Shown: positions 1 through 41,584, counted from the stretch's first letter. The stretch is 41,584 bases of DNA from an uncultured Pirellulales bacterium (GCA_964618485.1 CAZUBB010000009.1:4425-46008); one strand, 5' to 3'. The notes: a model not told the origin generated them from the sequence alone. Translations and numbers: made by a program.

Positions 1-44
1 GTAATCGCGGCGAGACGTCCCTTTCGGTCGTCGCCGCATCGCCG

Positions 45-2198
45 GTGGGGCGTCCGCTACAGCGAGTTGGGCAGCCGAGCGCGCCGCCCAGCGCCGTGAC
101 GATGTTGCGAATCGCACTGACAGTGGTACGACGCTGGTGGAAGGCGTTGGTGCCACTCAGCCTGGCGATGTCAGCCCTCGGAGCCGCCGCGGTGTATTGG
201 CAGTTCTCACCGGAATATCAATCAGCCGCCTGGCTTCGGGCTCACTCTCAGGCGCCGTATATCGCCTTTCAGCACAGCGATGACGCCAAACAGTTTGTCG
301 GCAGCCTGAAGGAATTGATGCGCAGCCGATTGCTGCTGGCTTCGGTGGCGAGCGATTCGGAAGTCGCCAACGTGGCCGAACTGGCCGTCGCCGTCGATCC
401 GATTGATGAGCTTGCTCGGCGCCTCGATGTGACGGCCGTGGGGAGTTCGGAATACTTCGCGGTGCACTTTCGCTGCGGCGACCCGGCGGCGGCCGCCGCC
501 GTGGCGAATAAAGTTGCGCAGGCGTTTATCCGCCTGCAGAATTCGGATGAACGCGACCGCAAAGAAAACGTGCTTACTCTGTTGGATGGGGAGCGAAGGT
601 TCCACGAAGGGACGGTCAAGCAACTCCGCAGTGACTTGGAGCGGCTGACAAGGGCGGCAACCGGCCAGCCGGCGGCGCCCGCGCCTAAGAATCAGGTGCA
701 ACCCCCTTCCGCCCTGGCCGAATTGCAGAGCCGGATGGTCAGCGTGGACGTCGAGTCCGCCGTGCTGCGTGCTGAAATCGAGTCGCTCAAGCAGTCCCCG
801 GAAACGGCTCCGCAGCAAATCTCCGAAGTTGAAATCGACGCCGCGATGAATCAGGACACCGGCGTGCTGCAGTTGCGCGATGAAATCACCCTGCTCGCGG
901 ACGAGCTGCGGGACTACGAGCGGGATGCGGCACCGGGCTACTTGAAGCAATCGACGGGATACCAGCGGACGACGTCGTTGCTCCAGTCGCGCAAGGAAAA
1001 GCTGGAAGACCTGCGCAAGCAGATTCGCGAGCAGGTCGTGGCGAGTTCACAATCGACATTGGAGGCGCGCCGCCGGGACGCCATCAACAGCAAGGAATCG
1101 GCGTTGCGCAGTCACGATATTGTGCGCAACGTTCTCAAGGAACAGTTCCAAAACGAGCTCAAGCAAGTCAAGCAGCAGAGCGGAGACTCGCTCGAACTGG
1201 AGTTCAAGCGGGCGGAACTCGAACAGGCCACACAAGTCTTCAATCTCGTTTCGCAGCGGATGCTGCAACTAAGGACGGAAATGAGGGCCCCTGACCGGGT
1301 CGTGCTGGTCGAGACGGCGACAGTTCCGGCGCAGCCACTGGAGAGTTTGCCTTTCAAGAAGATGCTGGTCGCCGCCGTGGCGCTGCTTATCGCTCCGTTC
1401 GGGCTGGCGATCGGCTGGGAGCGATGGATGGATCGCGTCGGCGATTCCGGACATCTGGAACAGCAGGCCCAGTTGCGCGTCTTGGGCGAAGTCGTCTCCA
1501 ATCCGCGCATTCGCGGTGCACAACGCACTCTGACGCTGCAGAAGCGCGATCCGATGAATGCGTTGTACGAAGAGTGCGTCGACAACCTGTGCACCAGCTT
1601 GCTGCTCGCCGAGCCGACGTGCCGCGCCCGCGTCGTCGCCTTCACCAGCGCGATTAGTCGAGAAGGCAAGACGAGCCTGGCGGTTCAGTTCGCTTCGAGC
1701 GTCGCCCGGGCGACGCGTTTGCCGGTGTTGTTGATCGACGGCGATATGCGGTACCCGGACATTCACAAGATTTTTGGCGCCGCCTCGTCACCGGGGTTGG
1801 CGGAAGTGCTGGCGGGCGGGGCGCGCTTCGCCGACGCGGTGGTGACGAATCGGCACGAACTGGTTCACATCCTGCCGGCCGGCAAGCTCAAGGAAAGCCC
1901 GCACAAGTTGCTGGGACAGAACGCGTTCAGCGAATTGCTGGCGGAAGCGCGCAAGCACTATCACTTCATCGTGATCGACACACCGCCCTTGCTCGCGGCG
2001 GGCGAGGCGCTGGTGCTGGCGAAAGAGGCCGACACCGCGCTGATGTGCACGATGCGAGACCTGAGCCGAGTGCCGCAGGTTCGAGCGGCGCAACAGAAGC
2101 TCTTAGACGCGGGGGTTCCGCTGTCGGGAGCCGTGTTGAGCGGCGTCTCGTCCGGCGGATATCGCTTCCGTTACGGCGGTTACGAGTTCCGGAGTTAG
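45..2198 (+). CDS. Polysaccharide chain-length determinant (Wzz-like) fused to a BY-type tyrosine autokinase (Wzc/EpsF-EpsG-like)
   Basis: 717-aa ORF with an N-terminal TM and Wzz-like segment (FSPEYQSAAWLRA), a long coiled-coil and a second TM (LVAAVALLIAPFGLAIGW). The C-terminal P-loop domain has Walker A AISREGKTS, Walker A' VLLIDGDMRYP, Walker B FIVIDTPP and a terminal Tyr cluster GGYRFRYGGYEF. The ORF opens at GTG 45; ATG 102 (MLRIALTVV) is an equally plausible start. Confidence 0.85.
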   Translation: MGRPLQRVGQPSAPPSAVTMLRIALTVVRRWWKALVPLSLAMSALGAAAVYWQFSPEYQSAAWLRAHSQAPYIAFQHSDDAKQFVGSLKELMRSRLLLASVASDSEVANVAELAVAVDPIDELARRLDVTAVGSSEYFAVHFRCGDPAAAAAVANKVAQAFIRLQNSDERDRKENVLTLLDGERRFHEGTVKQLRSDLERLTRAATGQPAAPAPKNQVQPPSALAELQSRMVSVDVESAVLRAEIESLKQSPETAPQQISEVEIDAAMNQDTGVLQLRDEITLLADELRDYERDAAPGYLKQSTGYQRTTSLLQSRKEKLEDLRKQIREQVVASSQSTLEARRRDAINSKESALRSHDIVRNVLKEQFQNELKQVKQQSGDSLELEFKRAELEQATQVFNLVSQRMLQLRTEMRAPDRVVLVETATVPAQPLESLPFKKMLVAAVALLIAPFGLAIGWERWMDRVGDSGHLEQQAQLRVLGEVVSNPRIRGAQRTLTLQKRDPMNALYEECVDNLCTSLLLAEPTCRARVVAFTSAISREGKTSLAVQFASSVARATRLPVLLIDGDMRYPDIHKIFGAASSPGLAEVLAGGARFADAVVTNRHELVHILPAGKLKESPHKLLGQNAFSELLAEARKHYHFIVIDTPPLLAAGEALVLAKEADTALMCTMRDLSRVPQVRAAQQKLLDAGVPLSGAVLSGVSSGGYRFRYGGYEFRS

Positions 2199-2246
2199 TC
2201 TCCACCCTGATCGTGTTTCGGATGCGGCCGAATACTCATTGCTAAG

Positions 2247-5200
2247 ATGCGGCGGTTGATCGACACCTTGTTCTCTGCAGAGCAGCCTGATCACGGTCGC
2301 GTGGTCAATTGGAAACTGCTCGGCGTCAGCCTCGCGCTGCTGGCCGTCGCGTTGCCGTCGCTCCATTTCTGGCAGCGCTACCAGGTTCGTCGCAACGCGT
2401 ACGGATTGCTCGAGCGCGCTACGGCATTGGAAGGTGAACAGAAGTGGCGCGAGGCCGCTGACTACGCCTATCGTTATCTGGTGCTGGTCCCCGATGACCC
2501 GACAGCCCGGGCTCAGTTAGCCCGCGCGTTCGGCAAGTCTGCCGTCACGCCAGCACAACAACGCCGGGCGATCGAGCTTTACTATCTGGCCGCGGGCGTC
2601 AATACCGGTGAGGTCCAGCGCGAATGCAATCGCAATGCGATGTCGCTGTTGTGGGAAATGGGCCGGCATGAAGAAGCGGTGCAACAGGCAGAGTTCGTGC
2701 TAAAGAGCGCTCCTGCGGATCTCCCCGCGCTGCGGATTCGGGCATTGGCCCAGTTAGCAGGTTACCGGGAAGGCACTCTGTCGACCGAGAGGACTGTTCA
2801 GGCCGGGCTGTACGAGGAGCTCCAGACGACGTGGGAACTGCAACCGCAGGATCTGGAGCTGGCCGGTGCGATGGCGATCGTGTATCGCGAACAACCGGAG
2901 CTGTTGCCGTCGGAATTGACGAACATTCAGGGGGAGCGGGAACGACGGGCCGACGCAGTGATGGATCGGCTTGTCGAGGTTGCAGCGGAGAATCCGCGGG
3001 CGCACGTGAGCCGTTTCCTCTATCGAACGCAGTACCGACTGCCCGGGGCTGAACAGGATCTGGAGACGGCCACGCAATTGGGTTCGAAAGATTCTGCGGT
3101 CCAGACGTTGGCGGCCCGCTATTGGCTCGGCCAGGCCAGGGAATCGCTGGAGCGTCCACAAACTACGGAAGTCACGGCGAAGTCGCAGCAAGCGCTCGAT
3201 CGCGCTACCGCCATTTACCAGCACATGATCGACAACTTGAGCGACGTCACCGAGTTGGCGCATATCGAGCTGGGAGATGCGCAATCGCTTCGTGGCGACG
3301 CGGATGAGGCGTTCGCAACGTGGGAAAAGGGCCTGCGAGCCCTGCGCGGGTCAAGCCTGGCATTGAACATGAGGTTGGCCGAGGTTCTGACGGATCGGGG
3401 CGAAGTCGACCGGGCTGCTGAACAGGTGCAGCGCGTACAGGGCGAGTTTGAACGTCAGGGCGGCTCCGATCCTGCTGAAGTCGAGATGACTCGCCGGTTG
3501 ATTCAACTTCTGCGCGCTCAGATCTTCGTGGCAAAAGGCGACCTGGCGGAAGCGGAGAAAATGCTTGAGAAGGCGGCGCTGGCGGGCATTTTGAGCGACG
3601 CCGTGAGCCTCCGTGCGCAGCGTGTTTGGTTCGCGTTGGGCGAAGCGCGTGGACGAATCGGCGCCTGGGATCAGGCGGCCGCGGCGTTCGAGCAAGCGAC
3701 CCGGTTGGAGTCTCGCGGCGCCGGTTCGCAGTTCGGCGCGGCGGTGGCCTGGCATCACGCGCACCGACTGGACCTGGCGATCCCGTACTACCAGCAAGTG
3801 GCAAAACAGGCGGAGTCGTTCGACCTGTGGCTCGCCTTAGCCGAAGCGCGCCTGGAGCAAAATGCGTCGCATGTGGAATCCCAGGGGGATTGGCAGGCGG
3901 TTCGTGAAGCGCTCTCCAGGGCACGGGAACTTGCCCACAACGCTCCTTCCGGCCCCAGGGCGAAACCTTGGCGAGTGGCGCTGGTCGAAGCCAAAGTGAT
4001 CGTGGCCGGCGGCGACGGCTTAGATGCTTCCGACGCGGACCGCCGTCGGCGCGCGGCAGAGTCGCTGCGTGCGCTGGAGGTGGAAGGCGCTGCGGATCCT
4101 GAGTGCCTAAGCGAGTTGGCGCTGCAATATGCCCGGCTGGGCGATCTCGCCGCGGCGCGGCGCGTGGCGGCGCGATTGGAGACCTTGGTCGGCGGCGATT
4201 ATCGCTGGATCGTGGTGCAGGCGAATCTCGACGCGGTGGACGGTCGCCTCAGCGATGCTAAGACAGCAGTGGAAACGGCGCTGGCGCAAACGAGCGACAC
4301 CAAAGCGAGAATTGAGCTATTGCGGGCGTTGACCGGCGTCAGCTTGCTCGATCAAGATCTGGCCACGGTGCGCACGTCGCTCGAGTCGCTTCACGAGCTC
4401 GAACCCTGGAATCTGCAGACAACGACTCAACTTGCGGAATTGAACGTCCAACTGGCGGATTTCGCGGCCGTTGAGCGGCTGCTGCATAAATTCGATGCCG
4501 CCGGCGCGAGCGGGCGAACCATCGGGCTCTATTGCCAATGCTTGTCCCTGCTGTCGCAAGCGACAGGTCCACATGATCCGCGCGTGGTGCAGGCGCGCAC
4601 CATTCAGCAGACCCTGGAACGGGAGCGCCCGAGTTGGTGCGCCACGCATGCTCTGAAAGGTCGCTTGGAAGAAATGCAAGGATTGGTAGCGCAGGCGGCC
4701 GAGTCCTACAGCGACGCGCTGTCCCTGGGCGAACGGCGGCCGTGGGTGCTGGAACGCCAGGCGATGCTACTGATTCAGCTACACCGCTACGAGGAATCGG
4801 AGTTGCTGTTGCGCCGCTTGCAGGCGAACGGAGTACTCCAGGGAAAATTGGTTCTCGCGCCGAGCGACGGCCGTGATTTAACGCCACTGCTGGAAATGGC
4901 GCGGCGCGCCGCCGAACGCAATCCGCGCGATGCCCAGCCGCGGGTTTGGTTGGGGTATCTGCTGCTGCGACAATCTCGAGAGTCGACGCCGCCGGACGCC
5001 ACGTCGCTTTCGAGTGCGAAGCAGTGCTTTGAGGAGGCGCTGGCGATCGCTCCCCGCGATGGGTCGGCTTGGAACGGCCTATTCACCTATCATGTGCAAA
5101 CGGGACAGAAACAGGAAGCGCGCCGCGTGCTCGACGAGCTTGTCGCGGCCTGCGTCAGTGACGAACCCCAACGGGTTTTTGTGCGTGCCCAGGGCTATGA

Positions 5201-6719
5201 AGCGCTCCAGGACTTCGAGGCCGCTTCTCGCGAGTATTTGCGCGCCGCGGAGTTGTCGCCTGCGAATCAAATGGTGCAACTTCGCTTGGCCGGCGTGTAT
5301 TGGAAGACCGATCCCGCGCGGGCTGAAAAAGTGCTGCGCGAGATTCTACGGAAAGATCCGCAGTCCCAGGAGACGCGTCGCGCCTTGGCATCGCTCATCG
5401 TCGGCCGCAACGGCGTGAAAGCGTTAGATGAGGCGTTGTCGCTCGTGGAATGCGGCGCCCGACCTGATCGCGCCGCCACCGTCGATCTGCGATTACGAGC
5501 TCGCCTGCTGCTGCAGAAGTTGACGGGGGTAGCCGAGGCTCGGCGGGAAGCGCGGTTGCTGCTGGAAACACTGTCGAGCCGGCAAGGGGAGGCAACGGCT
5601 GAAGACTTCTTCCTGCTGGGCCAGGTATGTGAAGGCTTGCTTGAATTTGACGTCGCCGAAAGGCAGTTTTCAGCGGCCGCGTCGGCGGAGGATTGTTCCA
5701 AGGAGCGGCTCGCCGGATGCGCGGAGCGACTGCTGCATTACGAAAACGTCGATGCCGCGGGGCACGCCATCGCCAAGCTGACGCAACAAGAACCTGAATC
5801 GCCGCGAACGATCGGCCTCCGGGCTCAATGGCTCGTGGCGTCGGATCGACGCGACGACGCTATTACGGAATTGCAGACATGGGCGGATCTCGGTTGGATT
5901 TCCGCTCCGGACACGCGCCGCAAGGTCGAACACTGCGCCACGGCGGCAAGCATTCTTGAGTCGCTGGAGATGTTCAGCGAGGCGGAACTGTGGCGGAGGC
6001 GCGCTCATGAACTGAATTCCAGCAGCTATCCTGCCTTGGCATTGAATTTGGCGTTGCAGGGGGGCGGCAAAACGCGAGAAGCGATTCAACTCTGCCTCCA
6101 GGCGAACCGTGCCGAGAGCTCGCCGCGGAGCGCGATCGCGCTCGCCTCGGTGGTGGTTGCGTCGAATACTCATGCTCCGTTGGATCCCGCCATCGGGGAG
6201 GCATTCCAAGCGGCCCTCGATCGCCACGCGAAGAACCCTGATTTGTTGATCGCGCTCGCGAATGTGGACGTGGTGATGGGGGACGAAGCAGCGGCGGTGG
6301 CGAAGTACGAGCAAATCCACCGCCTGCGTCCAGAGGACGCCGAGGTCATGAATAATCTGGCGTCGTTGTTGGCCGACGATCCCAGGCGTCACGCCGAAGC
6401 GTTGGAATTGGTGCGCAAAGCGCGCGATCGCGCCGGCGACAACCTGCAATTGCTTGATACCGAGGCGCAGATCCTGTTGTCGCAGGGAAACGCCGACGCG
6501 GCGATCAACCGCCTTGAGCAGGCCGCGAGCGCCGACCCATTGGATCCTCGCGTGCAGATTCATCTGGCCGCCTCGTATCACCGGGCCGATTTGTCCGACA
6601 AGGCGCGCGCGGCGTTGGATCGCGTGAGCGCGGCGTCGCTGGCTCGGGAACTGCTCACGAAACGCGATCGCGACCTCTATGCCCTCCTGACGAACGAGCT
6701 CGGCACGTCGCCTCAATAG
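2247..6719 (+). CDS. Very large membrane-anchored TPR-repeat protein (PrsT-like PEP-CTERM-system TPR protein analogue)
   Basis: 1490-aa ORF with an N-terminal hydrophobic anchor (LLGVSLALLAVALPSL). The rest is Ala/Leu/Arg/Glu-rich helical-repeat sequence with many TPR-like units (e.g. AEVMNNLASLLADDPRRHAEALELVRKA). It sits directly after the chain-length/kinase gene. Confidence 0.75.
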   Translation: MRRLIDTLFSAEQPDHGRVVNWKLLGVSLALLAVALPSLHFWQRYQVRRNAYGLLERATALEGEQKWREAADYAYRYLVLVPDDPTARAQLARAFGKSAVTPAQQRRAIELYYLAAGVNTGEVQRECNRNAMSLLWEMGRHEEAVQQAEFVLKSAPADLPALRIRALAQLAGYREGTLSTERTVQAGLYEELQTTWELQPQDLELAGAMAIVYREQPELLPSELTNIQGERERRADAVMDRLVEVAAENPRAHVSRFLYRTQYRLPGAEQDLETATQLGSKDSAVQTLAARYWLGQARESLERPQTTEVTAKSQQALDRATAIYQHMIDNLSDVTELAHIELGDAQSLRGDADEAFATWEKGLRALRGSSLALNMRLAEVLTDRGEVDRAAEQVQRVQGEFERQGGSDPAEVEMTRRLIQLLRAQIFVAKGDLAEAEKMLEKAALAGILSDAVSLRAQRVWFALGEARGRIGAWDQAAAAFEQATRLESRGAGSQFGAAVAWHHAHRLDLAIPYYQQVAKQAESFDLWLALAEARLEQNASHVESQGDWQAVREALSRARELAHNAPSGPRAKPWRVALVEAKVIVAGGDGLDASDADRRRRAAESLRALEVEGAADPECLSELALQYARLGDLAAARRVAARLETLVGGDYRWIVVQANLDAVDGRLSDAKTAVETALAQTSDTKARIELLRALTGVSLLDQDLATVRTSLESLHELEPWNLQTTTQLAELNVQLADFAAVERLLHKFDAAGASGRTIGLYCQCLSLLSQATGPHDPRVVQARTIQQTLERERPSWCATHALKGRLEEMQGLVAQAAESYSDALSLGERRPWVLERQAMLLIQLHRYEESELLLRRLQANGVLQGKLVLAPSDGRDLTPLLEMARRAAERNPRDAQPRVWLGYLLLRQSRESTPPDATSLSSAKQCFEEALAIAPRDGSAWNGLFTYHVQTGQKQEARRVLDELVAACVSDEPQRVFVRAQGYEALQDFEAASREYLRAAELSPANQMVQLRLAGVYWKTDPARAEKVLREILRKDPQSQETRRALASLIVGRNGVKALDEALSLVECGARPDRAATVDLRLRARLLLQKLTGVAEARREARLLLETLSSRQGEATAEDFFLLGQVCEGLLEFDVAERQFSAAASAEDCSKERLAGCAERLLHYENVDAAGHAIAKLTQQEPESPRTIGLRAQWLVASDRRDDAITELQTWADLGWISAPDTRRKVEHCATAASILESLEMFSEAELWRRRAHELNSSSYPALALNLALQGGGKTREAIQLCLQANRAESSPRSAIALASVVVASNTHAPLDPAIGEAFQAALDRHAKNPDLLIALANVDVVMGDEAAAVAKYEQIHRLRPEDAEVMNNLASLLADDPRRHAEALELVRKARDRAGDNLQLLDTEAQILLSQGNADAAINRLEQAASADPLDPRVQIHLAASYHRADLSDKARAALDRVSAASLARELLTKRDRDLYALLTNELGTSPQ

Positions 6720-6722
6720 GAA

Positions 6723-7400
6723 ATGATGCAAGAACGACCCAAAAAACGAGCGATTCGGAGCGCGGCCTTCGCGATCGTCGTTCTGACGTGCTTTACGGTC
6801 GCATCAGGAATCGTGACTCGCACCAGCCGCGCGCCTGCAAGTTCAGGCCGATCGCAAGCGGTCGCCACGGCGATGGCGACCTATCCCGCGGAACTCGGCG
6901 CGTGGCGCCAGATCGCGGCCTTGCAACTTGATCAAGTGACCATTCAGGAGCTGCAGTGCCAGGCATACCTGCATCGCGTTTTCGAAAACCAGCGCACCGG
7001 CCGTTCGGCACATGTTCTGGTCCTGCTCGGACCAACTGGGACGATTTCCCTTCACACGCCTGAAGTGTGTTACTCCTCACGCGAGTTTGAGATTCTTGGC
7101 GCGTCGCAGCGCGTTCGGGTGACGGATGATGGTGGGACGGCGCATGAGTTTTGGCTGGCGCGAGTGCGGCGACGCGACGCCTCGGAGCAAGTTCTACGAG
7201 TCTATTACGGCTGGGGAGCGGATCGCGCCTGGAAAGCTCCCAGCAATCCGCGCTTCGAATACACGTTTGCGCCCGACCTCTTCAAATCGCAAATCGTCTT
7301 TCCCGAGACGGAAGTGAGCGGTGGCGTTGACGAGGAGCGCGACTTTCTTCGCGAGTTCCTGAGTACATCTGCAGGTCGTTTCTTCCTTGATCCTTCATAA
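6723..7400 (+). CDS. EpsI-family (exosortase-associated, DUF3485-like) protein
   Basis: 225-aa ORF with an N-terminal TM (AAFAIVVLTCFTVASGIV). The pattern YPAELGAWRQ...YLHRVF...HVLVLLGP...LHTPEVCY...VYYGW fits the EpsI family signature (P..lg.W, then H.PE.C). It starts 4 nt after the TPR gene stop. Confidence 0.7.
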   Translation: MMQERPKKRAIRSAAFAIVVLTCFTVASGIVTRTSRAPASSGRSQAVATAMATYPAELGAWRQIAALQLDQVTIQELQCQAYLHRVFENQRTGRSAHVLVLLGPTGTISLHTPEVCYSSREFEILGASQRVRVTDDGGTAHEFWLARVRRRDASEQVLRVYYGWGADRAWKAPSNPRFEYTFAPDLFKSQIVFPETEVSGGVDEERDFLREFLSTSAGRFFLDPS

Positions 7401-7505
7401 CGTGTCGCACATCCAGTGCGACGAACTTCACGCTTCGTTCGCGGTGCGCGCCCCGTGATGCAGCATTGTGAACAACTGGACTCCTAATCTCATGACGAGG
7501 CACCG

Positions 7506-8417
7506 ATGTCTGTGAGTACCGTCACCGAGCCGCAATCGCGGCTTCACTTGGACGACCAGGCGTATCCGTATGCCGCTAGTCGGCAGCATGCACCGGTCGC
7601 TGCGCCGTATGCCACGCGAAAGCACTTGCTGGACAGCGTCATTGCTGCGCTGCTGTTGATTCCGGCGCTGCCGATCATCGGACTGCTGCTACTGCTGGTG
7701 CGGGCGACATCGCCAGGGCCGCCGTTATTCCGCCAGGTTCGTGTCGGCCGCAACGGCGCCACGTTCAAGGTTCTCAAGATTCGCACCATGCGTTGCGATG
7801 CCGAGAAGGTTGGCGGCGCGCAATGGTGCTCCGGCGTGTCCGACCCGCGCGTCACGCGCATCGGCAAGGTGATCCGCCGGCTGCATTTGGACGAGTTCCC
7901 GCAATTGATCAACGTGCTCCGCGGCGAAATGGCGCTCGTCGGCCCCCGGCCTGAGCGGCCGGAGTTCGTGGACGTGCTTTCGCGCGCCATCCCGGGATAC
8001 GCGCGGCGTCATGACGTGCGGCCGGGAATTACGGGCGTCGCGCAGATCAATTTGCCGCCCGACACTGACCTGGAGAGCGCTTGCCGCAAACTTGAGCTGG
8101 ACCTGCAATACATTCAGCAGTCCCGGCTCTCCCTCGACCTGCGCGTCATCGCCTGTACCGGTCTGCGATTGTTCGGCATTCGCGGCAACTTCTTGATCTG
8201 GCTTACCGGCGTGCGTCGAGTACCCACGGGCGCAGTCGCCCTGCCTGCCGTGGACGCAGAGTATGCAAACCGTCCGATGACTCCGGAGTTGATCGCTCAG
8301 ATCGCGCAATCGTCGCCAAGTAGCGTTCCGAGTCCGCGGTCGGCGACTCATGGGTGCAACGGCGACGGTGAAATGGCCCCCGCTTCGATCGCCGCGACCA
8401 AGCGAAAAGCGCGATAG
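7506..8417 (+). CDS. Polyprenyl-phosphate sugar-1-phosphate (priming) transferase, Bac_transf family
   Basis: 303 aa with a TM (VIAALLLIPALPIIGLLLLLV) followed by PGPPLFRQVRVGRNGATFKVLKIRTM and DEFPQLINVLRGEMALVGPRPERPEF, the classic WbaP/EpsB-type C-terminal catalytic motifs. Confidence 0.9.
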   Translation: MSVSTVTEPQSRLHLDDQAYPYAASRQHAPVAAPYATRKHLLDSVIAALLLIPALPIIGLLLLLVRATSPGPPLFRQVRVGRNGATFKVLKIRTMRCDAEKVGGAQWCSGVSDPRVTRIGKVIRRLHLDEFPQLINVLRGEMALVGPRPERPEFVDVLSRAIPGYARRHDVRPGITGVAQINLPPDTDLESACRKLELDLQYIQQSRLSLDLRVIACTGLRLFGIRGNFLIWLTGVRRVPTGAVALPAVDAEYANRPMTPELIAQIAQSSPSSVPSPRSATHGCNGDGEMAPASIAATKRKAR

Positions 8418-9351
8418 TGCGGCGACCGATTCGCAATCTATTGTCACTGGGCAGAGCAGCTTGTTAAACGCGCTGACGATCGACGTCGAAGACTATTTTC
8501 AAGTCTCTGGATTTGAGCGGCAGATTCCGCGCGCGGACTGGCCGTCCTTCCCTTCTCGCGTCGAAGCAAATACCGAACGCTTGTTGGCGATTCTGGACGC
8601 ACACCAGGTGCGCGGAACGTTTTTTATCGTCGGCTGGACGGCGGAGCGGCATCCCGCGCTCGTGCAGCGGATCAAAGCCTGCGGGCATGAAATCGGGTCT
8701 CACAGCTACTGGCATCGCCTGGTTTACGAGCTTTCACCGGAGGAATTCCGCGCAGATTTGAGACGTTCTTGCGACGTGTTGTCGTCGCTCACCGGCGACC
8801 CGGTCCGGCTGTATCGGGCGCCGAGTTTTTCCGTGGTTCGGCAGACGCCATGGGCGCTGGAGATCCTGTCGGAAGAGGGAATTCACATTGATTCCAGCAT
8901 TTATCCGATCGTGCATGATCGGTACGGCATTCCCAATGCCCACCCGGGACCGCACCGGATCGAGACGAAATCCGGGTTGCTCTGGGAAGTGCCGCCGGCC
9001 GTGATGCGTTGGGGGCGATTCCGCTTTCCCGCCGGTGGCGGCGGTTACTTCCGGATGTTTCCCTGGATGTACAGCCGATTCTGCCTGAATCAGATCAATC
9101 GGCGCGCCGACTTGCCGTTTGTGTTCTATCTTCATCCATGGGAGTTGGATCCCGACCAGCCACGGCTGCGCGCCGGGTCGCGATCCGGCCGGCTGCGGCA
9201 CTACGCCAATTTGCGCCATACCAAGACGAAACTCGAGTTGCTCCTCAAGCGATTTCAATTTGGTTCGCTGTCGCAATCGCTGCATGCGATCGTCTCTCGG
9301 ATGCCGGAGATCGGAACTCCGAGGTCCTTGTTGAGCGCGGTGGCAGGATGA
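8350..9351 (+). CDS. Polysaccharide deacetylase family protein, PEP-CTERM-locus subfamily type
   Basis: NALTIDVEDYFQVSGFERQIPRADWPSFPSRVEANTERLLAILDAHQVRGTFFIVGWTAERHPALVQRIKACGHEIGSHSYWH matches the N-terminus I remember for the XrtA-locus deacetylase family. ATG 8350 overlaps the upstream gene by 68 nt; an in-frame TTG at 8461 is an alternative start. Confidence 0.85.
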   Translation: MGATATVKWPPLRSPRPSEKRDSAATDSQSIVTGQSSLLNALTIDVEDYFQVSGFERQIPRADWPSFPSRVEANTERLLAILDAHQVRGTFFIVGWTAERHPALVQRIKACGHEIGSHSYWHRLVYELSPEEFRADLRRSCDVLSSLTGDPVRLYRAPSFSVVRQTPWALEILSEEGIHIDSSIYPIVHDRYGIPNAHPGPHRIETKSGLLWEVPPAVMRWGRFRFPAGGGGYFRMFPWMYSRFCLNQINRRADLPFVFYLHPWELDPDQPRLRAGSRSGRLRHYANLRHTKTKLELLLKRFQFGSLSQSLHAIVSRMPEIGTPRSLLSAVAG

Positions 9352-10607
9352 GTGAGATGCGCCCCAAGGTGTTGTGTCTGACCCACCGCTTTCCTTATCC
9401 GCCGAACCGCGGGGATCGGATTCGCTCGTACCAGGTCCTGCGGTATCTCGCGGAGCGCGCGGACGTTGATCTCGCGACGCTTGCGGATGAGACGCCGGCC
9501 GACGCGCACGTCGCGAAGCTGACGCGGCTTTGTCGCCGGATGGTTGTCAAGCCGATTGGACGCTGGCGCTGGGCGCATGCCGCCGGTCAGGCGCTCATGG
9601 GACGTAGTGCCAGCGAGGGATTGTTCTTGTCGACTTCGCTGCGACGCGAAATCCGGGAGTGGACTGCCGAAACGCAGTATGACGCGGCCGTAGTCGTTTG
9701 TTCGGGGATGGCGCCGTACGTACGGGCGTTTCAACGGCCGCCCCGGCGGACGATTGTCGATCTGGTCGATGTGGACAGTCAAAAGTGGCTGGATTATGCG
9801 GAATCGGCGCCGCGGCCGGCAAAGTGGTTGTTCGGACTGGAAGGTCAACGGCTGCGCCGGCTGGAGCGCTCGCTGGCAGAAGGCGTCGACGCGGTGACGC
9901 TTGTGAGCGAACTGGAACGAAAGCTGTTCGAAACCTTTTGCCCCAACAGTCGCGCCTTGTCGGTCATTAATGGCGTCGACATGAAGTACTTTCAACCCAT
10001 TGATGCCGTGGAAGCGGAAACCTCCGTGGTGTTCGTCGGAGCCCTCGACTACCGGGCGAATGTGTTGGGAATTCGTTGGTTCGTCGAAAACGTTTGGCCG
10101 TCACTCAAGAACGCGGTCCCCTCGGCGAGCCTAAGTATTGTCGGCCGCAAGCCGACTCCTCAGGTTCGCAGCCTCGAGCAATCGCCGGGTGTGCGCGTGT
10201 TCGGAGACGTGGCCGACGTGCGGCCGCACTTGGGCCGGGCGGCCGTGGCGATCGCTCCCTTGCAGGTCGCCCGCGGCATTCAAAACAAGGTGCTGGAAGC
10301 GATGGCGATGGCCAAATCGGTGGTCGCTTCGCCGCAGGCGCTGGAAGGGATTTCTGCAATCGACGACGTGCATGTTTGCGTCGCCGACAAGGCGGAACAC
10401 TGGGTCGAGCAGATCCTGCGACTTTGGCGGCAGCCGGAGTCGCGGCAGGTGATGGGGCGGCAAGCCCGACAGTTCGTCGAGGACGAGCATTGCTGGAGCG
10501 CCTGTTTGTCGCCGTTGGAGGAGTTGCTCGATTTGCCGCCGGCCCATGGAAGGCCGGTGCGCGCGAACTCCTCGCTGGCGTCGAGCGTTCAAGCGGTCAA
10601 CGGCTGA
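9348..10607 (+). CDS. GT4 glycosyltransferase, PEP-CTERM/EpsH1-system associated type (stp1-like)
   Basis: The N-terminus KVLCLTHRFPYPPNRGDRIRSYQVLRYLA matches the family motif (H-R-x-P-Y-P-P-x-x-G-D-x-I-R). The C-terminal GT-B half carries GIQNKVLEAMAMAKSVVAS. ATG 9348 forms an ATGA overlap with the upstream stop (9349-9351). The 9009 start in the ORF track is an out-of-context extension. Confidence 0.85.
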   Translation: MSEMRPKVLCLTHRFPYPPNRGDRIRSYQVLRYLAERADVDLATLADETPADAHVAKLTRLCRRMVVKPIGRWRWAHAAGQALMGRSASEGLFLSTSLRREIREWTAETQYDAAVVVCSGMAPYVRAFQRPPRRTIVDLVDVDSQKWLDYAESAPRPAKWLFGLEGQRLRRLERSLAEGVDAVTLVSELERKLFETFCPNSRALSVINGVDMKYFQPIDAVEAETSVVFVGALDYRANVLGIRWFVENVWPSLKNAVPSASLSIVGRKPTPQVRSLEQSPGVRVFGDVADVRPHLGRAAVAIAPLQVARGIQNKVLEAMAMAKSVVASPQALEGISAIDDVHVCVADKAEHWVEQILRLWRQPESRQVMGRQARQFVEDEHCWSACLSPLEELLDLPPAHGRPVRANSSLASSVQAVNG

Positions 10608-10635
10608 GCCGTTCGCTGGAAGTAGCGAGTAAGCG

Positions 10636-11931
10636 ATGAAGGGGTTACTTTTTGTCTACGCCTTGACGTACGGCGGCGCCGTTTTGGCGCTGTTCCGGCC
10701 GTTTTACGGCGTCGTGATCTACCTCTGCTTCGCCTGCCTGCGGCCGGAACACCTCTGGCATTGGTCGGTGCCGGCCGGAAACTATAGTCGCACGGTGGCC
10801 ATCGCCACGCTGATTGGCTGGGCGTTCGCAGGCTTCGGGAACTGGAATCTCGGCGCCGCCCGTAGCGTCATGGTAACGCTGCTGTGCTATTGGGGCTGGA
10901 TCGTACTTAGTGCCGCGTTCGCGGCGAACCAGCAGGTTGCGTGGTCGTACGTGACGCTGCATACGAAGATCATTCTTCCGGTAATTGTTGGCATGACACT
11001 AGTGCAAAACGTGCAGCAATTGAAGTTGATCGCCCGAGTGATTGTCGCCAGTCTGGGATTTCTCGCGTTGCAGGGAAACTTGGACTACTTCGCCGGCGGT
11101 CACCTGGTCCGGCTCTACGGTTTTGCCGAGATGGACAATAACAGCTTTTGCATCGCGATGGTGGCGGGAGCGGGCGTGGCGTTTTTTCTGGGCCTTTCCG
11201 AGTCGAACGTGTTCTTGAAAGGCGGCGCATTCGGCGCGGCGCTGCTTATGGCCCACGTGCCGATGTTCGGAAATTCTCGCGGCGGCATGCTGGGGCTGAT
11301 CACGGCGGGAATCATGGCGTTCGCCATATTGCCGAAGAGGCCGGCCTACCTGGCCGTTTGGCTGTGCGGCATTCTGGTGTGTGCGCGTTTGGCAGGCCCC
11401 GAGGTAGTCGAGCGATTCGGCACAACGTTCGCTTCGGAAGAAAATCGCGACGCGTCGGCACAGAGTCGCATCGAACTTTGGAAGGATTGCTGGGATGTGA
11501 TGAAGAAGAATCCCGTGACTGGCGCGGGGCCGGACCACTGGCCGCTGCTCGCCTCCAGCTACGGTTGGCCGCCGGGAAAGGAGGCGCACTCGCTGTGGTT
11601 TAACGCGGGAGCGGAGCTGGGTTTTCCCGGCGTGCTGCTGCTGTTCTCGTTCTACTTCCTGGCCATGCGGAATAGTTGGCGATTGGCCCAGGCTTCCGAC
11701 TTGCCGGATCTCTGGCTGCGCGATGCTGGCCGCATGACCGTTGTGGGGCTGGCGTCCTTCCTGGTTTCCGCTTCCTTCGTGGCGCTCGATGCGCTGGAAG
11801 TGCCGTATTACATCGCGATGCTGGGCGCCGGCGCAACGGCTGTCGCCAGCCGCGGCGCTGCGGTGGAACAACTCGATGAGCGTACTTCCTTTTTTGAGAC
11901 AACGCGTTCGCCAGCTGCCGCCAGCGGATAG
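10636..11931 (+). CDS. O-antigen ligase/polymerase-like (Wzy_C) multi-pass membrane protein, exosortase-locus 'O-glycosylation ligase' type
   Basis: 431 aa with about 10 or more hydrophobic spans. It has NSRGGMLGL and the periplasmic-loop motif RIELWKDCW...NPVTGAGPDHW...EAHSLWFNAGAELGFPGVLLL typical of Wzy_C proteins. Confidence 0.8.
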   Translation: MKGLLFVYALTYGGAVLALFRPFYGVVIYLCFACLRPEHLWHWSVPAGNYSRTVAIATLIGWAFAGFGNWNLGAARSVMVTLLCYWGWIVLSAAFAANQQVAWSYVTLHTKIILPVIVGMTLVQNVQQLKLIARVIVASLGFLALQGNLDYFAGGHLVRLYGFAEMDNNSFCIAMVAGAGVAFFLGLSESNVFLKGGAFGAALLMAHVPMFGNSRGGMLGLITAGIMAFAILPKRPAYLAVWLCGILVCARLAGPEVVERFGTTFASEENRDASAQSRIELWKDCWDVMKKNPVTGAGPDHWPLLASSYGWPPGKEAHSLWFNAGAELGFPGVLLLFSFYFLAMRNSWRLAQASDLPDLWLRDAGRMTVVGLASFLVSASFVALDALEVPYYIAMLGAGATAVASRGAAVEQLDERTSFFETTRSPAAASG

Positions 11932-11944
11932 CCTGACATACCTG

Positions 11945-13756
11945 ATGACGTCATCATTCCAGTCACTCTTGAGTTCTGAACCTCGCGCGACGTGCGAGCG
12001 CGGCGCCTTGCGCGAGTTGCGCATTCCGTTTAGCGTTTGCAATCCGACGAGCGTGCGGCGATTGGGAGAGCCGGTCGCGCTAGGGGTGCCGCTGCCCCGA
12101 GGAGTCGCGCATCAGATCGATGCGGCGTTCGTCGACAAGATGGATGGCGAACCCGCCGTGCCGTGCCAAATTGAACAACTGGCACGCTGGAACGACGGCA
12201 GCGTGAAATGGAGTCTGGCGACGTTCTTCGCTGATACCGAGGCCGGCGCGCCGACGCCGTGCGAATTGCGCTTGGTATGCCATTCCGCCGACGATAACTC
12301 ACTCCAAACCGGCCGGACGGAAGGCCTGTCTCCTGCGGCCACGGTGAAGCTGACTTCGAACGTCATCGAGATCTCTGAGCGGGAATTCATCGACGGTCCG
12401 AGCTTCAGCGGCGCCGCGATGCGATTGCCTCGACAGGGGAGTCGGCTGATGGCCGCCATCCAGTGCGGAGGAGAACAGGTCCTCTCGCCTGAGGGATTGA
12501 GTATCGAGTGCATTGACGCGCGCGGAAAACTCCGAGCGTTTTCCATCGAGGAAATGTCCGTCGAACAGAACGGCCCGGTGGCCTGCGTCGCGCGTTTTTG
12601 CGGGCGGTTTCCACGGTGTGGCGGATTGCGAGCTTCCGGTCGAATTACGTTGTTCGCCGCCAAGGGACTCATGCGAATCGAAGTGACGCTGGAGAACCCT
12701 GCACGAGCCAGGCATCGTGGCGGATGCTGGGATCTGGGCGATGCAGGATCGGTTCACCTTCGCGGGTGGCGGCTGTCGGTGCATCTGGCGAGCCGCATCA
12801 AGTCGGTTGCCTGGCAGGAGACCGCGGAGACTGCTGAGTACCGCGCCGCGGGCGACGCATTCTCGATTCATCAACGCTCAAGCGGCGGTGAGAACTGGAA
12901 TTCGCGGAATCACTTGGATGCGGCGCAGGCGGTCACTGCCCAGGCGCCTGGCTATCGGGTCACAACGGGGCCCAACGAGCGCACGGGCGAACGGGCATCG
13001 CCGACGCTCAGTGTCGAATACGGCGATCTGCGACTCAGCGGGGCGCTGCTGGACTTTTGGGAGAAGTTTCCGAGCGGGCTCCGTTGCCGCGAGAATCATC
13101 TCTACGCCGAGCTGTGGCCTGAGCAAGAGAACCTGTTGCATGAGCTGCAAGGCGGGGAGCACACGACGCGCGTCGTCTGGCTGCGATTCGCTGCGATGGA
13201 TGAGCAATCCGGCGCGGCGCTGTCCTGGGTTCACGAACCGTCACTCGCCAAGGTGTCTCCTGATTGGACGTCGGAGTGCGAAGTGATTCCGTGGTTCCCG
13301 GGCGAGGACATCCCTCGGCGCGACGCGTACCGACAGGTAGTTAGCGCATCGCTTGACGGGCCGCGCAACTTCTTCGCGAAGCGGGAAGCGATCGACGAAT
13401 TCGGCTGGCGCAACTTCGGCGACGTCTGGGCCGATCACGAAGCAGCCTACTACCAGGGCGCTCCGCCGATCATTTCGCATTACAACAATCAGTACGACGC
13501 GCTGTACAGTTTCTTGGTCCAGTATCTGCTGACCGGCGACCGGCGGTGGTGGGAACTGGCTGATCCTCTCGCGCGGCATGTGATGGACATTGACGTCTAT
13601 CATACGGACCGCGACAAGTCGGCGTATTGCGGCGGCATGTTCTGGCATACGGCCCACTATCAAGACGCTGGGGCCTGCACGCATCGCACCTATGGACGCA
13701 CCATGGGTGGTGCGAGCGGCGGCCCCGCGAACGAGCAGCAACGCAGAGATCAATAA
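11945..13756 (+). CDS. N-terminal ~600-aa part of a large glycan-active (PcRGLX/PL26-like?) enzyme, interrupted by a frameshift
   Basis: The ORF frame is open from 11741; ATG 11945 is the first start after the upstream stop (11929-11931). Motifs: GEPVALGVPLPRG...PCQIEQLARWNDGSVKWSL, GWRNFGDVWADHE, HYNNQYD, YHTDRDKSAYCGGMFWHTAHY. It ends at TAA 13754-13756 while the +1 frame continues as the next ORF. Coding status is firm; family assignment is tentative. Confidence 0.6.
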   Translation: MTSSFQSLLSSEPRATCERGALRELRIPFSVCNPTSVRRLGEPVALGVPLPRGVAHQIDAAFVDKMDGEPAVPCQIEQLARWNDGSVKWSLATFFADTEAGAPTPCELRLVCHSADDNSLQTGRTEGLSPAATVKLTSNVIEISEREFIDGPSFSGAAMRLPRQGSRLMAAIQCGGEQVLSPEGLSIECIDARGKLRAFSIEEMSVEQNGPVACVARFCGRFPRCGGLRASGRITLFAAKGLMRIEVTLENPARARHRGGCWDLGDAGSVHLRGWRLSVHLASRIKSVAWQETAETAEYRAAGDAFSIHQRSSGGENWNSRNHLDAAQAVTAQAPGYRVTTGPNERTGERASPTLSVEYGDLRLSGALLDFWEKFPSGLRCRENHLYAELWPEQENLLHELQGGEHTTRVVWLRFAAMDEQSGAALSWVHEPSLAKVSPDWTSECEVIPWFPGEDIPRRDAYRQVVSASLDGPRNFFAKREAIDEFGWRNFGDVWADHEAAYYQGAPPIISHYNNQYDALYSFLVQYLLTGDRRWWELADPLARHVMDIDVYHTDRDKSAYCGGMFWHTAHYQDAGACTHRTYGRTMGGASGGPANEQQRRDQ

Positions 13757-14717
13757 GAACAGGGCCTTCTCCTCCGGCTTGCTGCTCTACTACTACTTAA
13801 CGGGCGATCGGCGTGCGCGCGACACGGTACAGCGTTTGGGGGACTGGATCATCGCACTCGACGATGGGGCGAGACATCCCTTCGGTCTTGCGTGCGATCA
13901 GCCCACGGGACATGCCTCGAGCACCGCTACGCCTTCGTACCATGGACCGGGTCGAGGGGCAGGTAACGCCATCGGCGTCTTGCTTGACGCCTGGCAGTTA
14001 GGCGGCGAGGAGCGTTATCTGGACTTCGCCCACGCGCTAATTCGCCGGACGATTCACCCCACGGACGACATTGCCGCGCGCGATCTCAACAACTTTGAGC
14101 TGCGCTGGTCCTACAGCGTTTACCTCTGGCAACTGGCGCGCTATCTGCGAATCACGGAAGGGAACGCCAACGCCACTGAATTGCGCGAATACGTCCGAAC
14201 GAGCCTGCTCCGCTACGCGGAGTGGGTGGCGGATCGAGGCCTGTTTTCCCTGGACTTTCCTGATCAACTGGAATTTCCGACGGAGACCTGGGCAGCCCAG
14301 GAGTTGCGCAAGGGAAATGTGCTCCTGGCAGCGGGCGAGTATTGCGACGGCGCATTGCAACGGAAGCTGCGCGCGCGCGGCAAAGACATCCTCGATCAGG
14401 CGTGGGATTCGCTGCTGTCGTTTGAAACCCATTCCTATGCGCGGCCTCTAGCGATCGCGTTGCAGCAAGGATACGTGGAAAGTTATCTCCAGTCCTCGAG
14501 CGCGAGCGCGCAGAGCAGCGCGGAGAAGCCAGCGACCGCCTGGCCGGCGCCCGTGCCGTTTGTTCCGCAGAGCCAACACGTCCGGGGCATGCTGCGTTCG
14601 CCGTCGGCGTTGCTCGGCGGCATGGGGAATTTGTTAAAGCTGAGTCGTTGGAGCAATCTCGCGCGACGAAGCTGGGCCGCGGAAGCGCTTCGCCGCGCCG
14701 CGTCCGCTGTTCGCTGA
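13590..14717 (+). CDS. C-terminal ~320-aa part of the same frameshifted enzyme (alpha-helical repeat region)
   Basis: The +1 frame relative to the previous ORF overlaps it over 13590-13756. Meaningful sequence begins around 13740 (NKNRAFSSGLLLYYYLTGDRRARDTVQRLGDWIIALDDG). If expressed separately, likely starts are ATG 13692 or GTG 13707. Confidence 0.55.
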   Translation: MTSIIRTATSRRIAAACSGIRPTIKTLGPARIAPMDAPWVVRAAAPRTSSNAEINKNRAFSSGLLLYYYLTGDRRARDTVQRLGDWIIALDDGARHPFGLACDQPTGHASSTATPSYHGPGRGAGNAIGVLLDAWQLGGEERYLDFAHALIRRTIHPTDDIAARDLNNFELRWSYSVYLWQLARYLRITEGNANATELREYVRTSLLRYAEWVADRGLFSLDFPDQLEFPTETWAAQELRKGNVLLAAGEYCDGALQRKLRARGKDILDQAWDSLLSFETHSYARPLAIALQQGYVESYLQSSSASAQSSAEKPATAWPAPVPFVPQSQHVRGMLRSPSALLGGMGNLLKLSRWSNLARRSWAAEALRRAASAVR

Positions 14718-14727
14718 AACGTAACGA

Positions 14728-15954
14728 ATGACCATTCGATCCACACAACCGACGGTCTGCCACGTGTTGCTGTCGCTCGACGTCGGCGGGGCCGAAGTCT
14801 TGGCGCGGCAGTTCGCGCAGTCGCTTCAGGAGCAATTCCGACCGGTGTTCGCGCGCCTCGACAGCCAGGGAGCGCTGGGAGACGCCCTACAGCGCGACGG
14901 CGTGCCGATTTGCGTGCTGAATCGTCAACCGGGCATTGATGCGCGCTGCGCGTGGCGGTTGGGGCGTTGGTTGAAGAAGCAGAAGGTCAGTCTGATTCAT
15001 GCCCATCAGTATACTCCGTTCTTTTACTCGGCGCTGGCACGCACCGCGACCGGCGGAACCCCCATCCTGTTCACGGAACACGGGCGTCACCATCCCGATC
15101 AAAGGAGCTCGCGCCGAGTTTGGGCGAATCGCCTGTTGACGCGCTCGGGCGACCGGATCATCGCCGTCAGCGAGCATGTCCGCGAAGCGCTCATTGCCAA
15201 CGAAGGTTTCGCTCCGAACCGGGTGAGCGTCATTCAGAACGGCGTGAGCGAAGATGTATTTCGCGCTGACGTTGCGGCCCGATGCGACGTGCGACGCGAG
15301 CTGGGTTACAGTGACCAAGACGAGGTCATCATCCAGGTCGCGCGGCTGAACCGCCTTAAGGATCATGCCACGGCGATTCGCGCGATCGATTTGCTGCGGG
15401 CGTCGAGGCCGCAAGTCCGGTTGCTACTCGCCGGGGATGGCGAGCTGCGTGGGGAACTCGAAAGCCTGGTCGCCGAGCTCGGACTCGGCTCGATCGTCCG
15501 TTTCCTGGGCACGCGCAGCGATGTGCCGCGGTTACTGCAGGCTGCCGATGTGTTCTTGCTGAGCAGCATCTCCGAGGGGATTCCGTTGACGCTGGTCGAG
15601 GCCATGTTGACCGGAGTGCCATGCGTTGCCACACGAGTTGGCGGAGTTCCGGAAGTCATTCGGGATGAAGTCGACGGGTTGCTGGCAAACGCGGGCGACG
15701 CAGCGCAGTTGGCTGGCCAACTGCGGCGACTGCTCGACGACGGCGCGTTCCGCCGACAAATCGCCAGGAACGGAACGGAGCGCGCCCAATCGCAGTTTGG
15801 CGCCGGCGCGATGATTTCTCAGTACGCGCATGTTTATCACGAAATGCTACGGACCGGACCTTCAATCCTCACGCAACGTAATGACAAAGCTCGCGTGACT
15901 TTGGAGCCATCGGCGCCGGCGTCCCTGCAAATGAGCGGCAGCGAGGCTATCTGA
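14728..15954 (+). CDS. GT4 glycosyltransferase (stp2-like, PEP-CTERM/EpsH1-system associated type)
   Basis: The N-terminus VCHVLLSLDVGGAEVLARQFAQSL...SLIHAHQY and the C-terminal sequence SSISEGIPLTLVEAMLTGVPCVATRVGGVPEVI (E-x7-E region) are typical of GT4 retaining transferases. Confidence 0.85.
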   Translation: MTIRSTQPTVCHVLLSLDVGGAEVLARQFAQSLQEQFRPVFARLDSQGALGDALQRDGVPICVLNRQPGIDARCAWRLGRWLKKQKVSLIHAHQYTPFFYSALARTATGGTPILFTEHGRHHPDQRSSRRVWANRLLTRSGDRIIAVSEHVREALIANEGFAPNRVSVIQNGVSEDVFRADVAARCDVRRELGYSDQDEVIIQVARLNRLKDHATAIRAIDLLRASRPQVRLLLAGDGELRGELESLVAELGLGSIVRFLGTRSDVPRLLQAADVFLLSSISEGIPLTLVEAMLTGVPCVATRVGGVPEVIRDEVDGLLANAGDAAQLAGQLRRLLDDGAFRRQIARNGTERAQSQFGAGAMISQYAHVYHEMLRTGPSILTQRNDKARVTLEPSAPASLQMSGSEAI

Positions 15955-15961
15955 CGGTACG

Positions 15962-17185
15962 ATGCGGATCTTGTTCCTATCCGAAGCGTTTCCCTTCCCG
16001 TTGCACGACGGCGGAAACCTGCGCACCTACCACCTGTTGCGCGGGCTGGCGTCGCGCCACGACGTCTGCTTGTTGTCGCACGCTCCGCGAAAGCCGAGCG
16101 ACACGGCCGCGTTGTCGGATGTTTGCCGCGTGGTGGAGGCGCCTTCTCGGCCGAAATTGCGCCGCATCGCTGCAAATGCTCTGCGACCGGGAGGTTGGCG
16201 GCAGCCGTTTTTCTTGTGGAAGAACCGCGCCCAGGCTTTGCTGGACGCCGCATCGCGATTGCTTCAAACGGAAGGTTTCGACGCGATTCATTTCAATCAC
16301 CTGGACACGGCGTGCTTTGCCGTGGAGCGCCGCTGGACGCAGAGGCAGGTGTTCGATTCGCACAACTGCCTCTCGGCGATGACCGCCCGCATGCGGACCG
16401 GCGAAAACACCCGGCTGAAGGCAGCGCATCTGGCCCGGGAATACGCGGCGCTACGCGACCTGGAAGCGACAGTCTGCCGCCGCATGGATGTCACGTTGAC
16501 CTGCTCGGTTCAGGACGCCGAATCGTTTCGTCGCCTGTACTCGGCGGCCCGCACCGAGGTCGTGCCCAACGGGGTCGACTGTGATTACTTTCAACCAGGC
16601 GATGCCGCCGCGGAAGAAGCAGGCGCCCTCGTGTTTACCGGCACAATGGGCTATTGGCCTAATGAGCAGGCGGCGATGTACTTCTGCCGCGAAGTGCTGC
16701 CGATCCTGCGCGCCAGCGGAAAGGCGACGCGAGTCTACCTCGTGGGGCGCGATCCGTCGCCGCGCGTTCGAGCGCTTCACGACGGCCACTCGGTGATCGT
16801 CACGGGCGCCGTGGACGACGTGCGCCCCTACGTTCACCGGGCGCAGGCCGTGGTGGTGCCGTTGCATCACGGCGGCGGCACTCGACTGAAGATCCTCGAA
16901 GCGTTTGCGATGCAGAAGGCGGTGATTTCCACGTCACTCGGCGCCGAGGGGATTCCGGCGCAGCACGATCAAGAGATCCTGCTTGCGGACGACGCCGCGA
17001 GCTTCGCGCGGAGGACGCTGGACGTGCTCGACGACGCGGCGCTGCGCGATCGGTTAGGGCGTCAGGCGCGCGAGTTCGCCGTCGAGCAGTTCGATTGGCG
17101 AACGATTCAGCGTTCGCTTTACGAAGTTTACGAAAGCTTGTTCGATCGCGCGGCGTATGCAACGAGCGGGCAACATCATGAGTGA
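15962..17185 (+). CDS. GT4 glycosyltransferase
   Basis: MRILFLSEAFPFPLHDGGNLRTYHLLRGLASRHDVCLLSH resembles the stp1-type N-terminus. The C-terminal half carries GGGTRLKILEAFAMQKAVISTSLGAEGI. It starts 7 nt after the upstream gene. Confidence 0.85.
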   Translation: MRILFLSEAFPFPLHDGGNLRTYHLLRGLASRHDVCLLSHAPRKPSDTAALSDVCRVVEAPSRPKLRRIAANALRPGGWRQPFFLWKNRAQALLDAASRLLQTEGFDAIHFNHLDTACFAVERRWTQRQVFDSHNCLSAMTARMRTGENTRLKAAHLAREYAALRDLEATVCRRMDVTLTCSVQDAESFRRLYSAARTEVVPNGVDCDYFQPGDAAAEEAGALVFTGTMGYWPNEQAAMYFCREVLPILRASGKATRVYLVGRDPSPRVRALHDGHSVIVTGAVDDVRPYVHRAQAVVVPLHHGGGTRLKILEAFAMQKAVISTSLGAEGIPAQHDQEILLADDAASFARRTLDVLDDAALRDRLGRQAREFAVEQFDWRTIQRSLYEVYESLFDRAAYATSGQHHE

Positions 17186-18347
17186 ACCGCTGGTACTTCA
17201 CGTCCGCTTGGTGACCGGCACCGGCGGCGGCCCGGACAAGACGGTGCTGAACAGCCCGCGGCATTTGCGCCGCTTGGGATATGACTGCATTTGCGCCTAC
17301 TTGCATCCGCCGGGAGATCCTGGTTTCAGCGTCCTTGAGGAACGGGCGAAGAAGTGGGAGGCCCCGCTCGTATCGATCCCCGATCGCGGTCCTTGGGATC
17401 TCAAGGTGCTGTACGATTTGGCGCGGATCTGCCGCGAGCGCCGGGTGGCGATCTGGCATGCGCATGAATACAAGAGCAACGTATTTGGATTGCTCGTCCG
17501 GCGGCTGTGGCGGATGAAGTTGGTGACAACGGTGCATGGGTGGGGCGTGCACGAAGGTCGCGCTCCGCTCTATAACCGTATCGATCGCCGCGTGCTGAAA
17601 TACTACGATCACGTCGTGTCCGTTTCGGCCGACTTGCACGACGAGTGTCGGCGCTTCGGCGTGCGGCCCGAACGCAGTAGTATCATCCACAACGCGATTG
17701 ACACCGACCAATTCCGACGGACGATGACGACAGCCGCGGCGAAGCAGCAACTGCAGGCTCCTTCCGATGGCGTGCTCCTGGGGGCGATGGGGCGGCTCTC
17801 GGAGGAAAAGCGGTTCGACCTGCTGATCGACGCCGTCGCGCAACTCCGTTCGCAAGGGTTGGACGTTCATCTTTGGATCGCTGGCGAAGGGCCCGAGCGT
17901 GAAAAGCTGACGGCCAAAATTGCGGCGCATTCGCTCGGCGATACCGTGCGGTTGCTGGGCATGGTGACGGATCCGCGCGTCTGGCTGCAGGCGATCGATC
18001 TCTTCGTGCTGAGCAGCGAGCGCGAGGGGCTTCCCAACGTCGTGCTCGAGGCGATGGCCATGGAGACGCCGGTCGTCGCCACGCGGATTGCCGGCGTGCC
18101 GGGGTTGCTCAACGACGGCGACCTCGGAGTGCTCGTGGCGCCGGGTTCATCTGCGGCGCTGGCGGACGGCATCCAGTGCCAATGGGCAGACTCGGTTGCG
18201 CGGGAAAACATGGTCGCAGCGGCGTTGCAGAAAGTTCACGAGACGCACAGTTTTGAGCACCGGATGAATCGCATGGCATCTTTGTACGGGCGTCTGCTCG
18301 GACGCACCGACGCGGCCCGTCACGAACCGGTGCTCCAATCCGTATGA
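17178..18347 (+). CDS. GT4 glycosyltransferase
   Basis: GGGPDKTVLNSPRHL...IWHAHEYKSN at the N-terminus and SSEREGLPNVVLEAMAMETPVVATRIAGVPGLL (E-x7-E) at the C-terminus. ATG 17178 overlaps the upstream stop (17183-17185) by 8 nt. Confidence 0.85.
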   Translation: MSEPLVLHVRLVTGTGGGPDKTVLNSPRHLRRLGYDCICAYLHPPGDPGFSVLEERAKKWEAPLVSIPDRGPWDLKVLYDLARICRERRVAIWHAHEYKSNVFGLLVRRLWRMKLVTTVHGWGVHEGRAPLYNRIDRRVLKYYDHVVSVSADLHDECRRFGVRPERSSIIHNAIDTDQFRRTMTTAAAKQQLQAPSDGVLLGAMGRLSEEKRFDLLIDAVAQLRSQGLDVHLWIAGEGPEREKLTAKIAAHSLGDTVRLLGMVTDPRVWLQAIDLFVLSSEREGLPNVVLEAMAMETPVVATRIAGVPGLLNDGDLGVLVAPGSSAALADGIQCQWADSVARENMVAAALQKVHETHSFEHRMNRMASLYGRLLGRTDAARHEPVLQSV

Positions 18348-19012
18348 TCGCCGACGCACCTACTATTGCCGAAACCACCGAACGCATCGTCGTTGCGCCG
18401 CCCGTGCGGACGTCCATGGAACTGCGCGTGAAGCGCTTCGTGCAATTCTTGTTTGGCCTGTGGGTGGCGCCGCGCCGCCTGGTGTATCGGATCGCACGCG
18501 TCTGCTGCGGCAATCGCGCGTTTTCCGCCGCCAGCGAGTCGATCGCTCGCGTGCCGGGGATGCGGGGCGTGTACTCGCGCCAGGCCTTTTACCGGCGGAC
18601 GCTCGACCGTTGCGGGCAGGACATCTATTTCGGCTGGCTGAGCGTGTTTTCAATGCCGGAGGCGCGGATTGGCGATCGCGTTTATATCGGGCAGAAATGC
18701 AGCGTCGGCTTTGCGGACATCGGCGACGACGTGATGTTGGCCAACGGCGTGGAGATTTTGAGCGGCGGCCGCGAGCATGCCGTCCGGGGCGACGATGGCG
18801 CGGCGATGCGAGAGCAACCGCAGACGTACAGCCGCGTGCGGATCGGGCGCGGCGCGTGGATTGGCGTGAATGCGATCATCATGGCCGATGTCGGCGAACA
18901 CGCGATTGTCGGTGCAGGCGCGGTGGTGAATCGCCCCATTCCCGCACGGTGTCTGGCCGTCGGCGTGCCGGCGCGCGTAGTTCGACGTCCTTCAGATTCG
19001 AGCAGCGAGTAA
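18344..19012 (+). CDS. Hexapeptide-repeat (left-handed beta-helix) acyl/acetyltransferase
   Basis: Hexapeptide run IGDRVYIGQKCSVGFADIGDDVMLANGVEILSG ... VRIGRGAWIGVNAIIMADVGEHAIVGAGAVVNRPIPARCLAVGVPARVV. ATGA overlap with the upstream stop at 18344-18347. Confidence 0.85.
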   Translation: MIADAPTIAETTERIVVAPPVRTSMELRVKRFVQFLFGLWVAPRRLVYRIARVCCGNRAFSAASESIARVPGMRGVYSRQAFYRRTLDRCGQDIYFGWLSVFSMPEARIGDRVYIGQKCSVGFADIGDDVMLANGVEILSGGREHAVRGDDGAAMREQPQTYSRVRIGRGAWIGVNAIIMADVGEHAIVGAGAVVNRPIPARCLAVGVPARVVRRPSDSSSE

Positions 19013-19016
19013 CCCT

Positions 19017-21005
19017 ATGTGCGGCATTGCCGGAGCAGCCTGGAACAGTCAGCGCGGATTCGTCGACGCGTCGTCGCTCGACCGGATGACCGATGCGCTG
19101 CGCCATCGTGGGCCGGACGATCGCGGCACTTATTCACGTAGCTACGAAGATGGCCGAGGCGTCGGGTTGGGGCATCGTCGACTGTCCATCATCGATCTGG
19201 GCGGCGGCCAGCAGCCGATCAGCAACGAGGACGGAACGGTCTGGATCGTGTTCAACGGCGAGATTTACAACTACGTTGAGTTGCGCGAGGAATTGATCGC
19301 GCAGGGGCATCGCTTCCGCACGAAGTCGGACACCGAGACGATCGTTCATTTGTACGAACAACATGGCGTGGCGTGCCTCGACAAACTGCGGGGGATGTTC
19401 GCCTTTGCCATCTGGGACGAGCGAGCGCGGCGGCTGTTCCTGGCCCGCGATCGCATGGGACAGAAGCCGCTGGTTTACGCCCAGCATGGCGATCGGCTCT
19501 TGTTTGCCAGCGAAATCAAGGCGATCTTGCAGGCGCCAAACGTCCCGCGCGAGCTGGACCCCGAAGCGCTGGACGCGTACCTAACCTACATGTACGTGCC
19601 GCAACCGCGGACGATTTTTCGCGGCATCCAAAAACTTCCGCCGGCGCATTACGCCGTGTTTGAAGATGGCCGCCTGCGGATCGAGCCCTATTGGCGCATC
19701 GATTTCCAGAAGGAGTCGACGGAATCGATCGAATCGTTGCAGGAGCAGTTGCACGCTCGACTCGATGAAGCGGTGCGACTGCGCTTGCGCAGCGACGTCC
19801 CGCTCGGCGCCTTTCTTTCGGGCGGCGTCGATTCCACGGCGATCGTTGGTCTGATGCAGCGGCATCTGCCGGCGCCGGCGCACACGTTCACGATCGGCTT
19901 TCCGGTCTCGGAGTACGACGAATCGGCGTATGCTCGCTTGGCCGCCGATCACTTGGGGACCGACCACCGGGAATTGGTGGCGGAGGCCGAGACGGTGGAT
20001 TTGTTGCCGCGCCTTTGCTGGCTGTTCGATGAACCGTTTGCGGATTCCTCGGCGATTCCGACGTACCTCGTCTCGCAGGTGACGCGCGAGCACGTTAAAG
20101 TCGCGCTGACAGGCGATGGCGGCGATGAGTTGTTCTGTGGCTATCCGCGCTATCGCACCGTGCAGCAACTGGCTGCGTTCGATCGATTGCCACGCCTGGT
20201 GCGGCAAGCCCTCACAAACCGCGCGTGGGACTGGTTGCCGGCGACGCAGGGGAGCGGCTCCCTTGCCGCGCGCTTGCGCAAGCGCATCAGCGTGTTGCGC
20301 GAGTCGGCGGCGGAGCGCTACGTTCACTGGGTTTCTTTGATCGATCAAGGGAGAAGACTCGCGCTTTATAGCGAAGGGTTCGTGAACCAACTGACGAGCG
20401 ACGCTCCGGAGACAATCGTTGAGCAGGCCGTCGGCGCGAGTTCGCGCCGCGCCCCGGGCACGCAAGCGATGATGGCCGACTTGCAGACTTACTTGCCGGG
20501 CGATCTGCTGACGAAGGTCGATATCGCCAGCATGGCGCATGGGCTGGAATGCCGCAGCCCGTTTATGGATCACCACGTTGTCGAGCTCGCGGCGTCCATT
20601 CCCTTCCGATATCACGTGAGCGGCGACAGTGCGAAGCCAATGTTGGTCGGCGCGCTCGGGAAGATCGTGCCGCGGTCGATCGCCACGCGACCGAAAATGG
20701 GCTTCTCCGTGCCGCTCGATCGCTGGTTCCGCGGGAAGCTTCGTAATCTGGTCGAGGAAACGCTACTGAGCCGGGAATTCGACGCGCGCGGCTACTTCAA
20801 GCCTTCCGCGGTTCGCGCGATGGTCGCGCAGCATACGGAAGGAATCTGCGACCACAGCCAGGAGATTTGGGCGTTGCTTTGTTTGGAACAATGGCACCGC
20901 ACGTACCTCGATCCGACGACGCCGCCGAGCGATCCGCCCGGTGCGCCGCCGAAGACGTACCGCGCCGAAAAGGGCGCAGCATCGTTGGTCGCTCAATCGG
21001 CTTAG
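19017..21005 (+). CDS. Asparagine synthase (glutamine-hydrolysing) family amidotransferase, EPS-locus type
   Basis: N-terminal nucleophile MCGIAG, RGPDD, HRRLSIIDL..G.QP, the synthetase-domain PP-loop FLSGGVDSTAIV, and DIASMAHGLECRSPFMDHHVVE. Confidence 0.9.
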   Translation: MCGIAGAAWNSQRGFVDASSLDRMTDALRHRGPDDRGTYSRSYEDGRGVGLGHRRLSIIDLGGGQQPISNEDGTVWIVFNGEIYNYVELREELIAQGHRFRTKSDTETIVHLYEQHGVACLDKLRGMFAFAIWDERARRLFLARDRMGQKPLVYAQHGDRLLFASEIKAILQAPNVPRELDPEALDAYLTYMYVPQPRTIFRGIQKLPPAHYAVFEDGRLRIEPYWRIDFQKESTESIESLQEQLHARLDEAVRLRLRSDVPLGAFLSGGVDSTAIVGLMQRHLPAPAHTFTIGFPVSEYDESAYARLAADHLGTDHRELVAEAETVDLLPRLCWLFDEPFADSSAIPTYLVSQVTREHVKVALTGDGGDELFCGYPRYRTVQQLAAFDRLPRLVRQALTNRAWDWLPATQGSGSLAARLRKRISVLRESAAERYVHWVSLIDQGRRLALYSEGFVNQLTSDAPETIVEQAVGASSRRAPGTQAMMADLQTYLPGDLLTKVDIASMAHGLECRSPFMDHHVVELAASIPFRYHVSGDSAKPMLVGALGKIVPRSIATRPKMGFSVPLDRWFRGKLRNLVEETLLSREFDARGYFKPSAVRAMVAQHTEGICDHSQEIWALLCLEQWHRTYLDPTTPPSDPPGAPPKTYRAEKGAASLVAQSA

Positions 21006-21197
21006 CCAGATTACACGCGGACGTACAAGCAATACAAGAATGAACACGCTTCCACGAGTCAGCATCGATCCGACTTTCGGCGTTACGTGGCCGATGGCCG
21101 TGACTGGGATTTCGCTGGCCGATCCATTCTGGCCATTTATTTTGCGTCGGCCGAGCGAGGGGACACGGTGAGGGCATCGCACGCCATTCGTCGCAGA

Positions 21198-22547
21198 ATG
21201 AGCGCAGGGCGCAGTTTCTCGGGCGACCATGCCTTGGACGTCCGTACGGCGCTGACGGCCGCGGATCTGTCGGCGGCTGGTCGAGACCTGCACCAGTTTA
21301 TTACCGCGCTCTATCCGATTTGCCGCAGCATTACCGGTGAAGGGCTGCGTGAAACGCTGCGAATCGTGCAGCAACGAATCCCGCTGGTGATTCATGAAGT
21401 GCCGACGGGCACTCAGGTCTTCGATTGGACGATTCCCAAAGAATGGAACATTCGCGACGCCTGGGTAAAGAACTCGCGCGGCGAACGCGTGATCGATTTC
21501 CGACGGTCGAATCTGCACGTGCTGAATTACAGCCAACCGATTCGCGGCAAGCTGCCGCTGTCAGAGCTGAAGAATCATTTCTTTACGCTGCCGGGCAAGC
21601 CGGATTTGATTCCCTACCGCACGTCCTACTACCGGGAGGACTGGGGTTTCTGCGTTTCGGAAAACGATGTCCTCCGGCTCGAGGATGGCGAGTACGAATT
21701 CTGTATCGATTCCAGCCTTACTGACGGTTCGCTGAGTTACGGCGAGTGTTATTTGCCGGGTCGTACGAAAGACGAAGTGTTATTGTCGTGCCACGTGTGT
21801 CATCCGGCGCTTTGCAATGACAATCTTTCCGGCGTCTCGTTGCTGACGAAGCTCGCCGAGATGCTGGATGGCTCGCCGCGCGAATACTCCTATCGCATTC
21901 TTTTCCTGCCGGGGACCATCGGTTCCATCGCCTGGTTGGCACGCAATGAGCATCGCACGCAGCGCATCCGGCACGGACTCGTCGTGGCGTGCGTGGGAGA
22001 TCCGGGCGGGTTTCACTATAAGCGATCGCGCCAAGGCGACGCACCGATCGACCGGGCGGTCATCCACGCGCTGAAGCATCTCGGCCAGCCCTATGAAGTG
22101 CACGACTTCACGCCGTATGGCTACGATGAGCGTCAGTTCTGCTCGCCAGGGTTCAACTTGCCGGTGGGCTGTCTGTCGCGAACGCCGCATGGCCGATTTC
22201 CGCAGTACCACACGTCGGCAGACAACCTGGAGTTTGTCCGCCCAGAGGCGCTCGCCGGTTCGCTGAACGCCTACCTGTCGATCGTTCGCATTCTGGAACA
22301 CGATCACCGGTACTTGAATCAGAACCCCAAATGCGAGCCGCAACTTGGCAAGTGGGGACTTTACCGCACGCTCAGCGGCTTGCCGGACGCCGGCCGGATG
22401 GAACTCGCAATGTTATGGGTGCTGAACCTCTCCGACGGTACGCATTCATTGTTGCAGATCGCGGAACGCAGCGGCCTGGCCTTTTCACTGATTGAACAGG
22501 CGGCCACCGCGTTGTGCGATGTTGAACTGCTGAAGGCGGCCGATTGA
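21198..22547 (+). CDS. COG4310-type protein with aminopeptidase-like (DUF2172/DUF4910, M28-like) domain and a C-terminal winged-helix-like tail
   Basis: LYPICRSITGEGLRETLRIVQQRIPLVIHEVPTGTQVFDWTIPKEWNIRDAWVKNSRGERVIDF...NLHVLNYS and YRILFLPGTIGSIAWL match my memory of this family. The ORF is open from GTG 21087; ATG 21198 gives the usual ~450-aa length. Confidence 0.75.
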   Translation: MSAGRSFSGDHALDVRTALTAADLSAAGRDLHQFITALYPICRSITGEGLRETLRIVQQRIPLVIHEVPTGTQVFDWTIPKEWNIRDAWVKNSRGERVIDFRRSNLHVLNYSQPIRGKLPLSELKNHFFTLPGKPDLIPYRTSYYREDWGFCVSENDVLRLEDGEYEFCIDSSLTDGSLSYGECYLPGRTKDEVLLSCHVCHPALCNDNLSGVSLLTKLAEMLDGSPREYSYRILFLPGTIGSIAWLARNEHRTQRIRHGLVVACVGDPGGFHYKRSRQGDAPIDRAVIHALKHLGQPYEVHDFTPYGYDERQFCSPGFNLPVGCLSRTPHGRFPQYHTSADNLEFVRPEALAGSLNAYLSIVRILEHDHRYLNQNPKCEPQLGKWGLYRTLSGLPDAGRMELAMLWVLNLSDGTHSLLQIAERSGLAFSLIEQAATALCDVELLKAAD

Positions 22548-22687
22548 ACGGGCTCAAACGCCTACCGAAGCCGCTTGCATCCGAGCGGTTGGGAAGCAAA
22601 GCCTGCTGCACGATTTGCCGAGCCGACTCAAGGTCGCAGGTTGCCGTTGCGCTAGCGAGAGGCGGCCGGCGCTGAAGTGATACCCAC

Positions 22688-23455
22688 GTGAATGACCTTT
22701 TTCAACTCCTTCAACAACCGACCTTCCTGCTGTACGTAGCGGTAGGCGTGGCGATTGCGTGGATGTGGCGCAATCGAACCGAGTCGCGGAAGAAACTCTT
22801 GGCGTTGACGATTCCCTACGTGCTACTCGGCCTGGCGACAACGCGCCTCGCAGGGTACTGGGTGCAAGCGACCCTGGCCGCACCGTATCCTCCCATCGCT
22901 AGGCTGCCGGACGATACGGAGGCTGTGGTGGTCCTGGCGGGATACGCCTTTTCATCGGGCAATATTTACCAACACGCTGATCTGGGGAGCGATACGCTTC
23001 ATCGTTGCGAATTGGCGGCAGAGCTCTGCACCAAGGATCGCCAAACTCTATTGGTGACGAGTGGCGGCCCGGTGCAGGGAGATGCGTCGCAGCCGGCCAT
23101 CGCTGCGCTAATGCGAGATTACCTGGTGAAACGGGGGGTCGACGCCGACCGTATCATCGTGGAGTCGGCCTCGCAGAACACGTATGAAAATGCCGTGGAG
23201 TCTTGCCGGTTACTCGGCGAACGAAAGATTCGCCGCATCGTGCTCATTACGGACGCAGAGCATATGAGGCGCTCGGTTGCGTGCTTTGAGAAACAGGGGA
23301 TGGAAGTGACCGCGGCGCCCACTCGGTTTCACGAACTGGCGCTCGGCCGCACCGCCGTCGATTACCTGCCCAATCCGCGCGCCGCAGAAGATTTTGAGAT
23401 GGGTTTTCACGAATGGTTGGGCATCGCCTACTATCGGCTGGCAGGCAGGCTTTGA
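22688..23455 (+). CDS. YdcF/DUF218 (ElyC/SanA-like) family protein
   Basis: 255 aa with N-terminal TMs, then AVVVLAGY, LLVTSGGPVQGD, ESASQNTYENAVESCRLL and IVLITDAEHMRRSVACF, the DUF218 motif order. GTG start. Confidence 0.8.
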   Translation: MNDLFQLLQQPTFLLYVAVGVAIAWMWRNRTESRKKLLALTIPYVLLGLATTRLAGYWVQATLAAPYPPIARLPDDTEAVVVLAGYAFSSGNIYQHADLGSDTLHRCELAAELCTKDRQTLLVTSGGPVQGDASQPAIAALMRDYLVKRGVDADRIIVESASQNTYENAVESCRLLGERKIRRIVLITDAEHMRRSVACFEKQGMEVTAAPTRFHELALGRTAVDYLPNPRAAEDFEMGFHEWLGIAYYRLAGRL

Positions 23456-23706
23456 GTTGACGAAGCGATCGCCAACGACGTGTTAAGCAAATTCAAAGCT
23501 GGATGCAGCATCGACTGGCAAAATGCGTTCTCAATCGCGTATAACTGCATGCCGCGCCGATTGAAGATCGCGACAACTGTGAAGCGAGCCGCCTTTAACA
23601 AGGCTTAACGCGGAAACGGAAACGCGTCTTTTCCGTCCGCAATGTGACGAGCGAATAACTGCCTGGATCCACAGGCGGCGTGGATACTGCCCTCCGCGTC
23701 GTTTGG

Positions 23707-23747
23707 CCGCCGGCCTCCTGCTTGTCAGGCAGGCCGGCGGTTTTTTT
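23707..23747 (+). terminator. Rho-independent terminator (plus strand)
   Basis: CCGCCGGCCTCCTG (23707-23720) pairs with CAGG-C-AGGCCGGCGG (23726-23740) to give a 14-bp GC-rich stem with one bulge and a 5-nt loop, followed by TTTTTTT (23741-23747). It lies 250 nt after the ydcF-like stop. There is no T-run on the minus strand, so it does not serve def. Confidence 0.75.
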
Positions 23748-23777
23748 ATGCGTCGGAGTGGGCCGGTAAGTCGCCGG

Positions 23778-24383
23778 CTAGGTTCGCAATTCTTCCAATG
23801 CGGCGATGCGCTGACGGATTTCTTCGTCGCTCGGGATCTCGCCCCGCTCGCGGCGACTCGCGTAGACCAATTCGAACTCTTCCAGCGTTGGACGAACGTC
23901 GGCCTGGCCAGTTGCGCTGAGGCGGTCGACAAACAGTTTGCCGTCCAGGTGATCGGTTTCGTGCTGGACAATTCGGCTGAAGAGGCCGTCGAGATCGAGA
24001 GAAACCTCTTCTCCCTTGAGATTGTAGGCGGTGATGCGGACCCGTTCCGGGCGATTCACCGGCCGGTACAGCCCAGGAAGACTGAGACACCCTTCCTCGG
24101 CCTCGACCGTCCCCTTGGGTTGGCTGATCACCGGATTCAGGAAGACGTATTCCAGGTCTTTCTTGGACGCGTCCCCTTCCGGGTTGGCGACGAACAAGCG
24201 GTACGGCAAATCGACCTGGTTCGCCGCCAGCCCGACGCCCTTATGTGAGTACATCAGCTCGAACATCTGCCGAATCATCCCCACCAACTCGGCATCGACG
24301 CGGCGCAAGGGCTTCGATAGGTAGCGCAGCGTGGGGTGGGGATAATGGACGATTCGTAACGCGGGCTCGGTGGTCGTGCTCAT
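23778..24383 (-). CDS. def: Peptide deformylase
   Basis: The three canonical motifs GVGLAANQV, EGCLSLPG and QHETDHLDG are present; 201 aa with a C-terminal extension. Confidence 0.95.
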   Translation of the reverse strand: MSTTTEPALRIVHYPHPTLRYLSKPLRRVDAELVGMIRQMFELMYSHKGVGLAANQVDLPYRLFVANPEGDASKKDLEYVFLNPVISQPKGTVEAEEGCLSLPGLYRPVNRPERVRITAYNLKGEEVSLDLDGLFSRIVQHETDHLDGKLFVDRLSATGQADVRPTLEEFELVYASRRERGEIPSDEEIRQRIAALEELRT

Positions 24384-24546
24384 TACGAAAGTATAAGGGC
24401 GGCCCCGCGGGTTTTGAATCGGCGCAAACTCGGGACGGGGCTGTCGCCTCCCCGGCTCCCGCTAGGCGCGCGATCGACCGGGGATAAGATCGAAAGAGGG
24501 CGTAGTTCCGCCCCGCCCGTCCCTCGGTGCATGGAGGCCAGTCTCA

Positions 24547-25416
24547 ATGCCGGAACTTCCTGAAGTCGAAACGATGCGTCGGGGCGTGGCGGCCGTGCTT
24601 GGGAGCCGGATCGTCGACGTAGAACGCTTCGCGGCGGATTATCAGCCCATCGTTATCGAGCCGACCTGGCCGACGTTTCGCCGCCGGTTGCGCGGCAGGC
24701 GAATTATCGGGCTCTCGCGGGCTGGAAAGCGAATCGTGCTGGAACTGTCCGGCGACGATCGGCTGGTGATCGAGCCGCGGATGACGGGTTTACTCTTGGT
24801 TGCCGATCCTCCGAGTGAGGCGCATTTGCGCCTGGCGTTGACGCTGCGAAATGGCCCGGCGTCGAAGTTGCTTTACTGGGATCGCCGCGGCCTCGGCCAG
24901 GTGCGCTTGCTTTCGATCGCCGAATTCGAAAGTCGTTTCGGGCCGGATCAGCTTGGTCCTGACGCGCTGGAAATCACTTCAACCGCCATGCGCGAGCGAC
25001 TTTGCGCGAGTCGCCGGGCGATCAAGGTGGCGCTGCTCGATCAGCGCGCCGTGGCGGGGATCGGCAATCTCTACGCCGCGGAAATTCTTCACCTGGCGGC
25101 CGTGCACCCGGCCCATCGTTGCGACCGGCTTTCCGGCATCCAATGGCAGAGGATTCACCTCGCGATGGTCAAGGTGTTGCACGAAGCGATTCTCTACGAA
25201 GGTTCCACGCTCTCTGATGGCACGTACCGCAACGCCTTGAATCAATCGGGGAGCTACCAGAACGAGCACCGCGTTTATGACCGCGCGGGACAGACGTGCC
25301 GGACGTGCCGCGAGGCCGAAGTGCTCCGCATTGTGCAGGCGCAGCGATCGACCTTCTATTGCCCAAACTGCCAGCCGAAGCGAGGGGCGCCGCGTCGACC
25401 GCCGCAACCGCGTTAA
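24547..25416 (+). CDS. mutM: Formamidopyrimidine-DNA glycosylase (Fpg/MutM)
   Basis: N-terminal MPELPEVE catalytic Pro, an H2TH region (LLDQRAVAGIGNLYAAEILH) and a C-terminal zinc finger CRTC...FYCPNCQ. Confidence 0.93.
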   Translation: MPELPEVETMRRGVAAVLGSRIVDVERFAADYQPIVIEPTWPTFRRRLRGRRIIGLSRAGKRIVLELSGDDRLVIEPRMTGLLLVADPPSEAHLRLALTLRNGPASKLLYWDRRGLGQVRLLSIAEFESRFGPDQLGPDALEITSTAMRERLCASRRAIKVALLDQRAVAGIGNLYAAEILHLAAVHPAHRCDRLSGIQWQRIHLAMVKVLHEAILYEGSTLSDGTYRNALNQSGSYQNEHRVYDRAGQTCRTCREAEVLRIVQAQRSTFYCPNCQPKRGAPRRPPQPR

Positions 25417-25432
25417 TTGACGGAAAGTGTGC

Positions 25433-25475
25433 CACATTGCGCGCGGCGACTGCGCCGTGCACGCACATCGCGCGC
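25433..25475 (+). promoter_or_regulatory. Pair of 12-nt direct repeats (CACATTGCGCGC / CACATCGCGCGC), candidate activator (UAS) sites
   Basis: Repeats at 25433-25444 and 25464-25475 match at 11 of 12 positions and start 31 nt apart (about 3 helical turns). They lie 85-127 nt upstream of the sigma54-like element at 25559-25574. Confidence 0.3.
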
Positions 25476-25558
25476 CTAATTGGCCGATGCAGGTCGGCCC
25501 CTCGGGCCGGAATTCCTTTGGCGACAACGCGTTGCAACGGCGCGGAAAATCGTGGAAA

Positions 25559-25574
25559 TGGTCCCACGTTTGCA
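25559..25574 (+). promoter_or_regulatory. Candidate sigma54 (-24/-12) promoter upstream of hsp20
   Basis: TGGTCCCACGTTTGCA compared with consensus TGGCACG-N4-TTGCW: the invariant GG and GC are at the correct 10-nt spacing and TTGCA matches fully. It lies 117 nt upstream of the hsp20 ATG. Confidence 0.4.
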
Positions 25575-25647
25575 TCACTGTCTTACGGAATCGTTAAAAG
25601 CATATCTCGCACGGTACGGCGAGAATGATATGCCGGCCGTAGCGCGA

Positions 25648-25682
25648 TCCTCGAAGGGTGAGTCAAACCACATTTCGAAGGA
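25648..25682 (+). promoter_or_regulatory. Candidate SD-sequestering stem-loop (RNA-thermometer-like) in the hsp20 leader
   Basis: UCCUCGAA (25648-25655) can pair with UUCGA-A-GGA (25674-25682) as 8 bp with one bulged A, covering most of the SD AAGGAGG (25678-25684). A short apical helix (25657-59 with 25667-69) is also possible. Confidence 0.3.
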
Positions 25683-25690
25683 GGTGTAAC

Positions 25691-26143
25691 ATGGCACGCA
25701 CCATGGTTCCTTGGTCGGAGAGGCTCCCGCGCACGCTGGGACGCCTGGAGAAGGATTTCGGCCGCATGTTCGAAGGGTTTCTCAGCGAGGATGATCGCTG
25801 GATGAGCCTGGAAGGGGCGTTCGTCCCCACGATCAATGTGGTGGAGACCGCGGACGGCGTCGAAGTCACCGCGGAGCTGCCGGGCATGAAGCCGGAAGAA
25901 TTCGCCGTCGAAATCAAGAACGGCGCGCTCTGGATCTCCGGTGAGAAGAAGAGCGAGAAGGAAGAAAAGGGAAAATCGTATCATCGGGTGGAACGGACCT
26001 ATGGTGAATTTCGCCGCGTGATTCCGCTGCCGGCGACGGTCGCGGAAGACAAGGTGGCTGCCGAGTACAAGGCGGGTGTTCTGCGCGTCACGGTTCCGAA
26101 GACTGCGGAAGCGCGACCGAGACGGGTCGAAGTGAAGAGCTGA
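25691..26143 (+). CDS. Hsp20/alpha-crystallin family small heat-shock protein
   Basis: Alpha-crystallin domain: PTINVVETADGVEVTAELPGMKPEEFAVEIKNGALWISGEKK...YHRVERTYGEFRRVIPLPATVAEDKVAAEYKAGVLRVTVPK. A strong SD AAGGAGG sits 6 nt before ATG 25691. The GTG 25658 start in the ORF track is less likely. Confidence 0.93.
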   Translation: MARTMVPWSERLPRTLGRLEKDFGRMFEGFLSEDDRWMSLEGAFVPTINVVETADGVEVTAELPGMKPEEFAVEIKNGALWISGEKKSEKEEKGKSYHRVERTYGEFRRVIPLPATVAEDKVAAEYKAGVLRVTVPKTAEARPRRVEVKS

Positions 26144-26304
26144 CCGTCTCCGCGCACGCCTGGAATGCCGCGCCTTCGGTAGGTGGGGGGGCCGCGAAAC
26201 TGGGAGTAACGGCCCCCCGGCACGCGACAACCATGGGCGAGTTTCGTCCGTAGAAGGGGAGAGCCGGGAACGGAGGCCTCGGTCAATCCCCCAGGAGGCT
26301 CCCC

Positions 26305-26493
26305 ATGTATCTGATCATTGAACACAACGACGACGCAATTCTGGCCAAGCTGGTTGATCGGCGCATCTGCGAACTGCGAACGATGCTGCGGGACGAATCG
26401 GATGAGTCCTGCCATGAAATCGAGCAGGAACTGGCGGCGCTGGAACGTCTGGTGCATCGGCTGCACGAAGCCAGCTATGACGTCCGCTGCTAA
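26305..26493 (+). CDS. Small acidic hypothetical protein (62 aa)
   Basis: SD AGGAGG (26292-26297) lies 7 nt before ATG 26305. The sequence is helical and charged (MYLIIEHNDDAILAKLVDRRICELRTMLRDESDESCHEIEQELAALERLVHRLHEASYDVRC), unlike the Arg/Pro/Ala-rich shadow ORFs elsewhere. A strong terminator-like palindrome follows it. Confidence 0.5.
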   Translation: MYLIIEHNDDAILAKLVDRRICELRTMLRDESDESCHEIEQELAALERLVHRLHEASYDVRC

Positions 26494-26578
26494 GTTGCCG
26501 GTGAGAGCATGAAACGAATCTCCGGCGCTTAGGAACGCGAACGCTCAAGAGCGATGGCGGCTCGCGTCGTCCCATCGA

Positions 26579-26640
26579 CGAAGTGAAACGAGCCGGTCAG
26601 GCATGCCTGACCGGCCCGCTTCTTAATTCTTTTCACTTCG
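26579..26640. terminator. Nested inverted repeats between convergent genes (probable bidirectional terminator)
   Basis: A perfect 22-nt palindrome CCGGTCAGGCATGCCTGACCGG (26593-26614) is nested inside the 10-bp arms CGAAGTGAAA (26579-26588) and TTTCACTTCG (26631-26640). The flanks are T-rich on both strands. Confidence 0.6.
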
Positions 26641-26646
26641 TGCAGG

Positions 26647-28314
26647 CTAGCGGCGTCGCAGGCGGCGAGCCACCAGCGGCAGTCCGAGCAGCGCGAGACA
26701 CCAGGTGGCCGGCTCCGGCACGGAACTGGGGGCGACCGCGCCAAAGTTATTCCGGACACCGTTCAGGTCGTCCAGGTTGACCAGGCCGTCGAACGGAAAT
26801 GCGTCGCCCGGCGTCGATCCGATTGGGCCCGTCGTCCCGAAGTTGTTCCGCACGGCGTTCAAATCGTCGAGATCGACGTCGCCGTCGGCATCGGTATCGC
26901 CGTTCTGGCCGACCGGCGGCAGCACGACATCACCATAGAGGACGATGCCATTGTAGGCCGTGCCGTCCGCGAAGGTGAAGCGAATCTGCAGGTCCTGCGT
27001 CCCGCCGACGGTAAAGGCCTCGCCGATTTCATACCCCTGGCCGGGCGCGAACGCGGAACCGCCGACAGGGAGGAGTTCACTCAACCGCGTGTCGGTGGGA
27101 TTCGCTTCCGCCCAGGCGCCGATATTCTGGTCGTCGAGGCTGTTCCATCCGGCGGGATTCAAGGAACCCGAAGCGGAGGTGATGGTGTAAAAGTCGAGCG
27201 AGATGTTGAATGTCGACTGGTTCTGGATGGCCGCTTCTCCCGTTTCAGGATCGACCGTCAGCACCAGGTTGTTACGCAGCCCGGTGTACTCCACGATGCC
27301 TTGCTTCGTGGATCCATCGGGCGAAAAGTACCGGAAGGAGACATCTTCCGGGACTTCCGTCCCAAACGGAACGGCGGCGGGAGCGAACGCCGTTCCCAGG
27401 TCGAAGACAGTGCCGCTGGCGACCGAGGTTGAACCTGTCGGATTCAATTCACTCAATCGGTTCGTGCTCGGGTTGGCCTCCAGCCAACCGGTCGGGGCGT
27501 TGGCGTCGTCCAAGCTTACCCAACTGCTGGGGGCCATCTGGCCCGCGGCGGAACTGATCGTGTAGCCGTCGATGGTAATCGCCGGACCGATCGCGTTCGA
27601 CAACGTGGTGTGTCCGGTGCGCCGATCGATCTGCAACACCAATCGATTGTCGACGGTCACGGAAGCATCGCCGTTGGCATAGTCGTAGGCCGGCGTCAAA
27701 ACGAGCCCGCGTGCTAGGTCGGTCGCCGTAACGCTGGTAAACGCGCCGGTCAGCGAACCACCGGGCGCATCGACAATCTTCCAACTCTGGCCGACGGTCG
27801 GGACAAAGTCGTTGTTGAACTCCATGGTAAACGCACCGGCCAACGAGGCCGCGCCGGTCGTTTGCACGACGCCGTTCGAGGCGCCGGAGACGCGGCGGGC
27901 GATCGTGCCGTTCAACTGAAATGTGTCGGTGGTAAGCTTGCCGTTGCCGCCAATGTAAAGCGTTCCCGCGGCACCGACGCGCGTCAGCCCAAAGGCTGTG
28001 CCCCCAGCGGTAACGACGGTCAGCGATCCGTTATTCCGCAGGTCGAGACCGCCGTTGTCGAGTAACAATCCGTCAATCGGAAACTGCGCCGCCGCGGTCA
28101 AAAATGCGGTGCCGCCGTTACTGATGCCGGCCACCTCCGCGGGGAAGTTGTCCCCGGGAATAAACGGGCCTGCCGTCGAGGTCCAGTTGTCCTTGAGATT
28201 CCAGTCCCCTTCGCCCGGTACGGCGAATTGAATGGAGGCCGCTGGCTGCGCGGCCGCCGTCGCCGCGAAAAGCGGCACGCCGAGCAGCGCGGCGAAATAA
28301 ATTCTGCGCATCAT
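26647..28314 (-). CDS. Secreted PEP-CTERM-anchored protein with beta-strand repeats, two ~115-aa internal repeats and a dockerin-type repeat pair
   Basis: Signal peptide MMRRIYFAALLGVPLFAATAAAQP. Dockerin-like GDTDADGDVDLDDLNAVRNNFG...DGLVNLDDLNGVRNNFG. C-terminal VPEPATWCLALLGLPLVARRLRRR (PEP motif, TM, basic tail). SD GAGGAG lies 9 nt before ATG 28314; the ORF is open to TTG 28335. Confidence 0.85.
   Translation of the reverse strand: MMRRIYFAALLGVPLFAATAAAQPAASIQFAVPGEGDWNLKDNWTSTAGPFIPGDNFPAEVAGISNGGTAFLTAAAQFPIDGLLLDNGGLDLRNNGSLTVVTAGGTAFGLTRVGAAGTLYIGGNGKLTTDTFQLNGTIARRVSGASNGVVQTTGAASLAGAFTMEFNNDFVPTVGQSWKIVDAPGGSLTGAFTSVTATDLARGLVLTPAYDYANGDASVTVDNRLVLQIDRRTGHTTLSNAIGPAITIDGYTISSAAGQMAPSSWVSLDDANAPTGWLEANPSTNRLSELNPTGSTSVASGTVFDLGTAFAPAAVPFGTEVPEDVSFRYFSPDGSTKQGIVEYTGLRNNLVLTVDPETGEAAIQNQSTFNISLDFYTITSASGSLNPAGWNSLDDQNIGAWAEANPTDTRLSELLPVGGSAFAPGQGYEIGEAFTVGGTQDLQIRFTFADGTAYNGIVLYGDVVLPPVGQNGDTDADGDVDLDDLNAVRNNFGTTGPIGSTPGDAFPFDGLVNLDDLNGVRNNFGAVAPSSVPEPATWCLALLGLPLVARRLRRR
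26929..27642 (-). repeat. Intragenic tandem duplication of a ~115-aa module
   Basis: Unit 1: LVLQIDRRTGHTTLSNAIGPAITIDGYTISSAAGQMAPSSWVSLDDANAPTGWLEANPSTNRLSELNPTG. Unit 2: LVLTVDPETGEAAIQNQSTFNISLDFYTITSASGSLNPAGWNSLDDQNIGAWAEANPTDTRLSELLPVG. They are clearly alignable by eye. Confidence 0.7.
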
Positions 28315-28356
28315 GTGTTGGTGCTCCTCAAGCAAGATGAAGGAAGGATTGAGGAG

Positions 28357-29271
28357 CTAGCGAGCGCGGCGACGCACGTACGCCGCAACGCCCAGGGACG
28401 CGCCGACCAGCAACACCCAGCTCGACGGTTCCGGCACGGAGTTCGGCCCGCCGGCGCCGAAGGCGTCTTTCCAGATGCGGAAGTCGGTTTCCGTCACCAG
28501 TCCGTCGAAGTTTAAGTCGCCGGACTCGCGCGTCGTTCCTTCATAGAAGTTGGCGCGGATGATGTCGAAGTCGTCGATGTCAACCACGTTGTCCAAATTG
28601 ACGTCGCCGATTTTGCCGGTGACTTGTGAAATCCGGAAGTCGACGTTGTCGACATAGCCGTCGAAGTTGGCGGACGTGCCGCCGGAGAGTTGAATCCGGA
28701 CCTTCGCGGTGCCGATCGGCAACAGGCCCGACTGAGTATCCAGGCCCCAATCGCGGCGATCACTGACAATGGGCAAAGTCACGCCAAATTCAGTCCCACC
28801 CGCGGACGCCGACCCCAACGCCACATCGGAGGCGTTGAAGAACACGGCATCGACGGAGGAGAACTCGTCCTGCAAGAGATAGGTCGAGAAGTACCCGCTC
28901 AAGTCGAACTTCGCGAGCCCCGTCGCGATCGCAGTACCGGACGGGCCGGTCGACACGTCGATGTCCTGATAGGTCGCGCCGGTTCCGGGGGCGAATCCGC
29001 CGGCGTAGTGGTGATCGCCTGCGCCGGGAGGAGTCGTCGGCCCGGCATAATTCGACGAGTAGGGGTAGGCCCAGTTGTCGTCCGTGTCGCTGACCCATTG
29101 ATTCAGCCGCACGCTGGTGAAAGGTCCATCACTCGCCGGGTCGACATTTTCAAAACCTGGATCGACCACCAGATTGGTGTCGAGCGGCGCTGCTTGCGCG
29201 GCGGTCACGAAGAACAGTCCCCCGGCCGCCAGAGCGGCGGCGATGGAGGCACGAAATCGCTTGATTCTCAT
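28357..29271 (-). CDS. Secreted PEP-CTERM protein: jelly-roll/CBM-like domain, dockerin-type module, PEP-CTERM anchor
   Basis: Signal peptide MRIKRFRASIAAALAAGGLFFVTAAQAAP and N-terminal domain NLVVDPGFENVD. Dockerin-like GDVNLDNVVDIDDFDIIRANF...GDLNFDGLVTETDFRIWKDAFG. C-terminal VPEPSSWVLLVGASLGVAAYVRRRAR. SD AGGAG precedes ATG 29271. Confidence 0.85.
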   Translation of the reverse strand: MRIKRFRASIAAALAAGGLFFVTAAQAAPLDTNLVVDPGFENVDPASDGPFTSVRLNQWVSDTDDNWAYPYSSNYAGPTTPPGAGDHHYAGGFAPGTGATYQDIDVSTGPSGTAIATGLAKFDLSGYFSTYLLQDEFSSVDAVFFNASDVALGSASAGGTEFGVTLPIVSDRRDWGLDTQSGLLPIGTAKVRIQLSGGTSANFDGYVDNVDFRISQVTGKIGDVNLDNVVDIDDFDIIRANFYEGTTRESGDLNFDGLVTETDFRIWKDAFGAGGPNSVPEPSSWVLLVGASLGVAAYVRRRAR

Positions 29272-29361
29272 GGCTGCTCCTGAAGAGTCACAAATCGCCA
29301 CAGGTCGTACGCCGCGCAACCGTCAACGCAACGCCGACCTGTGCTGAGTTTTCACTACCGT

Positions 29362-30102
29362 CTACTTTGCGCGGCGACGCAACACCGCCGCTGCCGCGAG
29401 CGCCGTTCCCGCCAGCAACACCAGCGACGAGGGTTCCGGCACTTGAGTGATCGTGAAGTCGACCGAATCCACATAGCCGTCGAAATTGGTCGCGTCGCCG
29501 TCGGCGGACAATTGAATCAGCACGTTTTCGGTTCCGACCGGAATCAGACCGGTGGTTGCATCGAGGCCCCAATCGCGGCGGTCCTCGACCACGGGCAGCG
29601 TCTGGCCGAAAGCCAGACCGCCCACGGACGCCGTGCCGAGAACAACGTCGCCAGCGCCCAGGAAGACCGCCTCCAGCTTGGAGAACTCATCCTGCGTGAA
29701 ATAGGTCGAGAAGTAACCGCTCAGGTCGTACTTGGCGCCGCCGCCGGCGATCGCCAGCGCGGAGTCTCCGGACGAGACGTCAATCGACTGGTGCGTGTGA
29801 CCGGAACCAAGTCCCGCGTCATTGAAGCCACCCGAGAAGTGATAATCACCGGCGCCTGGCGGAAGCGTCGGCCCCGAGTAAGCGGAGGAGTACGGGTAGG
29901 CGAAGTTGTCGCCGGTTGAGCTGTCCCAGTCGTTCAGCAACACGCTGGTGAAGGGACCCGCGGTCGCGGTGTCGACGTTTTCGAAGCTCGGGTCAACGAC
30001 CAGGTTCACACCAAGCGGCGCTGCCGCCACGGGACCACCAAAGAACAATCCGCCGGCGGCCAAAGCCGCGGCCACGGAAGCGCGGACACGTCGAATTCTC
30101 AT
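29362..30102 (-). CDS. Secreted PEP-CTERM protein, paralogue of 28357-29271 without the dockerin module
   Basis: MRIRRVRASVAAALAAGGLFFGGPVAAAP and NLVVDPSFENVD. About two-thirds of residues are identical by eye to the neighbour over the N-terminal domain. It ends ITQ-VPEPSSLVLLAGTALAAAAVLRRRAK. Confidence 0.85.
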   Translation of the reverse strand: MRIRRVRASVAAALAAGGLFFGGPVAAAPLGVNLVVDPSFENVDTATAGPFTSVLLNDWDSSTGDNFAYPYSSAYSGPTLPPGAGDYHFSGGFNDAGLGSGHTHQSIDVSSGDSALAIAGGGAKYDLSGYFSTYFTQDEFSKLEAVFLGAGDVVLGTASVGGLAFGQTLPVVEDRRDWGLDATTGLIPVGTENVLIQLSADGDATNFDGYVDSVDFTITQVPEPSSLVLLAGTALAAAAVLRRRAK

Positions 30103-30516
30103 CGTCGCACCTATCTGGCATTTGCTGCCGGCAAAACATGGATGTACGTCCCAGGTTGATTCGTTTCACCCGGCAGTCCCCCGAGGTGCGCCCAACACGG
30201 CGGCCCGCCGCAATTTCGCGGCGGCGAATCGCAACAGAATCTGTCCCTAAATTCCGCACAATCGGCCCATCCAGTCTACGCTGCATGTACGCAAAGCGCC
30301 AAGCAAGAAACAAGTAAAATACGTGGTACAATTGCGCAAGTCGCGCGGGTCTGACCAGGCTTTGACTTTCATCGAACGCCTTGCAGCGGCACGCGTTACG
30401 TGAAAGACTCGATCGCTGCAGGCGGCCTTGGCGACGACCCAAACCTGCCGCTCATGCGGCGCTCATGTGCGTTGCCAAATTGCAACGCGCCAACTCGCTT
30501 TTCTTGATGCTTTGTC

Positions 30517-32076
30517 ATGGCTCGGCGACCACGCCCCCCACAACGTTCGACGATCCAGCCTGCGGATTCCCCACTGCTCCAGGCGGCGCGGCGGGCGTTT
30601 ATGGAGCACCGCTACGACGACAGCCTGGAGCAATTCGATCTGGCCGTTCAGTCGCTGCCCAAGAACCCCGTAGCCCTCGTCGATGCCGCCCGGGCCCATG
30701 CCCTGCGGCACGACCGGGCGCGTGCCGCCGCGCTGGCCGGGCGCCTGCAACGACTCGCTCCGGACGATCCGGAAATCCAGATTCGCGCGGGCGAGCTTTA
30801 CCGGCTGATGGACCTGCGGAGCGAGGCGGTGGAGTGCTTCGAGCGCCTGGCGACCTCCCCACGCCCCCAGCCGCGGGCGCTGCTGGAGCTCGCGGCGATG
30901 TACGAGCGACTGCACCGGCTGGACGAGGCCCGCGCGGCGGTGGATCGGCTCCTGCACCTCGATCCGCAGCACGCGGGTGGACAGATCGTCCGCGCCCGTA
31001 TCGAGCGCCGGCAAGGCGCCCTTGAGGCCGCGATCAGCACGTTGCGCCAGTTGCTCTCACGCACCGAACTTGAGCCACGTATCGTCGCCGAAGCCTGGGG
31101 GGACCTCGCCCGCGCGCTGGATGAGCAGGGGGACTACGACGCGGCCTGGGAGGCGATCCTCCAGTGCAAAGCGGCGCAGCTTCCGCGAGCTGAGCCTGCG
31201 CAAGTCGCGGCGAGGCACGTTGCCGCGCGATGTTCACGGATGCTCGATGAGCTGACCACGGCGCACTTTCGGCGCTGGAAGGAACCGCCACACGAAGATG
31301 CTCCACGGCGTCTCGCATTGCTGACCGGCTTTTTGCGCTCCGGTACCACGCTGCTGGAGCAAGTGCTCAAGGTACAACCAGACGTGATCAGCACCGAAGA
31401 GCGCGATATCTTTTCGGCCAACATTTTCCCATTTCTCGGCCGTGGGAAGCCGAATGACTTTCCGGTGGTGCAACTGCTCGATGAGCTCGTGCCGTCCACG
31501 CTCGTCGACGCGCGGCGGCGGTACGAGCGCGTCGTCGAGGCGTATCATCGCGAGCCGCTCGCCGGGCGGCTGCACATCGACAAGAACCCGGCGATGAACC
31601 TGATGATTCCGCTGGTGACGCGCGTCTTCCCGGAAACGCGGCTACTGGTCACGCTGCGCGATCCGCGCGACGTGATACTCAGCTCATTCTTGCGATACCT
31701 GGCAATCACGCCGGTGAGCGTGAATTTCCTCTCGCTGGAAGGAACCGTCGACAAGTATCTCTTCGACATGCAAGCTTGGCTGCGGCTGCGCGAGTTGATC
31801 GCCACGCCTTGGCTGGAAATCCGCTACGAGCAGGTCATCGAGAACCTGGAAGCGGAAGCCCGGCGCGTGTTTGAGTTTCTCGGGCTCGCCTGGAATCCGG
31901 CGGCGCTTGCGTTCCACGAAGAAGCTCGCCGCCGCCCCGCCACGTCTCCCAGTTACGCGGAAGTCACATCGCCAATTCACCGCCGCGCGGTCGCCCGATG
32001 GCGCCACTACGAGCGCCACCTCGCGCCGCAACTCGATCGCCTGGGACCGATTCTCGAGGCGCTTCGGTACGCCTAA
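30517..32076 (+). CDS. TPR-repeat-containing PAPS-dependent sulfotransferase family protein
   Basis: The N-terminal ~200 aa are TPR-like helices. The C-terminal domain has the 5'-PSB loop LLTGFLRSGTTLLEQVL and the 3'-PB motif LVTLRDPRDVILSSF. Confidence 0.85.
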   Translation: MARRPRPPQRSTIQPADSPLLQAARRAFMEHRYDDSLEQFDLAVQSLPKNPVALVDAARAHALRHDRARAAALAGRLQRLAPDDPEIQIRAGELYRLMDLRSEAVECFERLATSPRPQPRALLELAAMYERLHRLDEARAAVDRLLHLDPQHAGGQIVRARIERRQGALEAAISTLRQLLSRTELEPRIVAEAWGDLARALDEQGDYDAAWEAILQCKAAQLPRAEPAQVAARHVAARCSRMLDELTTAHFRRWKEPPHEDAPRRLALLTGFLRSGTTLLEQVLKVQPDVISTEERDIFSANIFPFLGRGKPNDFPVVQLLDELVPSTLVDARRRYERVVEAYHREPLAGRLHIDKNPAMNLMIPLVTRVFPETRLLVTLRDPRDVILSSFLRYLAITPVSVNFLSLEGTVDKYLFDMQAWLRLRELIATPWLEIRYEQVIENLEAEARRVFEFLGLAWNPAALAFHEEARRRPATSPSYAEVTSPIHRRAVARWRHYERHLAPQLDRLGPILEALRYA

Positions 32077-32246
32077 TCGTGGCCTGGCAATTGCGCAAGT
32101 TGCCGTGACATCCCATACCACCTCGCTCAGTCTCTTTCTTATAGGCGTGCGGTGGGGACCGTAAACATTCCTAGCTTTCGCTGAATGCGGCTCGACGATC
32201 TCATTCCGTCTTGACGCTTGCCGGCTGCCGACCTAGCCTCCGCGGC

Positions 32247-33290
32247 ATGATGCAAACAATCCGCTATGTGCCTGGCGTGATTACCCTGTTGTGCCTCGGG
32301 TTCAGCACCTTCGTGCGCGCCGCGGAACCGATCGCGCTCGCTCCGGAAGAGGGGATTCTGATCCTGCAGAACGGCGAAGTGATCGCCGGTAAGATCACGC
32401 AGTCGGGCAATCGCTACTACGTCGCCCTGCCGAACGGCGAGCTGCGGTTGCGGGCCGAGGATGTCGCATTGCGCTGCAAGGATCTGGCGGAAGGTTATGC
32501 CAAGAAACGCGCAGCGTTGAACGGCACGAGGGTCGACGAGCATTTGGAGTTGGCTCAATGGTGCCTTTCCCACGGCTTGCTCGACGAGACAGAAGCGGAG
32601 ATCCGCTATGGCGCGACAATTGACCGCGGGCACCCGCGTCTGCGGTTGTTGGCGCGGAAACTGGAACTAGCGCGCTCCAAGCCCGAGGTGCGTGCGCCGC
32701 TCGCGACAACGCCTCCCCCGGCAAGCGACGCGGAGGCGCTCGAAGCGCTCACGAAATCGGTTCCGGCGCCGATCATGCAACGTTTTGCCACGACCGTGCA
32801 ACCGTTGTTGACGAACTCCTGCGCCACGACGGGCTGCCATGGCGTGTCGGGAAAATCGACGTTCACCCTGACGAAGATTCGCGGGCAAGGGGATCGGGCG
32901 CGACGGCAAACGCTGCGCAATCTGATGGCGGTGCTCGACCAGATTGATCGTCAGCGCCCGCAAGAGAGCCCGCTGCTGACCAAGCCGATCGAGCCGCACG
33001 GCGGCGGTAAGGCGGCGATCTTTACGGCCAAGAACAGCCGCCAATACTACGAGCTTTATGAATGGGTGCGACTTGTGACGGGGGAGCGGCCGCCGACCTA
33101 TGCGACCGCATCGCCCACGCCCTCAGGTGGCCAGGAAGCGGAGGTGGCGACCGATGGAGACATTGAGCAAGCGGCATTCGCGACGGACGTCGAGGAAGGC
33201 TCGGACGGCGGATCGGAGGAGAATCCTTACGATCCCGAAGCGTTTAATCGCGGCGCCGGAGCGGCCGCGGGAGACGCCGGAATGCAGTAA
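32247..33290 (+). CDS. Secreted hypothetical protein with a PSCyt-like (planctomycete cytochrome-c-like) segment carrying CX4CH
   Basis: Signal peptide MMQTIRYVPGVITLLCLGFSTFVRA-AEP. Central VQPLLTNSCATTGCHGVSGKSTFTL...SPLLTKPIEPHGGG and an acidic low-complexity tail. The ORF is open from 32211. Confidence 0.6.
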   Translation: MMQTIRYVPGVITLLCLGFSTFVRAAEPIALAPEEGILILQNGEVIAGKITQSGNRYYVALPNGELRLRAEDVALRCKDLAEGYAKKRAALNGTRVDEHLELAQWCLSHGLLDETEAEIRYGATIDRGHPRLRLLARKLELARSKPEVRAPLATTPPPASDAEALEALTKSVPAPIMQRFATTVQPLLTNSCATTGCHGVSGKSTFTLTKIRGQGDRARRQTLRNLMAVLDQIDRQRPQESPLLTKPIEPHGGGKAAIFTAKNSRQYYELYEWVRLVTGERPPTYATASPTPSGGQEAEVATDGDIEQAAFATDVEEGSDGGSEENPYDPEAFNRGAGAAAGDAGMQ

Positions 33291-33350
33291 CGCGCTCCGT
33301 TGCGAAAGCAGTCGTCACTCCGGGCGCTGACGCTTACCGCTCCAGGGATC

Positions 33351-34382
33351 TTAGTCGTCAGACTCGCTGGCAGCGGCCGCCAGCAACGGGGCCGCGGCGT
33401 CTTCTGCCAACACTGTCGTGGTGCGGCGGAATCTTCCTTGCATCAGCACCAGTCCGGCGACGGTCAGTACGACCCCTGACTGCAGGGCGAACGTGATCGG
33501 TTCGCCAAAAAAAAGTACGCCCGCCACGGCTGCCATCGCGGTTTGCGACGCGTTCAGCAGGTTGTACTGCAAGATCGGGAGCATCTGCAGGCTTTTGGAT
33601 AGCGCATAGAACGCCCCCGCGTTGAACAGTCCCGCCAACAGCATGGGGCGGTACTCGAGCCAGGTGGTGTCGAGCAAATCGGCAGCGCCGAGTCGGAAAA
33701 GGCTCATCGGCGCAAGACTCGCCAGTCCGACGACGCTTACCACGACGAGCGTGGCCGGCAGCGTCGCGTGGCCTGTTACGGCGCGACGGATTACGGCGCC
33801 GAGAAACGCGTACGTGAATCCGGACACGCAAGCCGCTGCGACCGCGGAGGCGACGATCCCGGCGGTATGCGGCGTCTGGCTCGTGGCTTCCACGGCACGA
33901 TGCGCATCTCCGGCGCCGAAGCTGAGCACCACGACCGCGCCGAGCAGCACGACCATCGCGAATGCGGAGCGCAGCGTCACCGGCTCACGGAGCCACAATC
34001 GCGCCAGCAGCGCCGTCCCGAATAGCAACGTCCCCAGGCAAAGGGGCACGGAAAGCGCCATGCCGATCACGCCGAGCGAAAACTGAAAGCTGACGTTGCC
34101 GACGACTTGCCCCAGCAGACCGGCGATCGCCAGACCGTACGCGGCGCGGCGGGAGGTCCACGGGGGAATGCCGTGAAACCACTGCCAGAGCAGGTAGGGG
34201 CCGAAGAGCACTGTCGTCGGCACGGCTTTGATACACGATACCCAAACTGGGTCGGATACGATCGAAGCTTCGCGCAGAAAGGCGTTCGCGCCGGTGTAGC
34301 CGACGGCCGACGCGAGGCCGCAGACGGTTCCCCAAAAGGCCCGGCGCCCTGCGGAGGCAGCGTCCCCAGGGGGCGAAGTCAC
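33351..34382 (-). CDS. DMT/EamA-like multi-pass permease
   Basis: About 10 hydrophobic spans in two similar halves, rich in Gly/Ala/Leu/Val. The ORF is open to 34598, but that extension is Arg/Pro/Gly-rich. GTG 34382 (VTSPPGDAASAGRRAFWG) is a plausible start just before the first TM. The start is uncertain. Confidence 0.6.
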   Translation of the reverse strand: MTSPPGDAASAGRRAFWGTVCGLASAVGYTGANAFLREASIVSDPVWVSCIKAVPTTVLFGPYLLWQWFHGIPPWTSRRAAYGLAIAGLLGQVVGNVSFQFSLGVIGMALSVPLCLGTLLFGTALLARLWLREPVTLRSAFAMVVLLGAVVVLSFGAGDAHRAVEATSQTPHTAGIVASAVAAACVSGFTYAFLGAVIRRAVTGHATLPATLVVVSVVGLASLAPMSLFRLGAADLLDTTWLEYRPMLLAGLFNAGAFYALSKSLQMLPILQYNLLNASQTAMAAVAGVLFFGEPITFALQSGVVLTVAGLVLMQGRFRRTTTVLAEDAAAPLLAAAASESDD

Positions 34383-34785
34383 GGGCCACGGCCTTTCATG
34401 AGATTGCGTGGGGGGAAACGCGGCCGGCTGGCTCAGGGCCCGAGCGTGACGCGGGCGACGCTGGCCACGACCACGAATAGGAGGGCGGTGATAATGAGTA
34501 TCCCCAAGAGAGCCATTCCCATGTACGCAACTCCGATTTCGACCAATGCCCGGCAGCAACGGCGCCCCTTGGCCCGGGCCCCGGTGGGAAACCACCAAAT
34601 TATCGCGCCGGCGCGAGTGAGGCCAGGGCTGATTGTGCGGCGGTGTACTAACTGACCCCAGGGGAGTCCGCTTGCGCCACTGTGGACGAAACTTCCCGCG
34701 TGGTGGCCACCCCTGGGCTTAGTTGGGGAATGGGTACAATCCGATGGTCGCGATTCTGGCACCTGACTCCTGGCTCCGTCTTCTC

Positions 34786-35718
34786 ATGCCGCGCGTCGTT
34801 TATTTCAACGGTCGATTCGTTCCCGAACGCGATGCGCGGGTCTCGATTTACGATTCCGCGCTGCTGCTGGGGGACATGGCGTACGAGGTGACGCGGACGA
34901 TCCGGCAGCGTCCCTACCGCTTGCGGGAACACTTGGAGCGGCTTTGGCATTCGCTGGCGGTGCTGCGGATCGAGCCGGGAGTACAACTCGAGGAGCTGGA
35001 AGCGATTACTCTCGACATGCTGGCCAGGAATCTGCCGACCGAGGCGGGCGACGTGGATTGGAACATCGTTCACGATGTTTCTCGCGGGCCGTCCGCGGAA
35101 TATCGCGATGCCTTCGCCGCGGACGAGTTTCGTCCGACCGTGATCGTGAGTTGTTATCCGATGACGGATAAACTCGCTCGTTTGGCGGGCAGCTATCGCG
35201 AGGGAATTGATTTGGTCGTTCCCGCGCAGCGCTCGCTCCCTTCGGCGGTGCTGGACTCGGCGATCAAATGCCGCAGCCGGGTGCATTTCCAACTGGCGAA
35301 CTTGCAGGCCCGAGAGATTCTGCCGAGTGCCACCGCCGCGTTAATCGATCCAGACGGTTATCTCACGGAAGGGACGAGCGGCAACTTATTCTGCGTCGAG
35401 CGCGGCGTCGTGCTGACGCCCACGACGCGGAACATCCTGCCCGGAATCACCCGGGATACCGTGCTCGATCTCGCGCGGCGGCTTGGAATTCCCGCGCAAG
35501 AGACGGACATCACGCCGGATCGCGCACGCTACGCCGAGGAGATGTTCGTCACGTCGACGAGCATCGGCATCCTGCATGCGCGGAGCTTTGAGAGGCAGCC
35601 GTGCGGCGACGGGCGCATTGGCCCTGTGACGGCGCAGTTACGCGCGGCGCTGTTCGCAGACGTCGGTCTCGACTTCGCGGCGCAGGCGCGGGAATGCGCG
35701 CTACGCCGCGGTCTGTGA
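34786..35718 (+). CDS. Aminotransferase class IV (branched-chain/D-amino-acid aminotransferase family)
   Basis: MPRVVYFNGRFVPERDARVSIYDSALLLGDMAYEVTRT is a typical class IV N-terminus. Also present: AIKCRSRVHFQLANLQA, YLTEGTSGNLFCVERGVVLTP and ILPGITRDTVLDLA. Confidence 0.85.
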   Translation: MPRVVYFNGRFVPERDARVSIYDSALLLGDMAYEVTRTIRQRPYRLREHLERLWHSLAVLRIEPGVQLEELEAITLDMLARNLPTEAGDVDWNIVHDVSRGPSAEYRDAFAADEFRPTVIVSCYPMTDKLARLAGSYREGIDLVVPAQRSLPSAVLDSAIKCRSRVHFQLANLQAREILPSATAALIDPDGYLTEGTSGNLFCVERGVVLTPTTRNILPGITRDTVLDLARRLGIPAQETDITPDRARYAEEMFVTSTSIGILHARSFERQPCGDGRIGPVTAQLRAALFADVGLDFAAQARECALRRGL

Positions 35719-35728
35719 TGGTGTGAAG

Positions 35729-36166
35729 TCAGTCCAGCTTGATCTCGAGGTCGTCGACCGCCTCTTTAATCTCGATCCGCAGCTTCTCGCCCATGCCGCC
35801 GTATTTCTCGACGATGGCTTGCTCTTCGGGGTGGTGCTTCACCTTCACCTTGCCGGTTTCTTCGTCCAGGCTCATCGCCTTGAAGCGAACGACGACCGTG
35901 TGCATGCCGACCTTGGCGCCATCGCGTTCGGGGTCGTAGCTGAGCTTGAAGTAGCCATTCTCATCGGACCGGCCCCAGCTCGGGCGGCCTTCATCCGGCA
36001 AGAAGGTAACGGTCAGGTTCGGCACCGGTTTGCCGCCTCGCGTCAGGCGTCCCTCGACTTCCACGACGTCGGGACCCGAGCCGCCGCAGCCGGCGGTCAG
36101 CAGCAACGAGAAGGAGGCGAAGGCGCCGGCAATTGCTGCGAAGAAACGAGGAGCTTTGGTTGTCAT
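35729..36166 (-). CDS. Small lipoprotein (carboxypeptidase-regulatory-like beta-sandwich?), partner of the DUF1559 gene
   Basis: MTTKAPRFFAAIAGAFASFSLLLTAGC-GGSG is a signal peptide with a lipobox-like Cys, followed by VEVEGRLTRGGKPVPNLTVTFLPDEGRPSWGRSDENGYFKLS. ATG at 36166. Confidence 0.7.
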   Translation of the reverse strand: MTTKAPRFFAAIAGAFASFSLLLTAGCGGSGPDVVEVEGRLTRGGKPVPNLTVTFLPDEGRPSWGRSDENGYFKLSYDPERDGAKVGMHTVVVRFKAMSLDEETGKVKVKHHPEEQAIVEKYGGMGEKLRIEIKEAVDDLEIKLD

Positions 36167-36320
36167 GGGGATTCGGTAGTTGGGAAAAGTCGCTTGGGCG
36201 ATGGGAAATCTCTCAACACGGACGACAAACAACAGGCGTCAATTAAACGAGAAGCTGGAGGCGAATGCAACCATTCGCCCCCAGCGTTTTCGATTGGTCG
36301 GAATGACACTGCGTGTCGAA

Positions 36321-37343
36321 CTAGCGGAAGAACAGCAACCTCATGTCGTCCGTGCCCATGGCGCGCGTGAAGTTGGCGGCGTAAGTCAGCATGTTGATGT
36401 CGTTGCTCACGAACTCGACGCGTCCATCGCAATACGACACCATGACTCCGCCGACGTGCTTGCTCGCGGCGCCGCGGTGATTGTAATCGGTGCTGTTCGG
36501 CGGGGTCGGGAAGCCGATGTTGATCGGATTGTTTTCGCCCGACGGGTGTTCCGCGCAAGTCACGTACCCTTCCGAAATGTGGTGCGTGAAGATAAACGAA
36601 TTGCAACCGGCGTCGGGCGGGCAGAAGCTGTGCGAACCGGTATGGGCGAACTCCAGAAACATGTAGGTGTTGCTCATCCCGTCCTTGATGTCCTTGATCT
36701 TCACCTTGCTGTCGAGCCAGGAGATGCCTTTGTGATTACGAGCCAGTTCCTTGCCGCGCCAGCGTTCCGGGCAGCAGTTGCCGGTGCCGTAATTGACGCC
36801 GTAATCCTTCATGATGCCCGGGCCGATCATCAACGGCACGGAGGGGCAGGCGAACGTCGCCGGCATACTTTCACAGGCCTGCTTGTTCTTGACGTCCCCA
36901 CCGACAATCGGAGTCGGTTTTGCGCCATAACCGATCCCTGATTGGCCGACCTCGTAGATGTAACCGGTGTAAGCCGGAACGCGGAAGTCGATCGCTTTGT
37001 AGAGACCTTGCTGTTCCATGAACGGAAGGATGTGCGCGCTCCAGTTGAAACTGCCCCAGGGCAGGCCGCCATTCTGAAACGCCGACGAGGGATTGTCAGT
37101 CGGCCTCCCACTGCGGTCGGTCGTCTTCTGATACGTGTTGCCCGGGACGATTTGCTTGTACGTGCTTTCGTACGTCAGCATGGCCAACGACAACTGCTTC
37201 ATGTTGTTGGTGCACTGCGCGCGCCGCGCGGCCTCGCGGGCGACCTGCAGCGCCGGCAAGAGGAGGGCGATCAGAATCCCGATGATGGCGATCACGACCA
37301 GCAACTCGACCAGCGTGAAGCCGCGTGCATGACGGCGGTTCAT
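36321..37343 (-). CDS. DUF1559 protein with N-terminal prepilin-type cleavage/methylation signal and C-terminal H-X9-DG motif
   Basis: [55 protein letters not shown], and near the C-terminus [12 protein letters not shown] (H, 9 residues, DG). SD GAGGAG lies 7 nt before ATG 37343; the ORF is open to 37364. Confidence 0.9.
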
Positions 37344-37523
37344 AGAAAAACTCCTCAATGACATTCAATGAGACAAGTATGACCAAGCGCCGGCCGCGCG
37401 AACGCGCAACCGATGGACTCTGCCGACTGGCCGCGGACTGGGGTGAATCGCCTCCTTGCCGACGATTCCTGCCTTGACTAGGACCCCCGGGTTCCACCTT
37501 CAAAGTCTACCAGCACCCTAACC

Positions 37524-37538
37524 ATTCGACAATCGAAT
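37524..37538. promoter_or_regulatory. Inverted repeat ATTCGA-N3-TCGAAT in the AT-richer DUF1559 upstream region
   Basis: Perfect 6-bp arms at 37524-37529 and 37533-37538, about 180 nt upstream of the DUF1559 start and next to an AT-rich stretch (37541-37575). Confidence 0.25.
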
Positions 37539-37677
37539 AGTGCATTTAGAATTGTAAGTTTTGTGTTTGCGCAGCGTACGTGAGTCCTCACCCAACCGGC
37601 CATTTCGAGCCTGGCTGATCGCCGCGCGGCCAACACCGGCGGCAAATGCCCACTTTGGGGAGGACAGGGGCGACTTG

Positions 37678-39135
37678 CTATGAAACGCCGCGGCCGCGCC
37701 AACGTTTCGGGCGTTGGAACGCCAGGGCCGCCGCGCCGATCAAAACAATCAAGATCGTGGCCGGCTCCGGGACAGCGGTCGCGGCGCCGCCGAAGTCGTT
37801 ACGGACATTATTGAGGTCGTTTAAGTCGACGATGCCGTCGAAGTTGGTGTCTCCGAGGCCGGCGCCACCGAAGTTGTTCCGCACGTTGTTGAGATCGACG
37901 AGATCGACACGGCCGTCGTCGTTGGTGTCCCCCCATAATGGGAGCAATTTAAAGACCTCGCCGCCGAGATCGACGATGTACAGTTCGCCCGCGGCGTCTT
38001 CGCCGAACGAAGAGATCTGATCGATGGTCCCGATGTTGGAAATGATGCGCCGGGAGCGGTTTTGGAACTCCGTCTTGGTCTCGCCGTCGTAACGGAACGT
38101 CCAGAGTTGTTCGGTCGCGTAATCGGCGAAGAAATAAGTTCCGTTAAGATAAGGCATGGCGTCGCCTCGGTAGACCGGTCCGCCAGTGACGGCATAGCCG
38201 CCATTGGGCGTCGATTCATGGGGATATTCGTGGATCGGCGGCGTAAACCGCGGATCGTTGCATTCCCAACCGGAGGCCGTGTTCGCGCAGGAGGTGCCCT
38301 CCATGACCTTCCAGCCGTAGTTCACGCCTCCAGGACTGTCGCCCGGTTGGAAATTGACCTCTTCCAGGTCGTTCTGACCGACATCGGCGATATAGAGGGC
38401 GCCGGTATCGCGATCGAAACCATTCCGCCAAGGATTGCGAAGCCCGTAAGCCCAAATCTCGTCGTCTCCTTCGACGCCGACGAAGGGATTGCTGAGCGGG
38501 ATTCCATACTGGCCCGTCGGCCCGTCGCGACCGTCGACGTCGATCCGCAGCATCTTGCCCAGCTTTTGCTGCGTGATGTCGAGGGCGCGGTTGCCGGGGT
38601 CGTTCCCCGATCCGCCGTCGCCCGAGGCAATATAGAGGTAGCCGTCGTTGGGCCCGAAGCCCATCCAGCCGCCGTTGTGGTTGGAAAAGGGCTGCGCGTA
38701 TCCCATTACCAGGCGCATGCTGTTGGGATCGGCGACATCAGGGTTGTCGCCGACGGCGTACTCGCGAATCTCCGTCGCGCCGCTCGATAGCGTCAAGTTC
38801 ACATAGAACTTGCCGTTGTTGACGAAGTCGGGGTGGAAGGCCAGGCCGAGCAGGCCTTGCTCGTTTCCTGTTGAGAGCCCGCTGAGATCGAGAAAAGGCG
38901 TGGGATTGATCGCGCCGGTGGTTTGATTGCGGATCTTGATGATGCCGGTGTGCTGCTCTGCGATGAACAGCCGGTTGAAGTCGCCCGCCGGCGAACCGGC
39001 GTAAATCGGGCGTGCGAGGCCCGAGACAACGCGTTGGGCGGTGACCGAAGCGCCCTGCGCTTCCCACACCCCCCAGGTATAGAACGCCATCGGGACGATC
39101 GCCAAGGCGATCGCATGCAGCAGTTGCCGGCTCAT
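37678..39135 (-). CDS. PQQ-dependent sugar dehydrogenase (soluble glucose/sorbosone dehydrogenase family) fused to a dockerin-type module and a PEP-CTERM anchor
   Basis: Signal/TM MSRQLLHAIALAIVPMAFYTW. GSDH motifs GLLGLAFHPDFVNNGKFYVN, SNHNGGWMGFGPNDGYLYIASGDGG, YGLRNPWR. Dockerin-like GDTNDDGRVDLVDLNNVRNNFG...GDTNFDGIVDLNDLNNVRNDFG. C-terminal VPEPATILIVLIGAAALAFQRPKRWRGR. Confidence 0.88.
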   Translation of the reverse strand: MSRQLLHAIALAIVPMAFYTWGVWEAQGASVTAQRVVSGLARPIYAGSPAGDFNRLFIAEQHTGIIKIRNQTTGAINPTPFLDLSGLSTGNEQGLLGLAFHPDFVNNGKFYVNLTLSSGATEIREYAVGDNPDVADPNSMRLVMGYAQPFSNHNGGWMGFGPNDGYLYIASGDGGSGNDPGNRALDITQQKLGKMLRIDVDGRDGPTGQYGIPLSNPFVGVEGDDEIWAYGLRNPWRNGFDRDTGALYIADVGQNDLEEVNFQPGDSPGGVNYGWKVMEGTSCANTASGWECNDPRFTPPIHEYPHESTPNGGYAVTGGPVYRGDAMPYLNGTYFFADYATEQLWTFRYDGETKTEFQNRSRRIISNIGTIDQISSFGEDAAGELYIVDLGGEVFKLLPLWGDTNDDGRVDLVDLNNVRNNFGGAGLGDTNFDGIVDLNDLNNVRNDFGGAATAVPEPATILIVLIGAAALAFQRPKRWRGRGVS

Positions 39136-39395
39136 AGGTGGTCCTCTCCGTTGCCGCCGAACGCCCCCGCAATTCGGCGGAGCCCATTGTCCACCGGCTG
39201 GGGAGCAGTCGCAAGCGCCTGTGGGAAGGCGTTTCAGCAAGTTCCGTAGTCCGCGTTAACCCCGAACCTGGGGGACTTGCACCGGGCGAAATGACACAGG
39301 GGAACTGCGTGAAGCGGGAAACGCAATTCCGGCGAGAATCGAGTCGCATGACGCAAGCCATTGCGATTAAGAGACTTACGATCACGCAACCGATA

Positions 39396-39423
39396 TTGAC
39401 TCGATTTTGACCCTGGCTATAAT
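39396..39423 (+). promoter_or_regulatory. Near-consensus sigma70-type promoter
   Basis: TTGACT (39396-39401), a 16-nt spacer, then TATAAT (39418-39423), in a locally AT-richer intergenic region 256 nt upstream of the response-regulator ATG. Confidence 0.55.
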
Positions 39424-39678
39424 TGCTCGGCGTGGCAAATCCGGCAATTCGGGAAGAAGCGGATAAGCCTGCGGAATGCGAAGGTGTCAACGAGCAAAGG
39501 ATTTGGGAATTCGGCACCTGCGGCCGTCTTCCAAGAGAGGGCGGACCCTCGAAACGTTGGCGCCGAGGCTAGCGAGACACGGATGACCGGACCTCCGCCG
39601 GGCCGCTCTTGTGGACAGAGCGACCTTGGAGGTTGACTAGACTAGCCCACCATCGGCTAGGAGAAGGGTGGTAAACCC

Positions 39679-40257
39679 ATGAAGGATGTCTACACGACCG
39701 GCGAGGCGGCCAAAATCTGCAAGGTGAGCCAGCAGACCATTATTCGCTGCTTCGATTCCGGCCAGTTGCGCGGCTTCCGCGTACCAGGAAGCCGGTTCCG
39801 CCGCATCCCCCGGGCGGAGCTGTACCAATTCATGAAGGACAACCAGATCCCGACCGATGCCCTGGAAAGCGGCAAGCGGAAGGTGCTGATTGTCGATGAC
39901 GACGTCGAGTTGGTCGAGCTGATCACCGAGGTCCTGGTCCGGGACGGCCGGTTCGAGACCCGCAGCGTGAACAACGGCTTCGACGCCGGCATGATGGTCA
40001 AGGAATATCGCCCGGAATTGATCGTTCTGGACGTGATGCTTCCGGACATCAACGGCCGCGAGGTCTGCCAACGGGTCCGCAGCGACAGCACGATGGACTC
40101 GGTGCGGATCATCTGCATCTCCGGCATGGTGGAGGATGACAAGATCGAAGACCTCCGCGCTGCCGGGGCGAACGACTTCATGCATAAGCCGTTCGAGATC
40201 GAGCAGCTCGTCGAGCGGATGTGCCAATTGCTGGATATGGAAGCGGCGAACGTGTAG
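39679..40257 (+). CDS. Response regulator with N-terminal excisionase/MerR-type HTH and C-terminal receiver domain
   Basis: HTH: YTTGEAAKICKVSQQTIIRCFDSGQLRGFRVPGSRFRRIPRAEL. Receiver: KVLIVDDDVELVELI...LIVLDVMLPDINGREVC...ICISGM...GANDFMHKPF. Confidence 0.88.
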   Translation: MKDVYTTGEAAKICKVSQQTIIRCFDSGQLRGFRVPGSRFRRIPRAELYQFMKDNQIPTDALESGKRKVLIVDDDVELVELITEVLVRDGRFETRSVNNGFDAGMMVKEYRPELIVLDVMLPDINGREVCQRVRSDSTMDSVRIICISGMVEDDKIEDLRAAGANDFMHKPFEIEQLVERMCQLLDMEAANV

Positions 40258-40359
40258 GGAAACTGCGTGCGATGAAGGATGAATGATGAACGGGAGGCGC
40301 CGCCCTCCGGTGGTTCTTCATTCCGCCTTCGCCGTGTTCCCTCGCTAAGCAGCCGCTGA

Positions 40360-41358
40360 ATGATGACGAACGAGTCTTCCAGCGGCGCGTGTGAATGGCC
40401 GGCCTGGAGCGCGGAGTGCTATGCCGCGCTGACCGACGCGCTCGTGACGGACGATGCGGACCGCTGTCGCCGCCTGATGGGAGCGGCGATGGCGGCGGAT
40501 GCGGAGTTTTCCGCGTGGTTCGTCGCGCGACGTGCCGGCGATGCGCTCATCAACTCGCAGGAACTGGCGAGCTGGCTAGCCCCGTTCCGCGCGTGCCGAG
40601 CGCGAAGTTCCGAGCAAGTGCGATGTGCCGAGGCGCTCGCGTTGCGCGGCGCGCTCATGGAAAGCGTGAGCGCATTTCAAGCGGCGCTCGACGACGCCAA
40701 GCTCACGGCCCTCGCCGAATTCGCCGCCGGCGCAGGGCACGAGATGAACAACCCGCTGGCGGTGATTTCCGGGCGGGCGCAGTTGCTTTTGCGCGGCGAA
40801 GCGGACGACACGCGGCGGGCCGACTTGGCGCTGATCAAAGCGCAGGCGACGCGCGTGCACGAGATGATTGCCGACCTGATGCTCTTCGCGCGCCCGCCGG
40901 CGCCGGTCAAGAAGACGACGGATCTCTGCGAACTGGTGCGTGGGGCGATCGAGAAACTGCGCGAAGCGGCGGCGCAGAAGCAGGTGCAGTTGATCGCCAA
41001 GTTGCCGGACGCTCCGGTGGTGCACGAAGTCGACGCCTCGCAGTTCGAAGTGGCAGTCCGCGCGTTGATCGAAAATGGCGTCAACGCGATGAAGGCGGCC
41101 GGGCAGGTCGTCGTCGAGATTGATCAGTCCCCGGCGCATGTCACGCTCACCGTCCGCGACGACGGCGCCGGCATTTCGCCGGCAGAGCGGGAATTGATCT
41201 TCGACCCGTATTATTCGGGTCGCCAGGCGGGGCGGGGACTCGGAATGGGGCTGCCAAAATGCTGGAAGATCGTCCAGCAACACGGTGGCACATTAACCGC
41301 CCGCGAAGCCCCCGGCGGCGGTGCGGAGTTCGCCATCACACTACCAGCCAACCTGTAG
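40360..41358 (+). CDS. Soluble sensor histidine kinase (HisKA + HATPase_c) with an uncharacterised Cys-containing N-terminal domain
   Basis: H-box GAGHEMNNPLAVISGRAQLLL, N-box LIENGVNAM, G-boxes VRDDGAGISPAE and GRGLGMGLPKCWKIVQQHGGTL. No hydrophobic spans. Confidence 0.88.
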   Translation: MMTNESSSGACEWPAWSAECYAALTDALVTDDADRCRRLMGAAMAADAEFSAWFVARRAGDALINSQELASWLAPFRACRARSSEQVRCAEALALRGALMESVSAFQAALDDAKLTALAEFAAGAGHEMNNPLAVISGRAQLLLRGEADDTRRADLALIKAQATRVHEMIADLMLFARPPAPVKKTTDLCELVRGAIEKLREAAAQKQVQLIAKLPDAPVVHEVDASQFEVAVRALIENGVNAMKAAGQVVVEIDQSPAHVTLTVRDDGAGISPAERELIFDPYYSGRQAGRGLGMGLPKCWKIVQQHGGTLTAREAPGGGAEFAITLPANL

Positions 41359-41532
41359 CTGGCCTCTATGAGGCCGGCGCGTTGGATGTAGATCCCTGAA
41401 ACGATCCGTTTGATCTGTGTCTGCTATGTTGGCGCGCCAACTCCGCGAGGTCACAGACCTCGGCTACAGACGGACATCGGCAATGACACTTCTTTACTCC
41501 TTTTCTTCTCTTCTCCTTTTCTACTCCCCACC

Positions 41533-41563
41533 AATAAAACAAGGCCGCCCGGGAGACGGCCTT
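41533..41563 (-). terminator. Rho-independent terminator for a minus-strand gene lying beyond the window end
   Basis: On the minus strand, AAGGCCG-tctcccggg-CGGCCTT (7-bp stem, plus-strand coordinates 41541-41563) is followed by GTTTTATT (plus-strand 41533-41540). Confidence 0.5.
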
Positions 41564-41584
41564 GGGACATCGGCTGCCGGCTGG

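Follow-up and report, generated by a model that had tools for sequence, protein, structure and literature searches.

Introduction

In the proteobacterial XrtA/PEP-CTERM system (PMC1569441; TIGR03109), the exosortase gene lies inside an exopolysaccharide (EPS) operon together with its EpsI partner. Planctomycete exosortases have been known since 2006, when Rhodopirellula baltica was recorded with 12 PEP-CTERM proteins and the exosortase EpsH (RB2461), linked to an EPS locus (Haft et al. 2006, PMC1569441); the original PF07589 model of the sorting signal was made from paralogues of R. baltica, and no EpsI, PrsT, PrsK or PrsR was listed for this organism by Haft et al. (PMC1569441). PEP-CTERM proteins are required for floc formation, and the PepA proteins of Zoogloea and Aquincola (NF033554) are small secreted members that work with EPS in cell aggregation (PMC9850573). 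Two further systems bear on the locus described here: the cohesin/dockerin assemblies ("planctosome") proposed for freshwater planctomycetes (PMC6461901), and the bacterial tyrosine sulfation system RaxST/RaxX (PMC4646787).

Here we analyze a 41,584-nucleotide stretch of DNA from an uncultured Pirellulales bacterium (GCA_964618485.1 CAZUBB010000009.1:4425-46008), hereafter the window. It is highly likely to hold two separable modules, the EPS operon of an exosortase system and a set of cargo genes with a sulfotransferase, which together represent an unnamed variant of the known exosortase/PEP-CTERM system. The locus is a fairly ordinary planctomycete cluster for surface polysaccharide synthesis and PEP-CTERM protein attachment. 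One feature was unexpected: a tyrosine-sulfotransferase-like enzyme, and not the polysaccharide operon, accompanies the cargo genes.

Results

The exopolysaccharide operon

A sequence-only reading had described a Pirellulales-like planctomycete PEP-CTERM/exosortase-type locus with a 22-kb EPS operon containing an EpsI-like gene. Both descriptions hold: DUF1559 is present, homologues come from Pirellulales and Thermoguttaceae MAGs, and the operon genes run head-to-tail on the plus strand from the left window edge to 22547 (~22 kb). Model scores in bits are given against the respective cutoffs.

1..2198, plus strand: Wzc-like polysaccharide co-polymerase/tyrosine autokinase, 5'-truncated, with a Tyr-rich C-terminal tail (homology to the kinase of related locus L001; PF13614 33.5 > 27; TIGR03018 104.5 and TIGR01007 101.8, both below cutoff)
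2247..6719, plus strand: 1490-aa membrane-anchored TPR protein in the PrsT position (TIGR02917 155.9 < 312.2; multiple TPR Pfam families)
6723..7400, plus strand: stand-alone EpsI-like protein (DUF3485) with one N-terminal TM helix (PF11984 46.7 > 26.1; TIGR02914 32.9 < 42.8)
7506..8417, plus strand: initiating polyprenyl-phosphate sugar-phosphate transferase (PF02397 185; TIGR03025 241.9 < 295.6)
8350..9351, plus strand: XrtA-system-type polysaccharide deacetylase (TIGR03006 351.2 > 276.2; PF01522 and PF11959)
9348..10607, plus strand: GT4 glycosyltransferase of the stp1 family (TIGR03087 425.5 > 316.65; homologue alignment from 9348)
10636..11931, plus strand: Wzy_C/O-antigen-ligase-like membrane protein, polymerase or ligase (PF04932 71.7 > 31.7; PF19358 27.8 > 23.6; TIGR03097 151.2 < 188.1)
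11945..14717, plus strand: PcRGLX-like (polysaccharide-lyase-like) gene, frameshifted (PF19501 34 > 22.1)
14728-15954, plus strand: GT4 glycosyltransferase (stp2-like 249 < 409; Pfam GT4 passes)
15962-17185, plus strand: GT4 glycosyltransferase (stp1-like 250 < 317; Pfam GT4 passes)
17157-18347, plus strand: GT4 glycosyltransferase (stp2-like 150 < 409; Pfam GT4 passes)
18344..19012, plus strand: hexapeptide-repeat acetyltransferase (PF00132 47 > 27)
19017..21005, plus strand: asparagine-synthase-like amidotransferase (TIGR03108 668.4 < 816.9; TIGR01536 525.6 > 267.1)
21087..22547, plus strand: DUF4910/DUF2172 aminopeptidase-like protein with wHTH, last gene of the operon (PF16254 381; PF09940; PF16221)

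The operon is collinear with L001 throughout (48-75% amino-acid identity), and its TPR protein is 61% identical to the 1496-aa L001 protein in the equivalent position. Downstream of the deacetylase, the relatives continue with a GT4, Wzy_C, the PcRGLX-like gene and further GT4s. The EpsI gene occupies an identical position in all related operons, and the ten EpsI homologues found all stand alone, with lengths of 217-229 aa. The PcRGLX-like gene carries a frameshift near 13740-13755, where the single 916-aa L001 gene matches two frames (residues 1-599 at 11945-13738 and 597-916 at 13755-14714); the operon may therefore be partly decayed, or the frameshift may be an assembly error.

The predicted exosortase gene and its subtype

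Consistent with the earlier statement that the window contains no exosortase ORF, tblastn with two related exosortases as queries gave no match within it. The accompanying idea of an orphan EpsI and a missing exosortase proved to be an artefact of the window edge. The operon extends beyond the proposed start at 45: the frame of the kinase gene, open from nt 3, runs into the left window edge, and tblastn matches L001 kinase residues 7-737 to window nt 6-2192 (72% identity). In all four independent related Pirellulales loci (L001; JGI 3300056388; L005/L006/L007; and L094, a Pirellulales MAG, GCA_016935315.1), the kinase gene is directly preceded by an exosortase gene (PF09721), the order exosortase–kinase–~1500-aa TPR–EpsI–sugar transferase–deacetylase is fixed, and EpsI follows three genes downstream of the exosortase. 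The exosortase stop is overlapped by 4 nt by the start of the kinase gene in L001 and L005. Because the window lacks just the first few codons of the kinase gene, synteny makes a position directly left of nt 1 most likely for the exosortase gene. As for EpsI, it is a normal split partner and not an orphan.

The four related exosortases all score at or above the cutoff of TIGR02602 (105.55; scores from 105.9 for L001, barely above, to 142.6) and of TIGR04178, and none departs from the Cys (QACSGL), Arg and His residues. None reaches the cutoff of a named Xrt subtype: the XrtA model gives 134-154 where 208 is required, and XrtD and XrtW are slightly nearer. As anticipated, several XrtA-system marker families give matches among the window proteins, but only TIGR03006 and TIGR03087 pass, while the PrsT, EpsI, stp2, TIGR03097 and TIGR03108 models remain below cutoff. 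The XrtA-type label was therefore dropped, and, since the exosortase subtype falls outside every named Xrt family, the locus is best described as an unnamed variant of the exosortase/PEP-CTERM EPS system.

With the XrtA system the locus has in common an EPS operon that houses an exosortase gene (as placed by synteny) and EpsI, the large TPR protein, the TIGR03006 deacetylase, the TIGR03087 glycosyltransferase, a Wzy_C/TIGR03097-like protein, an AsnB-like amidotransferase, a Wzc-like kinase and genome-encoded PEP-CTERM cargo. It differs, beyond the subthreshold markers, in the placement of the kinase and the 1500-aa TPR protein between exosortase and EpsI, in an EpsI that lies below all EpsI model cutoffs, and in that no PrsK/PrsR pair was seen. 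R. baltica shares the phylum and the sorting signal; unlike its published listing, the window locus has an EpsI-like gene, a TPR protein in the PrsT position and XrtA-type EPS markers.

PEP-CTERM cargo proteins

The second module lies downstream of the EPS operon, and a fourth cargo gene follows further to the right.

26647..28314, minus strand: cargo A, with signal peptide, β-rich N-terminal region, two Ig-like repeats, dockerin-like pair and PEP-CTERM
28357..29271, minus strand: cargo B, with signal peptide, CBM-like β-sandwich, dockerin-like pair and PEP-CTERM
29362..30102, minus strand: cargo C, a paralogue of B (67% identity) without the dockerin pair, with PEP-CTERM
30517..32076, plus strand: cytoplasmic TPR and TPST-like sulfotransferase (Sulfotransfer_3; PF13469 90.7), divergent from the cargo operon
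37678..39135, minus strand: cargo D, a glucose/sorbosone-dehydrogenase β-propeller (PF07995 116) with dockerin-like pair and PEP-CTERM

A six-frame regular-expression scan of the window returned exactly four ORFs that end in [V]PEP, a hydrophobic helix and a basic tail, every one of them encoded on the minus strand (stop positions 26647, 28357, 29362 and 37678). These are the four tails proposed previously, and all of them clear one or more of the curated PEP-CTERM cutoffs (TIGR02595, 16; PF07589, 20.7): cargo A scores 22.1 with PF07589, B 18.0 and D 17.3 with TIGR02595, and C 21.3 with TIGR02595 and 25.4 with PF07589.

The AlphaFold2 model of cargo A (pLDDT 80.7) is all-β, and Foldseek gave only low-TM matches to tandem Ig-like structures. 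The model of cargo B (pLDDT 83) matched the Fbs1 sugar-binding domain and CBM16/22/27 with E-values of 1e-7 to 1e-5. With CBM-like β-sandwich or tandem Ig-like modules in their predicted folds, the cargo proteins appear to be adhesin- or lectin-like. Cargo C gives a weak full-length match to PepA (NF033554, 28 bits), far below the cutoff of 80; unlike PepA, the window cargo has a CBM-like fold, a dockerin-like pair in B and a linked sulfotransferase, and no RpoN/PrsK/PrsR regulator genes were seen.

A dockerin-like pair before the anchor

In line with the dockerin-type repeats assigned to three of the four cargo proteins, alignment revealed a duplicated D-x-[DN]-x-D-G-x-V-D-x-x-D loop plus helix directly N-terminal to the anchor in A, B and D, with uneven HMM support. 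When excised segments were searched with PF00404 (cutoff 22.9), B scored 25.6, D fell below at 19.5, and A gave no match, its module being recognized only through 54% identity to that of D. The best PDB sequence matches of the D module are cellulosomal dockerins, albeit weak ones (2mte/1daq, E ~0.04). Searched as a profile, the three tails matched 32,112 cluster representatives when E≤1e-3 was allowed and still 2,879 at E≤1e-10; of the best 150 matches, 83 satisfy a strict regular expression that requires a dockerin loop as well as a PEP-CTERM tail. The suggestion that this combination recurs was thus borne out: it is very common in sequence databases, and our literature search found no paper naming both dockerin and PEP-CTERM.

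Cellulosomal type I dockerins (PF00404) likewise consist of a duplicated Ca2+-binding loop-helix module with ~22 residues per repeat. In contrast to these, the module here immediately precedes the PEP-CTERM signal, its passengers are non-cellulolytic, two of the three copies lie below the Pfam cutoff, and no cohesin is in view: none was found among the 24 window proteins scanned against Pfam, seven other genes being assigned from clear NCBIfam identities.

The sulfotransferase and conservation of the neighbourhood

The TPR-sulfotransferase diverging from the cargo operon was confirmed. In the PDB it matches TPST2/TPST1 (E 1e-11 when searched as a single sequence, 1e-24 as a profile), and the catalytic domain aligns over its whole length with protein-tyrosine sulfotransferases at 70-87 bits (E 1e-18 to 1e-24). 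The next-best solved structures are the CurM/OLS polyketide sulfotransferases (~34 bits), and no carbohydrate sulfotransferase occurs among the top 60 matches to solved structures; NoeE, a Nod-factor carbohydrate sulfotransferase, matches weakly. FLRSGTT and RDPRD, the two PAPS-binding motifs, do not vary, and the protein lacks a signal peptide. It resembles TPST1/2 and RaxST (PMC4646787) along the full catalytic domain (~255 residues), with both PAPS-binding motifs kept, and differs from them in its ~250-residue N-terminal TPR domain and predicted cytoplasmic location; unlike RaxST, it is linked to Sec/exosortase cargo and not to a type I-secreted peptide.

The EPS operon and the three clustered cargo genes are only ~4 kb apart in the window, and the sequence-only reading had taken them to be genomically coupled. 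We compared this arrangement with one close relative (L008) and four more distant cargo loci (L009, L010, L091 and L092), each over ±10 kb. L008, the closest visible relative (cargo identity 69-81%), keeps the order sulfotransferase–C–B–A–hsp20–fpg, after which synteny breaks and no EPS genes occur within 10 kb; the other four have no EPS or exosortase genes within ±10 kb of the cargo homologues. EPS–cargo adjacency is thus retained in none of the five loci. Full-length sulfotransferase orthologues (39-73% identity), by contrast, stand beside B/C-family genes in L008, L009, L091 and L092, while L010 has none within 10 kb. The conserved pairing is that of the cargo operon with the sulfotransferase.

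Discussion

One could read the locus as an EPS cluster that has lost its linked exosortase, which would be elsewhere or absent, leaving EpsI an orphan; its polysaccharide, possibly sulfated, would be functionally and genomically coupled to the dockerin cargo, and the Wzy_C ligase-like protein would join glycan to cargo. The window does lack an exosortase ORF, the two gene sets and the sulfotransferase are close together, and a relative of TIGR03097 ("putative O-glycosylation ligase") is present. However, the truncated first gene and the upstream exosortase in every related locus speak against the loss, the five cargo loci without nearby EPS genes against the coupling, and the association of the sulfotransferase with cargo, not with the EPS operon, together with its similarity to protein-tyrosine enzymes, against EPS sulfation. 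Since TIGR03097 falls below cutoff and the operon yielded no second candidate for a Wzy-type polymerase, polymerization may simply be the job of the Wzy_C protein. We consider the reading as a whole very improbable. That the modules are true dockerins plugging cargo into cohesin-bearing scaffolds, a "planctosome"-like assembly at the surface that PEP-CTERM would tether to membrane or matrix, seems rather unlikely. The Dockerin_1 score of B, the PDB matches of D, the expected two loop-helix units in the AlphaFold2 models and the earlier planctomycete proposal favor it; the lack of a cohesin among the Pfam-scanned window proteins and the two copies under cutoff or undetected do not, and a Ca2+-stiffened spacer beside the cleavage/anchor site, or Ca2+-mediated contact with acidic EPS, explains the arrangement equally well.

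The sulfotransferase–cargo link is a lead worth pursuing. In one possible scheme, the enzyme would tyrosine-O-sulfate the neighbouring PEP-CTERM proteins in the cytoplasm before Sec export, with the TPR domain holding the unfolded substrate, as a RaxST-like system dedicated to exosortase cargo. Adjacency in the window and in four of five related loci, down to 39-43% sulfotransferase identity, is consistent with this scheme, as are the strong matches solely to protein-tyrosine sulfotransferases among solved structures, the invariant PAPS-binding motifs, the lack of a signal peptide, four near-invariant tyrosines in the cargo family and the RaxST/RaxX precedent. Yet similarity to TPST leaves the acceptor unfixed, PF13469 being a broad family with NoeE as a weak match; the conserved tyrosines sit in confidently folded β-sandwich regions and lack a consistent acidic context; L010 has no sulfotransferase within 10 kb of its cargo genes; and the pairing could equally mean sulfation of a glycan bound or carried by the lectin-like cargo. 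Cargo sulfation is a distinctly unlikely explanation.

Under the preferred two-module reading, the cargo operon (C, B, A) and the divergent cytoplasmic TPR/TPST-like sulfotransferase would form module 2 (26647-32076), with cargo D (GSDH β-propeller) as a fourth cargo carrying the dockerin-like and PEP-CTERM tail. Sec would export the PEP-CTERM proteins, whose C-terminal helix would keep them in the inner membrane until the Cys/Arg/His exosortase and EpsI cleave at the PEP motif and pass them to the surface or matrix; the dockerin-like double Ca2+-loop module, placed right ahead of this signal, could serve as spacer or hook. Module 1 (1-22547) would be a nearly complete Wzy/Wzc-type EPS operon of the exosortase system. 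Going by what is established for these families, the phosphoglycosyl transferase and four GT4s would build a repeat unit on undecaprenyl phosphate, the deacetylase, acetyltransferase and amidotransferase would modify it, the Wzy_C protein would polymerize it and Wzc would help in export. Neither a Wzx flippase nor a Wza exporter was found in the window; a Wza-type exporter gene lies upstream in one relative.

Gene content of the locus

Mapping by ORF listing and translation, together with NCBIfam and Pfam scans of the window, placed the EPS genes head-to-tail on the + strand from the left edge to 22547. Four genes for secreted proteins with PEP-CTERM tails, here termed cargo A, B, C and D, lie further right.

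Genes of the window (coordinates, strand, product)
Left edge to 2198, +, Wzc-like co-polymerase/tyrosine kinase, first gene
2247-6719, +, TPR protein, 1490 aa
6723-7400, +, EpsI/DUF3485 protein
7506-8417, +, polyprenyl-phosphate sugar-phosphate transferase
8350-9351, +, polysaccharide deacetylase (TIGR03006)
9348-10607, +, GT4 of the stp1 family (TIGR03087)
10636-11931, +, Wzy_C/DUF5935 membrane protein
11945-14717, +, PcRGLX-like protein, frameshifted
14728-18347, +, three additional GT4s
18344-19012, +, hexapeptide acetyltransferase
19017-21005, +, AsnB-like amidotransferase
21087-22547, +, DUF4910/DUF2172 protein, end of the EPS gene run
Between the EPS operon and cargo A, DUF218, def, fpg and Hsp20
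26647-28314, -, cargo A, secreted
28357-29271, -, cargo B, secreted
29362-30102, -, cargo C, secreted
30517-32076, +, TPR + Sulfotransfer_3 protein, divergent from cargo A/B/C
32211-33290, +, secreted protein without known family, 359 aa, directly 3' of the sulfotransferase gene
Right of the sulfotransferase gene, EamA transporter and class IV aminotransferase
35729-36232, -, small lipoprotein ORF, adjoining the DUF1559 gene
36321-37364, -, DUF1559 pseudopilin-like protein
37678-39135, -, cargo D, secreted
39679-41358, +, response regulator (N-terminal HTH) then histidine kinase, adjoining cargo D, generic matches only

The PcRGLX-like gene is split near 13740-13755: a relative has a single 916-aa protein, whose alignment to the gene changes frame between the segments 11945-13738 and 13755-14714. 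No homopolymer marks the site, and the frameshift reflects either a genuine pseudogene or a mistake in the assembly. The product of 32211-33290, which has no Pfam or NCBIfam match, is predicted to be secreted and carries a CATTGCHG motif and an acidic low-complexity C-terminus. The DUF1559 pseudopilin-like protein is a planctomycete hallmark. Its small lipoprotein neighbour shares 29% identity (E 5e-8) with a protein of 150-196 aa that is likewise paired with DUF1559 genes; such pairs occur near cargo homologues in four related loci (L009, L010, L091 and L092), with the gene for this protein directly upstream in L009, L010 and L092. The + strand ORF at 35723-36370 that overlaps the small lipoprotein ORF is probably spurious. 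The two-component pair at 39679-41358 was considered as PrsR/PrsK of XrtA systems and ruled out, with a PrsK score of 75.8 against 300 and a regulator that is not a sigma-54 activator. The window contains no tRNA or Rfam matches.

The window edge probably separates the operon from its exosortase

The sequence-only reading had described an exosortase-less variant with an orphan EpsI. It was correct that no ORF of the window encodes an exosortase, as tblastn found no homologue inside it; the conclusion drawn from this is not supported. Following the contigs of EpsI homologues and of related exosortases led to four independent related loci: L001 (Logan SRR31912327), a contig of JGI sample 3300056388, L005/L006/L007, and L094 (Pirellulales MAG GCA_016935315.1). 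All four have the exosortase gene directly upstream of the kinase gene and run Exosortase_EpsH (294-348 aa), kinase (~737 aa), TPR protein (1496-1549 aa), EpsI, Bac_transf and deacetylase. In L001 and L005 these first two genes share 4 nt, where the stop of the exosortase gene overlaps the start of the kinase gene.

Gene by gene, the window follows the order of L001, with amino-acid identities of 48-75%. By tblastn, residues 7-737 of the L001 kinase align to window nucleotides 6-2192, in a frame that stays open to the first base of the window. The window therefore begins about six codons into the kinase gene, which would place the exosortase gene entirely outside it, on the left. Thus the EPS operon that had been placed at 45-22547 stands in content, including its EpsI-like gene (PF11984 46.7, above the gathering score of 26.1; TIGR02914 32.9, below 42.8), but not in its start, and the GTG at 45 is probably not that of the kinase. 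The first base of the window may coincide with the end of a contig. Synteny places the exosortase of the source organism left of the window, and both the missing exosortase and the orphan state of EpsI would then be effects of the window edge. For EpsI itself only ten homologues were detected, each a stand-alone protein of 217-229 aa, and its gene shares an operon with the exosortase in L001, the JGI contig, L005 and L094. With the absence of an exosortase probably explained by the edge, and with planctomycete PEP-CTERM/exosortase systems known since 2006 (PMC1569441), most of the earlier finding dissolves.

L004, a related contig with a 64%-identical exosortase, has no overlap with the window start and so offers no direct connection to the source organism. 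Exact-sequence look-ups of two window proteins retrieved no match, and a scan of GTDB-representative genome contigs with the 1490-aa TPR protein returned two weak acidobacterial matches only, which places neither the source nor close relatives of it among these representatives. Upstream of the related exosortase, L005 1-9000 contains genes for a Wza-type Poly_export protein, a FemAB-like Acetyltransf_6 protein, comparable to the FemAB marker of XrtA systems, and a NusG paralogue. A NusG paralogue gene also precedes the exosortase on the JGI contig. Placed there, these paralogues hint at antitermination devoted to this long operon.

An exosortase/PEP-CTERM EPS system of Pirellulales outside the named subtypes

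Four related exosortases fit the generic family profile: they score 105.9-142.6 against TIGR02602 (cutoff 105.55, which the L001 protein at 105.9 barely exceeds) and 61-65 against the exosortase/archaeosortase signature TIGR04178 (cutoff 23), with invariant Cys (QACSGL), Arg and His. All four stay below the cutoffs of every named Xrt or Crt subtype, including XrtA (TIGR03109, 133.8-153.6 against 208), XrtD (150-174 against 400) and XrtW (135-156 against 425). An exosortase search retrieved 479 homologues at E<=1e-3; where a source is named it is a MAG of Pirellulales, Pirellulaceae, Thermoguttaceae or Planctomycetaceae, and the annotation goes no further than "exosortase/archaeosortase family protein".

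The XrtA marker families, most of them invoked in the sequence-only reading, divide in the same locus. The deacetylase (TIGR03006, 351.2 against 276.2) and stp1 (TIGR03087, 425.5 against 316.65) exceed their cutoffs, whereas, besides EpsI, PrsT (TIGR02917, 155.9 against 312.2), stp2 (TIGR03088, 249.3 against 409), the O-ligase-like protein (TIGR03097, 151.2 against 188.1), the amidotransferase (TIGR03108, 668.4 against 816.9) and the kinase (TIGR03018, 104.5 against 230.65) fall below. Since these models are nevertheless the best or near-best matches, the genes are regarded as divergent relatives. By its gene content, the locus would work like an XrtA-type EPS/exosortase locus, yet it does not appear to be an XrtA member. 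In contrast to the XrtA system, the exosortase and EpsI of the Pirellulales variant are set apart by the kinase and a giant TPR protein.

The locus therefore represents a variant, as yet without a name, of the known exosortase/PEP-CTERM EPS system in Pirellulales, and the window edge cuts through it. A planctomycete precedent was reported in 2006 for Rhodopirellula baltica, with 12 cargo proteins and EpsH RB2461, and without EpsI or PrsT (PMC1569441). What the present locus adds is an operon layout conserved in Pirellulales, exosortase–Wzc–giant TPR–split EpsI. As its exosortase and EpsI match no named NCBIfam subtype, the operon is a candidate for the definition of a new Xrt subtype.

PEP-CTERM cargo and its dockerin-like tails

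A six-frame scan for ORFs ending in PEP, a hydrophobic helix and a basic tail recovered exactly the four proteins that had been proposed, each above at least one curated cutoff: cargo A with PF07589 (22.1 against 20.7), cargo B with TIGR02595 (18 against 16), cargo C with both (TIGR02595 21.3, PF07589 25.4) and cargo D with TIGR02595 (17.3).

The AlphaFold model of cargo B (pLDDT 83, built with 38 homologues) has an N-terminal β-sandwich. Foldseek matched it, at E 1e-7 to 1e-5 and TM <=0.70 on target, to the Fbs1 sugar-binding domain, CBM16, CBM22 and CBM27, and further to a hyaluronan-binding module, a porphyran-binding CBM and tailspike lectin domains. Cargo C is a 67%-identical paralogue of cargo B that lacks the dockerin-like pair. 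The model of cargo A (pLDDT 80.7) is all-β, with a β-rich N-terminal part and two Ig-like repeat modules, and gave only low-TM, multi-domain tandem-Ig matches in Foldseek. Its Ig-like module, present twice at 27000-27700 (consensus ...VNTxTGQ..IxNxTG....IDYYxIxSxxGxL....WxSL...), is also found, as an optional element, between the CBM-like domain and the dockerin pair of many B-family homologues (P0138-P0165). The cargo families are built through module shuffling. Cargo D is a glucose/sorbosone-dehydrogenase β-propeller (PF07995, 116 bits). Judged by these matches and models, the cargo consists of adhesin-/lectin-like and enzyme passengers, types that fit the role in matrix and floc formation described for PEP-CTERM proteins of Proteobacteria (PMC9850573).

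Three of the four proteins had been read as carrying dockerins. Cargo A, B and D do contain a duplicated D-x-[DN]-x-D-G-x-V-D-x-x-D loop + helix module immediately before the anchor (alignment A1, of the three tails), but only the excised module of cargo B exceeds the PF00404 gathering score of 22.9 (25.6); that of cargo D reaches 19.5 and that of cargo A has no match. In a PDB sequence search, the best matches of the cargo D module were cellulosomal dockerins, weakly (E about 0.04), and the models of cargo A and B place two short helices at the module, as expected. Pfam scans of 24 window proteins revealed no cohesin domain.

That this combination recurs, as had been suggested, is borne out well beyond the window. 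Against 1.84 billion cluster representatives, a profile built from the three tails had 32,112 matches with E<=1e-3, and 2,879 remained at E<=1e-10. The majority of the best 150 matches span both dockerin repeats and the anchor at the C-terminus, and 83 of these 150 satisfy strict regular expressions for both dockerin and PEP-CTERM. The cluster members of ten such representatives came without taxonomy or informative names. The dockerin-like + PEP-CTERM tail is thus a very common module on diverse passengers. Dockerin/cohesin modules of planctomycetes have been discussed as the 'planctosome' (PMC6461901), and we found no publication that pairs PEP-CTERM with dockerin; these counts provide quantitative evidence for a very common and apparently undiscussed planctomycete surface-protein tail.

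The sulfotransferase accompanies the cargo, not the EPS operon

The neighbourhoods of cargo homologues speak against the genomic coupling of EPS synthesis to cargo that had been proposed. For cargo B, 36 homologues were detectable. L008 is the closest relative that has a long contig; there, synteny with the window covers the sulfotransferase (73% identity), cargo C (75%), cargo B (81%), cargo A (69%), Hsp20 (93%) and fpg (84%), then ends in unrelated peptidase genes, with no EPS genes within 10 kb after the break. Around the 40-50% identical cargo homologues of L009, L010, L091 and L092, no EPS or exosortase genes occur within ±10 kb. Conversely, the flanks of the four exosortase loci contain no cargo or sulfotransferase genes. 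The adjacency is therefore not conserved among the inspected loci. A metagenome scan with the DUF4910 protein yielded 80 loci (57-66% identity) without cargo or exosortase homologues; these were rejected as an adjacency test, since they belong to other EPS loci and the strong conservation of the family prevents it from singling out close relatives.

Full-length TPR-sulfotransferase orthologues (39-73% identical) lie beside B/C-family genes in four of the five cargo loci (L008, L009, L091 and L092), divergently in two and co-directionally in two. The enzyme therefore belongs with the cargo and lends no support to a sulfated EPS. Taken together, most of the headline reading, in which an exosortase-less locus couples a possibly sulfated EPS to cargo, lacks support.

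The sulfotransferase lacks a signal peptide and shows the invariant PAPS-binding motifs FLRSGTT and RDPRD. Searched as a single sequence against all PDB sequences, the catalytic domain matched TPST1/2 over its full length (E 1e-11). A five-sequence profile gave TPST1/2 at 70-87 bits over profile positions 261-518, followed by the CurM/OLS polyketide enzymes at about 34 bits, with no carbohydrate sulfotransferase among the top 60 PDB matches. These matches raise the idea of a two-part Pirellulales module in which a cytoplasmic TPR + TPST-like enzyme would sulfate tyrosines of CBM-like PEP-CTERM cargo before export. We consider this improbable. The sequence context of conserved cargo tyrosines has no clear acceptor-like features, and a weak match to NoeE leaves room for a carbohydrate acceptor. 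A weaker form, in which the enzyme would sulfate a glycan carried or bound by the lectin-like cargo, is the likelier of the two, and we give it somewhat less than an even chance. Tyrosine sulfation of cargo, if true, would give bacteria a second kind of protein-tyrosine sulfation beside that of RaxST, and would be the first case of a post-translational modification linked to PEP-CTERM cargo. We found no publication pairing tyrosine sulfation with Planctomycetes, and a literature search for PEP-CTERM with sulfotransferase matched an unrelated subject only. The conserved pair of a TPST-like sulfotransferase gene and a lectin-like PEP-CTERM gene offers a concrete lead on the modification of planctomycete surface/matrix proteins.

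Further genes for dockerin-like + PEP-CTERM proteins stand divergent from the TPR-sulfotransferase gene at 3809-5044 (-) in L009, where the passenger is an Exo_endo_phos domain, and at 4872-6149 (-) in L092. The sulfotransferase link may thus extend beyond the B/C family.
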